Part shown: positions 1-64,000 of the stretch, piece after piece
How the letters are laid out: the number at the start of each line of letters is the position of its first letter
How positions within the stretch are numbered: the stretch's first letter is position 1
Source of the DNA: Candidatus Omnitrophota bacterium
Lineage (GTDB): Bacteria > Omnitrophota > Gorgyraeia > VGKH01 > JBHPFN01
NCBI GenBank assembly: GCA_042571725.1
Contig: JBHPFN010000005.1
Location: forward strand, 1,196 to 65,195
Length of the DNA: 64,000 nt
Direction: 5' to 3'
Position numbers and translations under genes: made by a program
The notes under the pieces: model-generated
What the model was told of the DNA's origin: nothing
Seen by the model: only the letters and a program-made list of their open reading frames with translations
Database searches by the model: none

Positions 1-1
1 C

Positions 2-3000
2 TGGCAAGAGAATCGTCAGAAATTCGATCCGTTCTACTTTATGTCAAAACATGCTGAGGCAATCGGTACTGTTGCACAAGAACACCTGCAGGCGATGAGC
101 AGAAGGTATCCTGAGTTTGCAGAAAAGTATTTTGCAATCGAAGATTCTATCTGGCCGTATTGGTGGATGTTGCCGGAACAGATCAAGCAAGGCGGAAGAG
201 TATTAGACAAATCACAAATCTGGGATGCTCTTGCCGCTGCATCGCAAAGGCTTGTTAATCTTGTCTATGAATTAAGTGGTGTCAGGCTCCGTGAGGATAG
301 GCCCATTATTGCCACTGCGAGACGTTGGATCGACTATAAACTGAATCTATACTTTAGCCTTATACCAGGGCTCGATCCATCTTTTAGAGGCTTCCATTAT
401 CTTACTGCGACTCCGGAAGAAGGAGGCTTAGGGTTTAACATCGTATTGGGCGGTAAGGCACACCGCAAAGATGACCTGGCACAAAGTTGGGTTGCAGAAG
501 CCAAAGAGCTTGTCAGCGACCCTGAGTTGGCAGGGCGCGCTGCCTACGTTGCCTATCATACTGATATCGCGCGTTACTTTTGGCAAGGAGCTGCCTGTAG
601 CATGCAGACTTCTTTGCCTCCGTTTGAAGCAGCAGGGGTTGCTGACAAAAAGGCAATGATTGCTTACAGCATGCTTATCTCAAGCTACACCGGGCTTCCC
701 ACACAGACCGTATTAAATATTCTGTTCCATGGCACAAGAGGAAGCGGATATCTGTTTGAGCCGTTCTCGCCGCGCAGGTTACAGATTGTATTAGAGGAAG
801 CTTCGGCACGCTGGTATGCGTACCACTATTCCCTGCAAGGAATTTCACCCGAAGAGGTTCCTGATAAAAATGTACGCTGGGCAGGACTTGTGCGTAAGTA
901 CATGGAAAGCCCAGAGGATATTTTAGAGCAGATGCAAAACGCAGGCCGGATTCTGCCGGTAGTGGATAGCCGCACCGCAGCGCTTAAATTCGCCCAGGTG
1001 TATGGAAAAGTAAAAGGAATCGAGATCGATAATTCAGTCCAGGCGCCGATTATACAGAGACTGGTTGGAGAATTTACTGAGCAGTTCCACAAGGATACCG
1101 ATAGCGGAACCGGCGAAGCCGCATGCTTTACAGGGTTTGGTATGTTTGGCGCCGAGTTTGTAAGTGTAGTTAAAAGCATTGCTTCTATGGTAGGAAGCTT
1201 GGTCAGCGCACCGATCGTGTTAGGTGTAGCGGTTGATGGGTCAGAAGGATTGCTCTTCTGGCCAAAGTATAGGTTTACTCAAGGAAAGCCGCTTGAATCC
1301 GGTATAATCCGTACCACACGTAGCGCGCAAGAGGTACGAGAGCTTATCGGCCAAGCAGTGTTAGCTATTACCGCTCACTTACGCGGCGCCGACGGTGCGG
1401 GTTCAAGCTTAGACTTGCCAGAATTCCAGATTGTGTTGACCCCCGAAGGAGCTCTACGAATTGAAGAATTGCCTTCTACCCCAACCATTGCAAGTGAATT
1501 TACCGTAAAAATTCGATTTGAAAAATCAGATGATCCAGAGGTAATTGAATATATTGCTGAGGATTATGGCATTACCGTAGAGGCACCTTACCGAGTCGAA
1601 GGCGAGACTATTCTTACTCCGGAAGGCAGAACTCCCAACGGTCAGAAAGATGGCCCTGCCTATATATTCAAGAATATCTTTGGCCTTAAGGGAATAAAGA
1701 TTACCTGTGAAGGAATTTCACCGATGGCGTTAGCCGGTGGCATGGAATCATCTAATGCATTTAACGTTGCCCTGATTGCTGCAGCAAGTATGCTCAGCGG
1801 GGCAGGGCTGTCCTATGCCGATATCTTTAGCTTAGCGGTAAAACTCGAAAACGATGAGTTCGGTGGGTTAACTGGAGGACAGGGGCATTTAAGTTCTACC
1901 GTCGGAGGTGCCTACAGACACGTGTGGCTTTCAGGTGTACGAGATAGATCCGGTGATTTATCCAATCCTTACGCCGCACTTTCCGTTCCGCTGTTGACTG
2001 AAGAAGGTCTTGCGTTGGTAGAAGAACACATGATGCTTGTACAGGCGGGTAAAGAGTATCGCGATGGTAAAGCTATGGTAGGAAGAGCCGCTGCACTTAC
2101 CAATAACATGTGGACAGATCTTCTAAGAGACAGAGATGAAGTTGGCTTTGCCCTACATCAAGAAAAACTAGGTTTAACCGCACGCTACACCCAGGCGCTT
2201 CAAGAAGGTGACTTCGCCACCGCAGCAAAGATCATCATTCGATATGTTGAGATACGCGATACGCTCTGCAAGAGATGGATTAGTTTAATGCTCGATGCTC
2301 ATCAGGGACAATCAGTGCCCGAGTATGCACATGCATACGCTGACAAAGTGTTTAACGAAGACAATGCTGAGTACGATGATTATGCGCTCGTAAAAGAGAT
2401 GTATGAACAACACGCCGATGCATTGAGAGATATGAGCTTATATACGCTAGAGCCGATTGCAAGCTTAGTAGAGAAGGCAAAACAACAAGGTATTGCGATT
2501 ATGCCATTGGGTGCCGGTGGTCCGGGTGCAAACTTGATTGCGATATCCGCAGAAGGCACAGAGCACCTAGGGAGATTTTTTGAATCTGTTGGTTTGGCAG
2601 AGTTAAGCGAAGAGGACGCCAGAAGCATTATTCGCGGCACCGGCACCTTAAAAGGCTACATGCCATTTAAGGTTGGAAGGAAACCTATTGAAATTGAAGG
2701 GGCTACAGAAATAGGCCTTGAGCTTCCAGCGCAGCCACCTGTTGTTTCAACACGATCCCTACCTACTTTGAACTCAGCAACAGTCAAAGGCGAAACTCAA
2801 CACGTACCCGTTGATTTGATATTACAAGCAGTTTCAAAATATCACCAACGTCTGGATGTACGCGAACGGGCGCGTTTAGAGCGGATCAGAGTAACAATAA
2901 AAATTACAGATGATGTTGACGGTTTAGGTCGACGCAAGTTAGGTAGCGCGCGGCAGGAAAACAACGATGCGGTCTATATTACCCCAGAGTACTTCAAGAA

Positions 3001-6000
3001 GACACAATATAATTCACCTGAGGCGCTGCAGGCAGGGCTTGAGTTCTCAGTATTCCATCAGCTCAATCGCATTCTGAATCCGGAATTAGATCATGATCAG
3101 ATCCTTGAGCGCGACATCGCCTACTTCACAGAAGGATTAGAAAGAGTAGAAAAATATTTTTCAATGCTTACCAAAGATATTGGTAGTGTAAGGATGCATA
3201 AATTAGTTGAACGGCGAGGAATCAATGTCACAGATCCATTGCATCGACAAAATCTTCTCCTAAGATTGTTTGAATATAGAAATCCCCACAGGATCGATGT
3301 TGGGGATTACCACAGTCAACTGCGAGCCTCAATTCCAATACATATAATTCATGCGGTTTCAGTGCTCGGTGTGATTCTTAGCGATATCGATGGAACCTTT
3401 CTTGAAGAACCCACGGACGTGAAGCATTGTGCAAGCCTTGATTCCCGACCAGAAAGCGGCAAGGCCATGGACAGGCTCCTCTTAAGAGGTTTTTTCGTCG
3501 ATTTGATCACTGGCAACTGGTCTCGAAGAGCGTTCGGCAGAATTGTGCCGTATCTACGCAGGATTACTGTTGGGTCGCAAGCCCCTCAGGCAATAGAGAA
3601 TTTTTCTTATGCCGCAAACGGAGGATCTACACGATATCAATTTACTCACTACGGACTAGAAGAGGAAGACTTGGTGTTTAGAGCTGAGCAGGCAATCTTC
3701 CGGGAGGATGCAGAGGTTATCCTGGCAATCATTGATGAAGAAATTGAGAATTTTAGAAATGCATACGAACAAAATCCTCGGAGATGGCAAGCACGATATC
3801 CTGATTTTGTTTTCGAAGACGAACACGCAGAGTTTCAACCGCCTTTGGTAGAGCTTCGCGGATTACAGCAAGACGGTTCCATTACTCAGATCGCGGTGGT
3901 GTTGATTCCTTCTTGGTTTTTCTCAAGAGGACAGCTTACCGCTAAAAGTCCTGATGAGGAGCGCGAGCGATTTCTGCGCGAACTTAAGAGAAAGCTTGAC
4001 GCGCGGTTACCCGGCTGGAGAAGGCAATATAAGGTTAAGGCCGGAGGCGAGACATCTATCGACATCAATCGAGACGTCATCAGTAAGTGGAGAGCATTGT
4101 TCTATAAGATGAATCAACTTTCTCTATTTCTTAAGCAAGCGATTTATTTCGGCAATGAATTTCAGGCAGAAAGATCTACTTCCGAAAAATTGAGTCGTGG
4201 CGATACCGCGGTATTGAAAGGAAATATGTTTGCAGTTGCCGTAGACGATAGACAGGGTCAACCCGGATACGACGTTGATGAAATAGCCTTTATGGGAGGA
4301 CCCGGCATAGATCGAACCGTATACTGGTGGAATAAGATTTCTGATGTTTACGATAGAAACGTTGACGAGACAAGCGATGGACCCATTCGTCCTGCAATTG
4401 AAGTAGTAAAAGAAATGGTGCGCGCAAATGACAAAGAAGCCCGCGCAATAATTGCTGAATCCCGCGAAGGCGCTGGCAACGAAACACCTTCGATGTTCAC
4501 CGGCCTTAACATTTTCAGCGGAATAGATATTCTCAAACTACTTGGTCAGCTCTTCAGTTTACCGCTGGTATTAGGTGTGGCTTCCTCAGGAGGTGCAACA
4601 CCAGGCTCAAGGGGAAATCAGCGGTTCAGAGACGTGCAGAGAACACTGCGCAGAAGCATTTCACACCATAATCTTCCCTACGTAGACAGAAGTGACTTCA
4701 GAAATGATCCTCTGGGTATCTTAAGAAGCCGCATGGAGTTCTTCTTAAAGATCGACTCAGAACGACGCGCAGAACCATTGCGAGAATACCAGCGTTTTAT
4801 CGAACGACACCGCGAATTCAATAGAAGGTTATTAGGCGATGAAAGAGAAGAAGAATTCTACAATGCAGTGCAGTGGCTTCTCTCAGCACGATCAAAGAGT
4901 TCATACTTGCCTGAAGAAGTACTCGAGGTCCGCTATATCCAGATGTTTCACGCCAGAACCCTGGAAGACGAGATCTCCTGGCTCCAGCATGAGATGCCGG
5001 TATTAGACGAACATCTTGACCACGATGAACTATATGACGTAATCGACACTGCTATCAAGAAGTTACTTATTAAGGTAGGTATTATTGCCAACCGCTATGG
5101 TCCTTATTTAACTGATGCAGAGATCGATGAAAAAATAGAAGAGGACCTTGACCCGGTAAAGCAGGAACTGCGCATGATATTCGAACATGCGCTTATAGCA
5201 AGAGAAAATACACCCACAAGGATTGTTGAAGCGGGTGATACCACCGTACGCGACGGCGAGCAGTCTAACATCGGAACCACGGGTAAGATACGCCACCTGC
5301 TTCAAATCTTTAAGAAAGCCATTAAAACACTTATTGGTTTTCGTAAAGAGATCTGGGGCGGGGCTACCATTCAGAGTGTACTTTTGAATGGAGTACATAA
5401 GAATAAGCCGGAAGAGCCCTTTAACAACCTGCGCCGCTATGTAGAGCTTCTCAGTGATGAACTGCACGCGCTCGTTGATCCATTTGTACAAGCCACCCCA
5501 GGAGAAAGCGATATCAGTGAAGACGACCTTGCATTATTGTTCGATCGCTATGAAGTCAAAGAGGACAGACGCATCTTAACCAGAGAAGAATTAACCGATC
5601 TGCTATCCAAGTATCCTCGTATCGCCCCTGAGACCGCAATCGGTCAAAAGATTATCGCCCTCTACACCATCCGCCAAGAGATGCTCTTGCGCGGCCAGTA
5701 TATCGTAGGGCTCATTCCCTATCCTGACAGCTTCTTAGAACTGTTTGTAAAGGTTGCCTATAGAGACGGTATAGATACCTTCCGTATCTTTGACGCCTTT
5801 GATGATAACCGCAACATTGTTAAGGCAATTGAATACATCAGAAAGCTCAACGAGAAGGGTGCTACCGCATTCCTGCAGCCCTGCATTCACTACACCACCA
5901 ATTTCCCCAGAGGCAATGACGGGTTCGTTACCTTAGCCAAAGAGCTTATTGAGGCAAGCGGTGATGCGCTCGATGCGTTAGTAATCAAAGATGCCGGTGG

Positions 6001-9000
6001 CGTCTTAACACCACGAGCGGCGTATTATTTGATTAGGGCGTTACGCGAAAGCGGCATAACCGTACCGCTGTATCTGCATACCCACGATACACGCGGCAAC
6101 CGGCAGCTGGTCTTATTAGAGGCGATCCGCGCGAATGGTCCGGACTACCCGATTATTGTTGATGTTGCTATCGGAAAAGGCAATCTCTCCGCACCCTTTG
6201 CCCAGCCTGATATGAGAGACTTCTTCTCTCTTGTCGAGGGAACCAATTGGCAGGGAACCCTGGAGATAGACAAGGCCGCATTACTCGAAACCGAAGAACA
6301 GATCGACGAGATCATGCCTGACTATGTACGACCACCGGCGTTAGGCTGGCGCCTAAGAAAGAAGATCGCTGATGCAGGCCTACCGGGAGGCATGAAGACT
6401 AATTTTGATAGGCAGATCGCAGACAATCTACCGGGGGTCCAGAAGGCAATCAAAGAGAGATTCGGTATTACCCTCTATGAGGCTGAAGGTACATTAACTG
6501 TTGAGGGTACTGAGTTCGTAGAGGCCATAATGGATTTAGTCTATGAAGAGATACGCTGGGTTAAAAAGGATATGGGAGAGATCTCTCTGGTAACACCTAC
6601 AAGCCAATGGGTAGGAGATCAGGCATTTAAGAATGTTATGTATGTCTGGATGGGTAAGGGCTGGCTTGATCTAGAAACAACCGAAGAAGGTCGTCTGGTA
6701 CTTAAGAAAAACAATAGTTTCCCGCTTGAGAGAGTCAAGCAATACTATACCGCACCTCTGCACCCAGATCTTCAGAATTATCTGTTTATGTGGGCTCAGG
6801 ATGAGCATCTGCAGTGGTGGTATCCAGAGGTCGATCGCTCACTCGTCCTCAAGGCATTTGAACTGGTACTTAAAAATGACCATGACTTTGATCTGGAGGC
6901 GGTGAAACATGGTTTAGGTCTGAATGAGGCACACCCGGTTGCCGCAGTAGATATTGATATGATCAATCAGGCATTGGTAAACTATCAACCTATTAGAGAG
7001 GTCTTGGATAAGCGGGTAGTGGATGTTTCGGTGGTGAAGGTAAGAGACATCTTCCGACAGAAGGCTAATGAAGGGCTTTCCAGACACGACCCCAGATTTA
7101 CAGTAAAGTTTGAAGAGAGAGAAAAAGCGAATGCTGCATTCGGTTCCGGAGAATATCCGCGAGAGCTTATTATTGAATTTTCTTGGGGTGTAGAGGGGCT
7201 GAATCTGCCGCTTACCCCAGAGGAGCTACAGAGCCGCATCGGTGAATTCAAATTACGCTTCCCTACATTCGATGGCTCTGACGAACACTTATTACTCGCC
7301 GCACTCTTTACCCGACCTGACCAGACACCTAATCTGTTTAATAGTATGCAGGAGTGGCTTGATAGGCTTAGTCAGATAAGAGAGGCCAGAGCAGCACTAA
7401 TTGATATGGGTATTGACCCGGCGGTAATAGACCAAAAGATCCGTGAAGGCCTGCCAGAAGAAAGTTCCGACCCAGAGACCCCATCGATGTTCACCGCCAT
7501 TAATATTTTCGGTATGGGCTTAGGGATTGTGGCGGTTATTGCCGGAGCAATAGACTTTTTCTTCAATGGAAATGCATCTGCCGATACTCTCTTTGCAGCT
7601 GCATCGGTTGCGCCGCTATTGCCAGAAAGCAGAAAGCTTGTAAGTAAAGCGATAGAGAGAGATGGTGCACGATTACGATTCTTAGCTAGTCAGGAGACAG
7701 TTATCGCACTGCTTTCTACAAGAATCAAAACAAATGTCGATACAAACAGCATGTTTGCGCTGCTGCGCAACAATCCTTTGTTGCGTCGTACCTATATTCG
7801 CGTGTGGAACAGAGATATGGATCAGTTAAGAGAAGGTCTTACCGCAGATTCAATCGCGGGTGGTCGATTTGATCAAGAAACAAAGGAAAGAATTGCTAAG
7901 GAGTTCGGGGAGTGGCTTAAAGCAGTGATAAATTTGGCCCTAGAGTTCGAGCAAGGAGAATATGATCATACTGATCCTGCTTACTTTAGGCTGCTCGATC
8001 ATTTTGTTACCACTGCCCGCATCATATCGATGAATTTAACCGGCCAGCAAGACCAGGAAATCGCAGACTACTTAGGATATCCTTGGAAACATGTAGTCTA
8101 CTTCTATCAAAATATAAGAATCCATTTAAGAGAATTGCCTGTCGACAAGCTTGAATATTCTAAGCTTCAAGGATTAAGCCTGCTTGCTGAGAGAGGCATC
8201 ACTCAAAATGTTTTATCTGAAGAAACAAGAAGCGATATCGCATCGATGCTGGAGAGAAAAAGAGGCAGAGCTGCACCTGAAGCTGCAGCGTCAATGTTTA
8301 CCGGATTTCCATTGTTTGATATTTCCATTGTATTGAGCGCTCTCGCTGCTTTATTTATTTTTACCGAGAGGGAAGCGCTTCCTAAAGAATTACCTGCCTG
8401 CCGGCAGGCAGGGCGTATTAAATTACGTAATTTATCAAATATACCGTCGAGAAGATTAAAAACATTTGTGAATAATATGGGGTCGCTGCGGCCGACAGGC
8501 TCTGAGCAAGCCGATGATTCCGATTACCTCTCCGTGGCTGGTGGGGTTGGAATCAGCTTGGCCGCAGCACCCCCCTTAGTAAACAAGGGAGTGCGGCACT
8601 CACTATTTATCATGATGAGTGCAGCGGCCCTGACTTTATTCTTCCCAGACATAGCATTTGCTAAAGGGGAGATAGTACGCTCAGTTGAGGCAATCAGTGA
8701 AGGCCAAAGCTTCGTTTCTTTCCTCTATATAATGGCATCAATAGCGTTACTCTTTGGGTTGTCTGCGCTCTCAGGCCCGCCACGATGCATGACCACCGGC
8801 CAGCCTATCAGTAATTTACCCTTCCGCTGGGTTAACCGGATACGAGCGCTACAATTAGGAATGATTGCCCTTATCAACTATCTCTTCTTTGCGAATAATT
8901 GGCATACCGCTGGTGGCTTAGGCGACCCATTATGGATGTTCCATCCGGCTGATCCTGCGTCAATGTTCGGTGCGTTTAATTTAATGAGCGTAGTGCTTGT

Positions 9001-12000
9001 TGCGGCCTCGCTGGGAACGATGATCCCAATTGCCATTGATTATACACCGAGCCTCTTAAGAAAACTCACAAAACACCCATTGATTGAAACTCTTAGCCTG
9101 CCGATTCTCTTTATTGCCCTTATGGGGATCATCTTCTACAAAAGTCTCTTGCGCAGGTTTATTCCCATAGCCAAGACCACCGTTTTAGGCGTACTCATTG
9201 CCCTCAACTATCTATTCTTTGCCCATGGCGGGCACACCATTGAGCATGGAATGATACTACATCCATATCAGGATTGGAATGTGACTTACCCGCTTATCTT
9301 CGGTAAGTTTAATCTATTATCACTATGTATTGTCCTGCTCTCACTCATTGTTACGGGTGTGATGGTGGGAGAGGATATAGTCACCGCCCTTAAGAAACTC
9401 AAAAAACACCTTTCATTCAACACCTTCATCCTACTGGCTATCTTTGCTGCTCTTGCTGAATTCATATTCTCAGGCCAGGTGAATAATCCTGAGCTTTGCT
9501 TTGCCGCAGCACCAATTGGACCTAGAAAGTCGAAGGCGAAGGCAAAGAAGCCTTCACGTTCTACAGCTTCGTCATCCGGCGGCAGCAGGTCTTCGCGTCC
9601 CGCAAAAGTAGTGGCTAAGGTTGGGGTTACGATCAAAGTTGATACCTATGAGGTTACTGTGCGTCTTAAGCAAGGTAAATTAAGCGATGAAAACTTAGCT
9701 AATCTTGAGGAGGGATTGACATATCTTAGAAGGTTTTACCGCCATGACGCAGCGAAGATTAAAGAAGTAGTGGTGGTTAAAGGAGGGCGTGCGCCGCTTG
9801 AGGTTCAGGTAAAAAGCGGTAGATGGTCTGTGCCGGTGAGGGTCGAGGCATTTTCTGGACATCGCTACATTTTATCTTTGTGTTTAGGAAAACCGTTCTT
9901 GCGAAAACTAATTTATATCTATGCTCGTAAAAAAGAATATAAATATCGGCTTGGAGACTGTGTGTACCCTGCGGCGGTAGAGGTAGCCTTGATGTTTATG
10001 ATGGCATATCGTTTCCTCCTAGTTGACCCTCCTCAAGCGCACCAGGTTATTTTGGATTCTTTTAAAACTTCAGGATTCTCTCGATATCCCGTCAACAGAG
10101 GCATGGCTTCAATCTTAGAACAGGTAGAGAAAAAAGGCGGGTTCGGACTGATATTTGAAAGCCCTGAGATATTTAAGATGATACAAAGGATGTATCCCGG
10201 GGAAGATGTATCAGATAAAGACAGGATACGCAAGGATGCAAAAAGAATAGTGGTATTTATCCAGCAAGTTATTGATACAAGCAGAGAGACTGATATTGAG
10301 GCTATAAAGAAAGACTCTATCGCACCTCAAGATGTTGGAAAGCTTGTCTGGTGCGATGAGCGGGTGCGTGTCAGAAATCTGTACGTGCGCCAGTCAGAGA
10401 TATCCAGACACAGGGTAGAGGCAATGGTTGAGATGATGGATTTGCTTTCTGAGGTTACTAATGTCCCGGTGATAAAAGCCCCAATTGTCGTCTGGGGAAA
10501 TGACCCGGAGAAGAGACACCTCTGCTATTTAGTAGCCGGCAACACTACGGCAATGGCTGTTTTTGAATCAAATATAGCCTGGTGTCCTGTGCACATGGCC
10601 ATGCTTCCTGATGATTCTCCTACCATGAATCGTATACGTAATCCTCTCCATAGCGTATATGACGTCGATCGTGTAGATAGGATGAGGCTCGTAGGGAAAA
10701 GGTGGCGGAAAAAGAGGAGTTTAAGGCAGAGAAGTCAAGCTGAGAGGACAAGAAGTTTAAACAGAGCTACCAGAAAAAAAGGCCAAGCCAAGAGAAAAGG
10801 CTCAGGAGGGAAAGGTGATGTAAGCCTCTTTACCCTCTTTGGTTTCTTCCTGCCATTTACCAGCATTCTTACCTTACTTACCGCGCATCTTTTACCGTTT
10901 GTACTTGGCGTTTCACAATCTACAGATCAATCTTTGGAATTATCTCTCGGTAATCTTTTGATGCTTCAGGTCCATGCGCGAACCGAAGGTGCAAAGAAAA
11001 ATAAGAGAGACAAGGTAAAAAGCGGAGGATTTAAAGCAATTGAGGGACGACTAGAGGAATGGAAAGACCTTGGATTTAGCTGGGTGTATCTTATGGGCAT
11101 TATGCCGTTGAGTAAATTTTCAAGAAAAACAAACCGTGGAGAACGGGGAAGCCGCGATCGAAGAAATAATTGTTACCGGTTAAAGAAATGGGGAAAATCA
11201 GTAATCGTAGTCAACCAAGGGTGGCCGGGCGATCCCGAAAATGACATTGGTTCAATCTTTGCAATTCCTGAGCTGACTGCCGTAGGCAGCGATTTGGGCT
11301 CGCTCGATGATTTCAGAAAGGTAGTAGAAAAGGCGCATGACCCGGAATTGGATATGAAGATTATTATTGATTTCGTGGGCAACCATACTGCAATTGATCA
11401 CCCGTGGGTTTTAGAGCGCACAGAGTATTATAAGCACAGAGTTCTCTCGAGAGGAGAAGAAGATCGAAGTGATTTAGAGCTCCTGAGCAATAATCCTGGA
11501 TATTTCGTTGTGCATTCAAAGTCTTTAGGTAAAAGAGTGCTTGTTCAGCACGGTAGCGATCCTTCTTGTCCGCCACCGTGGTTAGATACCGCTGAATTAG
11601 ATTACAATAATCCTGAAGTCATACGAGAAATGATTGGCGTGCTGAAATTCTGGGCAGCACTTGGCGTGGATGGGGTACGCTGCGATTTGGTTACGCTTGT
11701 ACCTAAGGATTTTTGGGAACAGGCTATTGCAGAGATTAAGGCTGAATATCCTCGATTTACCTTTATTGCAGAGCACTATGGCCCAGAGGGAAGATATGTG
11801 AGGTTAGGGTTTGATTTTGAATATGATAAAACCCTCTATGAGCGCCTGCTGAAAGAAAGTTATCCAGAGCCGGGTATTAGAGATTGGCTGAATTTCTTGG
11901 GTAGGGCAAGAGCCTATCTTGACGGGTCAGTGCGCTTTCCGGGAAATCACGACGATGGTTGGTGGATGGCCGGAGCGCGCGCACGAGCCAATGCGCTTAT

Positions 12001-15000
12001 CGCCAGCACAATTCCGGGGATGTCAATGATGCACCTTGATCAGTTAGAGGGTTACGCGCGTCAGGGGATTACGAGGATTGTAAGAAGCGAAGCATCAGAT
12101 GAAGCACAAGCTGCATTTATGCAAAGAATTGCGCGTATTGCGAGCGACGAGATATTTAGCTACGGTAAGTTTGACGTCTTAGAGACAGACGATGGTAATT
12201 CAACCTTTATCGGGTATACGCTTCCCCATAAGGGGAGGCGGGTAGTAGTTGCGGTAAATTATTCCGATGGCTTTGGTGCGGCTAAGTTTTCAACGTTTCC
12301 TCCAAGGTTCGTTAACTCAGCATTTGCTGGTAAATATATAGTATTGAGAGATGTATTGAATGGAAAAGTGTATGTGAGAAACGCTAAAGAGATTATCACA
12401 GAAGGAATTTATGTCGAGCGCGGTGGTTTTGAGAGTCATATATTCTTTATCGAACCAATTTCTGATGAAGCCGGTACGTCATTGTCTGACAAATTTGGGT
12501 TAGACGCTATAAATCAATCAGTATTCGAAAGGGCTCTTGCAGAAGGCGCAAGCTCTGAAGCGAGTATGTTTGTGTTGCCTGATTTCTTAGGAGTTTCGTC
12601 TTTATATAATCAAATGGGGCCGCTGTGGCAAGGCATCAGAAAAATTCTTGTTTTACCTCTTCCGTGGCTGGTGGGGAGCAAGAATACTGCCACAGCGGCC
12701 CTTCGTTCGTTTACCTCTTCCGTGCCTGCCTGCCGCCTGCCTGCCGGTCAGGCAGGGCAGGCAGGGCTGGTGGGAACGATGGCCGCAGCGGCCCTATTAT
12801 TTACTCCGGGCATCGCTGAAGCAAATGAATTAGATCAATCTACATTTATTCTTGACATGCCTGGTGTTTCCCTAGAGATTACCTTAGTGCCGCTTCTCTT
12901 GCTTGCTATCGGTTTATTACTACTCGTAGGTGCTCTTCGGGAATTCAGAGGTCAGCTAAGATATCATGCAGCCCGAATTGACTTTTGGATATGGCGCCAC
13001 CTATTTCATACCGCAGGAGTTAATTTCTTAAGGCAAGAGAAAAAATTACAGAGCCTCGCAAGAGCATGGGGGCTCACAGATATTGATATCGTTCGATTAT
13101 ATGTAGAGACCTTGCCTGAGCAGTTGCCTGACTATTATGAATTTGACCTAAGAGTTGCATTGCAGGATTTATATGAACATTTTGAAGAAATTCCTCAATA
13201 TTTATTCGGTAAATACCGAATGTTGGGCGAAATGGGAGGCGAGGTGAGTCTGGCCGGAGAAATCAGTCGCTTAGCATTCCAGGGCGTTAGCACGAAATAC
13301 ACAACAGCAGAGGCAATGGCGTGTGATTTCTTAGCTCGCTATCCTCAACTTCAGAATTATATTCCTAAAGATTTTATGCGCCGAGCCCTGAAGCAATACC
13401 CAGGCATCGAGGAAATTCCCGGAGTCTTGCGGCATTGTTTGCGTTCTGCGCTTATTGCTTTGGAATTTACAAAGCTTATGGATTTGCGACCTCGGTATTT
13501 CAGAGAGGCTCTAGTAAAAGCATTCTTTTTACACGACCTAGGAAAGGCGCACGAGAGCCTAAGAGGTACCGCAGCCTCACCGATAATGGTAGAAGAACTT
13601 GAATATGCTAGAGCAAATCAGGAGCATCCACATAAAACGATCGCGATGCTTAAGAAAAAGGTTCGATTAAGTAGCAATGTGAAAGCGGCAAAACTTATTA
13701 CTTATTTAATCGAGCATCACGAAGAAACACCTTCGTGGAAAGTAGGACACGCAAAGGATGTACGAGCATATGCTGCGCGCATCTTCTCTTTAATCGATAC
13801 CCTCGATTCCTTGCGTGATTGCCGAAGACCGCATATGCGAAGAGGAGGTCATTTCCTTTCAGTAGATGATTTGCTCGATATTCACTACAGACTTCTTTTA
13901 AGAGACGGCTCAATCGATAGAGAGATGTTCGAAGCGATTAGGGAGCTTTGCTACCGTGAGCCGGTGAGATCCTTATTAAGAGAAACTGAGCCCTATGTCA
14001 GCCTTAGTAACGTGGTGATGTTGGCAACGGGTGTTGAAGAGATGGCTCAGCGTTGCATTCCTTACTCTCGGCCCGCCACGGGAACGGCTATTCGATTACT
14101 TACCCGTCCGCTTGCAGAATTTAGCACGCGCTTTCGCCGTGACGGAAACTTCCCTGACAGTATCCACTACAGAAAAGGCCGCACCGGCCAGGTTGTTAAA
14201 GCGACGAGACTTGATCCTCTTCTATTAAGGAAGATGGGGGTCAGTATTTGTAGGGGAGAACTAGCTGATGACCGTGAACAGGCAGAGTATTATCAGTTAC
14301 GCAGAGAGTTTACCGCATTTGCCATCGAGCGGCGTTGCAGCAATCCTGATCAGCCTGAGAATGTAATTGAGATAGAAGAGCTTTTAGGCCAGAGTCAAGA
14401 GGAGCGAGAGGTATTTATTACTTGTTTAGTAGAGTACCAAAGCATTTTAGAGCATTATGCTCCTGAAAGGGCAAAGGCCTTGGCACTTTTGTATAAGCCC
14501 CTCTTTTTCCCCGATGAAGAAATGGAAGCAGAGTTGTTCTGGGATAACTTCGGCCCGCGAAAGAGATTAATCGTAGAGCCGCTCTCAAGAGAGGCATTGC
14601 GCGGTCATCTACGAGCAGTACCGACATCTGATACGACCTGTTCAGGCAAGACTACCACAGCACTGAGTCAAGTGCGGCAGCGTCCTGACTTGTTTGGTTT
14701 AATCGTAATCAAAAATGGCAAACCCGAACTGAGCCCGTTCTTTATGGATAACTTCTTTAAGAATAAAATGAAAGCGGGAACACCAAAAACGCCGGAGAAC
14801 GAAAACGAATCCTTCCCGGATATATACGGCCGGCACGATATTGATTCTCCGGATGCCTACCGGTGGGATTTGATTGAAGAGGCACTCACCAATTTATTCT
14901 TATACGGCAGGGCAATGATTCCATCAGACTATGATTTTGTACATAAGCATCGCGGCGAACTTATAGAGGCAACGCTCGAGCCGAATAAGGCCTTGCCCAT

Positions 15001-18000
15001 TGACGGTATTTATGCGGGACATCCGAGGATGCGAGCAATCCTTGAGAGAATTAAACATAGATACGAAACTGAACATTATTCTCCGATGCGAGATGCATTG
15101 ATGAAAATGAAGTCTAGCAACGGGGCACCGTTTAAACCTCGCTTCGAATACAAGTCTGTGTTGCTCGTTTGTGAACCTAGAATCGGGATTCTGCAGCATT
15201 TGTTCGGATGGCTTTTACCTCATATCGATGATGCCAGGCTTGTACGCAGGATCGTAAGAAAAAGAGGTTCTACCGCATTTAATACTATGGATATATGGTT
15301 TGATCCTGATCCTTTTGCAGGAATTTTAGTCATTGAGAAAAAGGACGTGGAACCCCACAGAAAGTATGCAGACATAGTAGTTAATACTCTGGTCAAGAGA
15401 GAGATCCCTCGTCAGAAAGAAAAGCTCTGGCCAGAGCTTGATGAAGCAGAGCGTGATTTCGCAGTGGAGCTTACACTAAGAGGATACTTTCCGCACGCGC
15501 AAGACATACGCGATGCGATTGACCGGCTGCGCATGAAAGCCGAATCCCGCGGCTGGCATGACGATTTGCGCATCTGGCTTATTGGCATACGCAATAAATT
15601 CACACGCGTAAAGGTCTTTGGCGTCGTTATGCTTGCCACCCTCCTTTTTGCTACCCCCGCCATTGCCGATGACGCAACAACTACCTTCAACTTGAAACCT
15701 TTCATAGGGATTTTGATGGCCGCAGGAACTATCGTTTTGATGCTAATCCCGAGATACCAAAGTATAATAAGATCTTTCGACAGAGGTTGGCGAGCTACAC
15801 GATTAATCAGCGAATTTCGTGCCTGCAGGCTTCACATAGTAAAAGATAGCTCAGGCGGCATAGAAGTAGTTGATGACGCAGGAATGCCACGATTTATCTC
15901 TGCGGTTGAGCTACTTGTGGAAATGAAACATGCTGGAAGATTTGAGGTTTTAACTAAGCTGCGTGTTTTCTGTAACGTATTAGATGAGTATCCTGCAGGA
16001 AGCCTTCCGCATCAATGGCATACCAGACTCTCAAATGCAATAGCAGCTATTGAGGAGGATATTGTATCTGAATCTATACTTCCTGGCTCAACAGATGGTG
16101 GCGAGGCAGGCTCTAAGGGCTCACCAGCAAACTTCCTTATGCCGTTTATTGTAATTGTCAGTAGCCTGTTGTTTGTCACCCCCGTCTTTGCAGAGACCGG
16201 CATAGAGAAACTCTACCATTCAATCATAGCTCAACTTTCAACATTTATTTCTTATCATGCTGATGCCCATTTCTGGTTATCAGTGCTTACATGGACTGGA
16301 ATGCTTACAGCGAGCACTATACTATTGGCAATATTGATGGGCATCGCAAGAGGTCTAGAAGAATGCACTGGGATTACGGTATTCAAATATCAAATGGAAG
16401 GATTGGGAAGTGATCCTGGTATTATTGGTACCATGTGGAGTGGTTTGTGGTTTTTAGGATTTTGGGCACTTATTATATTGAAGGAAGACAACGAAACTTT
16501 ATTTCATTGGTGTATTGCGCTTCCATTCTTTACGGTTATAGCTGGCGGCGGTATTGTGTTTCTGATAGCAGCAGGAACATGTGTTTTTATTGGCTTTGCA
16601 TTTATGATAGTTGCGAGCCTGCCGTGTTCTTTAACGGTAATCATGTATCGCGTAGGACGCAAGATTATATCTTTTGTTGTGGATGATTTTATTCCATTTG
16701 TTGAGGACGACTTAATTCCAATATTTTTAATCATAGGTAACGGAATATTCGTTCTTGCCTTGCGAATATTCGTTCCTTCGGCTTGGCGTCAAAAGAGAGC
16801 TGAAAAAGCCATTGCGCAAATTAAGAAGTTTGATAAGAACTGGATTGTAGTTTATGGTGATTCCAAAGATGGGTTCTCGGTAATGAGTGAGGGAGGAGCG
16901 CCAAGATTCGTCCACGAGGCAGAAATTCTTGCAAAATTCAGGCATCCTGGAAGATTTGATGTGTTACCGAAATTGCGAACGGTGCTTGCGGTACTGCCGC
17001 CTGAGGTAAGAAATACCGGGACAAGGCAGGAAGCTGGTATTAATCCTTTGGGAACGAAAGTGTATAGCGTGCATACCAGGCTTTCTAGGGCAATAGCTAC
17101 TATTGAGGCTGATTCAGATTCGGCAGATTCTAGAGCAGCCCTTTTTGGAGCTCCTCAAGGCGAATTGAATTTAGTAGAGTTAGGCTTATTGTCTCCTGAA
17201 CACAGGGCAGCAGGTGGCATATCCGGTGAGGGTAGACATAGAATCCCTAAGCATCTCGCGCAACGCATCCTTCCTATCCTTCAAGCTTACCTTAGAACCC
17301 CCCGGACCTCAGAAGACCTACCTCAACTTAAACAGGAAATTAGAGAAATATTGCTTAGCTACTGGACCATGGTTGAAGGAAAGAAGCTTCCGCAGACCAT
17401 GCTAGGCATTTGCAACCTACCTGAAGTTGGTCCGGTATTAGCAGAATTTGATACCTTAAAAGCCTTTGTCACGGATAAATTCTATCCTAGATCAGTTATT
17501 GTTGAATTTACTTCTATCGGCATCTGTGCCAGCGATAAGGAAAATATAGTGAATCCTTTTGGTGTTGACCATCCCATGGCTGGTGTGCCTTTAGGCCACG
17601 AAGCAGGAGGTATTGTTGTAGGTGTTGGTCCGGGAGCGGATAAGTCTTTATTAGGAAAATATGTAGCCTTAGAATCGCACACTCCTCACAATTGGAGCAG
17701 ACCATGGCATAGATCTAAAACATACGGGATTATCGGGTATGACCCGCTGGGAGGACCAAAGGTAGCAGGCACCTGGAGACAGTTTGGCTGTTTCCCTGAA
17801 GCAAATGTCTATGTGGTTTCGGATGAACTGAGAAGTAATTTAAGCGACAGGTTGTCTCTGCTTGAGCCCAATGGCAATGCGGTATATACCGTGCTTGAGA
17901 CCGCCAATCTCCTTAAGGAAAAAAGGATTGATCCTCAAGGCGCTCACGGTATTATCGTCGGATTAGGCCCTCAGGGACGGATGATGCTGTATATGGCTCA

Positions 18001-21000
18001 GCTTATGGGCATAAATGTAATCGGCGCTGATAAGTTCGAGGCAAGTGTGAGAAAGTGCATCGACGCCGGTATCGGGGATGAGAAAACAGTATTGAGTACA
18101 GAAAAGCCTGGCTGGCAAGATAGAATTCAAGAAGTCTTTGGCGAGGACAAAAAAGCTCAGTTTATACTCGATGCCTGTGGAGCCACAGGGGTAATTAAGG
18201 ATATGGAAGGACTTCTTGAAAATAATGGTTTGTTCCTCTTGTTTGGCTTGATGGATAAAGAGCAGGGAATTCCTGATACTAGTAAGTCACTAGGCGAGTT
18301 TGTCTTGAAGCAACATAAGAAGCTTCGTGCTCGCGTTAAAGGAAGAACTATTGATATCATCGGCCTTTGCGGTAGATCGGATGAATCGTGGCACTGGGTT
18401 GTAGAGGAGCTGAGGAAAACGGATAGTAAGTTTGCAGAACTTTTACTTTCCGGAGTGTATGATTTAGGCTCTATTGAAGGGTTTGTGAGAACGCTCTTTG
18501 CATACAATGATTACAGTAGGGATGCTTTTGAGTCTCTATTTGGAAAAGGCAAGATTACTATGCTTCCATTCTCCGCAGCGTTAGTCGAGGCCTTCCGGAA
18601 TAACGATGCGAATGAGGTTGCTAAAATAGTATTCCCTCAAGAAATTCCTTTCAGTAGAAGATTTGACATTGTGGATGTGCAAGACCAATTCCCTCGAGCC
18701 CCTGTGCTTAGAGTTTTCGCTCCTATAGAAAAAGCCGATAGCAAAATAGGTGTAGCGAGTTCGCTGTTGGGAGCGATATCAACATTTACATCTTTATTCG
18801 GTTTTGGTATGCCGCTGGGTGTAGCAGCAGATGCAGGGGGCAGGAATATCGAAGTATCCGCAGAGCTTGCGATTAGCCGTTATAAAGCACTGCTCGAAGG
18901 TCAGGCTGGAGAGGTTCTTTTAGAAGCAAAGCTCAGATTGTTTTACCAAACGTGGCGCGGTGTTGGCCTTACACCTCCTGCAGGGATACGCTATGTCTTC
19001 TGGGCACTGTTAGGAGATAGAAATCATCCTATGGCAGAGATGGTATTGCGGCATCATCCTCATTTTGATTCGTTGTCAGTAAGAGAAAAATGCGATGCGA
19101 TCGATGCATTAGTAGCCGCAGAACAATTGAACTACGGTTCAATAGAAGAAATTAGACTTCTAAGTTTGGTTATCAGAGGCTTTGCTGCTGATGCGGCCGA
19201 AGGAGAAGTAGCGAACTTTGTTTCAATCGGTTTTGGCAGCATGCTTCCTTTAGGCAAGATTTTTGGATTGATTGCATTCTTGCTTCTTGCACTAACCCCG
19301 ATCGCACAAGCTGATTCCTTGCCGGAAAACAATATCGCCACACAACAAACTAGCACTGATACAAGCGCAACATCTACTCGATCATACACGCGGGTTATCC
19401 ATCCACAGTCAGATCAAGAATATTATTTCTATGAAATACGCAATAAGATAGAACAGAAAGTAGCAGAGGCATACGAGGCGCGTAGGACAAGAGCGTATTG
19501 GGAGAATGTAGAATTAGCAGCTTTGCTTTGGATTGAGCATGTAATCAAGCAGAGAGAATTAGATAATATACTGGTAAGCCTTGTGGATGCGCGTGTACTC
19601 ACCGAAGAATTTTTAGCCTCCCCGGATGCAGAGCGTATTTTGTCTAAACAAGAAGAATTTTTAAGAAGTCGAGAAGCATACGTGGCTATGGAGAGGGCAG
19701 GAGACGTTGACAGCCTCGCACAGAGACGGTTATCCAGAACCGTCCGTCTCAGAGTTCATGATTCTACCGTAGTGAAGCCGCAGGAAATCGATAGCTTAGC
19801 AGCGGTAGCCGATAGTATTCTTGATACGTATCTGGCTGCTACCTGGGTATATCTCGAAGCAGGCGATCCTGAGAAGAAAAAGCAAGAGTTTCTTGCTGAG
19901 CTAATATCCTCAGCGTGTGAATTTTACGGTCGGCCTCTGCCGCCGGCAGATAAAGGATACACACCCGTTGAGCGGATTAAGACTCAAGAAGTAGACGATA
20001 AAAATGATGCTCAACAACCAGAGCCGCAGCCTCGCAACAATCCGCCAATTCCCCCTAAATCCGGCATGGTAGGTTTGTTGTTTGGTAGAATGCTGTCTTC
20101 CTTGCGGCGTAGAAAAAGAGTTTCTAAGCGCGACAGTCAAGTAGCTGAGCCTAAGCAGGTCGCTAAAGGAGCACCACATTTTATTTTAGCCAAAAAGGAA
20201 GCGCTTCCGTCGGGAAGCAGCATTTTTAATCTGAAAGTTGCAATAAGTTTATTGACTTTAGGAATAACAGGACTATTATATAAATTAGGGCTGCTGTGGT
20301 ATGATCTTACGCAGATCATAACTTCGATTACCTCTTCCGTGGCTGGTGGGGTTGAAGTTATTATGACCACAGCAGCCCTATTTGTTTTGCCTATCGCATC
20401 TGAGGTTTCTGACCTCTTCCGTGCCTGCCTGCCGGCAGGCAGGGCTGGTGGGGTTAAAATCACTATAGTTGCAGCGGCCCTCTATTCTTTCTTAATACCT
20501 CTAATAGGGACGTTTCTGACTGCAATCGGAAAACTGTCCCTCGCGGGGACACACTTAGCTTTGATGTCAGAAACGTCCCTAAGAGAGGTAGTAACCTTTT
20601 CTTTCCTCACCCCTGGCCTTGTCTTAGGGGTTTCCGCAGGAAACGATATTTCCGCAAACCATTCAATGGTAACAGTCACTTCACTTTCCGAATTAAGGGA
20701 ACTGTTTGTATCAGGCCGCATCGGTAGACCCGAATGGAAAAGGCTGCTTGATCGCAATCCCCACGGCAAGGAAATTGTGGCAGGGATTCTTGTTGAACTC
20801 ACCAGAAGAGTTACCAAAAAAGAAGATGAACCGTTAGAATTCGCTGACTTTATGCAACTGCGTGACCCTCATTTTAGAGATGCATGGGTAGGCGGACACA
20901 ACCTTTCCGGTTTGCGAGGGGTATTCGACAAAAAATCAGCCGGCAGCGGCAAACCATCGATCGTATTCGGGCTTGAATACACCGGTCTTATAGCGGCGCA

Positions 21001-24000
21001 AAAATCCGCAAAAGATATCTCCAGGCTTGATCAGCTGACTGATCTATTAGCCCGCGGTGTCTACAAGCAGGTTCCCTGGCACATATTATTAGAAGAAAAT
21101 CTTCAACATGGCAAGAGTATCACTGTTCAGATTATCCGCCGTATCGCCTTAGAGGATAACTTAAGAGATCTGGTTATGTTAGATGAAAAAACACACCTTA
21201 GAAAAAAACCAAGAGGTTTCTTAAACGGAGAAACCGCAATTGGTCTTCATAGATACTATCGTAGGCACCATCCCAAGAGAAAAGAAAACGCAGGCAAGAA
21301 GGTAACTCTATTTATGTTAGAAGATCTTGAATTGATCCAATGGATGCCGTCTTTGCGGCAGATCACCTGTTTTGATCAATTGAATAAACTCTTAGCCACC
21401 GGCAGGCTCCAGCAGATTAGCTGGGAAGAGTTGCTGGAGCACAATCCTCACGGTAAAAGGATCATCAGCGAGATAATCGGATTAATTCCCGGTGTCACCA
21501 TTACTGAAACCAAAGAAGTAGTAGGATTAAGCCGTCAGGGCGTAAACGAGCATCTAGACCTATTGGGTAATGAAGCAATCGGTGGTCTGTACGAATATTT
21601 CCAGAGAAAATTCGCGGATAGAGACACTTCTTCCAGGACAGAAGCGCTCATCTTGGGTGCTGTGGCATTTATTCCTACCGTAGCACTTTTGGAAGAAAAT
21701 GCCTGGGATGTTTCAAAGACTGCTCAAGGTTTAGGTATGGATAGAAAGACATTGCGCAATAGGCTTGCACGCTTCGGTTTTGATTCCAAAGAAGAAAGAA
21801 GAAGATTCAGGCAGCAGGTATTAGAACAGGAAAGACCTAGATTGCTAGAAGCGCTTGAGATGGCTGGTTGGAACGCAAGGGCTGCAGCTGAAAGTTTAAG
21901 TATCACCAGAGATGATCTGCGGGAAAAACTGAGGAAGTTAGGTATCGATACAACCCAAGGAAGAGAGGAATATAAAAAGCGTGAGTTGATCAGAAGAAAG
22001 CCGGAGATACTTGCGGTTGTTACAGCCTATCGTTGGAAAATAAGGCCCAGCGCAGGAGCATTGCGAATGGGACGCGTGCGGCTAAGAGAGATCCTCACTG
22101 AGGTCTACGGTTATGACATTGAGGCAGAAAAGGCAAAGATACAAACAGCCTTTACACAGATTAGAAAGGTTATTGCCCGTCTGTATCGAAGCGATTACCG
22201 AAACGGAGCAGTGCTTGATCTGCGCGGTGTATCTGCTGAGACAGAGATTATTTTAGTCGGTGATTTGCACACCCAGCTACACAACCTCGAGGCGATTTTA
22301 GCACATAGAAAGGTACGTACTGTCGGCGGCGTTGAAGAGCTCGATGTTGAGAATATCGAAAAGATACGCGCTAAGAAGGCGGCCCTGGTCATCTTAGGTG
22401 ATGCCGTCAACGCTGATCCTGCAGGCTGTGAGATCGCGAATAATGATGAATCAGAATTTCTTGAGCTTGCCAAAGAAACAGAGCCTTCAGTCAAGATGAT
22501 GCACTTCATCTTTGATTTAATCATTGAGAATCCGGATAATGTTTTCTATGTATTAGGAAACCATGATTATCTGACATATACTCATTACCGTTCAACGCAC
22601 CACAGACAAAGGATATTCCAGGGTATTGCATATCGAGAAAAGCTTACGGAGTTATTCGGAGAAGAGTATGTCATGCTCTATGAGAGGTTTATCAGCGTAA
22701 GTCCTATACTTTTGGTGGCTGATGGATTAGTTGCAACACACGGCGGACCTGTGGTTTCTGCCCGTTCATTAAAAGCGATTGAGCACGTGCCTACAGATGA
22801 TGAAACTCATTCTTTCGTTGCTGAGGCCATATGGGGACGCTATGATACGCAAGGAATAATGTCGCATGGATACAGAGGACCTCAGGTAGTAGAATTCTTA
22901 AGCAACGTTATCGGCCAACCTGATGCGCTGTTTGTGGTAGCGCACTCGCCTCGTCTGATATATCCGGGAGAATTCTGGGCACAGCTTTTCTCCTGCCACT
23001 ATGTGATCTTTGCAGGCAGAAAGCAGAGCGGCTATGCATCATTTGCAAACAATGAGATTGAATTTGTCCCGGTTACCGCACCTGATAGAAGTGGTAGCGT
23101 TACTCCGAGCGCTTCGATGTTCACCGCATTCGATATAGGGATTGCAGCGCTACTCTTTGGCATTGCCTCGGGGGCTGCGAGCGTTATTAAATATCTTTCC
23201 CAAAGAAAACTCCGCGCATACATCAAGAAAAGACTTTCCTTATTAGAAGATTATCCCGCGCCTTTATCCGAACAAGGAAAAGCTGCGGTCGCAAGAATCA
23301 CACGCGATATACAGCTCGGACGCATCTGGTTTATTTCCAAGCGTCAATTAGCCAGACATCAGCTCGTGCTTAGCGATCCTCCCTTTAGCTGGTTCGAGAA
23401 ATATTTCACAGATTTTGATGCAATCGAAGCAATGCGAGTAGCACACCGCAGGGCAGAGTTGGTAAAAGTAGCGGTGACAGAAGGATGTTCTGTGCAATGC
23501 GATTATTGCTCAGCTGATCCTGGGCCGCCTGATTCTATGCCAGATCCGTGGGTAGCTGAAATAATGGATGCATTGGCAGAATATAAAGCGGAGCTTGAGA
23601 ATAGTGTGCGGGAGAGAATGAGGCGAGCAGACTTTTCCGTTGAGCAAAACTATTTTGCCTTTATCTTCGGCTGGCACGACAATAATCCTGTGGTAGATCG
23701 CCACGATCCCCTTTACGATACGGATTACGCTGATATATGTGAGCGTCTCATAGAAACACTGGGTCAAGAGGTGTTTAATCTATCAACCTCAGGCTGGGAG
23801 ATGGGTTCTATCGGCGAGAAGGTAATACGGAAGTTAGGAAAACTAAGCAAGAAATACGGGATTAGAGTTTCTATGCTTTTTCATATTAATACCGAAAGCG
23901 GCTTATTTAATCGGCTTGGCCCTGAAGAATATACTCGTCAGATGACCGCTGCGTTTAATCTGGCAGCTGAGATGTTTGGGGTATCCAAGATTTCCTTTGC

Positions 24001-27000
24001 CTACGGTTCTTCAACCAATGCACACAATACACACTTGATAGAAGCGATTACGAATGGCCAGTTCATGCATGAGACTGAGCCGGGGTCTAATACTCTCTAC
24101 GTGGAAACACGAGGAGAGCGCATTCCTTGTCATTTCTTTGAGCCATGGCGCGCAGAGGGAAGGGCTGCCGATCTTCCTAAGCCATTCGGGTTTGATTCTT
24201 CTGAGGATAGACCTGCTGCACAACGTATTCAGTTCACCATAGATAGAAAGTTAGTCTTAGTGAAGGAATTCAGCCGGCAAGGGACATACACAATAAAACG
24301 AGAGGTGCTGTTGCCAAAGCCGTCTGCAGAGGCTTCGATGTTTAGTGCAGCGGGGATTGGAATGGTGCCTCCTGAAAAACTTATGCGAGACATAACCACC
24401 TTCCTTGATTCTAAAAAAGCACTGCTCCATAGCCTGTTAGGAAAGTCTTTTCCTGGAGTCCTCGGCCCTTGCAAGATATCTTCGGTAGCACTTATCAAGA
24501 TTCTCTCGAAGAAATTTAATCTCCCGGTTGCCGGCGACAGCCCTCTTAGATTAGAAGCAGTAACTGGCATATTCATCGACAAGACACACTTACAAGAGAA
24601 AGAAGGTATCTGGTGGCATGTATGGGTAACGCTTATTGTGGATAATAAAGAAGTATTGTTTATTGATGGTGCCAGTCTTCAAAAGAGAGATGCTATTATT
24701 GTGATGCCCTATGATGAAGCATTACGTAGGTTTTCCTTATCAGAAGTAGATGATGCTCTTATTGAACAATTAATTGGCATGACCGCTTCTCGGCATCATG
24801 ATCTGCTTGGCCGTATCTTTAGAGGTGAATCGATAAGCGATCGAGAAAGACCTCAGCTTAACACAGTTCCTTATGATAGCTTGAAAGAGTTAATGATATT
24901 ACGAGATAGAAATAGAAGAGTTCGCGCAGGAGAATTATATTTTGAAGGGACGCAGGCCGGAGAAAAGATTGTCCGTTTAGTTGAAGCGGTATTGAAGGAT
25001 TCCTTTGAAGAAGAGAGCGTTGGATCCCAAAACTCCGCTCGTGTTGCGGCAGATGCAGGAACTCCTGATGCGGATACAAGTCAGGCAGATGCAGCGATGT
25101 TTACCGCTGGTGGGTTTGGGATGGAGACAGTCCTTTCATCGCTTCAATCGTTGCTGTCAGGGGCATTGAATATGTTTGTGCTTGGCATCTCGACTTCTGA
25201 GAGTAGGGAGCAAGGAGATGGCGACGGGATTGCCATGAGCAAGATAAGTGCATCTGAAGTTGCTGTTTACAGCGAGTTATTAAAACGCTTAATATATCAA
25301 TATCTGGTTGAAAGTCCAGCCTCAAATTTTGCTACTCTTCCAGAAGCGCAGCGCACTCCAATAATAAAGGCTACTCTTTTGAGTATACAGTCTACACTCG
25401 CAGACGGAAGGGGCGAACTAATATTATGTCGATCTCTTCGTAATCCATTCCAGGGAGGGATGATTTACTACTACTGGAGAGAGAGCGACGCGATGATGGT
25501 AGTTCAAATATTTGTCGTAAACGATAGGTTCAAAAGCTTTGGTTTAAGGCCGATACTTTTAGGATCAGCAATAGCGCAAGCACGCAGCAGACAACTTAAT
25601 CTTTTTATGGTTATCGATGAAAGCGATACGTCTTTGAGGACGATTGTTGAAGAAGCCGAGTTCGTGCAAGATAATAGTTATGAGGGAGTCGGGCTCCTAC
25701 ATAGAAGAGGTGAGCAAAATATTTATGTCTTAAGGGCGGCTCATGGCGCTGAAGCAACACGCCCAGCAGCCCAGCCGCAAGCAGAATTACCAGAAGCAGA
25801 AGGTTCTGAAGGCAGGATAGTATCTTTTGCAGGCAAGGCATTTGCTGACTATGTGCTTGGATCCGACCAAGCGCAGAGTAGACAACAACTTATGGAGTTG
25901 ATGCGCCACTGGCTGATTGAGACCGGACAGGTTGCGCCTGATCAGCCCGAGGTTTTAACACAAGAGGCCAACGGACAGCTGATAAAAATGTTAAGTACGG
26001 TCAGCGGACTTAGGGCTGGATGGGTAATGCTTTACTTTGATTCCAATCAGCAGGTTTGCGGCCTGGCGTATTATCGCCTGTACGATATCGAAGATCCGGA
26101 GATGTCAATTAAGGTTGAAGTAGTAGTTGCGCTTCCGGGAAGTGAGGATCAAGTTATACGAAGACGTCTTTTAGTGCAGATTGTTCAAGAGACGCGAAGA
26201 CATACTCTGGATGTGTTTATGCTGGTTGAGCCCGGCCACAATCAATTAGCGCAAGATTTAAGGGAAGCCGGATTCGAACATAATGATGCCCTTGTAAGAG
26301 TTGACCCTGATGAGCGCGGGCTAAGCGATGTGTATGTATTGGAAAAAACCCAGGCTGCTACAGCTCAGAGCCTAGCCGTAGCACCGACCCCTGAAAGCGA
26401 GAGAGTGTCGCACCAACCTTCCCAGGATGCCGGTAGGGCAGGGATACATATATTCTCAGCAGCTGATTTACAGCCTACAACGGCTGGAGGCGTACGACAA
26501 CTTTCATTATTAAAACAATTGATACGCGAATATTTCATTGATACCCCTCGTGTGCCATACTCGGCCGATTCACCTCAGCTTAATGAATCTTGTGCTTATC
26601 GACTGACAAAGATGCGAGACGAACTAGGGGATGGGACCGGTGTGGTTATACTCTATCGTGATCCCCGCCAGCATAATCTCGCAGGGTATGTCTTCTACTC
26701 CTTTAGGCCCTCTACTACTCCCGGAGAAAGCGCGGTCACTATCGATTTATGGGTCAACAAAGAGATGGACGAAGATTCAAGAAGGCGCATCATCAAGACC
26801 CTTCTTACCGTAGCTATGGAGACCGCAGGAAATATGAGTGGGAAATACTTTATAATAAGTATTTCTCCTGATGATGCAGCTCAACAGCAAATCGTAGTAG
26901 GTTTGGGGTTTGCGCCAGTTGAGAGAATTTATATAGAGGGGAATATTCTGGATTCAATTATGTACGAGAAAGAAATTGACCCGTCATCCGCAGCACCGAC

Positions 27001-30000
27001 CTTTGGAAACGAGGCCCTAAAGGGTTGCTCACCGCAAACAGTGCAGCACTCACCATCTGACACGATGAGTGCAGCGAGTGCTGCGGCTCCCGCATCTGAA
27101 CCAGCAGGATCTCTCGGCAATGTTCAAGAAGGCATGCATGAATTGTCGGCTGCTGACTTTGAACCTTCAACGGATCAGCAGCATGAACGTTCTGAATTTT
27201 TAAAGCAATTAATGCATAATTATGCCACTCATTACCCGCTTGTCACGCAGGAAGTTGATTCGCCGGAATTTAATGAATTTCTTACTGAGCGGCGCGCAAC
27301 GATGCAGCAAGGAATTAGAGACGGCTCGGGAGCGGTCATGCTGTATCGTCATCCAGGTGAATCTACCCTTGGAGGATTTATCTTCTTTGTCCATGATTCA
27401 GTACAGGAAGGGTTAGAGGTAGTGGTAGATTTATGGGTCAGTACAGAGATAGAGCAAGAAGAAAGAAACTTAATCATCGCGGCTCTTTTAACAAAGGCTA
27501 TGGAAACTGCACGTGTTCAGGGTCAAAGATATTTTGAAATATATGTTCTGCCTGACGATACGCAGCTGCAGCAGGTAGCTGGTCGCTTTGGGTTTGGGCA
27601 GGGAAGAAGCTACCTTGATCAGTCTGGAAATTTATTTTTGATTGCATATCGTAAAGCAATTAGTTCTCCGTTAACCGAAGAGCGCGCAGCCGATAGGACT
27701 CAAGAAGCTCAGGAGCCGCCTGAGCTTAATCGCTTAGGTTCTATTATTACGGTGCTTGATCCCTCAATTCCTGCGGTAGTGGTACCCGCGCGGTTGGCGA
27801 GTACGCTGGAGGCTGTATTTGGAAATCCACAGGTGGCAATGACCGCAGAGGAGTTCTGGGACTTTATGCAGCATTTACGCACAACCGGCGCATTGCCAGA
27901 ACTCTATAGTATCATATCCGAGGGTCATCAAGCTGCGCAAGAGGTCAGAGAAGAGCTGGCGCGTTGCGAAGGATTAGACGCGATAGAGCAAGAGGACCTG
28001 CTAGGTTCTGCGTATGGAGTTTTTGTCTGGCTTGCCGAGGTAGCCTGGAAGCATACGCTTAATCAGAGACCAGATCTGCGCAGACGCTTATCCGGATCGG
28101 CTACTGACTTTATTGCTCATCTCCCGGAGCATAATCACGTGACAGCGAGGCTGCTAGAAAGAGCGGGGATTTCTCCTCTTTTCTCAGTGGACGAGGCTCA
28201 CTTCTTTTTTCTCCCGTATGTGTTTCCTTTTATGATTGAGGATAATGAAACTTTCAGCGTACGCACTATGTTCTTCAGAAGCACTGAGGAGTCTGTACGC
28301 ACAGGAATGAATTTATTATTTGAGGCTGACGGTGCTTCGCAAAGACCTATTGCAGCCGAGATGTTCGAGACATTCCGTACGCTGCAGCGTGCCGTCTTAT
28401 CCCGTTTTCAGGGAAGCTATAGCGCTGAGTATCGGGAAGAAATGGATGCGTTGCTGCGCAAAATGGCGAAGAATATTGCACTGTTGCGCAACAGGGGAAA
28501 TCAGCCACCTGATGAGCCGCATACTCCAGATTCGCCACGTGGCGGGCCACAGGCTAATTCTCCGGTCTGGATAACCATCTTAGCTGTATTAGTTGGGCTA
28601 GCGATGTATTATCTTGCGGGCGGATCTTCAACTGAAGAGGCGCCACAGGTTTTGATGGGCTTGTCACTTTTCGGTGTAGGCTTAACTCACGGCGACCTTC
28701 CACCATGGCTGGTGAGACTTTTAAAGAAACTTAAGGTAACCGATGATTTGAATGGCACAAAGATATTCCGCGGGGAAATTTCTGCATGGGCAAAGGCCCA
28801 CGGTTTATTCTTAGACCAACCGTGGTATCGCGATGTGCGAGAACATGGCTTATATCTGAGAACGCGGGAAGATGCTTTGCGGCTCTGGACGCTAAGGAGA
28901 ATTGAAACCTATATTCTTGATTACGCTAGAGAAATCGATCGGGAAGCAACAACAAAAAGATGGATGGAGAGTTTAAAGGCAGCGGCACTCAGAGACAGCG
29001 CGCAGATACGCCAGAGGCTGCGAAGAGAACAATTATCTCTCACAGAAGAAAGGCGTGTAAAACGAGCATATCATAACATTCAGAAGAAATATCTTTGCGG
29101 CTTACGGGGCCCGCATCATGGAAGAGAAGCTACTGACGCGCCGTTTATCTGGGCGTTAAAGGGAAGAGTATTTAAGCAGGTACAGCAGAAAAGGGCCGGT
29201 AAGCTTTTTGGCGAAATAGATATAACCGATATGACATTAGCTGATCTTCCTATCTGGCCGGTAGAAGGAGGTAGGATTAGAGAAGATTTGATTGAGTGGA
29301 TGGCAGAGAGAGAAGGTGCGCCTCCTGCGCAATATTATGCAGCGCGCAAACTCTCCATTAATCAAATCCTACAAGAAGAACCCCCGGCCGGCCAACTCGA
29401 ATTACCTTTCGGCAAAACAATCATTCCTTTCATAGTTACAGTACTTTCCGGCGGCATAAGTATGCCGCTTGGGGCAGCGGTAGAGGGTGGAGAATCTGAT
29501 GTCCGTCCATCTTTGTCTCCTATCGAGGATACAGTTACTAGAGACCTTAATAAAGATAATGTAGTGTTAGTCGGATTAGCAGACGAAAGGCTTGCTTTTG
29601 CCGGTGAGACAGCCGGAATCAATGCAATAGCCGGTTATCTAAACCGTGATTGCAAAGATGCAGAGGTTACAATTTTAGACATGCAGCTGGATTCTTTGGA
29701 AGATGTTATAGAGACAATAAGAACAAAGAAACCCGCCATATTGGGTATCGCCGCCAGGATTAATACATTTAACCAATTGCTACAGTTGACTCAGGCAATA
29801 GCAAAGGAGATTCCTCAGGAAGAACAGCCACTTATCGTGCTCGGAAACGCCTTGCCTACTTACATAGGCGATGTGATTCTACAGCGATTCTTGCCTTTTG
29901 CTGTGCTTGGTCTAGGAGAAGGCGAATTGGTAGTAGCTGATCTCTATCGGTATGTGAATGGGCAGATTGAACTATCCGAGGTACGAAATATTGCCTATCA

Positions 30001-33000
30001 ACAGGATGGTGCAATGGTTCGCAATCCAAGAGTCCTGATGCCTGTTGAGGAACATGCACTGCCCGATAGGTCAAGAACAAGAGAGTTTTATGAAAGAGGA
30101 GGCTTGGCGTATTTTGAACAATCACGAGGCTGTCCACGAGCAGCATGCACATTCTGTGCAAGTAAGGAGATTCTTGGGTCGAGAATAGCAGGAAGAGGCT
30201 GGCGACCGCTCCCCTTAGATACCGTCATAGAAGATTTAAATATCTTAGAGCGCATGGGTGTTCAACAGGTACGCGCAGCTGATGAAGAATTTTTACCTAT
30301 CGATCCAAAAAGAATGAAAATAGCCAGAGAATTTGCAGAAAGAAAGATTGCAGTGGGTAATGCAGTTAGATTCGACATCATCACAAGAGTAGATTCAATC
30401 TACAATGAAAATGATACAGAAGAAGAAGGACGGGAAAGGGTAGAAACACTGCATCTTTTAAAGCGCGCCGGGCTTGTGAAGATATCATTAGGCGTAGAGT
30501 CGTTTTCTGAGGGTCAGCTGAAGAGATATAACAAGGGCATCAGCACAAAAGAGATTGAAGAGGCAATAAGAATAGTAAAAGAGTTGGGTGTTGACCTCGA
30601 GATAGGTTTTATTCCTCTCGATCCTTTGGCGAGCTTCGCAGAAGTCAAGGAGACCCTCGCCGGACTCGAGAGGACGGAAACAACATTAGAGGCCTCTACT
30701 GCCTTTAAGGAATTAAGAATTCAGCACGGGGCCACGTATGTTGGGCTTGTACGCAGAGAAGAGCAAAGAAGCGGTATCGCAATTCTTGGCCGTCTCGATC
30801 TTAATTCGTTAAATTATCCCGTGGTTCGTTACGCAGACGAGAGAGTTAATATCATTGCACGTAATATGAGAAGCTGGAACGAAAAAGTGTATCAACTCTT
30901 TTATTTGCTGAGAATATACACACAATACTCTTCGTATGAACAAGGTCAAATAGCTGCATTTAGATATTTTGATGCCGCGTTATTCTTTGATCTCATCAAT
31001 GACCTGCGTTATTTAGAACTTGAATTATTTAAGGCGATTATCGCAGAACTTGAAAGAGACGACGATGTACACACCGCAGATATTCGCATACGAACTATCA
31101 TTGGACAGCATGAAGAAAGAAGATCGGAAAAAATCAGGATGTTTTCGTCTGATCTTGATGCAGCTAGACTGACAAGCGCCACAGGAAAAGAAGGTCTAGG
31201 CGCTGATTTGAGACATGCGATTGCCAATTACTTTAGTTATTTGACTCCCTGGTACCGGCTGGCACAGCGATTCACTGACCAGGCATTAGTACACACCTCA
31301 ACACTAGCAGACTACCAAGAGGCGGTAGATGGGGTGATGAGTAGCTTGCAAACAGCTACCGCAGAGCAACGAACGCGGTTCATCGAGGATCTTTGGCGCA
31401 TGGTATCGACATATGCTATTGAGGTTTTCCCACCAGTTTCTGCTGATGGTTCCCGCGTACTCTTCTACGATTATAATCAGGCGAGCGTATTAGATATGCG
31501 TGTACCTAATCAAGGAGGTCCGATTGGGATACGTAGGATATTGTCCGGTAAGCCCACCACCGCCTTCAGTGCACTACGTTTTTTGGGAGTTCAAGCTCAG
31601 CGCAGCGGTTATCCCCATGAAGAGGCACGAGCTCGATCGGTCATCCACCTAGATCCACGTCGAAGGATTGCGCTCATTGCTCCCTCTAGAGTGACACCTG
31701 AAGACATCGAACAAAGTTTACAGGAGGTATCCGAGACTTTAGAGAATATGCAGCCGGGTAGCATATTTGTATTTGGTGGTTCTATACCGGAGAACTTACC
31801 GCCAGAAAGAATCAGCGATCTCGTTAAGCAAGCAAAGAGAAACAAAATATTTGTTGTTGTTGACTTTAGTTCGAAGTTAACTAAACAGCAAGCATTGGCA
31901 GTTCTTACCGCCACCCCGGATGTGATCAAGCCTAATCTATACGAGTTTGAGATGGTATGTCGCTCTGTTGGTTTGATTGAAGAGGATGCGAGCCTACGTG
32001 CTGATAACGATAGAGGGCGCGCAGAAATACTGCGCTATGCCAGAATTATTGTTGAGCGATTTAGTCTTTCTGCAGCGATCGTTACGTTAGGAAGTTACGG
32101 TGCTCTTGTTTATGCCCGTGACGAGTCATATTATGGAAGTTCTTTAGTTTCTACAGAGGAAATCAGGGGATTAATCGGTGCGGGAGATGCATTTTGCGCG
32201 GGGATAGTGTACGAACTTTTGAGGCAAGGCGTCATGCATACCGAAGAGATCGATTGGAAAGCGGTGCTTTCTATGGGATTAAGAGTCGCCTCAGCTAAAG
32301 TAACGCTACCGGGATTAACCATGCCTTCGATGGATTTAGTGGAAAGGCAAGAGATAAGTGAATTGAGACCCATCTCAACTACTACAGCTTCCGGCGAGAC
32401 TAGTAGTTTTACCTCGGTTGGCATAGGACTTTTTGAAATCGTAGAAATTGTTGTTCGTTGGCTGAGTTCCGGCGGCATAAGTATGCCGCTTGGGGTGGCG
32501 CACGGCAGCTCCGGAAATAAAAAGAAGGGTTCTAAGAGCCCAGAAGCAGAATTGGCACAGTGGCAACGTCAGTATGATGATTTAGAACGCGAGATTGCTG
32601 TTCGATTCCCAACGAACGTTCCAAAGGGTATCTCTGGAAGGATGGAAGAAGCGCAGACAGCCATCGCTTCTGCCGAGAGTGTTATCTTATTTCCCGAGCA
32701 GCTTCGGAAAGGAAGGGGCGGAAAAGTAAAACGCCGACAATTTCGCGCCGCAGGACGACAAGAAGTTTCGGTTACAAGAGAATTCCATGAAAGGTTAGGC
32801 GTAGTCAAGCAGAGGGTCAAGGCGCTTAGAGCTGCGTTGGCCGAATATGACCAAGGACAAAATCCGGAAAGAAAGCGCATTGAAGACAGCACTCAAGAGG
32901 TGCTTACTGAGATCTGGGATCAGGTTGACCGGGCGAAAAGCGAGACCAAGTTTTCTTTCTTGGAAAACTTACGCTTGAAGATTATCCAGTTTACCGCCAG

Positions 33001-36000
33001 AAGGGTAGCATTAAGAAAGAAAGCGATTTGGGTACTTAGAAAAACCAGCGATAGCCAATTGTGGAGAGTAATCTTTGCGCCGTTACTTCCGCTACTTGTT
33101 TGGATGGAGAAAGGCTTTATCGTTACCTCAACCGATGCAAGGAAGGTCGGTAGGGCAATCTTTGATTTACGTGGCCGTCAGATCGGGGTAACGCTTGATA
33201 TCGTAGGAGACGCGGCAGCATCCACACAAGAGGCTGAGGAAAGAGTTCGATTCTATCTTACCATGATGGAATATTGGTCGAACAGTGCGCACGAATGGGA
33301 TGCGGTTGAGCAGCTGGATACATTCCCTCATGTGTTCTGTTCAACAAAGATAAGCGCAATTCACTACGATGCATGGGAGCAGGATGGCGAAGGCGCATTC
33401 ATTCATAAGGAAGCGATAAAGGATACGTTTAAAACGTTGGTACGTAAGGCCGCTGAGGTTGATGCCTTTATCCGGATTGACTTAGAGGAGTACGGCTTCC
33501 GCGATGTGACTATGGAGATTTTCCAAGAGGTCGTGGAGGAACTTATTCAGGAGAATCCACGGTTGGTGATTGATGAGGAGCGTAACGTCTTACGTATCGG
33601 AGTAGTGGTGCAGTTGTATCTTAAGGATTCAGGAAAGACCCTGTTCGACTTACGGAAATGGAAAGCTGAAAAAGAACTCCCCCGCATTCCCGTGCGGCCG
33701 GTAAAGGGTGCATATGAAAAGCCGGAGAAGCGCTGGGCAAAAGGTGAGTATGGAGAGACGGATGAATACCGATTCAACGGAGGTAAACCATATCCCGCTC
33801 CGGTATTTGGTAACAAGGAATCAACCGATGCACACTACGAGCTTATGTTAGAGTATCTTATTATGCATCACGATGATTTTCAAACAGCGGTTGCTTCGCA
33901 GAATCCACGTTCTGTTGCGCGCTCAATCGCCTTAGCTAAACACTACGGTTTAAAGCTTGAAGATATGCTGATTCAGATGCTTTTAGGTATGTTTGACTTC
34001 CTTAAGTATGCGCTGGTGAAAATGGGGCTTGCCGTTATGGCCTATCTGCCTGCAGGAAAAGCAATGCGGGCAAATAAATATGTTGGCCGCCGCTTAGAAG
34101 AGCTCGGTAATGAGAAAGAAAGTGCAGTTGTAATGATGATTCTTGGGGACGAGGAGGGCTTGAGAAAACTGCGCAAGCCTCCGAAGTTCCAGCTTAATGA
34201 TTATCCTACCTTTGTTTCCAATGACGTAAGAGAGATTTTCGAGGACATGAAGGCTGATGGAGAAATCCCAAAGGCTGTTGTTCCGGAGCTTGAAACCGCA
34301 GCAGTAAGCATGTTTGTAAGCGGATTCGGTTTTCCGTTTATGACGTTGGGAGTAACTATAGATGCCGGAGATGATACGCCGGAAGCACCTAAGATGCTTG
34401 TCTTACCGGGTGAATTACGGGTTGAAGGATGGGGTGTACACATAGGCGGCATATCGAATCAGAGCATTACCGTGGCGATTGAGCGTACAGAAACGGGTAA
34501 TTACTTTTTCCGCGTTACCGAAGGCCATGTTACTTCTGATGTGGCGTCATTGCCGTTTATTCTATCGTATGCGCTTACCTGTCAGATCATTGAAGATAAA
34601 AATACGTTGGAACAATGGCTCGGCGAAGAAAATCGGCGGGAGATTGAGATAGCGGTACATGTGAATAGTGATAATGCCTTGGAAGTGGAAGTTGAGCCTG
34701 CAAGGATATCGCTGCATATTGGTCTGTTTTTAATTGATGACCGTGCACACACGCATCATTATGGGCCGGCTGCCAGAAGGCGCAAGAGAAACAGGCGAAA
34801 CTTACGATCCTTCCGCGAATCAGCCGTTGCGATAGCATTAGATATGTTAATTCATCCCCAAGATGAAAACGGCATTAGGCAGAGATTAGCTCAACGTTTC
34901 GCAGCAGATCCCTTGCGGCAAGAAGCCTATGAGATTGTTTTGGATAATACGCCGGTATTTAAGATTGTTAAAGCAAATGATGAACCTTCTGCAGAAATGA
35001 GCATGTTTGTAAGCTTAGGTTTAGGTGAAATTGCTTTGATTATTGCAGGTGGAGCGTTTCTCATCTCATTTTTTGCCGGGATAGGCCCGGTCACATTAGA
35101 AAAAACACGCAGGGCAGCGAGACTTGCCGTCTATCACCGTGCACCGAGGTTACTTTTCTGGAGAGCGGTATTTGCAATGACCCGTGGAATTATTGCTATC
35201 TTCAGTCGGTTCTTTAGCAAAGATAGCTGGTTCCCGCCCGAAAACCACATTACATTTTTTGATCTTATGGAAAGGCCTGATTACCAGCACAAGACTGAAC
35301 CGGAGAGAAGGGATCTAGAAAAAGCATTAGGGTTAATGCGGATTATTCCGATAGCCCGAGAGGACCTTTTGGGTATCGCTAAACCGGAGGTTAAGATGTT
35401 TAGGCCGGGTTCCTTTGAAGAGGTCGCGCAGGAAATTCACACTCCCCGGCTGCTTGAATTCGAATTCATGCGGCATGTCTTCAGAAAAAGAGGCAGGGAT
35501 TCACTGAAAAACATAGAAGGGGGTAAACGCATTATTTGTAATTTTGATACCACCCTTGAGATTGAATACCGAGGTAGAAAGACACGTGTTAATTCCCATA
35601 AAGCATGGGCGGTGTGGTTTAAGATTTTGAATATTATCGGCGGAATGGAAGACGAAGACATAGCGAAATTAACCTTTGTGGCTGCCTCGCGGGGAGTATT
35701 GGCTGAAGCAATCATTACCTTGGCACACTTAGTAGGTGCACGCGCAAGGATTTATATGCCATTTGATAAACTTTCTCGCAAGAGGGCTGGCAGGCTTATA
35801 AAGAAGCTGAGCAGGGAAGGCATTCAATATGCTTTACACTACGACTTTATGTTTGTGGGTGAAGACTACGAGCGACATGCGTATCCTGCTGCAGCCCAAT
35901 ACGCACAAGAGTATGCGCCCCGCACCAGATTTATCTCTGCGGTAAACGACAGGACGATGGTAGAAGGCTATGCGCTTATGGTGGTAAAACTCATTGAGCA

Positions 36001-39000
36001 AATGAGAGCTAAGAGATTGCCCGATCCTTCCATGATTATTACTACCTGTGACGTAGGTGCGTATATTCAGGGATTGATTTTAGGGCTGCATGCATTAGGT
36101 TTGAAGAACACTAAGGTTGTAGGGGTGTTATGCGAGGAAGAACATTCAAAGTTGGTTAATGTGCTGCGCGCCCGGGAACAAGGAATAGATTTACAGGGTG
36201 TCTTGGGTGAGCAGTTCTTTGTGGCCGGTCAAGAGAACATCGATATGTTCATGCAATTGGGGGGTGCTGCGGTAACGGTGGGCAGACGCTCTAATCATGT
36301 TGCGGCAGAACTCTTACGTTTTGCAACAGGAGCAGAAGAAATTAGGGATGCACGTGCTTTGGCAGCTCTGTTTGAAGCAGGACCTACGCTTTTAGAAAAA
36401 TCAGGAAATGGGCCGATTGTATTGGATATCAGCAATGCCGAAGACGATAGCGTCTTGACCGCCGATGCCTTTATGCGCAGATCGTACCTTGCGCTTGTTG
36501 TGAGATTCCTGCTTTACACTTTCACAGTATTATTTAGAAGAGGAAACAATCAGGGTCCGGTTAGCTTTGATGAGTTTATCGAACACCACAGGCCAGAGCC
36601 AAAGAGAAGGATGAATATCTTAGTTGTTGAAGACGATAAGAAAGCCCGTGAATATCTACGTGCTACTCTAAGCGCTGCGGGTCATAACGTTACTTTGCTT
36701 GATCCGATGAAGGGGGATATTGTTGCGAGAGTGCTCTCGACAATAGATAAAAATGGGATTGATGCGATTGTCTCTGATTATGAGTATCCTGACGGTAAAG
36801 GAGGAACAATCGGGGCCGAGGAGGTCATTCGACGCTTGCAGCATGAACAAGGTTTTCCGAGGGAGCGGATTATTCTCTGGTCTTCGGTACGCCAGATCCT
36901 TTCTATCAAAACAGGGCTTGATCGTCCAACCGGGGCTGCTGGTAAGGCACAGGATGATTTTCATGCCCAGCCAACCGGAGTCGTGAAACAAATAGAAGAT
37001 TTAGTCGGATTTATGACTTCTAATAGAGAAGAGCTATTGAAATTCATCAATGCGATTATGGAAGATATTATTGCAGAGGAAGCTGCGGCTGAAGAAGCGG
37101 ACAGTGAGTCGGAGATAGGTTGTTTTACCTCAGGTGCAGGAGTTGCGTTGACGAGCATGCTCAGCAGAGAAAAAAGACATGAAATCTGCGTTGTCTGCAA
37201 CAGCAACATCTTCCGCAGCAGGTTATTGCAGCTCTATCTTCAGACGCAGCTTTCGAGACAAGGCATAAAAATATCTTCAGGCGGCCGCTATGAGACCTCG
37301 TTTGAGTATGTTGGCATGTGCTTTAAGGAGATCATCCAATCGTTACGGTTAGTTATTTCGCCGCTTGCGAGATATTTTGCAGTGAATTTGCATACCGGAC
37401 TCGCCAGAGATTATCATCCGAAGATGATGACTCAAGAGAAAGTAGACGCAGCAGATAGCATGCTGGTTGCAACGCATTCTCTTGTTACATGGCTTAAGGA
37501 AGAATTTAGCAATGTTTCAAAGAAGTTATATCTTATAACTGAATTCCTCGATCCTTTGGATCCAGTTTACGGAAATCTACACGGAAACGATCTGCCTGAT
37601 TTAGGCGAAACGTTTAAAACCGCATATGGAGGGCGCGTTTCGATGGATGCGCGCACCCTGTTAGCGATATACGAGCAGTTAAACATAGAACGCATCTTAT
37701 CCAAATCGCCGTATAGAAAAGACCCCATGTATTATATCCGGATAGCCCTCAGGAGCTTAGCCTCTGGAGTCACAAGTCTATTGAGTGGATTCGGCATGGT
37801 GTTAGGTGTATCCATTGCAGCCCAAGAGGAGCCGCTTCTGTTATCGCCGCGGCGCATCGGAAGCAGGATGCTTACCTCAGCCCACGATTCTGATATGCCA
37901 CCGTACCGCCGGCTAGACAAGGCCTCTGTAATTCAGATTATCGCAGATATGCTGTATGTTGCTGGTCTTGGAAGCTTGCCACTGCGCTTTGCGCAACGCC
38001 ACTACAGCATAGCCCTTTATGAGTTTGAGTCACGAGAAATCGTACTGTTAGAGCCCGCATTTAACCTTATCGGCGCTGGACAGTTTGGTTTATTTGCCAG
38101 TCATGAAATAGGTCATTTAGCATTCTTTAGTGGCTTGACCTGGAGGGATGATGATATTGTAACCCATCTTTATCGATACTTCATGAAGTATGGTGACGCA
38201 GAGATATTTGAGCTTCTAAAAACTGAGCTTGGTGTCTCAGATGAAAGAGCAGTGGAAATGATAGTCTTCTTAAAAACGATGCTCTTATGGGGTATGGAGT
38301 TTAATGCAGATGAAGCTGGATTACGGATCATGCAAGCACTGCGATTCCACGAAGATAGTGCGATTTCTTTGTTTGAACAGTCACCCTCGATTCATCAGAG
38401 ATTGTTTGATCAAGGCTATCTTTTGTCTCAGGCTGAAGATAAATGGGGTGATAGGTTTTTCGGAGTAAGCCTCCATCCACCGGTTGAAGATCGCATTGCA
38501 AGAATGCTACGCTTGGCAGCTGAAGCCGAGGAAGAACGAACCAGCGGCGGCATTATACTTCCTGGCTCACCTGATTTTAGGATCGATAGTTCGGATGCAA
38601 GCTTCTTTACTTCGTTTGGTGGGTTTGATCTGATAGGGAATATCGCGACTATGTTCAGCGGATTTGTCTTAGGCGTGGCTGAGGCAGCAGAAGGAAACAG
38701 TTGTAAAATTCGTACTGTCTGTCGTCAGGGCCTTTTCCGCAGTAGGGTTTTAGCGTCTCACTTACAAGAACAACTTGCTGATACAGATTTAGAAATAATC
38801 TCACTCGCCTGGCCGGGAGACGCCTCGATGGCAGAGGGCTACAGATTATTAAGAAGATTGAAAAAATCAGAGGATCCTCGCCTGCCGCCAGGTTCTGATT
38901 CAGAAGTAATCCCACGCATCGCAACAGCGCAGGATATGCACGAGGCAGATATTATCTTAGTGGCAACACAAAATATTTTGGATGAACTAAGAGCAGAATT

Positions 39001-42000
39001 CAGCTTTGCCGCAGAAAAGATGCATCTTATTACTGAATTTTTACCCGCTCGACACCATCTTTATAGGGAAGATGTGCCAGATTTCGCTCAAGTCTTCATG
39101 GCCGCAGACAGAACATCAACTGTAATGAATGAGGCCAATTTGCTGGAAATATACTCACAGTTAGATATCGAACGCATCGTAAGTATGGCGTCTGCACAGC
39201 CCGAGAACACGGAGTCTTCATCGTTACTAAAGCGCATCAATTGGCCGGTAGTGATAACGTTTGCATTTGCAATTATGTTACTCATCGCTTGGTTCATACG
39301 AGACGTGGTGGGTAATTTTGCATTCGTCCAGAACAGCTGGTTGGTGCAGTTAATGCCCATGGATGACGACGGCACCTTGTGGAGTAAGATTAACGGGCAA
39401 TTCCTAAAGTTCCTTAGAATCCCTATGATGACGGGCGGTCTATATATTTTAACCTACATCGGCTGGCGCCTAGCGGGATACTCTGAATCTGAAAAAGGGT
39501 TTTCTAAAAAAGAAAGGCTATTTTGGGTAGGCCTCTTCTGGGTTTTCATGATACACCACATACTTGATAGGCACTTCGGTTGGGGCGCTGGAAGACGCAT
39601 ACTAGAAGGCGAACACTTATGGATTAATTTCGTCCTGCACTCAGTTTCAGCTGGGCTGATGTATAATGTTATGCGCTATTTGTCTTATGGGCCTTTCATT
39701 AGATCTAAAAAGAGCGTTGATGCCTCCAGAAAGGAAGTAGGGGAATCCCGCAAGGAAAGCAGTCTTGAGGCAGGCGTTGTTTCTCTGCAGCTTGACATGG
39801 AGCGGTTCCTTTATTCTATCACAGCCGAATTTCATGATACTGCAGAGTGGATCTTTCCGCGCTATCCGCGTATAAGCAGGCAGTCGTCGATTGCCTTAGC
39901 TGAGGTGCTCTCAAAGGCTTTCGGGCTACCGATTATCGGAAAAGATCCCGATGCCCAAGACAGTCCTAATAGATTAGAGGTAGTAATCGGCATGAAGCGT
40001 ACTACATCACGCCGCGCAGGAGATATCGTCCCCCATGCGTGGCTGGCGGTAGTCATGGATAATAAAAAGGCGCTGTATATTGATGCAACCCTTGGGCAGC
40101 ATGTTCGCGCATTAGAGGGTAAGGTTGCAGTGTTACCGTACGATGAGGCCTTAGAAGAATTTGAGTTTGTAGAGGTGACCGAGCAATTGATTATACAGGA
40201 GATTCACAAAGTAAAATCCCAGGATCTGCGCACGATGCTTTATTATATGCTGAAAGGCGATGAAATCGACTGGCATGAACGGGACGCCGCTATTGATTCC
40301 CCCCAGTTTTACTACATGCTTGCCTTGCTATCATTAAAAACCGACAACGAAAACGTGCGAGCGGGTAATCTGTATTTTCGACTAGAAGACAGAGATGAAG
40401 AAAGGACCGACACGTTAGTTAGAATACTATCAAGCCGGGTAGCTGCCTCAGCGCCTCAAGAAGGGGCTCCGGCCAACAATGCACCAAAGGGTGATGCTGC
40501 GTTCTTCTTAGGCTTGCCAACGCTTCTGTTCGGTATTGAATCTCTTGGTGAACTATTAAACTCAGTTGATCTGGCACCGATCGGGCTCGCATTTGCGCCT
40601 TTCTGGAAGTGGTGGGGCAAGGGAAGGAAAGAGCCAGAACCATCAGAGGTGCCTAGGCAACCAGCTTCAGATGAACCACAACCTCTAGAAAAACCAGAAC
40701 CGTTTTCTGAGGAATTGATAGCTGACCTCGCGGGAATTTTACGTCTAAGGCCAATGGTAACTACTGCAACTTCTGGCCCGGAGAAATTAGTAGAGCTGCT
40801 TGTTAAAAATCTGGATCTCAGAGGCGAAAAGATTTCTAAAGACAGGCTCCAATACAGACCGGAAATTGAGCAATTTCTTGAGGCACTTCTTACAGTCCTT
40901 CGAGACGGGGTTGAATTAGAACAAAAAACCGCAGCAAGGATATTGCTCGCCTTGCGTCTACATCTCTCGAAAAATCTATGGACGCAGATAGTTATACCTA
41001 TGGCTGATCGCCTAGACGTCTGGGGAGAGGTGTGCGATATTACAGGGGAAATACCGTATTCGCAAGCGCTCGTGACCCAATTAAAGAACATTTTAGGCCT
41101 GGAGACGAAAGCAAAAGAAGCTTTAACCCCAGAGGGATTGGTTGTGTTGCTTTCTGAAGAACTAGAGTTTGGAGAAAAGATTGCAAAGAATAGGAAAAAT
41201 ATTGCACAGGCCATTGAAATAATTCTCACCGCCCTCGGTAGTGAAGATATGGTAGAACGAGATACTGCAGCAATAATATTAAGCGCCTTACGTCTTCATC
41301 TCTCAGAGCATCTATGGGAGGAAGTAGTAATGCCCACGGCGCATAGCTTAGGTGTGTGGTCTCAATTTTTAGTTGCTACTTCAGAACAGGGTGAAGAATC
41401 GCCTGTAGCTGAACCTTCTGCTGAAGCTACTGCTGGGGCTGAAACAACTCTTGATCCTGCAACGAAACATCGTTCCAAGGTAGTAAGAAAGACCCCTGCA
41501 GCAATACGAAATCTCTTAGAAGCCGATCCGTGTGATTTTGATTTAGTGTTTGAACGCCTTGGACAGGTTGAAACAGCTCTTGCAAACCTTCCACCTGCAA
41601 TGGTCACCTCAGAACCCGAAGATATCGCATCTCTTCGAAGACGAGCCGAAGAGGCTCAGCGAGTTCACGAGGCTGAATTAGCCGCAGCTGTACCTGCGCC
41701 TTCGCCAACACCCGAACATGGGGCGCCAACACCTTTACCACCGGTAGATGATGTCCGTACAGCCCGAGAGGCTCAGGAAAGAGATATCGATGCCTTGATA
41801 GAAAGACTGCAAGAGTTGCGACATGAAGCACAAATATTCGCAGAGAGGATATTGAAAAAGACAGCCTTTGAGAATTTATCTACTGTTCATCCAATCTATG
41901 TTGATATGATGGAGGAAATCATAGGTATCGATCGTCAAGACCTCACGGGTGACTTACGAGGAAAGGTAATGGCAGCAATGGATACGCTCATACTTGTATA

Positions 42001-45000
42001 TGCACAACGTCTGGATGCAGGTGTTCCGAGAGAAGATAGGCGATGGGGAGAATGGGCGTCGTTTGGTTCTGTGGGCAGTCTAGTAACACGCGAGCAGGAA
42101 AGCTGGTTTAGAGGCGATGGCTCAACATTCGTTGAAACAGAAGAGAAAGAAACCGCAGACTCTCCAGAGAAAGCCACAGCTATTCAGGAAATCCGCGAAG
42201 CATTAGGTGCTACGATAGAGGCTTTAGACAGATTAGGGTCATCATTCCCTCATGAAGATAACTATTGGCCCCTTAGAGATCGTCTAGAAACGCTTTATGC
42301 TCGGCATGCGAGTGTGCTTTCACCTGCGCAAGAAGAATTTCTTAAGCATATAATCACCTTACTGCTTGGTTCAACTATGCCAGCTGAGATAGCCAAAGAA
42401 ATCAGGGATCAACTTGAACCTTTTTCGCAAGACACTATCGGAGTTAAAAAAGCCGCTGCCCCCGAACAGAAAGCCGCAGCCATCCGGGAAATCCGTGAAA
42501 CATTATACGCTGCTGAAGAGATTTTGCGAGGACTAGGATCTCCCCGCGAAGGTACCTATCGTCGCCTTAGGAACATCCTAGAATTGGTTTACCAACGGCA
42601 TGTAAGCGTGCTTTCACCTGAGCAAAGAGAATTTCTTGAGCAAGTAATCACATTACTACTTAGCTTGACTATGCCAGACGAAATAATCAGATATATCAGG
42701 GATCATCTTACACTCTTTTCTAAAGAGGCTGAAAAAGGAGCGCTTGCCCCGACACCACCGTCGGAATCAGCCCCGACACCGGAGGCATCAGACGAAGACA
42801 TATCTTCTTTAACTCCTCTGGAGAGAATCGAAAAAATAGTAGTGGCAATTAAAGGAAATATAGACAGTTTCCATAAAAAGCTGGGGAACCCTCAAGCAGC
42901 ATTCGAGGAGCTCGATGCCGCAATGGGACAGTGGTATACTCTCGATCCGTTAATACAGGAAGAAGGGTTGACAACTGAAGAGGCCATCGCTGCTTGTATG
43001 GGAGACGAGCTTCGACGCAAAGCCGGTCTTGGCCTACGTCAATTAGCAGACGTACAAGCCAACCTAAGAGGTATTCGCAAAAAAGGCGCATTAAGCGCGG
43101 ATCCAGACCGTTTAGAAGAAGCAATACCAATATATGAAGCTGCATTGTTGTTTAGGCCAATGGAAGATCATAGCTCACGAGCTGACATTAATGCGCATCT
43201 TGGCGAGGTAAGAGCCGCACTTGAAGCATACACGCAACCCCATAGAGCAATTCAGGACGGACTAGGTCGGCTGCATGCTTCGACGGATAGGCTTCAAGGT
43301 GCCTTCAGAGATGTGGTTGGATTAGGCCGGGAAGAGCGTCAAGTCTCGGCTCTTAGCCAAGAGGCTATATGGGCTGTTGAAGACGAATTATCATATCTAA
43401 ACCGTTGTTTGAGAGTATTCCGTCAATACCCTGATGAGGATTGGGAGCTTACGGATGCCGAAGTAGCAGGAAAGAGGATTCTGGAGAAAATACAAATGGA
43501 GGATGATGGCTATCACGATTTGTCTTCATCGCTAAGAGACTATGTGGTTGAAGCGTTTTATAGTTTAGGCCGTGCATTGTGCGGAGATTTTACATGGTTT
43601 GATGAAATAACAGACAGAATAGAGATGGAAACGGAGCCATATAGCGAAGGAGAACTTGATAATTTAGAAAAGGCATATGAATATTTTGGACATGTAGTAA
43701 GACTTGCAACTTCTGGGGATAGTAAAAGAGATGCTGAGCTTGCCATGGACCAGATTAAGATAGTTCTTAGAAAGCTCAGGCCGCGTAGTAAAATTTTAGC
43801 TGATGATGAACCGCCGGCAGACCCGACCCCAACGCCACCGTCGGGACCGGCTCCAGGATCTTTCTTAGGAGTAGGAGGAGGAGCTGCCTCAGCGGCATTG
43901 GATGACTTACTTGAAGAAGAGGGGTCTGCTCCGCACCAAGAAGATGCGGGACCTGCTGCGTCGGCTGGCGAAGTGCAAGAAGACACAGGGCCAGCGGCTA
44001 CGCCGACTGGCGAAGTGCCTGCTACGTCGACCGAAGCCGACCCGGCTGGGGAAGCTCGAGCATTATTAATACGTGTCAGAGACACTTTACAATCATTAGA
44101 GAGGTATGATTACGACACCTATGCTCGACTAGGGCAAGAAATAATAAGTTTCCGTGATGCTCATTCTGGTTTGTTGACAGCGGGACAGCTTGAGGTCTTG
44201 AAGCAAGTGAGTACAGACTTGCGTTTCGATGAACCAGAGTCTTCCATAGTAGGGTATATCGATGGCAACCTTGATCGCTTTCCAGAAGCAGTAGTTTCTG
44301 AGTCTGAACCCGAAAGCGAACCAGGAGAGACTGTTGTTGTTCAAACAGGGCAACCCGACAAGCTTCTTACTGCTATCTTTGGTCAACCTACTTTTGCTGA
44401 AGCGGCTGAAGAAGGGCCGGTTGCTGATGCATCTATAGAGGAGCCTTCGGCCGAGGCTGAGTCAGCAGAAGAAGCACCACCAGCTTCGCCTCGCGACATT
44501 ATGTTCGCCTCACAGGATGTAAACGGATATCTACGCTCAGCAGAAGAAGAGATTGAGGCGCAGCACTACGATGACGCAGAGGGGACTTTAGATTCTGCAA
44601 GAAGAGCCCTTGGACGTTTACGAGAGATGGATGAAACACACCGGTCAATAGCCGGATATGAAACAAGGATTGCAGCCTGTGCTGCGGATATTAGTGCGGG
44701 CCAGGATAGACTCGCTGAATATGATTCAGGTGGAACTGCAGATGACGAATCAGATGATGCAGCGCTCTCCGGCATAGAAGCAACGATCGTAGAAATAGCA
44801 GAGGCAATCGAGGAGAATGTGCAGCTTTTCCGAGACCATCTATCAGGCAATCGGGGAGAAGCCCGTGGCTATCTTGATTTGGCAATGTCCCAGCGGCGCA
44901 GGCTTGTTGATTTTATGCGCCAGGAAGGTCTACAGAGCGAACAAGATATTGCCCGCGAGATAAGAGGAAGCATTCGAGGAAGGATGACTAACGCCTTACG

Positions 45001-48000
45001 CAGCCTCGCAGGTCAAAAAGCTAGAATAGGAAGCCTTAATCGCCATGAAGAGGTGCGTGATGCTCGAGGCTTGAGAGATGGTGTAGCAGTTTATTTAGAT
45101 GCATTGAAGTTTATGCCGGGTGACCTTTCTATCAGTCGAGACCTTAGCTTAGCAAGAGGAGCACTTGGAAAGCTTGGGTTACAGGATGAAGAGCCGCGGG
45201 ATTATGGCCCCAGAAGGAGAAGAAGAGGCAGACAACGCGGAGGAGCAAGGCGAGGGGAACAACAACGAGCCGCTGATTTAGGAAGAACTACCGATGCCCT
45301 CGCACGCCGAGCAGAAGAAGAACGGCAAGCCACAGGTTTTAGCCAAGAGGATAGGTGGGCTGTTGAAGACGCATTAGGCTATCTTAAGAGAAATTTAGAC
45401 ATGTTTCGTTCATTTCATGATAAGGCGAATCTTGAAGAAGCAGAAAGACGTGGGCAAACAATATTGGAAAGAATAACTAAGGCTGATGGTAGTTATCATA
45501 ATTTACCCTCTTCGCGTCGATTTCGAGGCGATGTTGTTGAAGCACTCTTCGACTTAGGCCGCGCCTTGTGCGGTGATTTTGAAAGCTTTAGAGACATAAG
45601 CAGCAGAACAAACGAATATACAGAAGAAGAATTAAATAATCTATCCAAGGCAAAGCAGTATTTTGAGGCGGTAAAAGGTTTATCAGTATCTCATGATTTT
45701 ACATGGGGCGAAGCTGATTTAGCCTTGACTTTGATTGGGGATGTTCTTGCTGTGCGACGAAGCGCAACGCCTACTGATGAACCGTCGGCAGGACCTGCCT
45801 CGGCGCCTTCGTCTGCACCGGAATGTGCGGCATTGGCGAGATTTACAGCGACGCCGACAGATGAAACTGTTGATACAGGAGAGCAGGAAGGCGATAGAGT
45901 AGATTTAGTTATTCTTGCTTCAGATTTTCAACAGGGCGTTGTTAGAATTGATGAATTTAGAAGGTTATTCGAGTCAACATACGTAGCAGAAGAACGGCTC
46001 GATAGCGAAGGAGTTCTCGCCCTTCTATGGCGACACGGAGATGCCCCGGGAGTTATTCAATGTACCTTTGCTTCAATCCAGGCTGTTGTGTCAGAAGGGG
46101 TGATTACAGATGTTGCTGTGGAACTAATGGCAGAGCTAGGGGTTCATATTGGAGGAGGTTTTGATTGGGATTGGGCAGAGAACTTCTTTTCTAGGAAGGG
46201 ATACGGTCTGAATGTTGCCAGGGCAGTGCACCCCATATTAGAGAGAGAATCACATACTTCGCAAAGAGTGGAGAAAGTAGAAGAATTAGTTACCGCCTGG
46301 CCTCTGAAAGATAACCAAAAAAGAGAGCTTAAAAAGGCTATTCGTGAGGCATGGCAAAGACTAGCAAGAATCAGCGAAGAACGGCGAGCATCACGGGATC
46401 CTGACTCAGGTCCGGGCAGCGATTCAGGCTCAGGTGACACCTACTTTGCTATCTTCTTTGCGGTTATGCTGGGTGATATTCTGATGAGATGGTTATTGCC
46501 AGAAGCAGACAGCAAAGCCGCTACTGTCGTATTAGGCACAACGCTTGCTTTCATTCCACCGCCCTGCCTGCCGGCAGGCAGGCCTTCGGGTTCGGTTTCA
46601 GGGAGAGGCGAGAACGCATCCGGATTAGATTTACTAAGATTTAGAGATGTAGTTTCGCACATTACTCACCGCGGAGAGAGAGAGTTCATTCCAACGCTGC
46701 GTCGACTGATTAGAGATGCAGGTGTTCAGAAAATCGAGTTTTTACTTGATGACCCAAGCAAGGTCGCTGAAATAAAAAATAAGATCACAGAGCAGGTTGT
46801 TGACTACGCGGATTGGAAAGATATCTTAGCGCTTATCCGCAGTGTATTGTCAACTGAATACGGAATTGATATGTATGAAGTCTTCAGCGCGATAGGAAGA
46901 ACGGCGCGACGACTAAAGGTTGAATATTTTGAGGTAGATATCATTACAGCGTTGCGTGCATTAGAATTCCAGCTGGCACCTGACGATATGCCGGTGTATC
47001 GCTGCGTTGAAGAGCGATATGCAGGGCTACCCGGACTGGATGTATTCAATGGATCAAATTGGGGTATTTCTATGGTAGGCCGCCAACTTGCTGAAAACAA
47101 TGCGAAGGGAGAAAACGTCGTCATGATCGAATCGACTGTCGGCGAATTACGACAGAGAGGTGTGATCATACCTGAATTTGGTTATTCAATTGCTTTGGTT
47201 CAAAAAGAGGGTGAGGCAGGTAAAGTCAATCATAGAGTCGTAAAGAGATTTCCGAACAGTGGCATAGGCGGCGGAGCCGGCGCTGTGGTGTTTGTTGCGC
47301 TCGCGCTGGGTGAGTTATTGAAATGGATATTCCCAGAGACAGCACTGACTACTTTTAGTTGGTGCGGTACTGTTAGCGATAGCAACCCTTTTAGGGCCTC
47401 GTTTACAGATGCCAGTGCTGATTCAGCTCCGATTCAGCTTGCCGCCGGCGGAGGGATAATCAGATTTTTAGCAGGAGATTGGAAACTAAAGAAGAGACGG
47501 AAGCCAAGAAAGACAAAAAGAAAAGCTAAAGAAAAAACTCCCTCTGCTGAATTAAATAAACGCCAACAAAAGGAAAAAGACAAAGGGTTAAGGGCTGTCG
47601 CTGAATTGCTCGAAAGAGGCACGGGACTGGCAGAGCAGGATAATGTTAAAGAAGCTCAAGACAGGTACGAGAGGGCCCAAAGTAAAAAGAACGCTTTAGT
47701 TAAAGCTCATTTGTTAACAGCAGATGAACAAAGAGAATTAGGGGAAGGAATTATAGAGTTGAGCAGAGCCATTGGCAGAGCAAAAAAGAGAGAGCACAAA
47801 CAACGCACAGGTGCTGTTGCAGAGGTGCGCGAGAAATTTTTAGCTGAATTTACCGGAGCATGGGAGGCGGCTCCTACCGTAACAGATAAGTGGCATGTGT
47901 TAAACAATGTACCCAGAGACCATCAGCGCATGGCTGGGGTCCGCGAAAAAGTTGCTCAGCTAACCGAAGATATTGCACAAGCGCAGACACGCCTGGGAGA

Positions 48001-51000
48001 AGCTGAGCGTGAGTTCAGCGCGGCTGAAAGTTCATCTTTTATTCCTGAACAGCAGGTTCATCGTGAGGTTGGTTCAGCACTGACCGCAGGTATAAAGACG
48101 CTCCACCCCTCCTTATTCACCGCCAGAGAAGCAATTGATAGATTATTAATGAGAATTCAAAAGTTAGCAGACACTAGAGAGCAACGAAGACAGCAAGAGG
48201 CCCGGGAACTCCGAGAGTTCTGGGGTGATTTTGACCTGACCTGGCAGGCAGCAGAATCATTAACAGAAAGATTTCAGCTTCTCGATAACGTACCAGACAA
48301 ATATATATCCCCTGAGTGGGGACAAAGGTTACGAGAGTTCATAGATCAAATTGGTGAGGTGAGAAGATTAATTGAGGAATATAAGCGCAAACACAGCCAT
48401 GGGTTAGGATTAGGTGTGGAGTATGTAAGGGTATTTGTAACACAGGTGGGAGAGGGTGTTTCCGAGCAGAAAAACCCAGATGAATTCTTAACTGAAGCCA
48501 GGGGAGATATCAATAGCTTATTGACACGGGCTCAGGCCTTGGTTAGCAGGGCAGAAGAGTTAGAGGCAAGGGAGGATGTTAGAGACGAAGCACGTTATCA
48601 GGAAGCTATAAGAGAACTTGAAAGATGTGAAGTTTATATTGAGAGCGCATTGCGCTTAGCTGCCTGGGCTTATCAAGAATTTTCTGAAAGTAGATACTCT
48701 GAAAAACAGCGTAGAATTGATTCTCTGCTTGATGAACATTTCAGATTGAATTGGCCTGACGTAGACCCTGTTGAAGCGAGGGAAGAATTTAAAGTTATTA
48801 TAAGAGGGTTAGGTCAATCGGGGCTTCAAGAACATATTGAATCATTTTTAACCGCTCAAGATCAGAAACAAGTGCTCTATGAAGATGCTGTGCACGGCTC
48901 ACGCATCAGCCGAGTTGTCGAGGATGTTGCAGACTGTATGATGCCACACGAAGATGCGGTGCTGATGCTTAGAAGAGGAAGTAAAATGACGGTCGTTACA
49001 GAGCTCACCAGGATTGCCAACGACGAATATGCTTATGAGACAGAACGCGCAAGCGCTATTACACTGTTGGCAGCAAAGTCATTTTCAACAGCTGCTCGAT
49101 TATTAATAACAAGAGCTTCAATAGAAGACCTCTCTTTACTCGATAAGATTATGTATGCAAAGGGCACGCATACGGAAGAAGAACGCGTAATCGCAATTAG
49201 ACTTATGGGTGCGTTTTCAGCAGAAGAGACAGGAGGTTTAAGAGAAGCAGCTATAGATTATTTAATAAAGGTGCGTATTGATGAGGTCCGTGATGTAGCC
49301 AGGCAGGTTGAGGCAAACAGAATCGTAAGCAATCATGTCAGACTCGCAGAGACAAGAAGGGTTCCGCAGCCTATGCGTACTAAAAGAGAGGTGGAAATAA
49401 TTGAGGAGAGCCTTGCAGGATATGGTAATGCCTTTGTTGAGCGCTGTGAGGCTGAAGACATGTTAAGCTGGGTACCGCAGCCAGAACACAAAGCAACATA
49501 TTTTGTTGTTTTGAGGCGAATAATAGAGCGCATAGGCACTCATCAGGCAGGCAGCCTTCTGAGCGAACTAAACAGATTAACTCCGTGTCTATTGCCAATT
49601 ATCTTTGTCTTAGGGTTGGGCATGGAGATGTGGCAGCCCGGCTTTGGCATTGAGTCAATCTTAAGTCAACTTACCTCAGATAATCAAATGCTCGCTCCAC
49701 CCGCAATGGGCTCTATTCCTGCCGACTCCCTACCACTTTTTGCCTTCCTGATTTCTCCTAAAATAATTGATTGGTTTGTAAGAATGTTCCAGCGCTTGAG
49801 AAGAACTCCAGCGCCCCAAACAGATGGACGCAAGATTCACAATTTAGACGGTGAATACGAGTATTGGAAACGCCGCATTGCCCTACTGGAGCAACAAATT
49901 GCAGAGTTCCAGGAAGCAGATGATCCGGCTACTGCTATCAAAGAAGCCAAACTGGATGAGATGAAGCAAATCCTAACACTTCTCGAACAGCTTCAGGATA
50001 TGTGCGTGGTTGAGCTTATAGATTACATCAAGAAAAATCAGGCCACACCTACACCGGAGCAAGATTCCCGGGCAAGAAGTATTACTAATATCTTAAACTC
50101 AAATACCCGATTCAGGCCGTTTAACCGCGATAATATTATCTTTATCGATTATAAAAGCAGACTCGGTAGAGCCTTGGGCTTGGATGATCCTTTAGCGGGT
50201 GGACATTTCAAGCGGTTCGTCGATGTCTTAAGGGATAGAAGAAACCTGTATTTTGTAGCCAGCAATACGACGGACATCGTTGACTTCACGAATGCCATTC
50301 TTCATGAGCGCTACCATGCATTGCATGTAGGGGTTGATAAGCTTCTACAGCAGAGGTTTAGGATTCCTTATGATGTAGCAATTATTTTTATCGAAGCTAT
50401 AACCGAATTTCGTGCCTGGCAGAAGATTGAAAGGATGCTTTTGGAAGATAAGGCCCCGATTCCTATTACTGTTGAAAAAGAATTTATCAGTGACTTACGC
50501 TGGGCCTTAAGGAGAAGATTTAAAAAGGCATATGACCGCTCCGCGAGGAGTGTAGAAGAGCTTTTCAGATTCGGAAGAACCGAATGCGGATGGTATGTGC
50601 TTGAAAGAGAGTTTCTCGTGTTTGTTGTTAAGGTCTTTGGCAACGATTACGATAGGCCTTTTGAGCGGTTTGTTTTTGAAGGACATATCGATGAGCTCGT
50701 TGAGCAGCTTTCTCCTAAGGCCATCGAAGTGCTGTATGGATTAGCACGCTATCGCTCGCAGGAGCATGTCGATCAAGAGGAACTAATCTTCAGGGCAATG
50801 AAGAAGACGGTTGAGAACGATAATTTTAGGGCTATCCTTCGTTTTGAATTTGAGGCTATGACTCAAGACTATGAAGTAGAACAATTGATGGCTCATCTCG
50901 ATATCTTACTCGATGCCTTTGAGGTAAAGCAATACGCATTGATGGCAGCAATTGCCAGGAAAGAAGAGGTACTTGAGGAGTACGCATATGGCGAAAAGGC

Positions 51001-54000
51001 AGCTGCGCGCAGAAAAGATCAGGGTAGAGACGTTAAAGCCTTAGACGTAGCACTAGCAGTGGATAGAAAGTTGATAGCCTTAGGGATTTTGCCCCAGACT
51101 GTTAAGGATTTAGGTTATGGTGCGGTGCCTGCCGTTGTTGAGCGGCTCATCCATGAAGAAGAAGATCGCCAAATGCACGAAGGCCATCCGTCGAAGCAAG
51201 GAGATGGTTCTAGTTCGGCAGAGACCGCCCACTTTATAGGCTTAGCACCTGGAATTTCTTTTGTGTCTGTCCTCGCACTCGGTGCGTTGGCGCTGGAGTG
51301 GTTGTGGCCGGGTGCGGGTATCGGCTCAGTTGCTTTTGCAGCACCAACTCTCCTGGATATGTTTTTAAAGGAAGTTGGTACTGCACCCATATATGTTGAA
51401 TTGAGTGGGTGCTGCACTGCCTTGCTTACAAGTTTCGGTGCTGCACTGACTATCTGGGAAAGTTGGTGCAGTACTGCCTCGTTTACCAGTGTCAGTGCTG
51501 CGGTGCCGCCGTCGATGAGAGCGGTGAGTAATCCGCATGAAGATATAATTGGATATATGAGAGAGAAAATTTCAGCGCTCCCAGATAATGAAAAAACTGC
51601 GTTGCGTAGAGAGCTTTGGGAAACAGCCATCGCCGATCCTCACAACCCTGTCATGTTAAGCCTCGCTGTCTTGATAGAAGGGGGAGTAAGAATTCAGACC
51701 TTGCAACGTCTTATAAATGTTTTAATCGGCTTAAGATTTGATCCTACTAACTCATTGTCAATAAGCTACCATATATCCGATATTGTTACCTATATGTCAG
51801 AAGAATTGCTGGGTGAAGATTTAAGCATGTTCAGATCTGATATTAGAAAAATGCGGGCGTCTAATGTTGTTACGGTAGTGAGGCGAAAAGCTTTGCCTGT
51901 TGTTTCTTTGGATAGAGATGCATCTTTAGCTGAATTAAGAAGCCAATACCTTATGCTTTCGAGTGCCCAAAAAGAATTGATTTGTTCAGATGACAATTTT
52001 CTTTCGATCGCGAGAGAAGTGAATGATAGCTTAAGGCAGCATATTAGACAGTTAGTAGAAATATTATTACCTCGAGTCTGGAGAGAGTTGGGAATTCCTC
52101 TTGATTCAGATGCGTTCTTCTATTTCCGTGGAGTAAAGGTATTTGCTTCAGATCTGGATTGTTTCTATCGGGGACCTCGCGCAGAAGAGGTAATGCGCAG
52201 GATGGCGGTATTGTTATCTCATTTTGGATTTAAGGTAGATTTAAAGGAATATTTTCTTATGAGCGAAAGGATTGAAAGTGGAAATCTTAACCGCGGCGTA
52301 TATTTCCATTTCTTTGATGGAGACGCAGTGGAATTTAATAATGCTTCTTTCGATAAATTTTATCAGGCAGAAATTGCAACACAGGTAAATACGCAGGAGA
52401 TTTGGCTCACGGCAGTCCATCCTTACCTCTCCAGACAATTGTCATTCTGGAATGGACAGGACGGACCAACACCTCAGACACACCTAAAAAGAACAGATTT
52501 CAAAAAATTATATTATCAGGTCGTCACGCATCTGGTTTTTGGTCTTGCTTCTAAATTTGGCGTAAGGGGATTTGAGCTTAATGACGGTTCCTTTTGGGTT
52601 AATTTGGCTCAACATATAGATCCTGAAGAAATAACTGCTCTGCAAGAAGGATTTGCTTTTGCTCATCAATCAAGGAATATTTGGCAGGTGATTAGTGAGA
52701 GGAGATGGGAAGATAGTGTTGAGCCAGCGGATATAGATGCAATGCGTGGCATATTTGCGCAGCAGGGCATAAGTGATTACGATGGCTTTGTCGCTGAGTT
52801 AGGCCAGAGATTAGAAGATATTAGAGCAAGGTATTTTGGATCGCCTGATTTTGATAGGTGTAAACATCATGGTAAAGATGGAGGGGAATCTACCGCATGG
52901 AGAAGAACAGCTCAAGCCTATCGCAAGACAACAGAGGAATGTTTTAGTGGAGCGATTGGCGAAGCCGCCTGCTTTACGGGCGTAGAGTTTGGCCTCCTTC
53001 TCGATCCCATTCTTGAACTTGGCAGTGCAATGGTTGAGTGGTTGTGGCCGGGAACGGGGCTTCTGACTTTGGTTCCGCCAGGTTCGACTTCGGACAGAGG
53101 TGAAGAAAAAACAAGCACAACTGTTGACACTAAGGAAAGCTCTTCCCGCCCGTCCTCGACAACTGTTGATTTTCAACCGACATACGAGACGTTAGCTTCC
53201 ATACAAAGAAATAGTACAAGAGTGAATGCGAGAAACGTCATGTCGGTGGCGGGTATTTGGATAAAAGAAGTTATTGCTCGTCTATGGGGTTTTCTGGCTC
53301 AACATCCATCCTTGTACCTCTCAGTTGCTCGTTGTGATGGAGCAAAACCCTTACGCTTCAATAGTATGGAATCTTACCGAGGAGAGCCCCTCGTAGTCAT
53401 TAGGACAGGATGGTCGATTCCTCGGATGCCGGGGGCTGGTTTGCGTTCACAAATAAGAAAGTATGCCCAATACCTTGATTTAAAACTTACCAATAGAGAA
53501 GTCCATTATTTAGTGAAAGAGATTGCCGCGCGCAATGATGGAATTTTTTATGGATTTGGTGATTTTCGTCCCAGCGACTTATGCGTTATCAGTATTGTTC
53601 ATCACTATCTCTTATTCCGGGAAATTTTATCCACCGGTCGTATTATTACCGTACAAGAGTTATCGAATCTGCAACGGGTTTATTTTATGAGTCATACTTC
53701 TAATCCTTATTCAGGTGATTATTTAGGATATTGTTTTGATATGGCTATTATTCTAAACGCTAATACGCTTATGCGAAGATTGAGACGACTACGGGAACAA
53801 GTGGGGTCAGAAAAGCTCCCCACGGCAGTAAGCAACTATGTACAGGAGATCTTGGATGGTGGTGGAGTTAATGCCTTTATCATGCTTGCGAAAGACGCCT
53901 TGTACCATGAGATAGCGCATCAGGCACTCTTCGATGTTGAAAAGAAGGAAGAATTACTCGATATGTTATCACGGTTACCAGTTTCTCAAGCCGTACGAGA

Positions 54001-57000
54001 AAAAATCGGACATGAATGTGGGGCCGATCTTGGGAAAATGGCATTTAGCACAAAACCGAAACTCCTTCTCTTCAGCAAGACCGCAGGCGCTGTTCGTGAC
54101 AAAGAAGAACGTCCCGAGACTGTATATGGGTTACGATTGATCATCAAGTTGATGTTTGAGCGCTTGGGATATGGCAACGATATTGACTTATCAGATGACA
54201 ATCAATGGCGTGAACGCAGACAATCATATACCGATTTTATCGCCAACTGTTCTGATAAGGATATTAATGAGGCAGCAGGAGCTGCTTTTGAGCACTTCTA
54301 CGCTGAGCTCCCATCTTTTGATTTAGTTGAACTGCCAGAAGAATTTATTGATCATTATCGTACTTCTTCAGATTATTCAAGCGGCAGTGCAGCCTGCTTT
54401 ATGGGCTTTGGTTTTGACATTCCTTTTGCATCGATCTTTGTGCTAGGCAGCGCATTACTCGAATGGTTATGGCCGGGTTCTGGAGTAGGAGTAGTTGCAT
54501 TTGCTATGGTACCCCCGCCGCCAGGCGGGGGCGAGAAAAAAGATCCGGCTTCTTTGGATGAATTAGACGTGGCTCGATTTGCGATTGCTGATCGGCGTAT
54601 GCGAGAGTTCCTGGCAGAAAATGGAACAACTGCTACTGCAGATTCACTCGAGAGAGAGTTCTGGCAATGGCATGCAATTCTTATGGGGTATGAAGAACCA
54701 AGACCGATTCGATACCGTGACGAAGAAACTCAGCGGGAGATGAGGGAGCTCTTTAGTTTTATTGCAGAAAGCGTTGATCTACCTGCACAAACGTTAATCG
54801 CAGCTATGATGAATAACAGAGTCGTAGAGATTCATCCTTTTGAAGAAGGAGGGAATCATAGACTTGCTTTATTGCTGGGCAATTTCGTATTGTTACGTGC
54901 GGGTAAGACACCGTTACCTGTATTTATGGGTCCCGCAGGAGAAATCTATGGAAGGTTTACCCGTCGTGCAACCATACAAAAGGCAGCTCCGTTTGCGTGG
55001 CTAGATACTGTTCGCCTTATGAAAGCTGTTGATGATCACGGACTCAATCCTCAGGAGCCAGGAGAAGATGATAGCGCTCAGACCAGCGATGAGGGAGAAG
55101 CTGATTCTGGCTCTAGCGGCGAAGCGGCTTTCTTTGCCGGGTCTTCTGGAGTTCCTGCGCAAGGATTGATCGACAGCATCAAGACATTGCTTGCTTCTAT
55201 CCAGGCTAAGCATCATGAGTATTTAAGCCAGGAGTTTACCAGGGATTATCCTTTTGTGTGTGAGCGCTCCTCAATCGTACTTGCCAAAGTCCTCTCTGAG
55301 CTCTTTGGTATACCGATAGGCGCAGACAACGGTAATCCGGCAATGATAGAAGTTATATTGGGAGTTAAGCGTGATCAATTTGAGGTAAATGATAGAGATA
55401 GACAAATTCCACGGCAGAACTGGGTAAAGCTTACCCTTACAAACGGAGAACAGTGGTATATCGACGGCCTGCTTAAACTTTTCTATCCTGAAATTGGAGA
55501 TTCAATTGTAGTCATGCCTTATGACGAGGCGTTAGCGAAATACGACTTAGCTGAGGTTAGCAGGGATTTCTTTATTGAGCAGATCGGAAAGACGCCTCCT
55601 GCCTATCATGATCTTTTTGGTCTCGTATTACGAGGAGAAGAAGGCCGATCAGAACAAGCAGATTTGTTAGAATTACCTCTTGGTCAAAGAATGCTCGAGC
55701 TAAGAGGATTAATGGCAATGCATGTAAGGGTGCGCAGAGACCCTCACACGTATTTCTCAAGAAGGCCGGAGGCAGAAGGGATGCAGCGGGTAGTTAGAAA
55801 GTTATTGGATCATATAGCTTCGAGTGAAGGTGGCAGCGTCTCTTGCTTTACGGGCTTGGCAGTTGGTGGTTATTCACCGGTGATTCTTGCTTTATTGGTG
55901 GTTATGGCATTCATATTTGTTGATCAGATTGTTATGCAGCTTAAGCGATTCGAGCGGTGGGAGAAGATTCAAGCGTTTGTCGTGGTTGCATATATTGTTG
56001 CGTTTTTTGCGTTCTTATCGTGGCTAGCAGGTTTGGGATCACAAGAAGATCCCATCCCTGCAGCAAAATGGCTGGTCGAGCTCAACAACGCTCAAGGCGC
56101 TGAATGGATTCCATTAACCCTGGCTATGGCGGTGCCGCCGATACGCAGTAGAGCCAGAGCCATTGATTGGATGTTGGATGTGATGAGGATCGGGGAAATA
56201 AATGGCCAACCAGTGATTATTTTATGGAAGTACAGAAATATCTTCCATTGGGTTAAATTTTATGGAAGGCCTGCAAATGCTCCGAAACAAAGCACTCTTC
56301 GAGCGGCCCATGAATTGATACAAGATATTACTTCTGCGCTACCTTATAATTTTGGAGTTTACGTTGAAAGATCTTCAGCTGGGCCATCTTCTGGCGGTCG
56401 TTATATCACCGCACTAGGCATTACCAGAACCGATTATAGTGACCTTCAAGAGCTTTATGAAGAAATCAGAGGGTATCTGCAGACGCGCATGCAAGAAGAG
56501 TCGCGCGCGCTCAGCAATGCTCCTAGACAGGTTGGTGATTCCATTGGAATGGCTATGTGGCAGATTTATTCAGCCTTGTATGGGAGGCGGTATTCTCTGA
56601 TTTTTGAAGACTATCTTTTGCAAGCACGCGTGCGTTCGGACGGATCACTTTTTCAGCGCAGACAAAGAAGGATGGAACTTGATTTTATGAGGCGAATTTT
56701 CTTTATTGAAAGGTGTGCGCGACCGCACTCGCAATACTTTGTATTTTCTGCTTGGGTAACACAATTGACACGAGAGGAGTTTAGAAGGTTAACCCAATTG
56801 CCCGCTCTGCAGAAAAGAATCACGAGGGTCTTCCAAGCGGATGTGCAACAAGCCGAATCAGAAATTAGTGGTGAATTGGAATATTTGCGAAGAGTAAGGC
56901 CAAAAGGCCCTCGATCTGGTGGGGGTCCTGGCGTTGGCGGCGGTGCGATGGTTTCTCTGTGGTGGTTGCTTACCGTATTTTCAGGATTGTTCTCCGGCGG

Positions 57001-60000
57001 GATGGTATTAGGCGTGGCTGCAGATGCTGAAAGCGAAATGGGAGATCTTGCTATTGAGATTTCTCCTAAGATTGCGAATCCAAAAGTGCGTCAAGACCTC
57101 GAGGCGCTGATCATTCAACATAAAGGTATACTCTCAACTCTTGCCCCTGCTGTATACATCGAAACGGGCAAGGGCGAGCCTGAAATCGCGCTGAGCCGCG
57201 ATAGAACACAGCTGACGCTTTTACTTCCTGTAAGAAAAACGAGGGATATGAAATGGCTTGAGCGGGAGAAGATCATTGAAGGCTTGGTTGCCAAAATGAA
57301 TGCCTATCTGGAAAGTCCGGAAGCCGGCCTTATTACCATTGTTCCGATACGCCATGAAATTGCGGAGCATTTTACAGAGGTAGAGCCTTACATGGAGGAA
57401 CGATTAGAGAAAGCCAAGGTTAAAGGTCGAAGGCTCGGCATTATCGAAGAGCTGGGTGGCTGGATGAGTTTGCCTAAATTCAAACAGCACCATGAAACAA
57501 TGCGGCGCCTTGCCAGTGATTTCCCTTCACCGCAAGACCTTTTGTTTGACCCCGCTCATGAAGGTGTGTGGATTACGTTTTGGGAAGGCGTCAAGGAACA
57601 CGGGCAAGATTTGAAGAGACGGCTGGAGCAAGCTATTGCCGGTGGGCACGTTTCTGAGATTGAGACGTTAATTAGGCCTGGTTTTTTTGGCTGTGCCTTC
57701 AAGAGTTGGCTGGCCCGACATCGGTTGGTCCCTGTTTTGTCTGAAGTTCCTTATCCGGATGTTGAGCAACTCAACAAACAACATGATTGGTTAAAAGATG
57801 AACCCTGGGGAAGAGGGCCTTTTGCAATCAGCGGAGGACCCCGTGAATTCAATGAGGCGGCTTTGGCTATACTTGAGCAACGCTATTTCTTGGGAGAGGT
57901 TAAAGAAGCAAAGCAGATGGTCATTCGTAACCGTCGTAAGGAGCAACTTCTTGAAACACTACCGCTGAATCCTGATGTGGAATATTTGTTTATCGTGGGA
58001 GGCGGTCACGTAAGGGGCATTCGAAAACCTTTCCCAATTTGTGTCGCTTTCACGATGGAGTCGCCCGAAGGCTTGAAAAGATTGCCAGTTCTGGAATGGC
58101 GCACCGGCGGCCCCTATGAGGCGGAGCGGAAGATTACAGAGTCGTTGCAAGCATTGATCGAAGAGGAACACTCAGAAGCACTTGAAGATCCACAATATGG
58201 CTCTGAGGGCATTAATCAATTGATCAATGCTGAGGTTGCAATGACAGATGAGTGGCGTCGGTCGCTTGACCACATGATCTTTTCTATGTTTTTTGCTTCT
58301 CTGAGGCTTCAAGACAGTGAAGCTACAGGTCTTGACTGGACGCCGGATGATCAAGGCAGAGCGATTAAAATTATACACGCTGCCACCGATGATTTGCCAG
58401 ACGATGAGTTTAGACAATTAATCATAGGGTTAATGCAAGTAAAACCAGATGTGCACCACGCATTTCGAGAGCGCTGTCAGGCGGTGCTTAATGATGAGGA
58501 CAATACTTTTGTGCAAGGGCTCTTCCTTCCTTCGAGAAATAAGAGAGATGGTGGTTCCGGCTCTAGCGCAGGCGCTGCCAACTTTATAGGCTTAGGGCTT
58601 GATATTCCTTTTGAATCTATCTTTTCACTTGTCAGCGCATTGTTCGAGTGGTTGTGGTCGGGTGTTGGCTCAGTTGCTCTTGCGATGGTGCCGCCGGGTC
58701 AGATTTCGGGGAGTGGAGAGAATCGAGGCGTCGATCTCTATAACCGGGATGGACTGACGCAGCTGGCGCGTGAAATCGTCACCCAAGCTATTCGCGAAAC
58801 AGGGGTGGAGGATTATGACATCCGTCTCTTTGGAAGTGCGGTATGGGGAGTTCCGCCCTTTGAAGATATCGATCTCTTCATCGATGGTCCTGGAGGAGAA
58901 ACTGGTGTACTACGTTTGCGAGAGCATTTGATATCTCTCGCTGCGCAACGAGGTGTGAAGGTGGACGTTACAGCAAGAAGGGTTTTTGAAAAGGGTTTCG
59001 ATCCTGATTTCGGCGTAAGGCCGGAATCTAACTGGTCCTCGATACTCAACGTACCTAGGATTCGCAAAGAAGGCCTCATTGTGTGCTTAAAAGCGACAAA
59101 AGACCCGGACATTTCTCTAGATAAAAGGAACAATGATACAGCGGGGGATGAGGGAGATCATAATCTCGGCCCAGGCGGAGGCGCGGCACACTTTATAGGC
59201 TTTCGATTTGAAATTCTTTTTGCATCATTCGTCCTCCGCTGGGCAATGATTGCGGTAATACTTCTATTATTACTCGGCGCGCCGCCGAAAGCTACAGCCA
59301 ATGTGCCTGAAGATCACAAGACGCAGGAGCTTCCTAGAGAGCTTGTTGCAGAAGCCGCAAAGTACGAGTATCAATGGGCCACACCGGAGATGGAGGCGCT
59401 GCTTGATGGTATTGTAGCCTTAGCAGAATTTTATGGAGAAGATTGGGATTCAGGAAAGGTATTCCCTGTGCCTATTCAATTAGATGTAGACCTAAAAGTG
59501 GCTGCGGTAATCATGGCATCCCGCGCTGAACAAGAATCCACCGCTATCCCTCAGACCACACTTACCGATACAACAACCTTCACCTACCACAATGAAACAG
59601 TAGCTCAAGAGGCAATAGAGCAAGAAGCGTCAGAACAGGAAGTGTCAGAATCACAGTCATTCATGTATAGATGGCGTCACATTTTGCGCGGTCTTGGGGC
59701 TGTTGTCGTAGTATTGTTAGCTCTTTCAATACGCAGGAAGAAGGCGCAGGCAGCAGGAATGATTGTAGCTGGACTTGTTCTGTTCGGCGAAGTTTCTTCT
59801 GCCTATGCTGAAGTTCTTGGAAACGAAGACATGAGAGCTATGCGCGCAGATCCTTTTGGGGACTTATTTGGTCTCTTAATCTTTATAGCATGGATACTTT
59901 TAATAAAGAAATTCATTGCATCGTCAGCCAGCAACTCTGATGCTCAAGCTTCGAGAAATAGGGATGTATGGGATCAAGATAGAGCAATACGCGAGTATAC

Positions 60001-63000
60001 TCAATCAATGCGAGGATCATTCGAAGAAGTCAGTAATAAAATGGTAGAATCAGGCCGCTGGTACGACGAAAGACTCTATGAGTTAGATTTTCTATTTCAG
60101 TTAGTTACCGCTTCCTATGGGCTTGAAAGGATAGAGAAGAAGCGCGGACCGACGATTTGCTGTGCGGTTATTGTTCAATTACGACGCGAGTTTTTAGGGA
60201 GTGATTTCAGAACTTTATTCCTTAATGAATTACGCGGAAAGTCTCTTCCCGAAAGGATTGATACGCTCGCTGTCTATATTACTTCAGGAACATTCGATGA
60301 GTCAGATCTTGAAGAAGCGGTGCGTAGGGCTATCCCTGATGGCTCTGAAGAAGATAGGCGAGAAGGAATATATAGAGCTGCCTCGATATATGTCACACTC
60401 TTTTCACGTTACGTTGGTGAGGCAGAGCTTAATGGAGAACCGCCACCCGAGGAAAATCATGACCAGGCCAGCCACTTTACCTTGTTTGGGTTGGGGATGT
60501 TTGAAATAACAGAGATAGCCGTGGTGGTAGGGGCGATAGTAGGATTCTTATTTATGCGAGGCCGAAGAAGCCTGGATGATCCTAGGACCGATTGGTTAAT
60601 ACAGCACTATTCCACAAAAGCAAAAAGTTTATTGAAAGAGGTCACCGATACCCTCATGGCATTAGATCAAAAATGGGAAGTTGAAAAGCTCGAAGAATTA
60701 GAGGCATTGTTTACATATCTGTACTTAACCTACTTTCTTCAAGATGTGGAAGAAGAACACGGCCAGGAGATTAGCGCGGGTGTTATCGAATGCCTTACAG
60801 ACAGCTATAGTCGCGGCTGGGGGCTCGCAGGCGGTTTTGGTGATCTCTTCGAAGAAATAAGAGGAAAGTCACTTGATGAAAGGGTTGCAAAGCTTACTGA
60901 ACATATCCTTACGGCACGATATCCAGTAGGACTACAGAATGTTTTAAGAATAGTTATAGCGCGGCAAGGGGGACTTCAAAGGGTAACGAGGTTATTCAGA
61001 GAATGTTTTCCTCATATCAGAGTCGATGCTTCCACTCCTGAAGATGAGTCTGTTTCTCCTGGTTCGGGAGAGGTCAGCCACTTTACCTCGTTAGGGCTTG
61101 GTGGGTTTGAGATATCAGCAGCCTTCCGCCAAAAAGCAGCCAGGATTTCTCTGGCGTTTATAGGGATTATTATTCTGACAAGCTTCTTCGTCACTGGTAA
61201 GAATCCGAAAGAATTTGAGCACGTTCGAGAGAAGAACAGGATTGTCTTTACGATTACCGAACCTGGCCTGTCTCGCGATGGCATGATGTTTATTACACAA
61301 GAGGTTGAAAACGATATTGCTGATAACAGCCACATCCCAGTAAAAGCTATTAACTCAACTACCCACGCAGGCCGGGCAATAGTTGTTGCCAAGGTCAGAG
61401 ATGATGAGACAAGGGCAACCATTGCGCAATTTATTAATGAGCGCCGCGCTTTTATTGATGATGAGTTGGATTTATCCGATCAGGCGAGAAGAACCATTAC
61501 GCAAGAGACTTTTAGGATGCCTATCGCAACCATTCTTTTAACCGGCTTTGAAGATTATTCAGACCTGCAGCATGCAGGAGAGGCTCTTAGAAAAGAGCTC
61601 AAGGCCTCCCCGAGTACAAAAGACGTAAAAACAACGAGCCTTACACGTCCAGAGATTGAAGTGGGGGTTAGACCTACCTATGTGCGCCTGTTTGGTAACG
61701 TGGTTGAGACGGCAAGGTCAGCAAAGGGTATAAGTTTCTCGACCATTTTAGAAAGAAAATCTGACGAGATACCTCTTGCAACTAAAGATAGACGTTTCAA
61801 TCTTGATGCCCTAAGAGGCCTGCCTATCGGCACCGGTACATTAGAAGATATGGCTGATGTCGAAGAGGTATTTGATAACAGGGCGACCACGGTAGATATC
61901 GACGGACAGCGCGCGGTTAAATTGATTATCGAGAAAGCCGATGGATATGATCTAGAAGAGTCAATGCAAGAGATAAAAGCACTCATTGCACAATTTGAGC
62001 AAAAGAATCCTGAGGCAGAGATTATATTCACTCAGGATAGCTCACAAGCACCGCTTAAGATGCTTAAGGAGTTCTTGCGTGCCTTCTTTGTGGGCGCAAT
62101 AGTAATTCTGGTGCTTCTCTATTTCGTCTTCAGAAATAAAAGAGATACCTCACTTGTAGAGTTGGGCGTAGTGGCACCGATTGCGGTAACCTTAATTGCA
62201 CTGTACTATTTAGGCATTCCTATTAGTGTAATCAGTCTTACCGGCCTCATTTTAGTGTTGGGTATGGTAGTTGATGACAGCCTGGTGATCGCCGAAAGCC
62301 GCCGACGGTTCTTAGAGCAAAGGTTTTCGCCTTTTAAGGCCACGGTAATGGCTGTAAAAGAAATGGGCATACCGGTTACGTTCTCGAGTCTGACCACGGT
62401 TGTATTTATGGCACCGCTTCTGCTTGAAACCAGCTATATGCAAAGCAACTTCCAGACTCTTGCAACGGTGGTAAGCGTAACACTTTTAAGTTCTCTGGTA
62501 TTCGCGCTTACGCTTATACCAATGATTTATGCCAGCGCGCCTGAAGGCAAGGGTAAGTCCTCTCCGAAGCCATCCGTTGCTATGGAAAGGCTAGGCACGG
62601 GCTACGCAAGACTGATTACACGACTTTCTCGATTCAGATGGTTAATCGTTCCGGTGGGCATTGTTGGTTGTTTCGCGCTAATCATCGCCGGTTTTGTAAA
62701 ACAACCGTTTCAATTCATTCATCAAGAGGAGATTAGCTACTTTAAGATTAATCTTACCGCGCACGATACGAATATCAACGATGAAGAGATGGCCAGATTC
62801 GCACTGGCTGCAAAGGAATATGTTCCACAGGAACACGTGAATGTTATCTTTACAGAGATAGGAGATGAAAATAATGCATCGAATACCGCCACTGTCTTCG
62901 TTAAAATCGAGGACGGCTTTCGCCGCAACGGCAGAGAGATCAAACAAGAAACACAAGCTGCTATTGCTCAGGCGCAAAGAAGCAGCCTTAGGTTACATGA

Positions 63001-64000
63001 TGTGGAAATAAGCTTTGAAGAAAGCGCGCTTGGTGAGCAAGGACGTTCTATAGAGGTGGGTTTCTTTGGCAAGACCACAGAGGGCCTTCAGCAGGGTGTT
63101 GCTAAAGATTTTACCGATTTTGCAGCAAACATCCCCGAAGTTGAAAGCGTTACCTCTAATTTTGATCAGGGACGACCGACATTGACCATTGACATAGATG
63201 AAAAGAAAGCAAATCACTTTCATCTTGATGAGGCTGAGGTAAGAAGGCAGTTGTTTGCCTTTAGAGAGGGTGTAAAGGTATTCGACTTCCATGAAGGTGC
63301 TGAAAAAATCGGCGTCCGGGTTATTGGTGGCAAGGACATTAGAAATAATATTGAGGTAATAAGATCGTTCACCGTTCCCAATAAAGAGGGCGAAAGCATA
63401 CCGCTGGAAAGTTTTGCCAGCATCACCAGGGATTGGCAGCATACCTCAGAGTTGCGTCAAGACAGAAACTACGCGGTAACCTTCCAGATTATTCCTGAGC
63501 CACAGGCAGACCACCGTGCTATTCAAGATGCCATCAATACGTGGTGGCAGGATAACCAACAGCAGTTTCCCGGCGCTCACCAGATGCGCTTTGGAGAAGC
63601 AGAGCGCGAAGAGTCTGAGTCTATGAACAAGCTGGGAGTTAATTATTTCTGGGCGCTGTTGGTCGCCTGGTTTATGATATTGGTTCCTCTCGGGGGGCGG
63701 ATATCGCAGACCTTTGTGGTATTAGGCAGTATTCTTTTTGCACCTGCAGGTATTTTTGCGGTTGCGCTTTTGACCGACTCCGGTTTTGAAATCGCCTCGA
63801 TAATCGTTATGGTTGTTCTTCCGGGATTGGTGATTAATATTGGTTTGATGTTATTACATGCCTACAACAGGTTGCGAGAACAAGGGTTTAATGAGTCTGA
63901 TGCCATCGAACAGGCCTGTAAATTACGCTTACGGCCGATTCTTTTGACGTCTGTGACTACCATTGTGACATTAGTGATATTGGATGTATTTACCACTGGG
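2..64000 (+). CDS. Single uninterrupted giant ORF in frame +2, truncated by both window edges (21,333 codons in window); mosaic multi-domain, multi-pass membrane protein, possibly a polyprotein
   Basis: Codon-by-codon reading of frame +2 (codons start at 2,5,8...) found no TAA/TAG/TGA. All recognised domains fall in this one frame; phase was checked at 11369 (GH13 DFVGNH), 54833 (Fic HPF) and 62213 (RND). The ORF track has no frame +2 entry and the other five frames are <=257 aa. Confidence 0.9.
1121..1231 (+). other. Inter-domain junction cassette J01
   Basis: DSGTGEA-ACFTGFGMFGAEFVSVVKSIASMVGSLVSAPIVLGVA-VDGSEG. Confidence 0.6.
1400..2700 (+). other. GHMP-kinase-like domain (HddA/fucokinase-like subgroup)
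   Basis: ISPMALAGGMESSNAF (GHMP motif II-like), LTGGQGHLSSTVGGAY, and C-terminal MPLGAGGPGANLIAIS (motif III-like). Confidence 0.65.
3362..4330 (+). other. HAD-superfamily phosphatase-like domain (Cof/IIB-like)
   Basis: VILSDIDGTFL (motif I DxDGT), VDLITGNW (motif II Thr), SIDINRDVISKW (motif III Lys), FGNEF...GDTAVL (motif IV-like). Confidence 0.55.
4490..4582 (+). other. Junction cassette J02
   Basis: EGAGNETP-SMFTGLNIFSGIDILKLLGQLFSLPLVLGVA-SSGG. Confidence 0.65.
5222..6800 (+). other. Carboxyltransferase domain of the pyruvate carboxylase subunit B / oxaloacetate decarboxylase alpha type (HMGL-like barrel plus conserved C-terminal region)
   Basis: DTTVRDGEQS, EIWGGAT, GIDTFRIFDAFDDNRN, LVIKDAGGVLTP, LYLHTHDTRGN, GLPGGMKTNF, LVTPTSQWVGDQAFKNV, all in canonical order. 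Confidence 0.8.
7484..7564 (+). other. Junction cassette J03
   Basis: ESSDPETP-SMFTAINIFGMGLGIVAVIAGAIDFFF. Confidence 0.65.
8015..8137 (+). other. Possible sigma-70 region 4 / LuxR-type helix-turn-helix
   Basis: ARIISMNLTGQQDQEIADYLGYPWKHVVYFYQNIRIHLREL resembles the l.l.g.s..EIA..lg.s..tV......r..Lr pattern; weak. Confidence 0.3.
8291..8365 (+). other. Junction cassette J04
   Basis: APEAAA-SMFTGFPLFDISIVLSALAALFIFT. Confidence 0.65.
8393..8412. repeat. Perfect 20-nt palindrome CCTGCCTGCCGGCAGGCAGG, copy A
   Basis: Self-complementary over all 20 nt; translated PACRQAG (first C in codon position 1). Confidence 0.95.
8479..8630 (+). repeat. Structured nucleotide element, copy A: inverted repeat enclosing the 22-nt motif, plus a downstream GCAGCGGCCC box
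   Basis: GGGGTCGCTGCGGCC (8479-8493) pairs with GGCCGCAGCACCCC (8560-8573): 14 bp and one bulge. The loop holds ACCTCT-CCGTGGCTGGTGGGG (8526-8546). GCAGCGGCCC lies at 8621-8630. Confidence 0.75.
8960..9040 (+). other. Junction-like cassette J05 (inside the membrane region)
   Basis: HPADPA-SMFGAFNLMSVVLVAASLGTMIPIAI. Confidence 0.5.
10823..10915 (+). other. Junction cassette J06
   Basis: GSGGKGDV-SLFTLFGFFLPFTSILTLLTAHLLPFVLGVS-QSTDQS. Confidence 0.6.
11024..12465 (+). other. Glycoside hydrolase family 13 (alpha-amylase superfamily) catalytic domain
   Basis: Four GH13 signature regions in order: IIDFVGNHTA (I), GVDGVRCDLV (II), FTFIAEHY (III), FPGNHDD (IV); preceded by WVYLMGIMP. Confidence 0.8.
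12563..12823 (+). other. Junction cassette J07 (contains structured element B; ends in a signal-peptide-like AEA site)
   Basis: EGASSEA-SMFVLPDFLGVSSLY...TMAAAALLFTPGIAEA-NELDQ. Confidence 0.6.
12617..12794 (+). repeat. Structured nucleotide element, copy B (most complete)
   Basis: GGGCCGCTGTGGCA (12617-12630) pairs with TGCCACAGCGGCCC (12688-12701), 14/14 bp. The loop holds ACCTCTTCCGTGGCTGGTGGGG (12655-12676). A second motif copy (12713-12775) is split by a 41-nt expanded imperfect palindrome (12725-12765). GCAGCGGCCC lies at 12785-12794. Confidence 0.8.
13427..13880 (+). other. HD-domain metal-dependent phosphohydrolase (HD-GYP-like order, GYP motif not seen)
   Basis: LRHCL...AFFLHDLGK...QEHPHKT...YLIEHHEE...FSLIDTLDSLRDCRRPH. 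Confidence 0.6.
15611..15667 (+). other. Internal signal-peptide-like segment with an AxA site
   Basis: KVFGVVMLATLLFATPAIA followed by DDATT: basic n-region, hydrophobic core, TPAIA c-region. Confidence 0.55.
15794..16072 (+). repeat. Paralogous module P1 (unknown function), copy 1 of 2
   Basis: GMPRFISAVELLVEMKHAGRFEVLTKLRVF...HTRLSNAIAAIEED aligns with copy 2. Confidence 0.6.
16127..16192 (+). other. Junction cassette J08
   Basis: GSKGSP-ANFLMPFIVIVSSLLFVTPVFA-ETG. Confidence 0.6.
16200..16790 (+). other. Polytopic membrane region (about 5-6 helices)
   Basis: FWLSVLTWTGMLTASTILLAILMGIA, MWSGLWFLGFWALIIL, WCIALPFFTVIAGGGIVFLIAAGTCVFIGFAFMIVASLPCSLTVIM, LIPIFLIIGNGIFVLALRIFV. Confidence 0.6.
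16799..17125 (+). repeat. Paralogous module P2, copy 2 of 2
   Basis: GAPRFVHEAEILAKFRHPGRFDVLPKLRTV...HTRLSRAIATIEAD aligns with 15794-16072. Confidence 0.6.
17492..18570 (+). other. Medium-chain (zinc-type) alcohol/threonine dehydrogenase-like (MDR) domain
   Basis: SIGICASD, VPLGHEAGGIVVGVG, GKYVALE, Rossmann GIIVGLGPQGRMMLYMAQLMG, ILDACGATG. Confidence 0.7.
18782..18826 (+). other. Junction cassette J09 (short)
   Basis: LLGAIS-TFTSLFGFGMPLGVA-ADAGG. Confidence 0.5.
19211..19312 (+). other. Junction cassette J10
   Basis: ADAAEGEV-ANFVSIGFGSMLPLGKIFGLIAFLLLALTPIAQA-DSLPENN. Confidence 0.6.
20171..20635 (+). other. Junction cassette J11 (extended; contains structured element C)
   Basis: KG-APHFILAKK...VAISLLTLGITGLLYKLGLLW...IVAAALYSFLIPLIGTFLTAIG...FSFLTPGLVLGVS-AGNDIS. 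Confidence 0.5.
20288..20480 (+). repeat. Structured nucleotide element, copy C
   Basis: GGGCTGCTGTGGT (20288-20300) pairs with ACCACAGCAGCCC (20366-20378), 13/13 bp. The loop holds ACCTCTTCCGTGGCTGGTGGGG (20330-20351). A second motif copy (20412-20453) is split by the perfect 20-nt palindrome (20424-20443). GCAGCGGCCC lies at 20471-20480. Confidence 0.8.
20720..21495 (+). repeat. Three roughly 110-aa repeats sharing a W..LL..N.HGK.I motif
   Basis: RPEWKRLLDRNPHGKEIVAGIL (about 20720-20810), VPWHILLEENLQHGKSITVQII (about 21055-21160), ISWEELLEHNPHGKRIISEII (about 21400-21495). Confidence 0.45.
21701..22113 (+). other. Three consecutive Fis-type (HTH_8-like) helix-turn-helix motifs
   Basis: AWDVSKTAQGLGMDRKTLRNRLARFGF (21701-21781), LEMAGWNARAAAESLSITRDDLREKLRKLGI (21842-21946), YRWKIRPSAGALRMGRVRLREILTEVYGY (22007-22113). 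All resemble the sigma-54 activator C-terminal HTH pattern GN...AA..LGisR.tL.rKl.k.g. Confidence 0.55.
22196..23030 (+). other. Calcineurin-like metallophosphoesterase (PPP Ser/Thr phosphatase-like)
   Basis: IILVGDLHT (GDxH), LVILGDAVN (GDxx[DN]), YVLGNHD (GNH[DE]), VATHGGP, VVAHSP. Confidence 0.7.
23114..23197 (+). other. Junction cassette J12
   Basis: GSVTPSA-SMFTAFDIGIAALLFGIASGAASVIKYL-SQRKLRAYIKKR. Confidence 0.65.
23450..24240 (+). other. Radical-SAM-like module
   Basis: VAVTEGCSVQCDYCSA gives a CX3CX2C cluster at 23486-23509; the rest of the barrel was not confidently recognised. Confidence 0.4.
24335..24373 (+). other. Junction cassette J13 (short, no long hydrophobic arm)
   Basis: PKPSAEA-SMFSAAGIGMVPP. 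Confidence 0.5.
24380..24860 (+). other. Transglutaminase-like / papain-fold cysteine protease-like domain, paralog 1 (Cys-His-Asp intact)
   Basis: GPCKISSVALIKILSKKFNLPVAG (Cys 24470-24472), WWHVWVTLIV (His 24617-24619), LFIDGA, VMPYDEAL. Order matches the G.C..fa.l...l.R..GiPaR / HaW.ev / D pattern. Confidence 0.45.
25094..25195 (+). other. Junction cassette J14
   Basis: DTSQADA-AMFTAGGFGMETVLSSLQSLLSGALNMFVLGIST-SESREQGDGD. Confidence 0.6.
25245..27660 (+). other. Four tandem GNAT-like acetyltransferase-fold modules
   Basis: Copies at about 25245-25745, 25811-26350, 26441-26975 and 27131-27660. Each has a beta-rich core then ...R(R)xL(L/I)xxxxxxA/TR...FxxV/I, ending in GF and a (Y/I)V/L..K strand. 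Examples: VVILYRDPRQHNLAGYVFYSF...RRRIIKTLLTVAMETAG...GLGFAPV versus AVMLYRHPGESTLGGFIFFVH...ERNLIIAALLTKAMETAR...RFGFGQG. Confidence 0.5.
29402..29479 (+). other. Junction cassette J15 (no F-T-G signature; LGAA end)
   Basis: LPFGKTIIPFIVTVLSGGISMPLGAA-VEGGESD. Confidence 0.5.
29446..29474 (+). repeat. 29-nt perfect direct repeat, left copy
   Basis: TTCCGGCGGCATAAGTATGCCGCTTGGGG, encodes SGGISMPLG of junction J15. Confidence 0.9.
29558..30960 (+). other. B12-binding-domain radical SAM enzyme (class B-like)
   Basis: N-terminal Rossmann-like NVVLVGLADE...KPAILGIAARINTF...LIVLGNALPT...LGLGEGE. Core YFEQSRGCPRAACTFCAS (Cys cluster 30131-30157, spacing CX4CX2C), ISLGVESFSEGQLKRYNKG, GFIPLDP. Confidence 0.75.
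31641..32335 (+). other. PfkB/ribokinase-family carbohydrate kinase domain
   Basis: IFVFGGSIPENLP, IFVVVDFS, DVIKPNLYEFEMV, AAIVTLGSYGALVY, LIGAGDAFCAGIVYEL (GAGDAF about 32176-32195). Confidence 0.7.
32402..32500 (+). other. Junction cassette J16
   Basis: TTASGET-SSFTSVGIGLFEIVEIVVRWLSSGGISMPLGVA-HGSSG. Confidence 0.6.
32467..32495 (+). repeat. 29-nt perfect direct repeat, right copy
   Basis: Identical 29-mer 3,021 nt (1,007 codons) downstream in the same phase; encodes SGGISMPLG of junction J16. Confidence 0.9.
33150..34120 (+). other. Proline dehydrogenase (PutA-type TIM barrel) domain
   Basis: LDIVGDAA, FIRIDLEEY, VVVQLYLKDS, IPVRPVKGAYEKPE, KESTDAHYELM, AVASQNPRS, IQMLLGMFD, AYLPAGK...YVGRRLEE. 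Confidence 0.7.
34307..34357 (+). other. Junction cassette J17
   Basis: ELETAAV-SMFVSGFGFPFMTLGVT-IDAGDD. Confidence 0.6.
35000..35092 (+). other. Junction cassette J18
   Basis: DEPSAEM-SMFVSLGLGEIALIIAGGAFLISFFAGIGPV-TLEKTRRAAR. Confidence 0.65.
35530..36440 (+). other. PLP-dependent fold-type II (Trp-synthase-beta/threonine dehydratase-like) module
   Basis: VNSHKAWAV (compare tgSfKdRga), FVAASRGVLAEAIITLAHLVGARARIYMP (compare aSsGNhg.a.A..a...G....i.mP), ITTCDVGAYIQGLILG. Confidence 0.45.
36611..36960 (+). other. Response-regulator receiver (REC) domain
   Basis: MNILVVEDDKKAREYL...IDAIVSDYEYPDG...RIILWSS; starts at an in-frame Met exactly where free-standing receivers start. Confidence 0.75.
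37121..37162 (+). other. Junction cassette J19 (short)
   Basis: ADSESEIG-CFTSGAGVALTSML-SREKRHE. Confidence 0.5.
37178..37700 (+). other. Low-molecular-weight protein tyrosine phosphatase / ArsC-like domain, copy 1
   Basis: EICVVCNSNIFRS: CX5R(S) P-loop at 37196-37219; ...ADSMLVATHS...LYLITEFL. Confidence 0.65.
37778..37813 (+). other. Junction-like LGVS element J20
   Basis: LLSGFGMVLGVS-IAAQEE. Confidence 0.4.
37920..38530 (+). other. M48-like zinc metalloprotease module
   Basis: LFASHEIGHLAF (HExxH at 38102-38116) plus downstream GMEFNADEAGLRIM (E..AD..g third-ligand region). Confidence 0.55.
38600..38680 (+). other. Junction cassette J21
   Basis: RIDSSDA-SFFTSFGGFDLIGNIATMFSGFVLGVA-EAAEG. 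Confidence 0.65.
38700..39190 (+). other. Low-molecular-weight protein tyrosine phosphatase-like domain, copy 2
   Basis: IRTVCRQGLFRS: CX5R(S) P-loop at 38720-38743; ...ADIILVATQN...MHLITEFL; paralogous to 37178-37700. Confidence 0.65.
39230..39680 (+). other. Membrane region (about 4 helices)
   Basis: WPVVITFAFAIMLLIAWFI, MMTGGLYILTYIGWRLAGY, LFWVGLFWVFMIHHIL, WINFVLHSVSAGLMYNVM. Confidence 0.55.
39797..40290 (+). other. Transglutaminase-like / papain-fold domain, paralog 2 (nucleophile position is Ser)
   Basis: ISRQSSIALAEVLSKAFGLPIIG (Ser 39875-39877 where the Cys sits in paralog 1), PHAWLAVV (His 40034-40036), LYIDAT, VLPYDEAL. Confidence 0.45.
40499..40615 (+). other. Junction cassette J22
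   Basis: NNAPKGDA-AFFLGLPTLLFGIESLGELLNSVDLAPIGLAFAPFWKWW-GKGRKE. Confidence 0.55.
40781..41365 (+). repeat. Two roughly 80-aa HEAT/armadillo-like helical repeats
   Basis: EKLVELLVKNLDLRGEKISK...EQKTAARILLALRLHLSKNLWTQIVIPMADRLDVW (40781-41032) versus EGLVVLLSEELEFGEKIAKN...ERDTAAIILSALRLHLSEHLWEEVVMPTAHSLGVW (41132-41365). Confidence 0.6.
42170..42769 (+). repeat. Tandem duplication with an exact 300-nt (100-codon) period
   Basis: KATAIQEIREALGATIEALDRLGS...YARHASVLSPAQEEFLKHIITLLLGSTMPAEIAKEIRDQL starts at 42170. KAAAIREIRETLYAAEEILRGLGS...YQRHVSVLSPEQREFLEQVITLLLSLTMPDEIIRYIRDHL starts at 42470. A diverged third copy lies at about 44050-44290. Confidence 0.75.
43361..43760 (+). repeat. 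Large helical repeat core L1 (paralog of 45347-45750)
   Basis: EAIWAVEDELSYLNRCLRVFRQ...GKRILEKIQMEDDGYHDLSSSLRDYVVEAFYSLGRALCGDFTWF...GELDNLEKAYEYF. Confidence 0.7.
43790..44050 (+). other. Pro/Ala/Glu/Gly-rich low-complexity linker
   Basis: DDEPPADPTPTPPSGPAPGSFLGVGGGAASAALDDLLEEEGSAPHQEDAGPAASAGEVQEDTGPAATPTGEVPATSTEADPAGEA. Confidence 0.7.
45347..45750 (+). repeat. Large helical repeat core L2 (paralog of 43361-43760)
   Basis: EDRWAVEDALGYLKRNLDMFRS...GQTILERITKADGSYHNLPSSRRFRGDVVEALFDLGRALCGDFESF...EELNNLSKAKQYF. Confidence 0.7.
46439..46582 (+). other. Junction cassette J23 (ends in palindrome copy D)
   Basis: GSDSGSGD-TYFAIFFAVMLGDILMRWLLPEADSKAATVVLGTTLAFIPPPCLPAGR. Confidence 0.5.
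46563..46582. repeat. Perfect 20-nt palindrome CCTGCCTGCCGGCAGGCAGG, copy D (solo)
   Basis: Identical 20-mer; translated in a different phase (PCLPAGR) from copy A. Confidence 0.95.
47282..47332 (+). other. Junction cassette J24
   Basis: NSGIGGGAG-AVVFVALALGELLKWIF. Confidence 0.45.
47480..48700 (+). other. Basic cluster followed by a long coiled-coil-like region
   Basis: KLKKRRKPRKTKRKAKEK, then E/K/R/Q/L/A-rich sequence with two related segments (REKFLAEFTGAWEAAPTVTDKWHVLNNVP versus LREFWGDFDLTWQAAESLTERFQLLDNVP). Confidence 0.4.
50100..50650 (+). other. Putative zincin-like metallopeptidase module
   Basis: FTNAILHERYHALHVG (HExxH at 50303-50317) with Glu residues about 25 aa downstream (IFIEAITEF); the rest of the fold was not recognised. 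Confidence 0.35.
51227..51346 (+). other. Junction cassette J25 (EWLWPG subtype)
   Basis: GDGSSSAET-AHFIGLAPGISFVSVLALGALALEWLWPGAGIGSVAFAAP. Confidence 0.65.
51377..51507 (+). repeat. Five copies of a roughly 14-nt GC-rich motif at about 29-nt spacing
   Basis: GGTACTGCACCC (51377), GGTGCTGCACTGCC (51408), GGTGCTGCACTGAC (51437), GGTGCAGTACTGCC (51465), AGTGCTGCGGTGCC (51494). Spacings are 31/29/28/29 nt, so copies fall in different codon phases. 51378-51387 and 51466-51475 are reverse complements. Confidence 0.6.
52967..53083 (+). other. Junction cassette J26 (EWLWPG subtype)
   Basis: SGAIGEA-ACFTGVEFGLLLDPILELGSAMVEWLWPGTGLLTLVPPG. Confidence 0.65.
53200..54380 (+). other. Unknown module containing a second HExxH motif
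   Basis: KDALYHEIAHQALFDVEKKEE (HExxH at 53906-53920). Confidence 0.3.
54389..54529 (+). other. Junction cassette J27 (EWLWPG subtype)
   Basis: SDYSSGS-AACFMGFGFDIPFASIFVLGSALLEWLWPGSGVGVVAFAMVPPPPGG. Confidence 0.65.
54560..55010 (+). other. Fic/DOC-family-like domain with a degenerate active-site motif
   Basis: RVVEIHPFEEGGNHRLALLLGNFVLL (54833-54862) versus canonical HPFx[DE]GNGRxxR; the Gly-Asn-Gly-Arg core reads Gly-Gly-Asn-His-Arg. Confidence 0.5.
55124..55165 (+). other. Degenerate junction signature J28 (no hydrophobic arm)
   Basis: EADSGSSGE-AAFFAGSSGVPAQG. Confidence 0.4.
55200..55690 (+). other. Transglutaminase-like / papain-fold domain, paralog 3 (His position is Asn)
   Basis: FVCERSSIVLAKVLSELFGIPIG (Cys 55259-55261), RQNWVKLTL (Asn 55418-55420 at the His position), WYIDGL, VMPYDEAL. 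Confidence 0.45.
55841..55921 (+). other. Junction cassette J29
   Basis: SSEGGSV-SCFTGLAVGGYSPVILALLVVMAFIFV. Confidence 0.6.
56945..57019 (+). other. Junction cassette J30 (LGVA end; weak signature)
   Basis: GGGPGVGGG-AMVSLWWLLTVFSGLFSGGMVLGVA-ADAESE. Confidence 0.5.
58577..58699 (+). other. Junction cassette J31 (EWLWPG subtype)
   Basis: GGSGSSAGA-ANFIGLGLDIPFESIFSLVSALFEWLWSGVGSVALAMVPPG. Confidence 0.65.
58720..59130 (+). other. Minimal nucleotidyltransferase (Pol-beta-like NTase fold) domain
   Basis: DIRLFGSAVWGVPPFEDIDLFIDG (G-S ... D-x-D signature, about 58826-58885). Confidence 0.55.
59186..59299 (+). other. Junction cassette J32
   Basis: LGPGGGA-AHFIGFRFEILFASFVLRWAMIAVILLLLLGAPPKATA-NVPED. 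Confidence 0.6.
60053..60469 (+). repeat. Paralogous module Q1 (unknown function), ends in an SHFT junction
   Basis: GRWYDERLYELDFLFQLVTASYGLERIEKKRGPTICCAVIVQL...LRGKSLPERIDTLAVYI. Confidence 0.55.
60470..60556 (+). other. Junction cassette J33
   Basis: EENHDQA-SHFTLFGLGMFEITEIAVVVGAIVGFLFM-RGRRS. Confidence 0.65.
60667..61075 (+). repeat. Paralogous module Q2, ends in an SHFT junction
   Basis: QKWEVEKLEELEALFTYLYLTYFLQDVEEEHGQEISAGVIECL...IRGKSLDERVAKLTEHI aligns with Q1. Confidence 0.55.
61076..61198 (+). other. Junction cassette J34 (its helix doubles as TM1 of the RND module)
   Basis: SPGSGEV-SHFTSLGLGGFEISAAFRQKAARISLAFIGIIILTSFFVTG. Confidence 0.6.
61130..64000 (+). other. AcrB/HAE-type RND transporter module embedded in the giant ORF (runs off the right edge)
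   Basis: TM1 ISLAFIGIIILTSFFV, then periplasmic loop 1, then the TM2-6 bundle with LTGLILVLGMVVDDSLVIAE and GIPVTFSSLTTVVFMAPLL...SLVFALTLIPMIYA. Then TM7 WLIVPVGIVGCFALIIAGF, periplasmic loop 2, and the TM8+ bundle with ...LRLRPILLTSVTTIVTLV. Confidence 0.85.

What the first reader, a model, noticed from the sequence alone, without database searches (positions are those of the whole stretch)
8393..46582. A perfect 20-nt GC palindrome recurs inside the ORF and is translated in two different phases
CCTGCCTGCCGGCAGGCAGG is its own reverse complement and has a central GCCGGC. It occurs identically at 8393-8412, 20424-20443 and 46563-46582. An expanded 41-nt imperfect version (both arms duplicated) lies at 12725-12765. 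Copies at 8393 and 12725 start on codon position 1 and read PACR... . Copies at 20424 and 46563 start on codon position 2 and read ACLPAGR or PCLPAGR. Identical nucleotides with non-identical peptides mean the nucleotide sequence or its hairpin is the conserved unit. All four copies lie inside junction cassettes. No T-tract follows and the ORF continues, so they are not terminators. Possible roles are a translated selfish palindromic insert (as in Rickettsia palindromic elements), an mRNA hairpin that paces ribosomes while the adjacent hydrophobic segment inserts, or a protein or nuclease recognition site.
Basis: seen in the sequence. Interest (0 to 1): 0.8.

Follow-up and report, generated by a model that had tools for sequence, protein, structure and literature searches.

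The report
Tiny cross-phylum palindrome inserted in giant gene
A 20-base perfect palindrome found four times inside a giant bacterial gene also occurs letter-for-letter in bacteria of many phyla and in phages, looks like an insertion rather than conserved protein sequence, and has not been described in the literature I could search.

Summary
CCTGCCTGCCGGCAGGCAGG ("P") lies at 8393, 20424 and 46563, and a 41-nt nested form lies at 12725-12765. All four sit in one unbroken 64-kb reading frame and are read in two phases.

P behaves as a DNA-level insert, not a peptide motif:
- At 12725 and 20424 it sits exactly between CCTCTTCCGTG and GCTGGTGGGG. These two halves are contiguous ("empty") 58 and 82 nt upstream.
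- That site is the apex of a conserved hairpin ("M") whose basal stem covaries. An unrelated metagenomic giant ORF carries P at the same nucleotide.
- Removing P alone truncates the ORF within 2-20 codons at every site. Removing repeat unit plus P (99 and 102 nt) keeps it open.

Elsewhere the exact 20-mer occurs in more than 120 species genomes (CPR, Bacteroidota, Omnitrophota, Planctomycetota and others) and in 35 stretches of viral contigs. Two same-composition control palindromes gave 0 viral hits each. It is mostly intergenic. It also lies in partial tRNA and 5S copies, and in frame within GatB, RfbB, FtsK-like and phage proteins, once with a homologue that lacks it.

Best reading: a minimal, stop-free, selfish palindromic insert, like a Rickettsia palindromic element in behaviour. 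How it moves is unknown. I found no transposase, no target duplication and no publication. Ribosome pacing and terminator roles are unsupported.

The parts
2..64000 (+). Single open reading frame that runs off both ends of the window (more than 21,333 codons). It alternates clusters of TM-like segments with divergent enzyme-like domains: alpha-amylase, HD, ADH, metallophosphatase, radical SAM, PfkB, proline dehydrogenase, PALP.
   Evidence: The architecture matches the Omnitrophota 'Archaeovorin'-type giant proteins described in the papers read.
8393..8412 (.). P copy 1, exact 20-mer, codon phase 1, read PACRQAG. It lies 9 residues after a TM-like segment and 130 nt upstream of an M hairpin.
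   Evidence: The paralogous cassette at 20180-20240 shares GGAAGCGCTTCC but has no P (family D19).
12725..12765 (.). 41-nt nested form of P: P[1-11] + P with one extra T + P[12-20]. Codon phase 1, read PACRLPAGQAGQAG. It is inserted at the apex of an M hairpin.
   Evidence: (D7, D8, D14). It forms the core of an about 90-nt hairpin, z = -3.8, -49.8 kcal/mol.
20424..20443 (.). P copy 3, exact 20-mer, codon phase 2, read ACLPAGR. It is inserted precisely between CCTCTTCCGTG and GCTGGTGGGG, at the M apex.
   Evidence: (empty site 0 mismatches of 24, 94 nt upstream).
46563..46582 (.). P copy 4, exact 20-mer, codon phase 2, read PCLPAGR. It lies 21 residues after a TM-like segment and has no M element nearby.
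12653..12676 (+). Uninterrupted ('empty') M motif TTACCTCTTCCGTGGCTGGTGGGG. Here it is read in a third frame (LPLPWLVG).
   Evidence: D8; 70.3 bits.
20328..20351 (+). Uninterrupted ('empty') M motif, read ITSSVAGG, the frame used in other giant ORFs.
   Evidence: 69.9 bits.
8493..8580 (+). Third M hairpin copy, with a 1-nt deletion in the core (CCTCTCCGTGGCTGGTGGGG), read YLSVAGGV. It was not used to train the model.
   Evidence: 48.6 bits.
12667..12765 (+). 99-nt composite (58-nt repeat unit plus 41-nt palindrome). Removing it leaves the ORF open.
20342..20443 (+). 102-nt composite (82-nt repeat unit plus P). Removing it leaves the ORF open and restores ITSSVAGGVKITIVAAAL.

Best explanation
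P is a copy of a minimal (20-bp), non-coding, perfectly palindromic DNA insert. It recurs unchanged in many bacterial phyla and in phages.

How it behaves, on the evidence:
- It enters DNA as a precise 20-bp insertion with no target-site duplication.
- It carries no stop codon in any of the six frames. When it lands in a tolerant part of a gene it can therefore persist as translated filler, provided the +2 frameshift is repaired.

In this giant gene, which resembles the Omnitrophota Archaeovorin type, four insertions survived next to TM segments. Two of them landed at the apical loop of a pre-existing conserved hairpin (M). The frame was restored locally, so 4-9 codons beside P are read out of the ancestral frame. 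P then contributes PACRQAG or CLPAGR to the protein.

Shown: the insertion polarity (empty versus filled sites), frame compensation, cross-taxon identity, depletion from genes, and in-frame survival in conserved proteins.

Inferred: that P is selfish or neutral rather than useful, and that it moves between genomes.

Unknown: the enzyme or repair pathway that inserts it. My guess is action on single-stranded or hairpin DNA in trans, as in REP/RAYT or IS200/IS605 systems.
For: In the window:
- Three exact copies against 0 expected.
- Empty M sites lie 58 and 82 nt upstream of the filled ones.
- P-only excision gives a stop within 2-20 codons at all four sites. Excision of 99 or 102 nt leaves the ORF open.
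- Two phases are used here and a third elsewhere.

The same insertion point in another organism: L228, a giant ORF from a different contig with GC 0.41, has CCTCTTCCGTG[P]GCTGGTGGG. An M copy in the same gene shares 43 identical upstream nt but lacks P.

Distribution:
- More than 120 species genomes. My hand tally of the record titles gives 36 CPR, 38 Bacteroidota, 10 Omnitrophota, 12 Gammaproteobacteria, 8 Planctomycetota/PVC, and no Bacillota, Actinomycetota or Archaea.
- 35 stretches of viral contigs, against 0, 0 and 5 for control palindromes.
- Flanks are unrelated, so the 20-mer itself is the unit.
- The 2+2-unit form dominates over other unit numbers.

Selection pattern:
- 23% genic against 79% for random positions.
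- Median open frame spanning P is 100 aa, against 348 aa for random positions.

In-frame survival elsewhere:
- GatB gains 7 aa and RfbB gains 6-8 aa in variable loops relative to solved homologues.
- A phage gene has a 42-nt insert (TCLPDLPAGRQDRQ) that is absent from a homologue about 75% identical.

Precise 20-bp insertion without target duplication, judged against nearby empty copies, in L106, L083, L093, L004 and L037.
Against: - No transposase or other protein family recurs near P, and no mechanism is demonstrated.
- Most contigs carry a single copy, which is unlike proliferating REPs or MITEs.
- Perfect identity across phyla could instead reflect strong functional constraint, such as a binding site or structure.
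- I found no orthologue of this gene, so there is no direct presence/absence test for these four copies.
- General targeting of hairpin loops was not supported.
Confidence: 0.6

Rival explanations
1. P is a functional cis-element kept by selection. It could be an mRNA hairpin that slows ribosomes or protects or processes the giant transcript near TM-coding segments, or a palindromic site for a dimeric DNA-binding protein or nuclease. On this view its recurrence across phyla reflects a conserved partner.
For: - All four copies lie 6-21 residues from TM-like segments, while 17% of positions lie within 25 residues of one.
- P raises the stability of the M hairpin from -7.8 to -28.8 kcal/mol, and to -49.8 kcal/mol for the nested form.
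- The sequence is perfectly conserved while flanks diverge.
- The M hairpin itself shows covariation, so structure matters at that spot.
Against: - Only 4 copies serve roughly 60 distinct TM-like segments.
- Other giant-ORF loci with M lack P.
- Elsewhere P is mostly intergenic with background-like gene orientation, so it is not enriched as a terminator or 3' element would be.
- It also sits in tRNA and 5S pseudo-copies and in random loops of housekeeping proteins.
- No Rfam family matches.
- No candidate partner gene recurs nearby.
Confidence: 0.15
2. P is a repair scar, not a mobile element. DNA breaks, for example at hairpin apices or in highly transcribed RNA genes, would be healed by adding the same short sequence to both 3' ends. 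The ends then anneal through the self-complementary CCGG. This yields a palindrome, often together with a local duplication.
For: - P is perfectly palindromic, and insertion is precise with no target duplication.
- Nested insertion occurs at the CCG^G centre of P in three genomes.
- 21 of 126 P copies have an uninterrupted copy of their own site within 600 nt, against 3 of 630 controls.
- In the window, repeat unit plus P sums to a multiple of three twice.
- P is about 4-5 times enriched in tRNA-like DNA.
- Copy number per contig is low.
Against: - No enzyme is known to add a CCTG-type sequence.
- The sequences downstream of the duplicated core are only about 56% identical, so the 'duplications' in the window may be old paralogous cassettes. 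This is my inspection, family D4.
- The fixed unit number is not expected from untemplated or slippage synthesis.
Confidence: 0.12
3. P is under protein-level selection (a useful P/A/G/R-rich linker peptide), or it is an assembly, adapter or contamination artefact.
For: - The LPAGRQ frame predominates among credible genic copies in other genomes. This suggests the protein filters which frames survive.
- Some P copies lie near contig ends (L026, L036, L085, L089).
Against: - Three different peptides arise from one DNA sequence, and most copies are non-coding.
- P is found in isolate genomes and in both long-read and short-read assemblies from many laboratories.
- From my own knowledge, P matches no common adapter.
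- The 64-kb ORF stays open only because of compensating changes around P. An artefactual insertion would not produce that.
Confidence: 0.03

Closest known systems
Rickettsia palindromic elements (RPEs)
   Same: Palindromic, non-coding repeats found both between genes and in frame within ORFs, where they are translated as extra peptide segments in tolerant regions. They carry no internal stops. They are also reported in RNA genes.
   Different: RPEs are about 100-150 bp, belong to several sequence families and are essentially confined to Rickettsia and close relatives. P is 20 bp and identical across phyla and phages. Its length is not a multiple of three, so it needs frame compensation.
REP / REPIN elements mobilised by RAYT (TnpA-REP, HUH Y1) transposases
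   Same: Short (20-40 nt) GC-rich hairpin-forming palindromes with no target-site duplication, thought to move as single-stranded hairpins. Some IS elements also target REP hairpin loops.
   Different: REPs carry a conserved GTAG or CGTC head, are species-specific, extragenic and present in tens to hundreds of copies with a cognate RAYT gene. P has no such head, appears low-copy, is shared across phyla, enters genes, and had no RAYT-like gene in the 8-kb flanks.
Mitochondrial GC clusters of yeasts and the 'byp' inserts of Magnusiomyces capitatus
   Same: Short GC-rich palindromic inserts scattered through AT-richer genomes, including coding regions. They appear mobile and their insertion mechanism is unknown.
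   Different: They are organellar, about 30-50 nt, and form several families. The byp inserts are skipped by the ribosome. Here the ORF is continuous only if P is translated.
MITEs (for example Correia/NEMIS)
   Same: Non-autonomous inverted-repeat inserts that can sit inside transcripts and ORFs.
   Different: MITEs have terminal inverted repeats around an internal segment, generate target-site duplications and are 50 bp or longer. P is two abutted 10-nt arms with no target duplication.
Intrinsic (Rho-independent) terminators
   Same: A GC-rich 8-bp stem with a tetraloop.
   Different: No U-tract follows any copy, the copies lie inside an ORF, and intergenic copies show no preference for gene 3' ends or convergent spacers.

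Membership tests
Rickettsia palindromic elements | Palindromic repeat inserted in frame and translated within ORFs | tested here: met
Rickettsia palindromic elements | Length about 100-150 bp and membership of an RPE-1 to RPE-8 sequence family, restricted to Rickettsiales | tested here: not met
   P is 20 bp (41 bp nested). Hosts are CPR, Bacteroidota, Omnitrophota, Planctomycetota and phages, with none labelled Rickettsiales. Sequence similarity to RPE consensus sequences was not computed.
REP/REPIN-RAYT | Conserved GTAG or CGTC tetranucleotide at one end of the palindrome | tested here: not met
   The sequence is CCTGCCTGCCGGCAGGCAGG. Flanking positions show no GTAG or CGTC, only an A|T or G|G preference.
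REP/REPIN-RAYT | High copy number within a genome, extragenic location and a cognate RAYT gene | tested here: inconclusive
   One copy in most 8-kb blocks and viral contigs. No recurrent transposase in the flanks.
MITE | Target-site duplication flanking terminal inverted repeats | tested here: not met
   98 of 168 copies have no flanking direct repeat, and the distribution resembles controls except in heptamer-repeat contexts. Empty versus filled comparisons show exactly 20 bp added.
Intrinsic terminator | GC hairpin followed by a T-tract at a gene's 3' end | tested here: not met
   No T-tract after any window copy. The intergenic orientation classes of P resemble background.
Known structured RNA families (Rfam 15) | Match to a curated covariance model | tested here: not met
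   No hit at gathering score in the window. Only tRNAs were found in seven M-bearing loci at E up to 0.1.
Omnitrophota 'Archaeovorin'-type giant gene (host gene) | ORF over 10,000 aa with many TM helices and diverse intracellular enzyme-type domains such as radical SAM | tested here: met
   against the descriptions read. The taxonomic origin of the window itself could not be tested.

The most novel reading that the evidence does not exclude
P is the smallest mobile DNA yet seen. It would be a 20-bp 'nano-element' that moves horizontally among distant bacterial phyla and their phages, inserts precisely without target duplication, and prefers exposed loops of DNA or RNA-gene hairpins: the M apex, its own centre, and tRNA D, anticodon, variable and T loops. 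It would be one member of a guild of cross-phylum GC-rich palindromes, with CCGCCAGCTGGCGG as another. On this reading the giant Omnitrophota-type genes act as sinks, where such hairpins and the structured M element become translated parts of the protein and remodel TM-proximal junctions.
Probability: 0.25. Interest if true: 0.85.

Novelty: new variant of a known kind. Interest (0 to 1): 0.7.

Why it matters
If P is mobile, it lowers the known minimum size of a sequence that can spread between genomes. It would also extend translated palindromic inserts, known mainly from Rickettsia, to CPR bacteria, Bacteroidota, Omnitrophota and phages.

It gives a concrete marker for three things:
- tracing horizontal exchange between episymbionts or predators and their neighbours
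- explaining odd small insertions and pseudo-tRNA copies in metagenome-assembled genomes
- showing how giant genes tolerate frameshifting insertions by local compensation

The side finding is a covarying hairpin (M) embedded in the coding sequence of several unrelated giant genes. It raises a testable question: do nucleic-acid structures, and not only protein motifs, organise these enormous ORFs?

Tried and rejected
1. General targeting of hairpin loops. I folded 60 nt around 168 P-excised sites. The junction lay in a hairpin loop in 32% of sites against 34% of controls, and with a stem of 6 bp or more in 9.5% against 5.8%. Not supported as a rule, although it holds for M, for P itself and for the tRNA cases.

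2. Restoring tRNAs by excising P. ARAGORN gained only one call, L030. Most tRNA-like hosts are partial copies.

3. Looking for a linked transposase. All-against-all clustering of 1,999 ORFs from 155 loci found only phage structural proteins and housekeeping families.

4. Finding orthologues of the giant gene.
- Two word-indexed searches and one full HMMER search gave no homologue spanning any P site.
- Even the public L228 ORF did not find itself. The index evidently does not return such giant proteins, so these negatives say little.
- blastp between the window protein and the other giant ORFs gave nothing.

5. Terminator or 3'-end role. Orientation classes of intergenic P resemble background.

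6. Origin by expansion of a common CCTGCCGGCAGG core. The one-unit form is almost absent.

7. Rfam searches found no family.

8. Literature searches for the 20-mer, its half-sites and its three peptides found nothing relevant.

9. A phage-database search for a P-free version of the L145 tRNA region found no match.

10. Decayed P copies in the window. There are 6 sites with 6 or fewer mismatches, against about 0.75 in mononucleotide shuffles. This is suggestive only, because the null model is weak.


Full report
**1.

The 20-mer CCTGCCTGCCGGCAGGCAGG, called P below, occurs exactly at 8393, 20424 and 46563. Dinucleotide-preserving shuffles of the window gave 0 matches. These three are the longest perfect palindromes in the window.

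At 12725-12765 there is a 41-nt form, CCTGCCTGCCG|CCTGCCTGCCGGTCAGGCAGG|GCAGGCAGG. It is one P nested after base 11 of another, plus one extra T.

The whole window is one open frame from base 2, with 21,333 codons and no stop. The other five frames carry 658-1,656 stops.

- 8393 and 12725 start on codon position 1 and read PACRQAG and PACRLPAGQAGQAG.
- 20424 and 46563 start on codon position 2 and read ACLPAGR and PCLPAGR.

As RNA, P alone folds into an 8-bp stem with a CCGG loop, at -13.9 kcal/mol. No T-tract follows any copy.

**2. The host gene**

Pfam finds unrelated, divergent enzyme domains along the ORF: alpha-amylase, HD, ADH, metallophosphatase, B12-binding, radical SAM, PfkB, proline dehydrogenase and PALP. 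There are diverged internal repeats at 30-50% identity and about 60 distinct TM-like segments.

This is the architecture reported for Omnitrophota 'Archaeovorin'-type giant proteins. Those have many TM helices plus intracellular enzyme domains including radical SAM, and are pairwise very divergent (papers read).

Homology searches gave only distant hits. The best was 28% identity to PutA, and a few hits reached 29-46%. None spans a P site. The word-indexed protein search did not even recover a public giant ORF with itself as query. Its negative results therefore carry little weight.

**3. P is an insertion at the DNA level**

*Empty and filled sites.* The motif TTACCTCTTCCGTG|GCTGGTGGGG, called M below, is contiguous at 12653 and 20328. 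A copy with a 1-nt deletion lies at 8523. At 12711 and 20410 the same motif is split exactly at '|' by the 41-nt form and by P. For 20424, the 24-nt 'empty site' rebuilt by deleting P is found with 0 mismatches 94 nt upstream.

*Frame compensation.* The same nucleotides are read in different frames on the two sides of the inserts:
- TSSV|AGG in the empty copy at 20328.
- DLFR-[ACLPAGR]-AGGV at 20410.
- FTSSV-[P41]-LVG at 12711.
- LPLPWLVG at 12653.

The frame is therefore restored locally, not preserved.

*Excision tests.* Deleting P alone produces a stop after 2, 17, 4 and 20 codons at the four sites. Deleting repeat unit plus palindrome (99 nt and 102 nt) leaves the whole ORF open and recreates ...ITSSVAGGVKITIVAAAL.... 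The ORF has therefore been kept open by selection around the inserts. If the gene is expressed, P must be translated.

*Paralogous cassettes differ.* The cassettes at about 8.3 kb and about 20.2 kb share GGAAGCGCTTCC and an M copy but carry P at different places. Among paralogues the insert is present in some and absent in others.

**4. The M site is a structured element**

The exact 20-mer core of M occurs in 13 metagenome contigs. These include other giant ORFs on contigs of 97 kb to 1.27 Mb (L159, L176, L203, L220, L225, L228) and some non-coding contexts.

Fifteen copies, with P removed where present, share a consensus hairpin:
- an 8-bp basal stem of unrelated sequence that covaries
- a conserved upper stem
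- the apical loop GUG^GCU

In the basal and upper stems together, 88.9% of cells are paired against 70.6% in shuffles (0 of 500 shuffles as high). The covariation score is 0.496 against 0.153, and slid controls give 46-63% paired.

P sits at '^' in both window cases and in L228. L228 comes from a different contig with GC 0.41, and its ORF shows no detectable protein similarity to the window. Inside L228, an M copy without P shares 43 identical upstream nucleotides with the filled copy.

A covariance model finds only five M copies in the window, counting the two filled ones that were in its training set, and none in the P-bearing Omnitrophota loci. Two hits on the same nucleotide of a rare element cannot be chance.

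Adding P raises the predicted hairpin stability from -7.8 to -28.8 kcal/mol, and to -49.8 kcal/mol for the nested form.

In giant ORFs M is read TSSVAGG, and every instance I hold uses the same codons. The numbers are small and partly ascertained by the exact-match search.

**5. P elsewhere**

My hand tally of the record titles gives:

| Group | Loci |
|---|---|
| CPR/Patescibacteria | 36 |
| Bacteroidota | 38 |
| Omnitrophota | 10 |
| Gammaproteobacteria | 12 |
| Planctomycetota/PVC | 8 |
| Bacillota, Actinomycetota, Archaea | 0 |

The hits include isolates such as Winogradskyella, Flagellimonas and Longitalea, and long-read assemblies.

P also occurs in 35 stretches of IMG/VR viral contigs. 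Two control palindromes of the same composition gave 0 hits each, and a phase-shifted (GCCT)n variant gave 5.

*The unit.* Flanks are unrelated. The only flank preference is A|T (24% of copies) or G|G/C|C. The two-unit symmetric form overwhelmingly dominates other unit numbers.

*Location.* P is depleted from genes: 23% genic against 79% for random positions. Intergenic copies show no bias towards convergent or 3' spacers.

*In-frame survival in real genes.*
- P is read in frame in FtsK-like, GatB, RfbB and CPR membrane proteins, mostly as LPAGRQ.
- Against solved homologues the GatB copy adds 7 residues and the RfbB copy 6-8 residues in variable loops.
- Two related phage contigs carry a 42-nt P-containing insert (TCLPDLPAGRQDRQ) in a gene whose homologue in another contig, about 75% identical, lacks it.

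*tRNA and 5S contexts.*
- 12 of 170 P copies lie in tRNA-like DNA, against 13 of 850 controls. The insertion points are in the D loop, anticodon loop, variable loop or T loop. I made the manual exclusion of P-on-P matches and the loop assignments myself.
- The hosts are usually partial tRNA or 5S copies 17-300 nt from the intact gene.
- Overall, 21 of 126 P copies have an uninterrupted copy of their own site within 600 nt, against 3 of 630 controls.
- Those comparisons show exactly 20 bp added with no target duplication.
- Nested P-in-P at the same off-centre position occurs in L018, L042 and the window.

*No candidate enzyme.* No protein family recurs near P.

**6. Interpretation**

The evidence fits a minimal, stop-free, palindromic insert that is selectively neutral or selfish. 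It is purged from most genes and survives where a few extra small residues are tolerated and the frame is repaired. In behaviour it is closest to Rickettsia palindromic elements. In size and lack of target duplication it is closest to REP elements.

It fails the defining tests of both families: the size and host range of RPEs, and the GTAG/CGTC head, copy number and RAYT gene of REPs. It also fails the tests for MITEs (no target duplication) and terminators (no T-tract).

The insertion mechanism is not shown. The apical-loop cases (M, P itself, tRNA loops) hint at action on hairpin or single-stranded DNA, but a general loop preference was not detectable.

Two rivals remain:
- A functional hairpin or protein site is not excluded. 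In its favour are the proximity to TM segments and the perfect conservation of P.
- A break-repair scar could explain the frequent nearby duplications and the 99/102-nt composites.

Protein-level selection and artefact are effectively excluded.

**7. Novelty**

No paper in the searchable library contains the 20-mer, its half-sites or its peptides. The two giant-gene papers do not mention palindromes, hairpins or frameshifts. General searches on palindromic inserts returned nothing equivalent.

I class P as a new variant of a known kind, the translated or extragenic palindromic insert. The cross-phylum identity and the 20-bp size are the surprising parts. The M hairpin is a separate lead that I could not find described.

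Noticed in passing
window 2-64000: The entire 64-kb window is one stop-free frame. It encodes divergent copies of unrelated enzymes (alpha-amylase, HD, ADH, metallophosphatase, radical SAM, PfkB, proline dehydrogenase, PALP) interspersed with TM clusters, resembling Omnitrophota 'Archaeovorin' giant proteins. The proline-dehydrogenase region is only 28% identical to the nearest PutA.
   Followed up: partly
window 8493-8580, 12622-12708, 20297-20385; also L159, L176, L179, L192, L196, L200, L203, L217, L220, L225, L228, L243: A conserved hairpin ('M') has an invariant apex CCTCTTCCGTGGCTGGTGGGG and a strongly covarying 8-bp basal stem. It is embedded in coding sequence of several unrelated giant ORFs, where it is read TSSVAGG with identical codons, and it also occurs in non-coding contexts. 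No Rfam family matches and there are no hits in viral contigs. Outer flanks often carry GCGGCAGG...CCTGCCGC, the same hexamers as the arms of P.
   Followed up: partly
window 8537, 8909, 12667, 12766, 20342, 20444, 25106 (+ strand); 44477 (- strand): The 3' half of M is GCTGGTGG, identical to the E. coli Chi octamer. P is inserted immediately 5' of it. There are seven copies on the coding strand and one on the other, with about one per strand expected. This may be coincidence.
   Followed up: no
window 12650-12810: About 160 nt around the tandem M copies and the 41-nt palindrome are free of stop codons in all three forward frames. M and P are each stop-free in all six frames.
   Followed up: partly
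window 29446-29479 and 32467-32500 (weaker copy at 18793-18826): A 34-nt stretch is 94% identical between two distant places and contains the near-palindrome GCGGCATAagTATGCCGC, in the same codon phase in both. It may be another nucleotide-level repeat inside the ORF.
   Followed up: no
window 8371-8382, 20197-20208, 8419-8434, 54512-54531: Other short palindromes: GGAAGCGCTTCC occurs twice, in the paralogous cassettes upstream of P/M. TAAATTACGTAATTTA lies 7 nt after P copy 1. The all-GC hairpin CCCCCGCCgccaGGCGGGGG lies at 54512.
   Followed up: no
L106, L083, L030, L037, L015, L004, L001, L118, L093, L145, L122, L152, L085: In other genomes P often sits inside partial duplicates of tRNA genes or of 5S rRNA, a few tens to 300 nt from the intact gene. 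In L145 it sits in the variable loop of a full-length tRNA-fMet on a viral contig. Why P and such pseudo-copies go together is unexplained.
   Followed up: partly
L101, L082, L080, L045, L129, L121/L150, L144, L050, L058, L142: Many intergenic P copies are embedded in tandem heptamer or octamer repeats such as AATTACG, TCTAAAA, CCTCACC, TGAGAGG and GAGTGAT(C). This gives apparent 7-nt or 14-nt direct repeats on both sides (7 of 168 copies have a flanking repeat of 7 nt or more, against 1 of 1,676 controls).
   Followed up: partly
L011, L015, L016, L032, L040, L108, L110; also L052, L062, L070: A second short palindrome, CCGCCAGCTGGCGG, recurs in 7 P-bearing loci from different phyla (8 copies against about 0.01 expected). 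CCGATAGCTATCGG recurs in three Bacteroidota loci. P may belong to a guild of cross-phylum GC-rich palindromes.
   Followed up: partly
L141, L148, L149 (one 29.5-kb viral contig); L127: Some viral contigs carry 3-6 P copies. In one contig P is part of larger repeated units of about 60-100 nt. L127 also has the variant CCTGCCTGCAGGCAGG.
   Followed up: no
window 3017, 6375, 27547, 34041, 40038, 62532: Six P-like 20-mers with 5-6 mismatches, against about 0.75 in shuffles. They may be decayed older copies, but the null model is weak.
   Followed up: partly
L228 13601-13660; L090; L076: Sequences of the type TTCGACTTCGCTCAGGG and TTCGACAAGCTCAGG (read FDFAQG and FDKLR) occur next to M or P. From my own recollection they resemble short repeats seen in many metagenome-assembled genomes. 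I did not test this.
   Followed up: no

What the first reader, a model, noticed from the sequence alone, without database searches (positions are those of the whole stretch)
8526..20453. The 22-nt motif ACCTCTTCCGTGGCTGGTGGGG is used in all three reading phases and is stop-free in all six frames
There are five copies. 8526-8546 (one T shorter) reads YLSVAGGV. 12655-12676 reads LPLPWLVG. 12713-12724 plus 12766-12775 reads TSSV..LVG. 20330-20351 reads TSSVAGGV. 20412-20423 plus 20444-20453 reads DLFR..AGGV. In two copies the palindrome is inserted at exactly the same point, between CCGTG and GCTGG. Motif plus palindrome has no stop codon in any of the six frames. A mobile or recombining element needs that property to sit in a giant ORF in any phase without truncating it. 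This also explains why the ORF track shows two overlapping out-of-frame plus-strand ORFs only here (12625-12819 and 12648-12833).
Basis: seen in the sequence. Interest (0 to 1): 0.8.

Follow-up and report, generated by a model that had tools for sequence, protein, structure and literature searches.

The report
Conserved hairpin repeat inside giant genes
The 22-base motif is the tip of a 60-100-base hairpin repeat scattered through the giant genes of Omnitrophota bacteria, always on the coding strand and translated in whichever reading phase it lands in, so it is kept at the DNA or RNA level and not as a peptide.

Summary
The whole 64-kb window is one stop-free frame (>21,333 codons) of a multi-enzyme giant gene. 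It holds five copies of the motif, read in all three phases. Two copies are split at CCGTG^GCTGG by a palindrome.

The motif is the apical part of a three-stem hairpin whose outer stems covary. Exact copies occur in 23 other MAGs labelled Omnitrophota or Planctomycetia. Of the 30 exact-motif copies, 26 lie inside ORFs open across the whole fetched locus. Four lie between co-directional genes. All 39 covariance-model hits are on the sense strand.

Similar copies sit in non-homologous flanks. In three other MAGs a complete hairpin element is nested in the loop of another, at or within a few bases of the point where the window's palindromes sit.

Rfam 15 and the searchable literature have nothing like it.

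Best reading: a dispersed REP/MITE-like hairpin element, comparable to Rickettsia palindromic elements, that is tolerated in frame within inter-domain linkers. Its apex appears to be a breakage-joining hot spot. A host-level RNA function is not excluded.

The six-frame stop-free claim is over-read. It follows from the core holding a single A, whole elements carry stops in other frames, and no antisense copies exist.

Interest 0.66; new variant of a known kind.

The parts
2..64000 (+). Host: a single stop-free reading frame of >21,333 codons, running off both ends of the window. It is a multi-enzyme giant gene.
   Evidence: No stops in the + frame starting at nt 2. GC1/GC2/GC3 are 0.56/0.41/0.42. 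Pfam hits include Pro_dh, PfkB, Radical_SAM, PALP, ADH, Metallophos, HD and alpha-amylase. There are 59 hydrophobic TM-like segments.
8479..8574 (+). Hairpin 1. P1 arms are 8479-8493 and 8560-8574. The inner stem is GAUUCCGA/UUGGAAUC. The apical motif at 8526-8546 is one T shorter.
   Evidence: Inverted repeat I11. Model hit at 42.7 bits. Fold energy -47 kcal/mol, among the most stable 100-nt windows of the 64 kb. Folded.
8590..8631 (+). Second part of cluster 1: a different small hairpin (also found at 27040-27076), followed by a second P1 3'-arm copy GCAGCGGCCCT at 8621-8631.
   Evidence: Direct repeat D18. GCAGCGGCCCT matches. Cluster alignment.
12617..12701 (+). Hairpin 2. P1 is GGGCCGCUGUGGCA/UGCCACAGCGGCCC. 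The exact motif is at 12655-12676, read as LPLPWLVG.
   Evidence: I7 is 100% complementary over 14 nt. Model hit at 45.5 bits. Folded.
12702..12795 (+). Hairpin 2b. The motif is split (12713-12724 and 12766-12775) by a 41-nt palindrome at 12725-12765. A second P1 3'-arm lies at 12782-12795.
   Evidence: Sequence. Fold energy -59.6 kcal/mol, the most stable 100-nt window in the whole sequence. Folded.
20283..20383 (+). Hairpin 3. P1 is GGGCUGCUGUGGU/ACCACAGCAGCCC, which is compensatory relative to hairpin 2. The exact motif is at 20330-20351, read as TSSVAGGV.
   Evidence: I3. Model hit at 56.4 bits. Folded.
20395..20482 (+). Hairpin 3b. The motif is split (20412-20423 and 20444-20453) by the 20-nt perfect palindrome CCTGCCTGCCGGCAGGCAGG at 20424-20443. 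A second P1 3'-arm lies at 20469-20481.
   Evidence: Sequence. Model hit at 19.6 bits, E = 5e-4. Folded.
20492..20594 (+). Long imperfect inverted repeat (49-nt arms) directly after cluster 3. It has no motif, and its relation to the element is unknown.
   Evidence: I1. Fold energy -50.8 kcal/mol.
8393..8412 (+). Solo copy of the 20-nt palindrome, 67 nt upstream of hairpin 1.
   Evidence: D6. Six pattern matches against 0.02 expected by chance.
46563..46582 (+). Solo copy of the 20-nt palindrome, far from any motif hairpin.
   Evidence: D6 at 95% over 22 nt..

Best explanation
The 22-mer is the nearly invariant apex of a 60-100-nt hairpin element. The element consists of:
- an outer stem P1;
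- a 5'-side A/U-rich internal loop;
- an inner stem P2;
- a 2-4-nt 5' bulge;
- an apical module, ACCUCUUCCGUGGCUGGUGGGG, in which CCUC can pair with GGGG and CC with GG around a GUGGCU hexaloop.

The element is a multi-copy, dispersed, strand-specific repeat of Candidatus Omnitrophota genomes. It works like REP/MITE elements and like Rickettsia palindromic elements. Copies land, or are duplicated, between functional modules. These sites are either intergenic spacers of ordinary operons or inter-domain linkers of the giant multi-enzyme genes. Copies persist only where they keep the frame open, so they are translated as arbitrary peptides in whichever phase they lie.

Shown:
- the hairpin and its covariation;
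- dispersal into non-homologous contexts;
- sense-only orientation;
- in-frame translation in all three phases;
- the apex (CCGTG^GCTGG) as a recurrent insertion point for palindromes and for whole further copies.

Inferred:
- that propagation is at the DNA level, by an enzyme that recognises the folded single strand and cuts and joins in the loop, as HUH-type enzymes do;
- that loop invariance reflects recognition by that enzyme or by another conserved factor;
- that the sense bias reflects either co-orientation of long genes with replication or an added role of the hairpin in the mRNA.
For: - Structure. The motif is flanked by inverted repeats in the window and in every other genome. On 39 aligned copies, 131 cells have changes on both sides of a pair, against 57 ± 6 in shuffles. 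In total 81% of cells are paired, against 46-59% when the partners are slid.
- Local stability. The motif hairpins are among the most stable local folds of the whole 64 kb.
- Spread. There are 21-nt exact matches in 23 MAGs, where about 0.3 would be expected by chance. One further copy was found without using the motif: a protein-homology hit led to L052.
- Context. 26 of the 30 exact copies lie in frames open over the whole locus. The other 4 lie between co-directional genes. All 39 model hits are on the sense strand. Hairpins lie between Pfam domains.
- Not a peptide. All three phases are used. The same subfamily is read in different frames, for example L010 and L046.
- Dispersal. Flanks of similar copies are unrelated at DNA level and at protein level. 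Two contigs of one MAG share a unit of about 105 nt at about 90% identity.
- Apex as a joining point. The window's two palindromes and the nested whole elements in L041 and L039 sit at CCGTG^G; the L003 junction is nearby but ambiguous by a few bases.
- Translated, not removed. Every in-ORF copy is open in its resident frame. The window hairpins span 81, 72 and 78 nt and the composite clusters span 152, 179 and 194 nt, which keeps the same phase at both ends.
Against: - No transposase, no clear target-site duplication and no empty site was found. The only hint of a duplication is CGTG...CRTG around the nested copies, and that can equally be read as stem extension.
- The core is identical in genomes whose enzymes are only about 30% identical to anything in the databases. 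This is unusual for selfish repeats and suggests either a host function or horizontal spread.
- The exact-match search ascertains invariance by construction. Copies found only by the model vary in the 5' part of the motif.
- Evidence for folding as RNA on the sense strand is only moderate. The elements favour the sense strand by 8.8 kcal/mol in 33 of 37 cases, but background windows of the same loci also favour it by 3.5 kcal/mol in 75% of cases.
Confidence: 0.55

Rival explanations
1. The hairpin is a host cis-acting RNA signal in long mRNAs. It would be bound by a conserved protein or RNA, and would punctuate giant and polycistronic transcripts between modules. Possible roles are a 3'-exonuclease barrier, a processing site, a translation-dependent terminator, or an antitermination or membrane-targeting signal.
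For: - All 39 model hits are on the sense strand, which stop codons cannot explain. Antisense copies would have an open frame in 26 of 33 cases.
- Copies lie between genes or between domains.
- The apical core is invariant across very divergent genomes.
- G·U-containing stems are more stable on the sense strand.
- One subfamily is followed by a T-run.
Against: - The distribution is irregular. The window has three clusters in its first 20 kb and none in the next 44 kb.
- The two complete chromosomes in the scan each hold only one exact copy.
- T-runs are modestly enriched, at 24% against 11% in background.
- Nested and tandem copies, and subfamilies specific to one genome, look like repeat proliferation.
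- Part of the strand asymmetry is background.
- This rival is not exclusive of the best explanation.
Confidence: 0.3
2. Each element is a small independent RNA gene with its own promoter and terminator. Its CU-rich loop (ACCUCUUCC, which resembles the anti-Shine-Dalgarno sequence) would pair with ribosome-binding sites of target mRNAs.
For: - The L010-type subfamily has GGTATAAT 8-9 nt before the hairpin and a T-run after it.
- In the window, the best promoter-like site of the 13-kb region (TTGACT-16-TATTAT) ends 8 nt before hairpin 3, and another ends 3 nt before hairpin 1.
- Two intergenic copies precede Opp/Dpp-type permease genes.
Against: - -10-like boxes scoring at least 5 of 6 occur in only 18% of copies, against 6% in background. 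T-runs occur in 24%. So these are features of some subfamilies only.
- Independent genes would not need to be sense to the host ORF, nor to stay open in frame.
- There are no transcript data.
Confidence: 0.08
3. The repeat is a protein-level module, such as a conserved peptide, a transmembrane segment or a signal-anchor segment, and the nucleotide similarity is secondary. Alternatively it is just GC-rich low-complexity sequence.
For: - In the window, the P1 arms are always in the same phase (M/L-G-x-L-W ... T/A-A-A-L).
- They are followed by hydrophobic stretches resembling signal peptides.
Against: - The exact 22-mer encodes three unrelated peptides.
- The stems covary as nucleotides.
- A 1-nt indel shifts the frame between L010 and L046 without loss of nucleotide similarity.
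- Downstream peptides in other loci are not consistently hydrophobic.
- Zero matches are expected by chance in window shuffles.
Confidence: 0.03

Closest known systems
Rickettsia palindromic elements (RPE; Ogata et al. 2000, cited from my own knowledge)
   Same: Both are palindromic or hairpin repeats of about 100 nt, inserted in frame in protein-coding genes and translated as extra peptide segments. Copies also occur in non-coding DNA.
   Different: The phylum is different and no sequence relation is known. Here a 22-nt apical loop is nearly invariant while the stems covary. All copies are sense to transcription. The hosts are giant multi-enzyme ORFs.
REP/BIME elements with RAYT (HUH, IS200/IS605-like) transposases, and IS200/IS605-derived PATE/MITE elements (from my own knowledge)
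   Same: Both are short structured repeats recognised as folded single strands. Both are dispersed in many copies, lie between genes in operons, and can stabilise upstream mRNA.
   Different: REPs are 20-40 nt, extragenic and occur in both orientations, with a conserved 5' GTAG-type tetranucleotide and species-specific sequence. Here conservation is in the loop and most copies are inside ORFs. No RAYT or TnpA has been linked to the element.
Hairpin origins and nick sites of HUH Rep proteins (CRESS-DNA virus and rolling-circle plasmid origins; from my own knowledge)
   Same: Both have a conserved loop sequence carried on a variable, covarying stem, with breakage and joining at a fixed phosphodiester within the loop.
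   Different: There is no replicon or Rep gene in the context. There are many copies per chromosome. Cleavage at CCGTG^G is inferred only from insertion junctions.
Integron attC sites (from my own knowledge)
   Same: Both are structure-conserved, strand-specific hairpins that separate functional modules arrayed in one orientation.
   Different: attC sites conserve the stem base (R/L boxes and extrahelical bases) and recombine there. Here the apex is conserved and is the insertion point. No integrase or attI was seen.
Intrinsic terminators and mRNA-stabilising stem-loops
   Same: Both are strong GC-based hairpins on the sense strand between genes. One subfamily has a U-tract.
   Different: The apical module is large and conserved. 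U-tracts are not general. The elements sit inside continuous ORFs.

Membership tests
Any Rfam 15 RNA family | Match to a curated covariance model | tested here: not met
   No match at E <= 1 on eight loci carrying the hairpin. In the window, the only matches are two sub-threshold chance microRNA hits on the palindromes.
MITE (non-autonomous cut-and-paste element) | Multiple similar copies at non-homologous sites | tested here: met
   Flanks align at about 35-40% (random level) while the element aligns at 60-90%. L025 and L031, from one MAG, share a unit of about 105 nt. No protein homology was found beyond the element itself.
MITE (non-autonomous cut-and-paste element) | Terminal inverted repeats with a conserved sequence | tested here: inconclusive
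   The arms are inverted repeats, but they differ between copies through compensatory changes. Some units carry a 35-60-nt leader outside the hairpin.
MITE (non-autonomous cut-and-paste element) | Target-site duplication | tested here: inconclusive
   CGTG...CGTG flanks the nested element in L039 and CGTG...CATG in L041. No duplication flanks the window copies or the palindromes.
MITE / REP / IS200-IS605 derivative | Cognate transposase (DDE, or HUH TnpA/RAYT) present in the same genomes | not testable with these tools
   Whole genomes could not be scanned. The fetched loci are almost entirely giant ORFs.
REP elements | A 20-40-nt imperfect palindrome with a conserved 5' tetranucleotide, in an extragenic location | tested here: not met
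   The elements are 60-100 nt, with conservation in the loop. Of the 30 exact copies, 26 are inside ORFs.
Rickettsia palindromic elements | In-frame insertion in ORFs, translated | tested here: met
   Every in-ORF copy is open in its resident frame. The window units preserve the codon phase. This shows the element works like an RPE; it is not sequence membership.
Rickettsia palindromic elements | Sequence similarity to the RPE-1 to RPE-10 consensus sequences | not tested
The phylum is different, so membership is not claimed.
Integron attC | Conserved R''/L''-L'/R' boxes at the stem base, a variable loop, and recombination at the base | tested here: not met
   The stem bases vary (GGGUUGCGGCAGG, GGGCAGG, GGGCCGCUG and others) while the loop is conserved. 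Insertions are at the apex.
Intrinsic terminator | GC-rich stem followed directly by a U-tract | tested here: not met
   At least 5 T in the first 9 nt occurs in 24% of copies against 11% in background. Only the L010-type subfamily shows it consistently.
Peptide repeat or protein domain | One reading phase and a conserved peptide | tested here: not met
   Three phases give three unrelated peptides. Pfam finds no domain at these sites.

The most novel reading that the evidence does not exclude
The hairpin is the punctuation mark of Omnitrophota giant genes. It would be a conserved nucleic-acid signal at module boundaries, and its apex would be cut and rejoined by a dedicated enzyme. Under this reading, whole gene modules are captured, shuffled or nested in frame, in an integron-like way but within one ORF. 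The same hairpin in the >64-kb mRNA would be read by a conserved factor that controls processing, termination or stability. This would explain how multi-enzyme ORFs of 10^4-10^5 codons are assembled and expressed.
Probability: 0.15. Interest if true: 0.9.

Novelty: new variant of a known kind. Interest (0 to 1): 0.66.

Why it matters
Giant genes of Omnitrophota (up to 147,155 codons) were described only recently. Neither of the two papers I searched by keyword mentions any nucleotide-level element inside them.

A structured repeat with a nearly invariant apex, found in more than 20 genomes and read in all three phases, is direct evidence that these ORFs carry nucleic-acid-level information in their linkers. 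It gives a handle on two open questions:
- how such genes grow, for example by insertion or accretion at hairpins;
- how transcripts of 64 kb or more are handled.

It is also a candidate new RNA/DNA motif for Rfam-type curation. It is a rare bacterial case outside Rickettsia of palindromic repeats that are translated in frame.

Tried and rejected
- Rfam scans of the window and of eight loci found nothing.
- Literature searches were negative. I searched for Omnitrophota plus giant genes or RNA motif, and for the motif sequence itself. The two giant-gene papers contain no mention of hairpin, palindrome or stem-loop.
- I searched for close relatives of the window to find empty sites, without success:
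  - The search for homologous proteins on window 11702-14401 gave no hit.
  - The Pro_dh segment gave one hit at 30% identity.
  - An L047 segment spanning a hairpin gave no hit.
  - The metagenome related-loci scan gave one weak amylase-domain hit.
  - HMMER against 1.84 billion representatives gave two hits, both only to the domain upstream of cluster 2. No orthologous site with or without the element could therefore be compared.
- The viral contig scan gave two matches, both in GC-rich contigs with no hairpin.
- The idea that every element is a promoter-hairpin-terminator unit was rejected as a general feature.
- Using G·U pairs to prove an RNA-level fold was weakened by the background control.
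- The 20-nt palindrome was not found in any other fetched locus, so it is specific to this genome.
- I considered SECIS elements, frameshift stimulators, bypass elements and introns. I rejected them because there is no in-frame stop, no slippery site was noticed by eye in the three window copies (not scanned systematically), and the element is kept open and in phase, so it is translated through.


Full report
**1. The observation**

The exact 22-mer ACCTCTTCCGTGGCTGGTGGGG occurs at 12655 and 20330, against none expected in shuffles. Reading the sequence confirms three further copies:
- the copy at 8526, which is one T shorter;
- the copy split by a 41-nt palindrome (12713-12724 and 12766-12775);
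- the copy split by a 20-nt palindrome (20412-20423 and 20444-20453).

Both splits are between CCGTG and GCTGG.

The whole window is one stop-free frame starting at nt 2, with 21,333 codons and no end in sight. Its codon-position GC pattern is that of coding sequence. It contains many unrelated enzyme domains and 59 hydrophobic segments.

A filter-free covariance-model scan finds no further copy in the window.

**2. What the motif is**

Each intact copy is flanked by inverted repeats that differ between copies in a compensatory way:
- GGGCCGCTGTGGCA / TGCCACAGCGGCCC
- GGGCTGCTGTGGT / ACCACAGCAGCCC
- GGGGTCGCTGCGGCC / GGCCGCAGCACCCCC

The motif is therefore the apex of a hairpin. These hairpins, together with the palindrome-bearing second hairpins, are among the most stable local folds in the 64 kb, at -47 to -60 kcal/mol per 100 nt against a mean of -21.7 ± 5.6.

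**3. Occurrence elsewhere**

I scanned one genome per species with ACCTCTTCCGTG-N(0-30)-GCTGGTGGG. The scan returned 31 gap-free matches:
- 30 in 23 MAGs labelled Candidatus Omnitrophota (14 MAGs) or Planctomycetia/Planctomycetales (9 MAGs);
- one in an unrelated GC-rich bin, which has no hairpin.

The gapped matches in other phyla have no hairpin and look like chance matches.

Every Omnitrophota-type match has the same architecture:
- P1 of 7-14 bp;
- an A/U-rich 5' internal loop;
- P2 of 6-8 bp with a variable sequence;
- a short 5' bulge;
- the conserved apex.

A covariance model (R1) found 39 copies in the window and the 29 MAG loci that carry an exact copy, including divergent ones.

Covariation on that alignment:

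| Measure | Observed | Control |
|---|---|---|
| Cells with changes on both sides of a pair | 131 | 57 ± 6 in shuffles |
| Cells paired | 81% | 46-59% when partners are slid |

All 14 P1 and P2 pairs show double changes. One divergent copy carries a C-G to U-A change inside the apical CCUC/GGGG helix.

The exact-match scan ascertains invariance by construction. Copies found only by the model keep (U)CCGUGGCUGGUGG but vary in the 5' part.

One copy was found without using the motif at all. A protein-homology hit to the window (P0002, 7,953 aa) led to contig L052, which carries one hairpin with the exact 22-mer on the sense strand.

**4. Context**

- Of the 30 exact copies, 26 lie in frames open across the entire fetched locus (up to 2,666 codons, cut at both ends), always on the same strand.
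- The other four lie between co-directional genes. The pairs are GGDEF/PilZ+permease, sigma-like/Opp permeases, and AbiEii/MNT-HepT.
- All 39 model hits are sense. Stops cannot explain this, because 26 of 33 elements would have at least one open antisense frame.
- In giant ORFs the loop reads TSSVAGG 17 times, LFRGWWG 5 times and PLPWLVG 4 times.
- Hairpins lie between Pfam domains, both in the window and in L021, L037 and L013.
- These ORFs match the 'multi-enzyme metabolic cluster' class of Omnitrophota giant proteins described by Nielsen & Lui (10.64898/2026.06.07.730766) and the giant genes of West-Roberts et al. (10.1101/2023.11.21.568195). Neither paper contains the words hairpin or palindrome, and the Nielsen & Lui text also lacks stem-loop.

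**5. Dispersed repeat, not orthologous conservation**

Copies that share stems and 35-60 nt of upstream leader have unrelated flanks. Nucleotide identity drops to the random level of about 35-40% outside roughly ±60 nt. Translated flanks show no homology beyond the element.

Two contigs of one MAG (L025 and L031) share a unit of about 105 nt at about 90% identity. Six MAGs share a unit of about 130 nt.

Only L039/L047, L011/L030 and partly L032/L044 are orthologous, and each of those pairs carries the element in both members.

**6. The apex as a joining point**

In L041, L039 and L003, a complete hairpin element with its own motif sits inside the loop of an outer motif. In L041 and L039 it sits at CCGTG^G. 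The L003 junction is ambiguous by a few bases. Each composite folds as one long hairpin.

The inner elements of L039 and L041 have 13-14-nt terminal inverted repeats (CYCCGTTRGAAA... / ...TTTCYAACGGGG). They are bracketed by CGTG...CRTG. That may be a 4-bp target duplication, or it may simply be stem extension.

The window's palindromes occupy the same phosphodiester position. Clusters 2 and 3 are copies of one composite unit: P1 5' arm, motif hairpin, 3' arm, second hairpin, second 3' arm. The palindrome may therefore have entered only once.

**7. Translated through**

All in-ORF copies are open in the resident frame. In the window the P1 arms are in the same phase in all three clusters. The hairpins span 81, 72 and 78 nt, and the clusters span 152, 179 and 194 nt, all equal to 2 modulo 3. 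Internal indels shift the loop phase and are compensated before the unit ends.

This argues against removal of the element before translation. It also shows there is no peptide constraint on the interior.

**8. The stop-free claim**

The 22-mer has one A, at its 5' end, so neither strand can contain a stop. The property is automatic.

The 41-nt palindrome copy has one reverse-frame stop. Whole elements are open in one, two or three sense frames in 13, 15 and 5 of 33 cases. The background is 76%, 23% and 1%. The elements are therefore stop-poor, not stop-free.

**9. RNA or DNA**

| Measure | Elements | Random windows of the same loci |
|---|---|---|
| Windows in which the sense strand folds better | 33 of 37 | 75% |
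| Mean sense advantage | 8.8 kcal/mol | 3.5 kcal/mol |
| G·U share of pairs, sense vs antisense | 14% vs 6% | 16% vs 11% |

This is only moderate support for a sense-strand fold.

-10 boxes and T-runs are features of particular subfamilies and are not general.

**10. Comparison with known systems**

There is no Rfam family, no literature match to the sequence and nothing in viral contigs.

The element works like the in-frame palindromic repeats of Rickettsia and like REP/MITE elements. It fails the defining features of REP (size, extragenic location, 5' tetranucleotide), of attC (conserved stem base) and of intrinsic terminators (U-tract).

Its conserved loop on covarying stems, with a fixed joining point, recalls the hairpin sites of HUH enzymes. 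No such enzyme has been linked to it.

**11. Verdict**

The adaptive six-frame argument is not supported.

What remains unexplained:
- why the apex is identical in genomes as divergent as these;
- why orientation is strictly sense.

Both points keep a host RNA function in play.

Noticed in passing
window 1-64000: The giant ORF has almost no relatives in the databases. A 900-aa segment containing an HD domain gave no hit. The Pro_dh segment gave one hit at 30% identity. HMMER against 1.84 billion representatives gave only two weak hits to a 50-90-aa stretch. The lineage appears to be very poorly sampled.
   Followed up: partly
window 8393-8412, 20424-20443, 46563-46582, 12725-12765: The perfect 20-nt palindrome CCTGCCTGCCGGCAGGCAGG occurs three times, plus once as a 41-nt expanded form. 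It is read in different phases. Two copies are solo and two are inside hairpin loops. It is absent from all other fetched loci, so it looks like a second mini-element specific to this genome. Its arms resemble the P1 stems (GGGCAGG/CCTGCCC) of other genomes, in swapped order.
   Followed up: partly
window 20492-20594: A 103-nt imperfect hairpin (49-nt arms, 76% complementary, -50.8 kcal/mol) lies directly after hairpin cluster 3. It has no motif.
   Followed up: no
window 8590-8626 and 27040-27076: A second small hairpin family (AGTGCRGCACTCA...TGAGTGCAGCG) is 84% identical between two sites 18 kb apart. The first copy forms part of cluster 1.
   Followed up: no
window 51200-59300: Several direct-repeat families (D2, D3, D9, D10; for example 51218, 58568 and 59177, with spacings of 609 nt) suggest repeated protein modules in the 3' third of the window. 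There is also a 294-nt-spaced repeat at 42254/42548.
   Followed up: no
window 43951-44050: A GC-rich (68%), strongly folding segment (-48.8 kcal/mol) contains the internal repeat CGGCTGGCGAAGTGC. It is unrelated to the motif.
   Followed up: no
L039 (-) about 6930-6950, L047 about 4355-4375, L016 (-) about 1600-1625: Strong Shine-Dalgarno-like sequences followed by ATG (AAGGAGGTTTGGGATG, GGAAAGGAGGCATTATG) lie just after the hairpin, even though the giant frame stays open. This hints at internal translation starts or at relics of former gene starts.
   Followed up: no
L010, L013, L022, L032, L044, L046 (alignment A4): This subfamily carries a conserved 55-60-nt leader with GGTATAAT 8-9 nt before the hairpin and a T-run after it. 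That is a complete promoter-hairpin-terminator look-alike inside open giant frames.
   Followed up: partly
apical loop, e.g. window 12663-12668: CCGUGG in the loop is self-complementary as RNA (four G-C pairs and two G·U pairs), so two loops could kiss. It is not palindromic as double-stranded DNA.
   Followed up: no
window clusters 8480-8631, 12617-12795, 20288-20481: In each cluster the single P1 5' arm can pair with either of two downstream 3' arms, the second pairing using G·U wobbles. This gives alternative folds that enclose one or both inner hairpins.
   Followed up: partly

What the first reader, a model, noticed from the sequence alone, without database searches (positions are those of the whole stretch)
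8479..20480. 13-14 bp inverted repeats bracket the motif, with compensatory substitutions between copies and an alternative pairing partner
In copy B, GGGCCGCTGTGGCA (12617-12630) pairs with TGCCACAGCGGCCC (12688-12701), 14/14 bp. In copy C, GGGCTGCTGTGGT (20288-20300) pairs with ACCACAGCAGCCC (20366-20378), 13/13 bp. In copy A, GGGGTCGCTGCGGCC (8479-8493) pairs with GGCCGCAGCACCCC (8560-8573), 14 bp with one bulged C. Where the copies differ, both arms change together. C:G in B becomes T:A in C at two stem positions, one through a synonymous GCG to GCA change. T:A in B becomes C:G in A. That covariation is the classic sign of selection on base pairing. The 57-66 nt loop always carries the 22-nt motif. 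A downstream box GCAGCGGCCC (8621, 12785, 20471) can pair with the same 5' arm using G-U wobbles, which would give mutually exclusive helices. This looks like a structured RNA or DNA element of about 90-180 nt living inside coding sequence. I do not recognise it as any known ribozyme, riboswitch or tRNA-like class.
Basis: partly seen in the sequence, partly recalled or inferred. Interest (0 to 1): 0.85.

Follow-up and report, generated by a model that had tools for sequence, protein, structure and literature searches.

The report
Conserved RNA hairpin inside giant genes
The three repeats are copies of a previously undescribed folded RNA hairpin with a nearly invariant 22-base tip. It is written in-frame into the giant genes of Omnitrophota bacteria and gives a first handle on how such enormous genes are expressed.

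Summary
The whole window is one stop-free ORF (21,333 codons), an Omnitrophota-type giant gene.

Copies A, B and C share one architecture:
- an outer stem P1 (GGG…/…CCC);
- a variable inner stem P2;
- a cap made by the 22-nt motif.

Scanning public genomes and metagenomes gave about 50 copies in at least 24 species. Nearly all lie on the sense strand of giant ORFs.

Evidence that this is an RNA structure:
- All 18 P1 and P2 pairs covary, and 90.5% of cells are paired against 35-54% in slid controls.
- G·U outnumbers A·C by 70 to 18.
- The motif is read in all three frames.
- Synonymous recoding destroys the fold (z -5.3 to -6.3).

Peptide conservation therefore cannot explain it. Rfam and the literature hold no match.

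The flanks look like an intrinsic terminator: A-rich upstream, then a 10-nt T-rich tract downstream. My best reading is a cis-acting transcript "punctuation" hairpin (pause or terminator type) whose cap docks a conserved factor. That mechanism is inferred, not shown.

Embedded small-RNA cassettes and a mobile in-frame palindrome remain live rivals.

The parts
2..64000 (+). Host: one stop-free reading frame (21,333 codons), open at both window ends. It is an Omnitrophota-type giant gene with scattered enzyme domains.
   Evidence: no stop in frame 2; the other frames are closed. Pfam hits. Matches published descriptions of giant ORFs.
8479..8573 (+). Element A. P1 8479-8493/8560-8573 (one bulged C). 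Side hairpin P1a 8498-8512. P2 8515-8522/8548-8555. Cap 8526-8547 (motif with a 1-nt deletion).
   Evidence: (30.6 bits, E 5e-4).
8621..8630 (+). Downstream GCAGCGGCCC box after A. In the MFE fold it sits in a separate capless hairpin and is not needed by element A.
12617..12701 (+). Element B. P1 12617-12630/12688-12701 (14 of 14). P2 12644-12652/12677-12685. Cap 12655-12676.
   Evidence: (47.3 bits, E 1.4e-7).
12702..12794 (+). Element B2, tandem to B. Cap 5' half 12713-12724. A 41-nt palindromic insert at 12725-12765. Cap 3' half 12766-12775.
20288..20378 (+). Element C. P1 20288-20300/20366-20378 (13 of 13). Side hairpin P1a 20303-20317. P2 20318-20326/20353-20361. Cap 20330-20352.
   Evidence: (35.6 bits, E 4e-5).
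20412..20480 (+). Element C2, tandem to C. Cap 5' half 20412-20423. A 20-nt palindrome at 20424-20443. Cap 3' half 20444-20453. Box 20471-20480.
   Evidence: (weak hit 20412-20454).
20492..20594 (+). Capless strong hairpin C3, directly after C2, with a perfect 14-bp stem GGGACGTTTCTGAC/GTCAGAAACGTCCC. It is part of the structure-rich junction, but its membership of the family is not shown.
   Evidence: I1, the top inverted repeat of the window; z -7.9.
8393..8412 (.). Lone copy of the palindrome CCTGCCTGCCGGCAGGCAGG, 67 nt upstream of element A.
46563..46582 (.). Lone copy of the same palindrome, next to a hydrophobic segment and with no cap nearby.
8447..8476 (+). AT-rich, sigma-70-like match (TCGAGA-18-AATAAT) ending 3 nt before P1 of A. 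It is part of the A/T-rich 5' flank typical of the family.
20252..20279 (+). Best sigma-70-like match in 8-21 kb (TTGACT-16-TATTAT), ending 9 nt before P1 of C. B has a perfect TATAAT 6 nt before its P1.

Best explanation
What it is (shown): a previously undescribed, conserved structured RNA module of 57-95 nt, carried on the sense strand of Omnitrophota giant ORFs and, in a few genomes, between genes of an operon.

Anatomy, from the outside in:
- an A/T-rich 5' flank;
- P1 of 7-15 bp, usually GGG.../...CCC, often GYUGCGGC/GCCGCAGC;
- an asymmetric internal loop on the 5' side, sometimes holding a small extra hairpin;
- P2 of 6-9 bp of free sequence;
- a cap, 5'-UA CCUC UU CC GUGGCU GG U GGGG-3', whose core CCGUGGCUGGUGG is invariant;
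- a T-rich tract of about 10 nt directly after P1.

How it most likely works (inferred): it acts in cis on the nascent giant transcript as a pause or terminator-type 'punctuation' hairpin.
1. The cap and P2 fold first.
2. P1 closes only when its 3' arm leaves RNA polymerase, just ahead of the U-rich tract. That is the geometry of an intrinsic terminator or a hairpin-dependent pause.
3. In a reading frame without stop codons, a closely following ribosome covers the 5' arm and prevents closure, so transcription continues.
4. If translation lags, the hairpin closes and polymerase pauses or terminates.

The invariant cap would be the docking site for a conserved partner, such as the polymerase exit channel, a Nus-type factor or an RNA-binding protein. 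That partner would tune this decision or mark the resulting 3' end.

The existence, fold, strand, context and flank composition are shown. The effect on transcription, the role of the ribosome and the cap-binding partner are inferred.
For: Structure:
- The same three-helix architecture appears in every copy folded alone. RNAalifold recovers it de novo.
- On 37 copies aligned to the model, 90.5% of cells are paired against 35-54% when partners are slid. All 11 P1 and all 7 P2 pairs change on both sides. No shuffle out of 500 reaches the observed values.

RNA on the sense strand:
- G·U 70 against A·C 18 in P1 and P2, including a U·G kept in 18 copies.
- Every ORF-embedded copy is sense to a frame open across its whole locus. 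Yet 36 of 39 elements would be readable antisense in at least one frame.

Not a peptide effect:
- All three frames are used, 18/7/4.
- Synonymous recoding gives z -5.3 to -6.3.

Terminator-like flanks (29 family representatives):
- Positions -10..-1 are 78-82% A+T.
- Positions +1..+5 are 52% T and +6..+10 are 45% T, returning to background by +11.
- A T-run follows P1 in 17 of 43 copies against 14% background.
- In L010 the tool flags the outer stem plus TTTTAT as terminator-like.

Junction position:
- Intergenic copies lie between same-strand genes: GGDEF or sigma70_r4 ORFs upstream, PilZ and/or Opp-type permease operon downstream, in three lineages.

Cap under constraint:
- The core is unchanged in copies found by the model rather than by exact match.
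- It is also unchanged in B2 and C2, although their loops carry inserts and their stems have diverged.

Breadth: about 24 species-level genomes plus 12 metagenome loci, and none in viral contigs.
Against: - No transcript data exist, so termination, pausing and factor binding are all untested.
- Only about 40% of copies have a clear T-run, and in some copies T-rich codons simply encode hydrophobic residues.
- Ordinary terminators do not need an invariant 22-nt cap, and no partner was identified.
- The cap helix (P3) never varies, so it has no covariation support.
- Cap invariance is partly built in, because most copies were ascertained by an exact 20-mer.
- Elements cluster rather than being spaced along the gene: 5 caps in 12 kb of the window, then none for 44 kb.
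- A -10-like box upstream (15 of 43 against 8%) fits an internal promoter as well as an A-tract.
- Near-identical elements in unrelated flanks and nested copies point to some DNA-level mobility.
Confidence: 0.4

Rival explanations
1. Embedded small-RNA gene cassettes. Each element is its own transcription unit: a -10 box, a +1 at the GGG of P1, and the hairpin plus U-tail as terminator. It yields a 60-100-nt hairpin RNA whose invariant cap acts in trans by binding a protein or pairing with a target. The cassettes sit in giant ORFs because those ORFs occupy much of the genome, so they must stay stop-free.
For: - A -10-like hexamer (A2, T6, at least 5 of 6) ends 2-14 nt before P1 in 15 of 43 copies against 8% background.
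- In the window, the two best sigma-70-like matches in 13 kb end 9 nt before C and 3 nt before A, and B has a perfect TATAAT 6 nt upstream.
- In the GGGCAGG family the conserved unit includes GGTATAATAATATAAAA upstream and the T-run downstream, while all other flanks are unrelated.
- L010 has a promoter-like site about 10 nt upstream and a terminator-like tail.
- Paired 5'-GGG and CCC-3' ends are typical of stable small RNAs (my own knowledge).
Against: - The -35 matches are poor.
- Two thirds of copies lack a -10-like box.
- The A/T-rich 5' flank is equally what a terminator A-tract looks like.
- Independent genes should tolerate the antisense orientation, yet none is antisense.
- Promoter consensus for this phylum is unknown.
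Confidence: 0.22
2. A mobile, in-frame palindromic DNA element, comparable to Rickettsia palindromic elements, PARCELs, Correia elements or REPINs. It spreads within and between giant genes. The hairpin would reflect the transposition mechanism or template-switch repair, not an RNA function.
For: - Near-identical elements occur in unrelated flanks: L004 against L046, stems 92% identical with flanks at baseline.
- Homology between giant ORFs is limited to about 35-40 aa around the element.
- Whole elements are nested in the cap of another with CGTG duplicated on both sides (L127, L089).
- The palindrome is inserted at the same cap position in B2 and C2.
- Other small hairpin repeats occur in the same ORF.
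- Most elements are stop-free in 2-3 sense frames.
Against: - P2 stems and internal loops of A, B and C are unrelated although they lie in one gene.
- The conserved part is the cap, not the termini.
- The cap is identical across at least 24 species, unlike elements that co-evolve with their transposase.
- G·U far exceeds A·C and all copies are sense.
- There are only a few copies per genome.
- There is no general target duplication beyond what AT-rich flanks give by chance.
- No hit in 2.9 million viral contigs.
- Mobility and an RNA function are not exclusive.
Confidence: 0.18
3. A ligand- or protein-responsive RNA switch, or an RNA processing site (self-cleaving or nuclease-targeted). It would cut or regulate the giant transcript at module junctions.
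For: - An invariant internal-loop and cap region sits on a variable scaffold.
- A, C and L009 have three-way-junction variants.
- Tandem pairs are frequent: B/B2, C/C2, and L046 with two copies about 50 nt apart.
- Intergenic copies sit between c-di-GMP genes, GGDEF upstream and PilZ downstream.
Against: - The conserved region is small and mostly base-paired.
- There is no resemblance to any Rfam riboswitch or ribozyme.
- Cleavage of a stop-less ORF would create non-stop mRNAs.
- The alternative-pairing 'switch' is not general.
Confidence: 0.1
4. A single-stranded-DNA recombination site, like an integron attC site, marking module boundaries at which giant genes gain or shuffle segments.
For: - Structure is conserved while stem sequence is free.
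- It is strand-specific.
- It is located at junctions of unrelated modules.
- There is a fixed insertion point in the cap.
Against: - There are no attC-type R''/R' core sites at the stem base; P1 starts GGG and ends CCC.
- The conserved part is apical.
- No recombinase is linked.
- No kb-scale split caps were found.
- The terminator-like U-tract is unexplained by this model.
Confidence: 0.06
5. A by-product of conserved peptides (GxLW ... TAAL) or chance complementarity.
For: The arms encode G(P/L)LW and TAAL in B and C.
Against: - The motif is read in three frames.
- Flanking peptides are unrelated across loci.
- Synonymous recodes fold far worse, with 0 of 300 reaching the real energy.
- Covariation is seen across 37 copies.
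Confidence: 0.01

Closest known systems
Intrinsic (Rho-independent) terminators and attenuator pause hairpins (trp/his leaders)
   Same: A GC-rich stem closed at its base, followed at once by a U-rich tract of about 10 nt and preceded by an A-rich tract. It is co-directional with the transcript. A translating ribosome could prevent closure (established for leader pause hairpins; my own knowledge).
   Different: It is much longer (57-95 nt, three helices) and carries an invariant 22-nt cap across a phylum. It sits inside a translated giant ORF in any frame. Only about 40% of copies have a clear T-run. The function is untested.
Processive antitermination RNAs (phage HK022 put, Bacillus EAR)
   Same: A cis-acting folded RNA within very long transcription units, in the sense orientation only. 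Sequence conservation could reflect contact with RNA polymerase.
   Different: There is no sequence or structural similarity and no Rfam hit. Copies cluster instead of sitting near the start of the unit. The U-tract suggests termination or pausing rather than antitermination.
Rickettsia palindromic elements / PARCELs (in-frame palindromic repeats in coding sequence)
   Same: Hairpin-forming nucleotide repeats written in-frame into ORFs, found in unrelated proteins and readable in several frames.
   Different: In those elements the whole sequence is conserved within a genome and they spread as DNA. Here only the cap (and partly P1) is conserved while the stems covary. Orientation is always sense and G·U is favoured.
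Neisseria Correia elements / enterobacterial REP-BIME
   Same: Small hairpin repeats that can carry -10-like boxes, act as terminators or as mRNA stabilisers or processing sites, and are sometimes nested.
   Different: Those are high-copy, mostly intergenic, found in both orientations, with conserved terminal repeats and target duplications. Here copy number is low, the element is intragenic, and no general duplication is seen.
Bacterial SECIS elements
   Same: A hairpin inside an ORF on the sense strand, with a conserved apical part read by a trans factor and a free lower stem.
   Different: There is no in-frame UGA anywhere in the window. The loop sequence differs. The element is also found between genes.
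Integron attC sites
   Same: Conserved fold with free stem sequence, strand specificity, and a position at boundaries between unrelated coding modules.
   Different: There are no R''/R' boxes, the conserved part is apical rather than basal, and no integrase context exists.

Membership tests
Any Rfam 15 family | Score at or above the family's gathering threshold | tested here: not met
   No match in the window or in 20 loci carrying the element. In permissive mode only miRNA-precursor-like hairpin hits appear, at 19-26 bits against thresholds of 57-107.
tRNA / tmRNA | Cloverleaf or tmRNA detected by ARAGORN | tested here: not met
   0 genes in the window.
Intrinsic terminator | GC-rich hairpin followed within 0-3 nt by a U-rich tract | tested here: inconclusive
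   Positions +1..+10 are 45-52% T against 27% background. A T-run is present in 17 of 43 copies against 14%. More than half of the copies lack a clear run.
Intrinsic terminator | Transcripts end at the U-tract | not testable with these tools
   No transcript data are available.
Intrinsic terminator | Short simple stem-loop without conserved loop sequence | tested here: not met
   The element has three helices over 57-95 nt and an invariant cap.
Bacterial SECIS | In-frame UGA about 11 nt upstream of the hairpin | tested here: not met
   There is no stop codon of any kind in the reading frame.
Integron attC | R'' (RYYYAAC) and R' (GTTRRRY) core sites at the base of the stem | tested here: not met
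   P1 begins GGG... and ends ...CCC in most copies.
Integron attC | Adjacent integron integrase and cassette array | not tested
   Only 8-kb loci were held. None of the Pfam scans of neighbours showed an integrase.
MITE / REPIN / Correia-type mobile hairpin repeat | Conserved terminal inverted repeats shared by the copies of a genome | tested here: not met
   The P1 arms of A, B and C are similar, but the P2 stems and loops are unrelated. Across genomes the P1 sequences differ completely while the cap is constant.
MITE / REPIN / Correia-type mobile hairpin repeat | Target-site duplication flanking each copy | tested here: inconclusive
   Flanking direct repeats are only slightly above background in AT-rich flanks (mean 4.4 against 3.6 nt). 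CGTG is duplicated in two nested cases.
MITE / REPIN / Correia-type mobile hairpin repeat | Both orientations relative to host genes | tested here: not met
   All ORF-embedded copies are sense, although antisense would be readable for 36 of 39.
Rickettsia palindromic elements / PARCEL | In-frame presence in unrelated ORFs | tested here: met
Rickettsia palindromic elements / PARCEL | Full-length sequence similarity among copies | tested here: not met
   Only the cap and part of P1 are shared.
Processive antitermination RNA (put / EAR) | Makes RNA polymerase resistant to downstream terminators | not testable with these tools
   This needs in vitro or in vivo transcription assays. There is no Rfam match to EAR.
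Omnitrophota giant gene ('Archaeovorin'-type), as host | ORF of tens of kb with many TM segments and scattered divergent enzyme domains | tested here: met
   More than 64 kb is open. There are about 25 hydrophobic clusters. Domains include radical SAM, HD and kinases. The source organism itself was not identified.

The most novel reading that the evidence does not exclude
The cap hairpin is a dedicated RNA 'punctuation' system of giant genes. It would be a phylum-wide signal, read by the core transcription or translation machinery, that keeps RNA polymerase and the lead ribosome in step, or releases defined sub-transcripts or small RNAs, within reading frames of up to hundreds of kilobases. 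Giant ORFs would then be operon-like arrays whose former intergenic signals survive in translated form.
Probability: 0.25. Interest if true: 0.9.

Novelty: new variant of a known kind. Interest (0 to 1): 0.72.

Why it matters
How bacteria transcribe and translate genes of 60-440 kb is an open question. The published surveys of Omnitrophota giant ORFs found no RNA domains in them (PMC10066038) and treat them purely as proteins.

This is the first nucleotide-level signal tied to these genes. It is a conserved, covarying RNA hairpin embedded in-frame, always sense, present in at least 24 species, and also found at operon junctions.

It yields direct experiments:
- map RNA ends at the element;
- mutate the cap and P1;
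- pull down the cap's partner.

It also supplies a covariance model for mapping module boundaries in giant genes.

Finally, it is a caution for annotation. Part of the predicted 'transmembrane' or linker peptide next to these sites may be a translation of RNA structure.

Tried and rejected
- Rfam at gathering and permissive thresholds, and ARAGORN: nothing.
- Peptide explanation: rejected by frame usage and synonymous recoding.
- Alternative 3' partner or switch: a repeated 3' box in only 2 of 38 copies.
- Internal translation start after the element: a strict SD+ATG within 160 nt in 4 of 47 copies against 1.6% background, so not general.
- Recoding or frameshift: the other frames are not unusually open around A, C and the palindromes. 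Around B they are longer (69 and 80 aa) but within the background 90th-99th percentile.
- '(G/S)SSP' peptides flanking elements in other loci: the codons vary and the motif is absent from the window, so it is not a nucleotide signal.
- TM association: true for all four window sites but absent in many other loci.
- Orthologous-site comparison: the 700 aa around B have no homolog at E<=1e-10. Giant ORFs from other loci share almost no homology with the window.
- kb-scale insertions splitting caps: none.
- Gapped motif matches outside the PVC group: chance, as the inserts are not palindromic and the model gives only weak hits.
- Viral origin: 0 hits.
- Target-site duplications: inconclusive.
- The palindrome and the 29-nt hairpin repeat: not found in other loci.
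- Resemblances of the cap recalled from memory (E. coli Chi GCTGGTGG, the 16S 3' end, RNase P RNA, T-box UGGN): they could not be tested and are not relied on.

Full report
**1. The host**

The window is not ordinary gene-dense DNA. Frame 2 of the + strand has no stop codon from nt 2 to nt 64000 (21,333 codons). Every other frame is closed within a few hundred codons.

The translation has a normal amino-acid composition. It carries scattered, divergent enzyme and regulatory domains: alpha-amylase, HD, alcohol dehydrogenase, Metallophos, B12-binding plus radical SAM, PfkB, proline dehydrogenase and PALP. About 25 clusters of hydrophobic segments are spread along it.

This matches the published giant ORFs of Omnitrophota: bioRxiv 10.1101/2023.11.21.568195, bioRxiv 10.64898/2026.06.07.730766 and PMC10066038. 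The source organism was not identified. A 700-aa segment has no homolog at E<=1e-10 among 5.8 billion protein clusters.

**2. The observation**

The arms rank among the top inverted repeats of the window.

In each copy a second stem (P2) flanks the motif. The motif forms a small cap helix: CCUC/GGGG, a 2x1 internal loop, CC/GG and a GUGGCU loop.

The motif is read as SVAGGV in A and C but as LPWLVG in B. It is therefore conserved as nucleotides, not as peptide.

Two more caps exist, B2 and C2. Each is split at CCGTG^GCTGG by a CCTGCC.../...GGCAGG palindrome. That palindrome also occurs alone at 8393 and 46563.

**3. More copies**

A scan of one genome per species for the motif gave gapless matches almost only in MAGs labelled Omnitrophota (15) or Planctomycetia/Planctomycetales (9). 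A metagenome scan added 12 loci. A viral scan gave none. Matches with a gap in other phyla are chance: their inserts are not palindromic and the model gives only weak hits there.

In all real copies the motif caps a hairpin whose stems differ between genomes but stay complementary.

I built a covariance model from 16 copies. It found the three window copies (E 1.4e-7 to 5e-4), a weak hit on C2, 37 copies in the PVC loci and 12 in the metagenome loci. That count includes copies lacking the exact 20-mer.

**4. Is the pairing selected, and on which strand?**

On the 37-copy alignment:
- 90.5% of cells form standard pairs, against 35-54% with the partners slid by 1-3 columns.
- All 11 P1 pairs and all 7 P2 pairs show changes on both sides.
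- No shuffle out of 500 reaches any of the observed measures.
- RNAalifold predicts the same helices without being told.

One caveat is that the alignment was fitted to the model.

The cap helix never varies, so covariation says nothing about it.

In P1 and P2, G·U pairs outnumber A·C by 70 to 18. A U·G is kept in 18 copies. Equal numbers would be expected if the complementarity were a double-strand or template-switch effect. The folded strand is therefore the sense strand, most simply as RNA.

The coding controls agree:
- All three frames run through the cap, 18/7/4.
- Recoding A, B and C with synonymous codons gives mean energies of -31, -22 and -22 kcal/mol, against the real -54, -44 and -46 (z -5.3 to -6.3; 0 of 300).

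**5. Context**

In about 25 of 30 exact-match copies, a stop-free frame on the same strand spans the whole 8-kb locus. The opposite strand is closed. No copy is antisense to its ORF, although 36 of 39 elements would be readable antisense.

The flanking proteins are unrelated. Other giant ORFs share almost nothing with the window. Between several loci, homology is limited to about 35-40 aa spanning the element. Some elements are nearly identical in unrelated flanks: for L004 and L046 the stems are 92% identical.

Copies that are not in giant ORFs lie between same-strand genes. In three lineages a GGDEF or sigma70_r4 ORF lies upstream and a PilZ and/or Opp-type ABC permease operon lies downstream.

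In the window, all four sites (A, B, C and the lone palindrome at 46563) adjoin hydrophobic clusters. This does not hold in many other loci.

**6. Flanks**

Using one representative per family:
- The 10 nt before P1 are 78-82% A+T and A-rich.
- The 10 nt after P1 are 45-52% T.
- Composition is back to background by +11.

T-runs follow P1 in 17 of 43 copies against 14% background. -10-like hexamers precede it in 15 of 43 against 8%.

In the window, the two best sigma-70-like matches in 13 kb end 9 nt before C and 3 nt before A. B has a perfect TATAAT 6 nt upstream.

In the GGGCAGG family the conserved unit runs from about 35-50 nt upstream (…GGTATAATAATATAAAA) to the T-run.

An A-tract, a GC hairpin and a U-tract together form the architecture of an intrinsic terminator. 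The same data are also compatible with a small transcription unit.

**7. The 'alternative partner'**

A repeated 3' box downstream occurs only in window copies B and C (2 of 38). There it is the 3' arm of the tandem elements B2 and C2. In B the minimum-energy fold uses all arms in one branched structure. In A and C the box is not used by the element. I find no support for a general two-state switch.

**8. Signs of DNA-level dynamics**

- In L127 and L089 a whole element sits inside the cap of another, with CGTG on both sides of the insert.
- L006 and L119 show an older nested pair.
- L118 has an extra hairpin.
- In B2 and C2 a palindrome sits at the same point of the cap.

The cap halves of B2 and C2 are still perfect, although the P2 stems of the B and C composites have diverged completely. 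The constraint therefore lies on the helical and internal-loop part of the cap, and loop expansion is tolerated.

There is no general target duplication and there are no kb-scale split caps.

The ORF also holds other genome-specific mini-hairpin repeats, plus a very strong capless hairpin next to C2 (z -7.9).

**9. Interpretation**

Shown: a conserved, covarying, sense-strand RNA structure with a near-invariant cap. It is specific to Omnitrophota-type genomes, embedded in-frame in giant ORFs and found at operon junctions. It is absent from Rfam and from the searched literature (the motif string appears in no paper).

Inferred, as the best-supported mechanism (about 0.4): a cis-acting pause or terminator-type punctuation hairpin. 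Closure of its P1 ahead of a U-tract would depend on whether a ribosome follows polymerase closely. The cap would dock a conserved partner.

Rivals:
- embedded small-RNA cassettes (0.22);
- a mobile in-frame palindromic element (0.18), which is not exclusive with an RNA function;
- a switch or processing site (0.10);
- an attC-like recombination site (0.06);
- a peptide by-product (refuted).

The main caveat is ascertainment. Most copies were found through an exact 20-mer. Cap invariance is therefore only independently supported by the 7-9 copies found by the model, in which CCGTGGCTGGTGG is unchanged.

**10. Verdict**

The finding is real and its core interpretation is right. It is a new RNA family of unknown function in an unusual setting. 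Its kind, a cis-acting structured hairpin with terminator-like flanks, is known. What is new is its invariant cap, its in-frame residence in the largest bacterial genes and its phylum-wide spread.

Noticed in passing
window 2-64000 (+): The entire 64-kb window is a single stop-free reading frame (21,333 codons), open at both ends. It carries a mixed set of metabolic and regulatory domains. A 700-aa segment has no homolog at E<=1e-10 in 5.8 billion protein clusters.
   Followed up: partly
window 8393-8412, 20424-20443, 46563-46582; expanded form 12725-12765: An exact 20-nt perfect palindrome, CCTGCCTGCCGGCAGGCAGG, occurs three times, plus a 41-nt expanded version. Two copies sit exactly in the loop of a cap. 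It is read in two frames, and its length is not a multiple of three. It is absent from all 127 other loci.
   Followed up: partly
window 20492-20594: The strongest inverted repeat of the window is a capless hairpin with a perfect 14-bp stem (-51.5 kcal/mol, z -7.9), directly after C2. The C junction therefore carries three consecutive strong hairpins over about 310 nt.
   Followed up: partly
window 29446-29474 and 32467-32495: An exact 29-nt direct repeat, TTCCGGCGGCATAAGTATGCCGCTTGGGG, that is itself a hairpin, translated SGGISMPLG in both places. It is not found in other loci.
   Followed up: partly
window 26991-27049 and 47362-47420: A 60-nt inverted pair (82% identical) containing a CCCTAAAGGG mini-hairpin. 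One copy lies in each orientation within the same ORF, unlike the cap hairpin, which is always sense.
   Followed up: no
window 51337-51469: A cluster of GGTGCTGCACTG-like units and hairpins with two possible 3' partners for one 5' arm (z -4.6), next to a hydrophobic segment.
   Followed up: no
window 42168-42432 and 42468-42726: A tandem repeat of about 265 nt at 71% identity, encoding a repeated helical peptide (EKATAIQEIREAL... / QKAAAIREIRETL...).
   Followed up: no
cap, e.g. window 12667-12674: The cap contains GCTGGTGG, identical to the E. coli Chi octamer. The window has 7 copies on the + strand and 1 on the - strand, and 5 of the 7 are caps. This is probably coincidence, given the low copy number.
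   Followed up: partly
L006 4962-5025, L119 932-994, L020 1591-1654, L075, L120, L124, L127: Copies outside giant ORFs lie upstream of PilZ and/or OppB/C-type ABC permease genes and downstream of GGDEF or sigma70_r4 ORFs, in three lineages. This is a possible link to c-di-GMP signalling or to the transporter loci reported next to giant genes.
   Followed up: partly
L127 about 2210-2353, L089 3127-3230, L006/L119, L118 1000-1090: Nested architecture: a complete element sits inside the cap of another, with CGTG duplicated on both sides in L127 and L089. L118 has an extra hairpin inserted between P2 and P1.
   Followed up: partly
L086, L093, L046, L027, L105 (20-30 aa either side of the cap): A (G/S)SSP peptide motif, encoded with varied codons, flanks many elements in other giant ORFs. 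It is not enriched in the window (2 SSP against 3.5 expected).
   Followed up: partly
3' arm and tail of the elements, e.g. window 12688-12712 and 20366-20395; L004, L009, L046, L058, L082: The GC-rich 3' arm plus the T-rich tail translates to TAAL/AAAL followed by F/L/I-rich residues. Some hydrophobic or 'TM' calls next to elements may therefore be by-products of the RNA element.
   Followed up: no
L088 1184-1248, L123, L101: The exact 20-mer also occurs by chance in high-GC ordinary genes, where it encodes NLFRGWWG. These score up to 37 bits with the model from the cap alone. Low-scoring model hits therefore need the stems checked.
   Followed up: yes

What the first reader, a model, noticed from the sequence alone, without database searches (positions are those of the whole stretch)
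29446..32495. An identical 29-nt direct repeat brackets the B12-radical-SAM plus PfkB kinase pair
TTCCGGCGGCATAAGTATGCCGCTTGGGG occurs at 29446-29474 and at 32467-32495. The copies are 3,021 nt (exactly 1,007 codons) apart and in the same phase. Both encode the SGGISMPLG end of a junction cassette (J15 and J16). Perfect nucleotide identity in otherwise diverged cassettes suggests recent duplication or gene conversion. It marks the two-enzyme block between them as a cassette-bounded unit that could be gained, lost or shuffled by homologous recombination without breaking the frame. That would be a plausible growth mechanism for the giant gene.
Basis: seen in the sequence. Interest (0 to 1): 0.55.

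Follow-up and report, generated by a model that had tools for sequence, protein, structure and literature searches.

The report
Hairpin-forming 29-nt repeat flanking enzyme module
Two identical 29-base stretches really do flank a two-enzyme segment inside a giant bacterial gene; they look like a recently copied, hairpin-forming end of a linker motif, a modest clue to how such genes are remodelled and not evidence of a mobile unit.

Summary
TTCCGGCGGCATAAGTATGCCGCTTGGGG occurs exactly twice, at 29446-29474 and 32467-32495, with none expected by chance. It is the longest exact direct repeat in a window that is one uninterrupted reading frame of at least 21,333 codons. That frame strings enzyme domains together through a recurrent ~50-residue junction cassette.

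All nine shared codons are identical (P about 1e-5 given the peptide). Other shared peptides in the gene differ at 3-6 synonymous sites. The flanks show no homology at DNA or protein level, so the patch is a sharply bounded island of identity.

- The 29-mer folds almost end to end into a hairpin (-15.4 kcal/mol).
- J16 is a full cassette, but J15 is cassette-like only through the patch.
- The "same phase, 1,007 codons" spacing follows automatically from one ORF encoding the same peptide twice.

Best reading: a recent short-patch copy (gene conversion or template switch) of the cassette's C-terminal end, probably J16 to J15. It leaves a direct repeat that could mediate in-frame loss of the radical-SAM/PfkB block. 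No other cassette pair shares 18 nt or more, and no relatives were found in any collection. Mobility and "growth mechanism" therefore remain untested.

The parts
29446..29474 (+). Copy 1 of the exact 29-nt repeat. It encodes (L)SGGISMPLG(A) and supplies the only cassette-like part of J15.
32467..32495 (+). Copy 2 of the exact 29-nt repeat. It encodes (S)SGGISMPLG(V), the C-terminal end of the full cassette J16.
29451..29468 (+). Perfect palindrome GCGGCATA-AG-TATGCCGC inside copy 1. With G.U and G-C pairs the hairpin extends over positions 2-28 of the 29-mer (-15.4 kcal/mol).
32472..32489 (+). The same perfect palindrome and hairpin core inside copy 2.
29420..29494 (+). J15, a partial junction cassette (aa 9807-9831, IIPFIVTVLSGGISMPLGAAVEGGE). 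It matches only the C-terminal half of the cassette profile and lacks the N-terminal (A/S)xFTxxG motif.
   Evidence: 10.0 bits over HMM positions 29-51; -2.1 bits without the patch
32351..32503 (+). J16, a full junction cassette (aa 10784-10834, ...GETSSFTSVGIGLFEIVEIVVRWLSSGGISMPLGVAH). AlphaFold gives a low-confidence helix followed by coil over the patch peptide.
29399..31315 (+). B12-binding radical SAM enzyme module (aa 9800-10438). It is 39% identical over about 640 aa to a free-standing 656-aa Aminicenantes radical SAM protein (P0001). Pfam places B12-binding at nt 29597-29941 and Radical_SAM at nt 30122-30652.
31712..32323 (+). PfkB-family carbohydrate kinase domain. It is fused to the radical SAM module by a short linker with no cassette in between.
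2..64000 (+). The single uninterrupted reading frame (at least 21,333 codons, open at both ends) that contains everything above. It is a chain of enzyme, regulator, membrane and transporter modules separated by junction cassettes.

Best explanation
The 29-mer is the C-terminal end of the gene's own junction-cassette motif (...SGG-IS-MPLG-VA). It was copied recently, at the nucleotide level, from one cassette to a second site 3 kb away. The likely direction is from the complete cassette J16 to the leader of the radical SAM module, which created the partial cassette J15. The likely mechanism is a short-patch, non-reciprocal event: ectopic gene conversion or replication template switching. The patch's self-complementarity may have favoured this, because it is a near-perfect hairpin. 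The product is a 29-nt direct repeat that flanks the radical-SAM/PfkB module in frame. A repeat of this length sits at about the lower limit for homologous or RecA-independent recombination, so it could occasionally delete, or via a circular intermediate move, the 3,021-nt block without breaking the ORF.

Shown: the identity island, its sharp edges, its hairpin, its cassette homology, and the asymmetry between J15 and J16.
Inferred: the copying mechanism, its direction, and any recombination activity.
For: - The repeat is exact and far beyond chance, and it is the longest exact direct repeat in 64 kb.
- All 9 codons are identical, with P = 1.1e-5 given the shared peptide and this gene's codon usage.
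- Other peptides of 7-9 aa shared within the ORF differ at 3-6 synonymous sites.
- In-register flanks are 23-33% identical, which is random level. Gapped local alignment of 150-nt or 60-aa flanks is no better than shuffles.
- The right half of the patch (ATG CCG CTT GGG GTG GCG, MPLGVA) matches the cassette at nt 18809 (ATG CCG CTG GGT GTA GCA) at every non-synonymous position and differs only at third positions. The patch is therefore cassette-derived and not foreign.
- The leave-two-out cassette HMM shows J16 is full-length, while J15 is cassette-like only through the patch.
- The 29-mer folds over positions 2-28 at -15.4 kcal/mol. It ranks among the ~10 most stable of 64,000 29-nt windows (window mean -3.2, sd 2.5).
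- Nucleotide-level copying irrespective of frame demonstrably occurs elsewhere in this ORF: exact 19-24-nt repeats sit in different reading phases, and one element is present in both orientations.
- Short perfect direct repeats are known to mediate RecA-independent deletion of the intervening DNA (PMC5426353). Template switching between repeats is documented (PMC7145654).
Against: - There is no flanking homology that could initiate a classical RecA-mediated conversion.
- With only two copies and no related genomes, recency cannot be separated from strong nucleotide-level selection.
- The direction J16 to J15 rests only on cassette completeness.
- No other cassette pair shows a comparable patch, so this is a single event and not a demonstrated process.
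- No deletion or circle alleles could be looked for, because neither reads nor related strains were available.
Confidence: 0.5

Rival explanations
1. Functional nucleotide-level element. Both copies are old and are held identical by selection on the hairpin itself. The hairpin could act as an RNA structure (translation or transcription pause, or an mRNA processing site) or as a palindromic protein-binding site, bracketing the radical-SAM/PfkB module.
For: - The edges of the identity coincide within 1 nt with the edges of a stable hairpin.
- It is among the strongest local structures in the window.
- Identity includes synonymous sites, and the flanks have diverged to random level.
Against: - None of the other 10 cassettes has a comparable hairpin at the equivalent position; their values lie within the random distribution. 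It is therefore not a general feature of junctions.
- Loop and unpaired synonymous positions (1, 13, 16 of the 29-mer) are also identical, which stem selection does not explain.
- No Rfam family matches.
- There is no T-tract, so it is not an intrinsic terminator.
- In 69-109-nt context the fold is not significantly better than shuffles, with z from -0.2 to -1.4.
- The hypothetical uninterrupted coding of SGG-MPL (GCGGCA|TGCCGC) is already palindromic, so part of the symmetry may be a by-product of codon choice.
Confidence: 0.17
2. Integration footprint. The 3,021-nt block entered by site-specific or Campbell-type recombination, and the two 29-mers are the duplicated core (attL/attR-like).
For: - Sharply bounded direct repeats with unrelated outer and inner flanks are what att cores look like.
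- The 29-mer has inverted arms around a short centre, readable as 8-2-8 or as an imperfect 11-6-12.
- The hypothetical circle junction (J16 left plus J15 right) scores as the best cassette at 21.8 bits, against 7.6 bits for the deletion product.
Against: - Pfam scans of the whole window found no recombinase or integrase domain.
- The block's codon usage and GC are typical of the gene (Jensen-Shannon divergence (JS) 0.0119, about the 64th percentile; GC 0.452).
- The repeat encodes the gene's own cassette consensus at the homologous position.
- The 29-mer is absent from viral contigs, and its 19-nt core gives only 6 hits in metagenome contigs; the four hits inspected sit in unrelated contexts.
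- By my own comparison it does not resemble dif.
Confidence: 0.1
3. Two independent insertions of a very small mobile palindromic repeat (REP-, SDR- or RPE-like) that happens to be translated in frame. This is the behaviour of the other palindromic repeats in this ORF.
For: - Two other hairpin-forming nucleotide repeat families sit inside this ORF with sharp edges, in different phases or orientations.
- One of them, CCTGCCTGCCGGCAGGCAGG, is dispersed in 35 unrelated viral-contig loci.
- Palindromic elements inserted in frame in genes are known, for example Rickettsia palindromic elements (PMC10969869).
Against: - There are only two copies. Both are in the same phase and at the homologous position of the cassette motif.
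- Removing the patch would delete the invariant LG of the cassette from J16.
- Its right half is homologous to another cassette, with differences only at synonymous sites.
- 29 nt is not a multiple of 3.
- It was not found elsewhere.
Confidence: 0.08
4. Chance or assembly artefact.
For: Coverage and read-level data could not be examined.
Against: - The chance expectation is about 7e-9 pairs analytically, and 0 in 100 shuffles.
- A 29-nt repeat is shorter than the k-mers or reads that resolve assemblies.
- The ORF and the enzyme homologies run continuously across both junctions: radical SAM homology starts right after J15, and PfkB ends right before J16.
Confidence: 0.03

Closest known systems
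Short-tract ectopic (non-allelic) gene conversion or template switching between dispersed paralogous repeats, and deletion between short direct repeats (e.g. PMC5426353, PMC7145654)
   Same: It is an island of perfect nucleotide identity at homologous positions of two paralogous units, exceeding the background divergence. The result is a short direct repeat that is a known substrate for deletion of the intervening DNA.
   Different: No flanking homology is detectable. The tract is only 29 nt and coincides with a hairpin. The recipient (J15) lacks the rest of the cassette. No population or phylogenetic evidence for the event is available.
Omnitrophota giant multi-enzyme genes (Archaeovorin-type giant proteins, bioRxiv 10.1101/2023.11.21.568195; 'multi-enzyme metabolic cluster' class, bioRxiv 10.64898/2026.06.07.730766)
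   Same: The ORF exceeds 20,000 codons. Many unrelated Pfam enzyme families tile one polypeptide, including Radical_SAM and HD, and there are numerous hydrophobic helices.
   Different: Taxonomy could not be established, and no relatives of this gene were found in any collection. The recurrent junction cassette and the exact repeat are not mentioned in the parts of those two texts I searched. The 2026 preprint reports that nucleotide repeats have mostly dissolved, so this exact repeat is an exception.
Palindromic mini-elements translated inside genes (Rickettsia palindromic elements; REP/MITE-like repeats; PMC10969869)
   Same: It is a hairpin-forming repeated nucleotide sequence lying in frame inside a coding sequence. 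Comparable elements, families F2 and F3, do occur in this ORF.
   Different: The 29-mer has only two copies. Both are in the same phase and at a homologous motif position, and they encode the host motif's consensus. It is much shorter than RPEs (~150 bp).
att/dif/lox-type recombination cores flanking integrated modules
   Same: These are sharply bounded direct repeats of about 28-30 nt with internal dyad symmetry, flanking a discrete 3-kb segment.
   Different: There is no recombinase in the window. The insert is compositionally native. The repeat is coding and motif-derived. No empty site is known.

Membership tests
Ectopic gene-conversion / template-switch patch between paralogous cassettes | Island of nucleotide identity far above background divergence, including synonymous sites | tested here: met
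   29/29 nt are identical. P = 1.1e-5 for 9 identical codons given the peptide. Other shared peptides differ at 3-6 synonymous sites.
Ectopic gene-conversion / template-switch patch between paralogous cassettes | Both copies at homologous positions of paralogous units | tested here: inconclusive
   Both copies supply the ...G-x-[MFLIV]-[PV]-LG-[VA]-A end of the cassette. J16 is a full cassette, but J15 has no cassette signal outside the patch.
Ectopic gene-conversion / template-switch patch between paralogous cassettes | Flanking homology able to initiate homologous recombination | tested here: not met
   Flanks are 23-33% identical in register. Local alignments are no better than shuffles at nt and aa level. 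This favours template switching or illegitimate patch copying over classical RecA-mediated conversion.
Ectopic gene-conversion / template-switch patch between paralogous cassettes | Phylogenetic or population evidence that one copy was overwritten | not testable with these tools
   No relatives were found in genome contigs, metagenome contigs, viral contigs or the protein collections.
Site-specific integration core (att/dif-like) duplication | Recombinase encoded in or next to the element | tested here: not met
   Pfam tiling of all 21,333 aa found no integrase, resolvase or transposase family. The genome outside the window was not available.
Site-specific integration core (att/dif-like) duplication | Insert compositionally distinct or of foreign origin | tested here: not met
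   Codon-usage JS divergence is 0.0119 (about the 64th percentile of equal-sized windows). GC is 0.452 and GC3 is 0.391, both within the gene's range.
Site-specific integration core (att/dif-like) duplication | Empty target site in related genomes | not testable with these tools
   No related sequences were retrieved.
Dispersed palindromic mini-repeat (REP/SDR/RPE-like) | Forms a stable hairpin | tested here: met
   -15.4 kcal/mol with 11 pairs over positions 2-28; z = -3.2 against shuffles of the 29-mer. It ranks in the top ~10 of 64,000 windows.
Dispersed palindromic mini-repeat (REP/SDR/RPE-like) | Many copies in unrelated contexts, in any phase or orientation | tested here: not met
   There are two copies only (up to 3 mismatches allowed), in the same phase, on the same strand and at the same motif position. 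There are 0 copies in viral contigs and only 6 core matches in metagenomes, with unrelated context in the four inspected. The rest of the source genome was not available.
Dispersed palindromic mini-repeat (REP/SDR/RPE-like) | An insertion relative to uninterrupted paralogues | tested here: not met
   The patch encodes the cassette's own conserved end. J16 without it loses the invariant LG and drops from 19.4 to 9.3 bits.
Known structured RNA / intrinsic terminator | Match to a curated RNA family, or a hairpin followed by a T-run | tested here: not met
   There are no Rfam matches at gathering threshold in the window. Neither copy was called terminator-like, and the hairpin is followed by GGGG/CAGCG.
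Omnitrophota giant multi-enzyme gene | Single ORF of more than 10,000 codons tiled by many distinct enzyme families with hydrophobic helices | tested here: met
   The ORF has at least 21,333 codons without a stop. About 15 Pfam families are present. There are 78 hydrophobic 19-aa segments.
Omnitrophota giant multi-enzyme gene | Taxonomic placement in Omnitrophota | not testable with these tools
   The window holds no marker genes and no close relatives were retrieved. The assignment is by analogy to the literature only.

The most novel reading that the evidence does not exclude
The two identical hairpin sites are functional boundary signals, not a passive scar. They could be recombination sites or RNA-level take-off and landing or processing sites. 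They would let the cell excise, skip or re-insert the radical-SAM/PfkB module in frame, making the junction cassettes a built-in system for module-level variation of a giant gene.
Probability: 0.06. Interest if true: 0.8.

Novelty: new member of a known kind. Interest (0 to 1): 0.33.

Why it matters
Giant multi-enzyme genes of over 20,000 codons have only recently been described, and how they are assembled and remodelled is unknown. A sharply bounded, recently copied piece of a linker cassette that now flanks a whole enzyme module is direct evidence of two things. First, nucleotide-level copy-and-paste operates on the linkers of such a gene. Second, it creates substrates for in-frame module loss. 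If population data showed alleles with and without the block, cassette-mediated modular evolution would become testable. As it stands this is one event in one gene. It is a useful lead but not a demonstrated mechanism.

Tried and rejected
- **Relatives of the block.** The block plus flanks (1,150 aa) was scanned against genome contigs, which gave only a spurious 40-aa Brachyspira hit. The metagenome-contig scan gave nothing. The 5.8-billion-protein index returned only free-standing radical SAM proteins at 38-39% identity.
- **Relatives that might lack the block.** The upstream 1,412-aa module gave no hits at all.
- **The repeat itself.** The 29-mer is absent from viral contigs. Its 19-nt core gave 6 hits in metagenome contigs; the four inspected sit in unrelated contexts, one being a terminator hairpin, and all six are consistent with chance.
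- **Cassette profile.** It gave no hits in the word-indexed search. In the 1.84-billion-representative HMMER search it gave only three spurious repeat proteins, for example NHL-type repeats with ...PLGVAVDGSGN....
- **Hairpin as a general junction signal.** Rejected, because the other cassettes have no such structure.
- **General enrichment of perfect hairpins.** 17 were observed against 8.7 +/- 3.0 in synonymous shuffles. The excess is due to the two repeat families, not a pervasive property.
- **Known RNA, tRNA or terminator.** None found.
- **Foreign origin of the block.** Rejected on codon usage and GC.
- **Extended homology of the flanks.** Rejected.
- **J15's hydrophobic stretch as the native N-terminus of the radical SAM family.** The alignment FGKTIIPF against FARTVPFF in P0001 is too weak to rely on.
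- **AlphaFold model of the J16 cassette.** Low confidence (pLDDT 62), showing only one helix followed by coil, so it was not used for function.


Full report
**Observation.** The 29-mer TTCCGGCGGCATAAGTATGCCGCTTGGGG occurs exactly twice in the window, at 29446-29474 and 32467-32495 on the + strand. No further copies appear with up to three mismatches, and none occurred in 100 dinucleotide shuffles (sequence read). It is the longest exact direct repeat in the window. It is one of only six direct self-BLASTN hits.

**Context.**
- The entire 64-kb window is one open reading frame. The frame starting at nt 2 has 21,333 codons and no stop, while the other five frames have 658-1,656 stops.
- Pfam tiling finds a chain of unrelated modules: GHMP kinase, PYC_OADA, alpha-amylase, HD, zinc ADH, HTH_8, metallophosphoesterase, B12-binding plus Radical_SAM, PfkB, proline dehydrogenase, PALP and, at the end, an AcrB-type transporter.
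- There are 78 hydrophobic segments.
- This matches the giant multi-enzyme genes described for Omnitrophota (bioRxiv 10.1101/2023.11.21.568195 and 10.64898/2026.06.07.730766). Taxonomy could not be tested here.
- The modules are separated by a recurrent ~50-residue junction cassette. It has a small or acidic run, then (A/S)xFTxxG, a hydrophobic helix...G-x-[MFLIV]-[PV]-LG-[VA]-[AS], and then a Gly/Ser/acidic linker.
J15 and J16 are consecutive, with the B12-radical SAM and PfkB domains between them.

**Is the identity more than protein conservation?** Yes.
- SGGISMPLG is one of the two longest peptides shared anywhere in the ORF.
- Given that peptide and this gene's codon usage, the chance that all nine codons agree is 1.1e-5.
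- Other shared peptides of 7-9 residues differ at 3-6 synonymous positions.
- The identity is an island. In register, the 30-nt bins on either side are 23-33% identical.
- Gapped local alignments of 150-nt or 60-aa flanks do no better than shuffles.
- This is not a decayed duplication. It is a sharply bounded patch.
- The "3,021 nt = 1,007 codons, same phase" point adds nothing. Two stretches encoding the same peptide within one ORF must be a multiple of three apart.

**What the patch is.**
- Its right half (ATG CCG CTT GGG GTG GCG, MPLGVA) is the conserved cassette end. The cassette at nt 18809 reads ATG CCG CTG GGT GTA GCA, identical at all non-synonymous positions and different only at third positions. 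The patch is therefore native cassette sequence and not a foreign insert.
- A cassette HMM built without J15 and J16 aligns J16 over its full length (19.4 bits; 9.3 without the patch). It aligns J15 only over the C-terminal half (10.0 bits; -2.1 without the patch).
- J15 is cassette-like only because of the patch. This suggests the copy went from J16 into the leader of the radical SAM module.
- Homology to a free-standing radical SAM enzyme (P0001, 39% over ~640 aa) starts right at J15. PfkB ends just before J16.

- The 29-mer contains the perfect palindrome GCGGCATA-AG-TATGCCGC. It folds over positions 2-28 into a hairpin of -15.4 kcal/mol.
- It is among the ten or so most stable of all 64,000 29-nt windows, whose mean is -3.2 and sd 2.5.
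- The edges of the identity therefore coincide with the edges of a hairpin.
- The other ten cassettes have no comparable structure at the equivalent place.
- The loop and unpaired synonymous positions are also identical.
- In longer context the fold is not significantly better than shuffles.
- No Rfam family, tRNA or terminator-like tail is present.
- I therefore treat the hairpin as a property that may have promoted copying, since quasi-palindromes and repeats are template-switch substrates (general knowledge; PMC7145654). I do not treat it as a demonstrated signal.

**Support from elsewhere in the gene.** Nucleotide-level copying independent of frame clearly occurs in this ORF.
- Exact 19-24-nt repeats around 8.4, 12.7 and 20.4 kb lie in different reading phases.
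- The perfect 20-nt palindrome CCTGCCTGCCGGCAGGCAGG occurs three times in unrelated contexts and two phases. At 20412 it looks like a 20-nt insertion relative to the unit at 20328.
- A ~70-100-nt compound-hairpin element occurs at 8560-8630 and 26988-27085 and, in reverse orientation, at 47345-47430.
- The excess of perfect hairpins over synonymous-codon shuffles (17 against 8.7 +/- 3.0) is due to these repeat families.

**Mechanism and consequences.**
- My best explanation (confidence ~0.5) is a recent short-patch, non-reciprocal copy of the cassette end, by ectopic conversion or template switching, probably from J16 to J15.
- Its by-product is a 29-nt direct repeat around a 3,021-nt, two-enzyme block.
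- Repeats of this length can mediate RecA-independent deletion (PMC5426353). By general knowledge they are near the minimal length for RecA-dependent exchange.
- In-frame loss of the block is therefore mechanistically possible.

**What is not supported.** No evidence shows that the block is or was mobile, or that this is how the gene grew.
- No other cassette pair shares 18 or more exact nt.
- The block's codon usage and GC are typical of the gene.
- No recombinase domain is present in the window.
- No related gene, allele or even cassette-bearing protein was found in any collection.

**Rivals.**
- A functional hairpin element under nucleotide-level selection (~0.17).
- An att-like integration footprint (~0.10).
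- Two insertions of a mobile palindromic mini-repeat (~0.08).
- Artefact or chance (~0.03).

The decisive tests are read-level junction and coverage analysis in the source sample, and comparison with orthologous giant genes.

**Verdict.** It is a new instance of a known kind of event, short-patch copying that creates a direct repeat, in an unusual host gene. Interest is moderate to low (0.33). The dispersed 20-nt palindrome noticed in passing may deserve its own follow-up.

Noticed in passing
window 8393-8412, 20424-20443, 46563-46582 (expanded variant 12725-12765); loci L008-L042: The perfect 20-nt palindrome CCTGCCTGCCGGCAGGCAGG occurs three times inside the giant ORF, in two reading phases and with unrelated flanks. 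The same exact 20-mer has 42 copies at 35 loci in viral contigs of GC 0.38-0.68, always with sharp edges. In L032 it forms the long variable arm of a tRNA-Met. In L039 it sits in a tRNA-like D-loop. Some copies are flanked by short direct repeats. It was not found in the paper library. It appears to be a widely dispersed discrete palindromic mini-element of unknown nature.
   Followed up: partly
window 8560-8630, 26988-27085 (+), 47345-47430 (reverse orientation): A ~70-100-nt compound-hairpin nucleotide repeat lies inside the ORF. It is 82% identical over 60 nt between 26991-27049 and the reverse complement of 47362-47420. The 8560-8660 copy folds with z = -4.7. The same DNA element is therefore translated in both orientations without interrupting the frame. 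This resembles Rickettsia palindromic elements or MITE-like repeats.
   Followed up: partly
window 12652-12774 vs 20328-20452 vs 8523-8549: Exact 19-24-nt repeats (TTACCTCTTCCGTGGCTGGTGGGG and others) are shared between hydrophobic segments but read in different phases (LPLPWLVG against ITSSVAGG). This implies nucleotide-level duplication with frame compensation, and strong selection to keep the giant ORF open.
   Followed up: partly
window 2-64000: The whole window is one stop-free frame of 21,333 codons, open at both ends. It concatenates ordinary cytoplasmic enzymes, a Fis-type HTH regulator, multi-pass membrane modules and an AcrB-like transporter.
   Followed up: yes
cassettes at nt 1097-1246, 4442-4597, 10772-10930, 18689-18841, 25049-25210, 32351-32503, 37676-37831, 38537-38698, 40436-40609, 56891-37; N-motif-only copies at 7433, 8273, 23108, 34967, 52955, 54362, 55106, 58550, 61049: The recurrent ~50-aa junction cassette ((A/S)xFTxxG, helix, xLGVA, Gly/Ser/acidic linker) separates the modules. 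Several copies have only the N-terminal motif followed by transmembrane-like helices. The last full cassette in the list ends at nt 57037. No homologous motif-bearing proteins were found among 1.84 billion representatives. Its function (anchor, linker or processing site) is unknown.
   Followed up: partly
window 25208-29443 (aa 8403-9814) and aa ~12600-20600: Long stretches of the ORF have no Pfam match. The 1,412-aa module upstream of J15 has no detectable homologue in the 5.8-billion-protein index.
   Followed up: partly
window 42168-42424 vs 42468-42719; 43331-43390 vs 45317-45376: Diverged in-frame internal repeats (73% over 261 nt; 82% over 60 nt) lie in the domain-less part of the ORF. 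They are evidence of older internal duplications.
   Followed up: no
P0005 (943 aa): The C-terminal half of the cassette plus its linker (xPLGVAxDGSG) resembles the start of NHL-type repeats (GGGFSxPLGVAVDGSGNVYVAD). The similarity is probably coincidental, but it is the only outside similarity the cassette profile produced.
   Followed up: no

What the first reader, a model, noticed from the sequence alone, without database searches (positions are those of the whole stretch)
36611..39190. Signalling island: a REC receiver followed by LMW-PTP, M48 protease and a second LMW-PTP
A canonical receiver (MNILVVEDD...SDYEYPDG) is followed by two paralogous CX5R(S) phosphatase modules (P-loops at 37196-37219 and 38720-38743). 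These flank the M48-like protease, and a junction cassette sits between each pair (J19, J20, J21). Elsewhere the ORF carries a PPP phosphatase (22196-23030), an HD domain (13427-13880), a Fic-like module (54560-55010) and Fis-type HTHs (21701-22113). One chain therefore holds many post-translational-modification erasers and writers but no kinase that I recognised. That profile resembles effector arsenals aimed at another cell's signalling more than housekeeping regulation.
Basis: inference. Interest (0 to 1): 0.55.

Follow-up and report, generated by a model that had tools for sequence, protein, structure and literature searches.

The report
Enzyme beads in a giant gene
The stretch holds a receiver-like domain, two related small phosphatases and a zinc protease, but they are separate beads in one enormous gene of the kind known from predatory Omnitrophota bacteria, not a self-contained signalling system.

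Summary
The observation largely holds. The whole 64-kb window is one open frame (0 stops in 21,333 codons). At 36611-39190 it encodes four modules:
- a receiver-like domain with the acidic pair and the phospho-acceptor Asp, but Gln where the conserved Lys should be;
- an M48-like zinc protease (HEIGH, EFNAD, HPPVEDRI).

The LMW-PTP fold is well supported: AlphaFold pLDDT 89, and the 50 best Foldseek hits listed are all LMW-PTP-fold proteins. PTP1 keeps the DP(V)Y general-acid loop. PTP2 has His-His there instead.

Hydrophobic, Gly/Ser-rich junction cassettes separate the units and recur at least 20 times in the window.

The only relatives among 1.84 billion representative proteins are nine sequences, mostly long ORFs or fragments of them. 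Five are named as Candidatus Omnitrophota, and several carry recurring junction motifs of their own. The module order is not conserved among them.

Other modules in the same ORF are mostly metabolic enzymes, and an AcrB-like transporter is also present. The receiver sits in the same cassette-bounded unit as a PLP enzyme.

I read this as a new member of the described Omnitrophota multi-enzyme giant proteins. The "effector arsenal against signalling" reading is neither shown nor excluded. The junction cassettes, not mentioned in the three Omnitrophota papers I checked, are the most interesting lead.

The parts
2..64000 (+). One uninterrupted reading frame (21,333 codons), open at both window ends. 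It is part of a giant multi-module gene.
   Evidence: 0 stops in this frame versus 658-1656 in the other five. At least 20 different Pfam families lie along it. No Rfam family and no tRNA in the window.
35594..36310 (+). PLP-dependent enzyme module (PALP, threonine-dehydratase-like). It lies in the same cassette-bounded unit as the receiver-like domain.
   Evidence: PF00291 E 1.7e-10, 41.1 bits, above the gathering score. NCBIfam IlvA-like weak hits. No cassette between it and 36611.
36611..36985 (+). Receiver-like (CheY-like) domain. It has the acidic pair EDD (aa 12210-12212) and the putative phospho-acceptor Asp 12259 in IVSD. The conserved Lys is replaced by Gln in DDFHAQP.
   Evidence: PF00072 E 1.8e-4, 22.1 bits, below the gathering score of 30.2. 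phmmer to KdpE aligns the Asp residues. hhalign vs 4 canonical receivers: 95% probability, E 3.5e-8, covering only beta1-alpha3. Global alignment shows Q at the Lys position.
37112..37165 (+). Junction cassette J19. Only the N-terminal anchor half is present (EIGCFTSGAGVALTSMLS).
   Evidence: Matches the recurring x-[AS]-x-F-[TI]-[GSA]-phi-G motif. The motif occurs 22 times in the ORF versus 1.6 +/- 1.3 in shuffles.
37181..37702 (+). LMW-PTP-like module 1. P-loop CNSNIFRS at 37196-37219. Candidate general-acid loop LDPVYG at 37556-37573. Family motif NDLPDLGE at 37586-37609.
   Evidence: AlphaFold pLDDT 89.3. Foldseek: the 50 best hits listed are all LMW-PTP-fold proteins (YwlE, Wzb and similar), probability 1.0. 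Profile vs PDB E 1.5e-7. Paralog of module 2, E 7e-20.
37754..37819 (+). Junction cassette J20. Only the C-terminal anchor half is present (SLASGVTSLLSGFGMVLGVSIA).
   Evidence: Contains the recurring phi-V-L-G-V-[AS] anchor: 11 copies versus 0.65 expected.
37835..38530 (+). M48-like zinc metalloprotease module. HEIGH at 38102-38116, EFNAD at 38297-38311, HPPVEDRI at 38474-38497.
   Evidence: PF01435 E 0.0044, 17.3 bits, below the gathering score of 20.3. Both homologs also hit, best E 3.1e-7. Homolog P0001 passes the gathering score (24.3 bits) and NCBI names it 'M48 family metalloprotease'. phmmer to P0001 gives E 1.2e-23. The structure model was poor, pLDDT 53.
38594..38689 (+). Junction cassette J21, a complete copy (DASFFTSFGGFDLIGNIATMFSGFVLGVAEAA).
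   Evidence: Cassette HMM hit with independent E 8e-8. Both the N- and the C-anchor are present.
38705..39184 (+). LMW-PTP-like module 2. P-loop CRQGLFRS at 38720-38743. ARHHLY (39047-39064) lies where the Asp-Pro-Tyr loop should be. Family motif EDVPDF at 39068-39085.
   Evidence: Paralogy with module 1. phmmer alignment to T. thermophilus LMW-PTP places HH opposite DP. Family alignment and PDB profile hits.
39242..39298 (+). Strongly hydrophobic segment (WPVVITFAFAIMLLIAWFI) that opens the next, unannotated unit.
   Evidence: Kyte-Doolittle 19-residue mean of 2.4.

Best explanation
The region is a run of four independent, cassette-delimited enzyme units inside one giant ORF (more than 21,333 codons). 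The ORF is of the 'multi-enzyme' type described in Candidatus Omnitrophota. The units are:
1. a PLP-dependent enzyme with a C-terminal receiver-like domain;
2. an LMW-PTP-like phosphatase with a complete catalytic set (Cys-X5-Arg-Ser plus Asp-Pro-x-Tyr);
3. an M48-like zinc protease;
4. a diverged paralog of the phosphatase, with His at the general-acid position.

**Shown**
- the single ORF;
- the fold or family of the phosphatase and protease modules;
- the paralogy of the two phosphatase modules;
- the recurring cassettes at unit boundaries;
- the Omnitrophota naming of five of the nine relatives;
- the lack of a conserved module order.

**Inferred**
- Each unit works as a separate enzyme.
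  - The phosphatase would use Cys-thiolate attack on a phosphomonoester.
  - The protease would use Zn/Glu-activated water for peptide cleavage.
- The units are either tethered along the membrane by the hydrophobic cassettes or released by cleavage there.
- The units do not form a phosphorelay with one another.
- The second phosphatase copy arose by local duplication, like many other duplications in this ORF.
For: - **Single ORF:**
- **Heterogeneous domain content, dominated by metabolic enzymes plus an RND transporter:**
- **LMW-PTP fold and P-loops:**
- **M48 motifs and transitive family match:**
- **Receiver-like N-terminal two-thirds:**
- **Cassettes**
  - Cassette copies find one another by blastp, E 1e-5 to 1e-13.
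  - At least 20 copies; N-anchor motif 22 observed vs 1.6 expected.
  - They are conserved as amino acids with varied synonymous codons.
  - The cassettes mapped do not fall inside the best-matching stretches of the Pfam hits.
- **Relatives**
  - There are only nine in 1.84e9 representative proteins. Five are named as Omnitrophota MAG proteins and most are long ORFs or fragments.
  - In the relatives, homologous modules are likewise bounded by that gene's own junction motif. Examples are FGCFxFLP around the M48 module of P0001 and SSSPx around the PTP module of P0006.
  - Module order differs among relatives.
- **Internal signals**
  - Promoter-like sites in 34-41 kb are fewer than in shuffles (5 vs 10.8) and terminator-like sites are at chance level.
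  - No Shine-Dalgarno enrichment before internal Met codons.
- **Published description of such giants:** REC, radical SAM and HD domains, and up to about one TM helix per 370 aa, in 10.64898/2026.06.07.730766.
Against: - Every island module is below Pfam's curated threshold by itself, so catalytic competence is not assured.
- PTP2 lacks the Asp general acid and the receiver lacks the conserved Lys. These could be relics or non-catalytic binding modules.
- The window's own taxon is inferred only from distant homologs (29-38% identity).
- No close relative, gene end or neighbourhood could be retrieved.
- Whether the cassettes span the membrane, form hairpins or are cleaved is unknown.
- A weak M50-like protease match next to a PTP-like module in P0004 hints that protease and phosphatase adjacency might not be accidental.
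Confidence: 0.7

Rival explanations
1. Effector arsenal. The giant protein is exported or surface-displayed by a predatory or episymbiotic cell. The phosphatase, protease, Fic-like and HD modules would act on the prey's phospho-signalling and proteins.
For: - The relatives come from Omnitrophota.
- The literature links the giant ORFs of that phylum to prey attachment and predation.
- Secreted LMW-PTPs such as M. tuberculosis MPtpA are known effectors (established knowledge; MPtpA is among the fold hits).
- There are many hydrophobic segments, about 1 per 344 aa.
Against: - Most recognisable modules are cofactor-dependent cytoplasmic-type enzymes: radical SAM/B12, PfkB, ADH, proline dehydrogenase, PLP enzyme.
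- A 12-TM-type RND transporter is also present. Both of its ends are normally cytoplasmic.
- I recognised no secretion signal, adhesin, dockerin or SecA/C39 domain in the window.
- No known C-terminal sorting-signal model matches the cassettes.
- The gene ends and the neighbourhood are unavailable.
Confidence: 0.15
2. Polyprotein. The junction cassettes are processing signals. The chain would be cut at or in the membrane into separate enzymes. The embedded membrane-type proteases (here the M48-like module) would do part of the cutting.
For: - The cassette anchors are specific, conserved peptide motifs rather than generic hydrophobic stretches. Phe in the N-anchor is invariant across the 16 aligned copies.
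- Many C-anchors end in small-x-small strings such as VAFA, ALA and GVAA.
- Different giants have different but equally regular junction motifs.
- Giants that carry these modules also contain M48, M50-like and signal-peptidase-II modules.
- West-Roberts et al. propose cleavage but state that cleavage points are unknown.
Against: - There is no direct evidence of cleavage.
- The residue before the invariant Phe is variable (C/M/H/N/S/F/L), so there is no conserved self-cleaving nucleophile.
- The N-flanks are acidic, unlike signal peptides.
- Cassettes are undetected over long stretches, for example aa 13100-17000.
Confidence: 0.1
3. Decaying relics. The receiver-like, PTP2 and possibly M48 modules would be inactive remnants carried along in a fast-evolving ORF, with no signalling or catalytic role.
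For: - Pfam scores are sub-threshold.
- The receiver has Lys replaced by Gln.
- PTP2 has Asp-Pro replaced by His-His.
- The Fic-like motif is degenerate.
- Giant-protein domains are reported as highly divergent.
Against: - Cys, Phe and Ser of the P-loop are invariant, and Arg is present in 8 of 9 family members at 26-35% overall identity.
- All three M48 zinc/active-site motifs are invariant in the three homologs.
- His at the general-acid position is the family consensus rather than a one-off loss.
- 64 kb without a stop codon implies strong selection on the frame.
Confidence: 0.05

Closest known systems
Omnitrophota giant proteins: 'multi-enzyme metabolic cluster' class (Nielsen & Lui 2026, bioRxiv 10.64898/2026.06.07.730766) and 'Archaeovorin' type (West-Roberts et al. 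2023, bioRxiv 10.1101/2023.11.21.568195)
   Same: - A single ORF of more than 10,000 codons.
- Many different, highly divergent enzyme domains, with no one family dominating.
- REC, radical SAM, HD and peptidase content.
- A hydrophobic segment every few hundred residues.
- Almost no close sequence relatives.
- Five of the nine homologs found here are named as Omnitrophota MAG proteins.
   Different: - The gene ends are not in the window, so the hallmark N-terminal C39/S8 peptidase and the SecA_DEAD domains could not be checked.
- The regular junction cassette motifs described here are not mentioned in either preprint.
- The window's taxon is inferred, not shown.
Low-molecular-weight protein tyrosine/arginine phosphatases (PF01451; B. 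subtilis YwlE, E. coli Wzb, M. tuberculosis MPtpA, bovine BPTP)
   Same: - The fold (Foldseek probability 1.0, target-normalised TM 0.6-0.72).
- An N-terminal C-X5-R-S P-loop with the conserved Asn (PTP1).
- A DPxY loop in PTP1.
   Different: - Phe replaces the second P-loop Cys (C-x-x-N-x-F-R-S-R).
- Two extra helices are inserted after beta2.
- An added conserved motif, LISEFLPxxHxLYxxDxPDLGE.
- His rather than Asp at the general-acid position in most members, including PTP2.
- All members found lie in long ORFs or contig-limited fragments. The one called as a 182-aa gene (P0009) is the C-terminal end of a 1409-aa ORF.
- About 12-20% identity to solved structures.
M48 zinc metalloproteases (PF01435; HtpX, Ste24, BepA, Oma1)
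   Same: - HEXXH.
- A Glu in E-x-x-A-D about 65 residues downstream.
- The C-terminal H-P-P-x-x-x-R-I motif.
- Hydrophobic segments on both sides.
   Different: - Below the Pfam threshold by itself.
- No confident structure model.
- Embedded as an internal module of a giant chain rather than being a free-standing membrane protein.
CheY-like receiver domains (PF00072), including atypical or pseudo-receivers
   Same: - The beta1-alpha3 region aligns at 95% hhalign probability.
- The acidic pair and the phospho-acceptor Asp are in place.
   Different: - The C-terminal third does not align locally.
- Gln stands at the conserved Lys position.
- I found no histidine kinase and no typical output domain in the window.
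- It is fused after a PLP-dependent enzyme.
Viral polyproteins with internal hydrophobic signal or cleavage segments (e.g. flavivirus polyprotein). This is an analogy only.
   Same: One long translation product in which functional units are separated by short, recurring, partly hydrophobic junction sequences.
   Different: - There is no evidence of cleavage here.
- The setting is bacterial.
- The units are mostly metabolic enzymes.
- There is no sequence relationship.

Membership tests
Response-regulator receiver (PF00072, CheY-like) | Acidic pair at the end of beta1 and phospho-acceptor Asp at the end of beta3 | tested here: met
   VVEDD and IVSD align with D12/D13 and D57-equivalent residues of KdpE, CheY, Spo0F and PhoB.
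Response-regulator receiver (PF00072, CheY-like) | Conserved Lys at the end of beta5 (K109 of CheY, in the K-P motif) | tested here: not met
   Global MAFFT alignment puts HAQP opposite V/S/A/T-K-P, so Gln replaces Lys. Local profile alignments stop before this region.
Response-regulator receiver (PF00072, CheY-like) | Conserved Ser/Thr at the end of beta4 | tested here: inconclusive
   IILWSS could supply it, but the alignment is gapped there.
Response-regulator receiver (PF00072, CheY-like) | Score above Pfam's gathering threshold and a full-length (beta-alpha)5 match | tested here: not met
   22.1 bits versus 30.2, covering profile positions 1-77 of 111.
LMW-PTP (PF01451) | LMW-PTP fold (four-stranded parallel sheet with the P-loop after beta1) | tested here: met
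   PTP1 model pLDDT 89.3 and pTM 0.86. The 50 best Foldseek PDB hits listed are all LMW-PTP-fold proteins. PTP2 is assigned by paralogy and by the family profile.
LMW-PTP (PF01451) | C-X5-R-(S/T) P-loop at the N-terminus | tested here: met
   CNSNIFRS at 37196-37219 and CRQGLFRS at 38720-38743. Cys, Phe and Ser are invariant, and Arg is present in 8 of 9 family members.
LMW-PTP (PF01451) | General-acid Asp in the D-P-Y/F loop | tested here: inconclusive
   PTP1 has LDPVYG, which aligns with DP(Y). PTP2 and most family members have His (consensus PxxHxLY) at that position. I had no model coordinates to check the geometry.
LMW-PTP (PF01451) | Score above Pfam's gathering threshold | tested here: not met
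   No hit for PTP1. PTP2 scores 13.5 bits versus 23.2. Six of the 9 family members hit at E<=1, best E 5.8e-5.
LMW-PTP (PF01451) | Phosphatase activity and substrate class (pTyr, pArg or small esters) | not testable with these tools
   Needs enzymology.
Peptidase M48 (PF01435) | HEXXH zinc site plus a third-ligand Glu in E-x-x-A-D, and the C-terminal HPPxxxRI motif | tested here: met
   HEIGH, EFNAD and HPPVEDRI. The His, Glu, Ala-Asp, Pro and Arg-Ile residues of these motifs are invariant in the three homologs. The best PDB hit is Ste24p at these motifs, but it is weak (E 0.28).
Peptidase M48 (PF01435) | Score above Pfam's gathering threshold | tested here: not met
   17.3 bits versus 20.3 for the window's module. 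Homolog P0001 (E 1.2e-23 to the window) passes with 24.3 bits.
Peptidase M48 (PF01435) | Zincin-like fold | tested here: inconclusive
   AlphaFold pLDDT 53 from a 3-sequence alignment. The Foldseek hits are meaningless.
Omnitrophota giant multi-enzyme ORF | ORF of at least 10,000 codons that carries many distinct enzyme families and frequent hydrophobic segments | tested here: met
   More than 21,333 codons. At least 20 Pfam families. 62 hydrophobic peaks.
Omnitrophota giant multi-enzyme ORF | Encoded in an Omnitrophota genome | tested here: inconclusive
   Five of the nine homologs are named as Candidatus Omnitrophota/Omnitrophica MAG proteins. The window itself was not found in GTDB genomes or JGI metagenomes.
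Omnitrophota giant multi-enzyme ORF | N-terminal C39/S8 peptidase and SecA_DEAD domains; nearby type II secretion or pilus genes | not testable with these tools
   Both gene ends and the flanks lie outside the window. None of these domains was seen inside it.
Two-component phosphorelay / coherent signalling operon | Cognate histidine kinase (HisKA/HATPase_c) or Hpt, and an output controlled by the receiver | tested here: not met
   No such Pfam hit at the thresholds used and no DxGxG motif in the 21,333 aa. The receiver follows a PLP enzyme with no cassette between them.
C-terminal sorting signals (PEP-CTERM, PGF-CTERM, GlyGly-CTERM, LPXTG and similar), considered for the cassettes | Match to a curated sorting-signal model: motif, then TM helix, then basic tail | tested here: not met
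   Ten cassettes were scanned against NCBIfam at E<=10. The only sorting-signal match was one sub-threshold PVV-CTERM hit on the TM part (13.8 bits vs 27).

The most novel reading that the evidence does not exclude
The junction cassettes, and the gene-specific counterparts in other Omnitrophota giants (FGCFxFLP, SSSPV), may be a dedicated boundary signal that turns these giant ORFs into bacterial polyproteins or membrane-arrayed enzyme 'necklaces'.

The window's cassette has three parts: an N-anchor x-[AS]-x-F-[TI]-G-phi-G, about 20 hydrophobic or small residues, and a C-anchor phi-VLGV[AS] or EWLWPGxG.

Each cassette would either be cut by membrane proteases carried in the same chain (here the M48-like module) or fold as a two-helix monotopic anchor. 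PTP1 would be a whole domain inserted between the two halves of one cassette (J19 and J20). The LMW-PTP-like modules would then be released or displayed as separate enzymes, possibly acting on prey.
Probability: 0.2. Interest if true: 0.8.

Novelty: new member of a known kind. Interest (0 to 1): 0.45.

Why it matters
Giant Omnitrophota genes are among the largest known, and their function is unresolved. A central open question, stated by West-Roberts et al., is whether the product is cut into pieces. They note that no cleavage points are known.

The island itself adds two things:
- a well-supported, previously unnamed LMW-PTP-like subfamily (P-loop C-x-x-N-x-F-R-S-R) found so far only in long ORFs or their fragments, several from Omnitrophota;
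- an M48-like module.

The more useful outcome concerns the unit boundaries. They are marked by short motifs that are conserved at the protein level and specific to each gene. This gives a concrete way to split giant proteins into units for structure prediction. It also predicts exactly where to look for neo-termini in proteomics data.

Tried and rejected
**Searches for relatives and for the source**
- Word-indexed homology searches found nothing: the 860-aa island, the PLP+REC unit and a 16-copy cassette alignment.
- An exact 40-mer from the island is absent from GTDB genomes and from JGI metagenomes.
- Peptide-pattern scans of both collections gave no confirmed relative.
- As a result, the source genome, the gene ends and the neighbourhood could not be obtained.

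**Structure**
- The AlphaFold model of the M48 module was too poor (pLDDT 53), and its Foldseek hits are noise.

**What the cassettes are not**
- Known C-terminal sorting signals: no NCBIfam model reached threshold.
- A nucleotide-level element such as a recombination or RNA signal: rejected, because synonymous codons vary freely at the conserved residues.
- A lipobox or an intein/Hedgehog-like Cys-Phe self-cleavage site: rejected. The residue before the invariant Phe is Cys in only 5 of 20 copies. In addition, the hydrophobic part follows rather than precedes it.

**Internal expression signals**
- Internal translation starts: no Shine-Dalgarno enrichment before internal Met codons (13.9% vs 14.9% background).
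- Internal transcription units: promoter-like sites are depleted and terminator-like sites are at chance level in 34-41 kb.
- No Rfam family or tRNA in the window.

**Other leads dropped**
- A stand-alone LMW-PTP-like gene next to giants: rejected.
  - P0009 is the C-terminal end of a 1409-aa ORF.
  - The 171-aa gene after the giant in L003 is unrelated.
- 'PPP phosphatase' for the Metallophos module: only GNHD is present, so I downgraded it to a generic metallophosphoesterase.

Full report
**What is in the sequence**

The frame starting at nt 2 of the + strand has no stop codon anywhere in the 64,000-nt window (21,333 codons). The other five frames have 658 to 1656 stops each. The finding therefore lies inside one giant ORF that runs off both ends of the window.

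The coordinates given for the two CX5RS P-loops are exact: CNSNIFRS at 37196-37219 and CRQGLFRS at 38720-38743.

**The two phosphatase modules**

They are clear paralogs: aa 12394-12567 vs 12902-13061, 32% identity, E 7e-20 in a self-comparison of the ORF. On their own they barely register in Pfam (no hit, and E 0.08).

An exhaustive HMMER search of 1.84 billion representative proteins with the 860-aa island found only nine relatives, seven of which match the phosphatase modules. From these I built a nine-member family alignment (A1).
- Its profile hits 38 PDB chain sequences, all but one named LMW-PTP-type, best E 1.5e-7.
- Six of the nine members hit PF01451, best E 5.8e-5.
- AlphaFold2 on this alignment gave a confident model of module 1: pLDDT 89.3, pTM 0.86.
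- The 50 best Foldseek hits listed in the PDB are all LMW-PTP-fold enzymes (YwlE arginine phosphatase, Wzb, AmsI, MPtpA and others). E is about 1e-6 to 1e-4, probability 1.0, and target-normalised TM reaches 0.72.

The family consensus is VCxxNxFRSRLL ... ADIILVAT ... LISEFLPxxHxLYxxDxPDLGE. Phe replaces the second Cys of the canonical CxGNxCRS loop.

At the position of the catalytic Asp-Pro, most members including PTP2 (ARHHLY) have His. PTP1 (LDPVYG) and one relative have Asp. So PTP1 has the full canonical catalytic set. PTP2 has the nucleophile and the Arg but a non-canonical general-acid position.

**The protease module**

It carries HEIGH, then EFNAD 65 residues downstream, then HPPVEDRI. 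These are the three M48 signatures, and their key residues are invariant in the alignment with its two homologs.
- Its own Pfam score is below threshold (17.3 vs 20.3 bits).
- All three family members hit PF01435, best E 3.1e-7.
- The homolog P0001 (E 1.2e-23 to the window) passes the threshold (24.3 bits). NCBI names it an M48 family metalloprotease.
- The structure model was poor (pLDDT 53) and its fold search uninformative.

**The receiver**

It is receiver-like, not canonical.
- PF00072 matches at E 1.8e-4 (22.1 bits, below 30.2) over profile positions 1-77 of 111.
- The acidic pair and the phospho-acceptor Asp align.
- In the global alignment the invariant Lys-Pro is Gln-Pro (HAQP).

No junction cassette separates this domain from the PLP-dependent enzyme module just upstream (PF00291, E 1.7e-10). 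The flanking cassettes are at aa 11665 and 12371. The receiver-like domain is therefore better read as the C-terminal domain of that enzyme unit.

**Junction cassettes**

The three junctions in the finding are real.
- J19 (37112-37165) has only the N-terminal anchor.
- J20 (37754-37819) has only the C-terminal anchor.
- J21 (38594-38689) is complete.

Across the window I found at least 20 copies. Each has three parts:
- a polar flank, often Gly/Ser/Thr/Pro-rich and on average slightly acidic;
- an N-anchor x-[AS]-x-F-[TI]-[GSA]-phi-G;
- about 20 hydrophobic or small residues ending in phi-V-L-G-V-[AS] or E-W-L-W-P-G-x-G.

Further properties:
- Cassette copies find one another by blastp at E 1e-5 to 1e-13.
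- The N-anchor pattern occurs 22 times against 1.6 +/- 1.3 in shuffles. The C-anchor occurs 11 times against 0.65.
- Synonymous codons vary freely at the conserved residues, so selection acts on the peptide and not on the DNA.
- The cassettes mapped here do not fall inside the best-matching stretches of the Pfam hits.
- No curated C-terminal sorting-signal model matches them.
- They contain scattered charged residues. The longest uncharged run is 14-35 residues, typically about 18. The N-flank mean charge is -1.1 and the C-flank +1.0. Whether they span the membrane is open.

**Context and origin**

The rest of the ORF is not mainly about signalling. Pfam finds:
- GHMP-kinase N-terminal domain, a carboxylase domain, alpha-amylase and HD;
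- Zn-alcohol dehydrogenase, two HTH_8 and Metallophos;
- B12-binding plus radical SAM;
- PfkB;
- proline dehydrogenase (E 4e-48) and PALP;
- a weak Fic-like match (HPFEEGGNHR);
- an AcrB-like RND transporter (E 3e-83).

I found no protein kinase.

Of the nine homologs of the island's modules, five are named as Candidatus Omnitrophota/Omnitrophica MAG proteins. The nine range from 182 to 6528 aa, and most are partial or contig-limited.

This matches the published description of Omnitrophota giant ORFs. [quoted passage not shown] West-Roberts et al. and Seymour et al. give related accounts.

The window itself was not found in GTDB genomes or JGI metagenomes, by exact DNA or by peptide patterns.

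**Is the island a unit?**

No relative shows REC-PTP-M48-PTP. Each related protein has a single PTP-like or M48-like module. In the four relatives scanned, the neighbours differ:
- a weak M50-like peptidase match and HMGL-like in P0004;
- trehalose synthase (TreT_GT1) in P0008;
- ARMT1 and signal peptidase II elsewhere in P0007.

In those relatives the homologous modules are again bounded by a junction motif, but a different one in each gene:
- x-F-G-C-F-x-F-L-P on both sides of the M48 module of P0001;
- S-S-S-P-x on both sides of the PTP module of P0006 (17 copies vs 0.05 expected);
- HFT..G...LLGV before the PTP module of P0002;
- HFTSSVAGG before that of P0003.

So modules are shuffled among giants, while each giant keeps its own regular boundary motif. 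Neither preprint mentions linkers, junctions or such motifs. [quoted passage not shown]

**Interpretation**

My best explanation (confidence about 0.7) is that these are independent enzyme units of a giant Omnitrophota-type multi-enzyme ORF. They would be tethered or delimited by hydrophobic cassettes. The second phosphatase would be a local duplicate, like the many other internal duplications.

There is no evidence for a phosphorelay among the units. The effector-arsenal reading (about 0.15) fits the predatory-lifestyle hypothesis in the literature. It is not tested by anything in the window, and it sits uneasily with the many cofactor-dependent enzymes and the RND transporter in the same chain.

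A polyprotein reading (about 0.1 as the main explanation) would have the cassettes cleaved, perhaps by the membrane-type proteases embedded in these chains. It is attractive because of the motif specificity and the recurrent M48, M50-like and A8 modules. There is no direct support for it.

A 'decayed relic' reading (about 0.05) is weakened by the invariance of the catalytic residues across 26-35% identical homologs.

**Checks on both strands and for embedded elements**

- No Rfam family and no tRNA in the window.
- Only three minus-strand ORFs of 150 aa or more, none in the finding.
- Promoter-like sites in 34-41 kb are fewer than in shuffles (5 vs 10.8 +/- 2.7). Terminator-like sites are at chance level.
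- No Shine-Dalgarno enrichment before internal Met codons.

**Verdict**

- The domain observation is largely correct, with two qualifications: an atypical receiver, and no Asp general acid in PTP2.
- The 'signalling island / effector arsenal' interpretation is only partly supported.
- The object is a new, very divergent member of a recently described kind.
- The junction-cassette system deserves follow-up in its own right.

Noticed in passing
window 2-64000 (+): The entire 64-kb window is a single stop-free reading frame (21,333 codons) that runs off both ends. GC skew is positive in every 2-kb bin.
   Followed up: yes
window, about 20 sites (e.g. 1115-1240, 4484-4591, 10817-10924, 25088-25201, 32396-32509, 51221-51361, 54386-54517, 58571-58699, 60464-60577, 61070-61201): A recurring junction cassette. 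It has an N-anchor x-[AS]-x-F-[TI]-G-phi-G, about 20 hydrophobic or small residues, and a C-anchor phi-VLGV[AS] or EWLWPGxG. It is conserved at the amino-acid level but not the nucleotide level. It is not mentioned in the two giant-gene preprints, and the passages of Seymour et al. that I read do not mention it either.
   Followed up: partly
P0001 (MBL7130250.1), P0006/P0012 (locus L003 10001-29617), P0002, P0003, P0008: Other long Omnitrophota proteins have their own regular junction motifs: FGCFxFLP in P0001, and SSSP[VIAL] in P0006 (17 copies vs 0.05 expected). 'SSSPVAGG' and 'HFTSSVAGG' look like links between the SSSPV type and the window's F-T-S/G N-anchor.
   Followed up: partly
window 37112-37165 and 37754-37819: PTP1 lies between a cassette N-anchor half (J19) and a cassette C-anchor half (J20). 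It looks as if a whole domain had been inserted into one cassette. This would fit a two-helix hairpin whose loop tolerates insertions.
   Followed up: no
window about 61082-64000 (aa about 20361-21333): A near-complete AcrB/RND transporter module (PF00873 E 2.7e-83, profile positions 254-976 of 1021, plus an upstream TM1-like helix) lies in-frame in the same ORF. A cassette N-anchor directly precedes it.
   Followed up: partly
window aa 8108-8384, 13241-13515 and 18359-18608 (nt about 24323-25153, 39722-40546, 55076-55825): Three paralogous modules of unknown family (E 1e-8 to 6e-18). One lies just downstream of PTP2. Motifs such as VCERSS...HAW...YID suggest a transglutaminase-like or cysteine-protease core, with the catalytic residues not all kept in each copy.
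   Followed up: no
window aa 14061-15273 and 8426-9220 (nt about 42182-45820 and 25277-27661): Several internal tandem or dispersed duplications of long unannotated segments, for example aa 14262-14616 vs 14913-15273 (35-45% identity, E 1e-31 to 1e-33). No Pfam family matches aa 13067-15666 apart from one insignificant TPR hit.
   Followed up: no
P0004, P0007, P0001: Giants that carry the PTP-like or M48-like modules also carry other membrane-type proteases: a weak M50-like match directly upstream of the PTP module in P0004, and signal peptidase II (A8) in P0007. This may bear on processing at the hydrophobic junctions.
   Followed up: no
L001 7-10549; L001 10651-11154; L003 29633-30977: In L001 the 'stand-alone' PTP-like P0009 is really the C-terminal end of a 1409-aa ORF. 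That ORF overlaps the preceding 2116-aa ORF in another frame, which means a frameshift or sequencing error in a giant gene. In both L001 and L003 the giant gene is followed by PilZ-domain genes.
   Followed up: partly
window 54833-54871 (aa 18278-18290): The Fic-like module has HPFEEGGNHRLAL instead of the canonical HxFx(D/E)GNGRxxR, that is a one-residue insertion with His in place of Gly. AMPylation competence is doubtful.
   Followed up: partly
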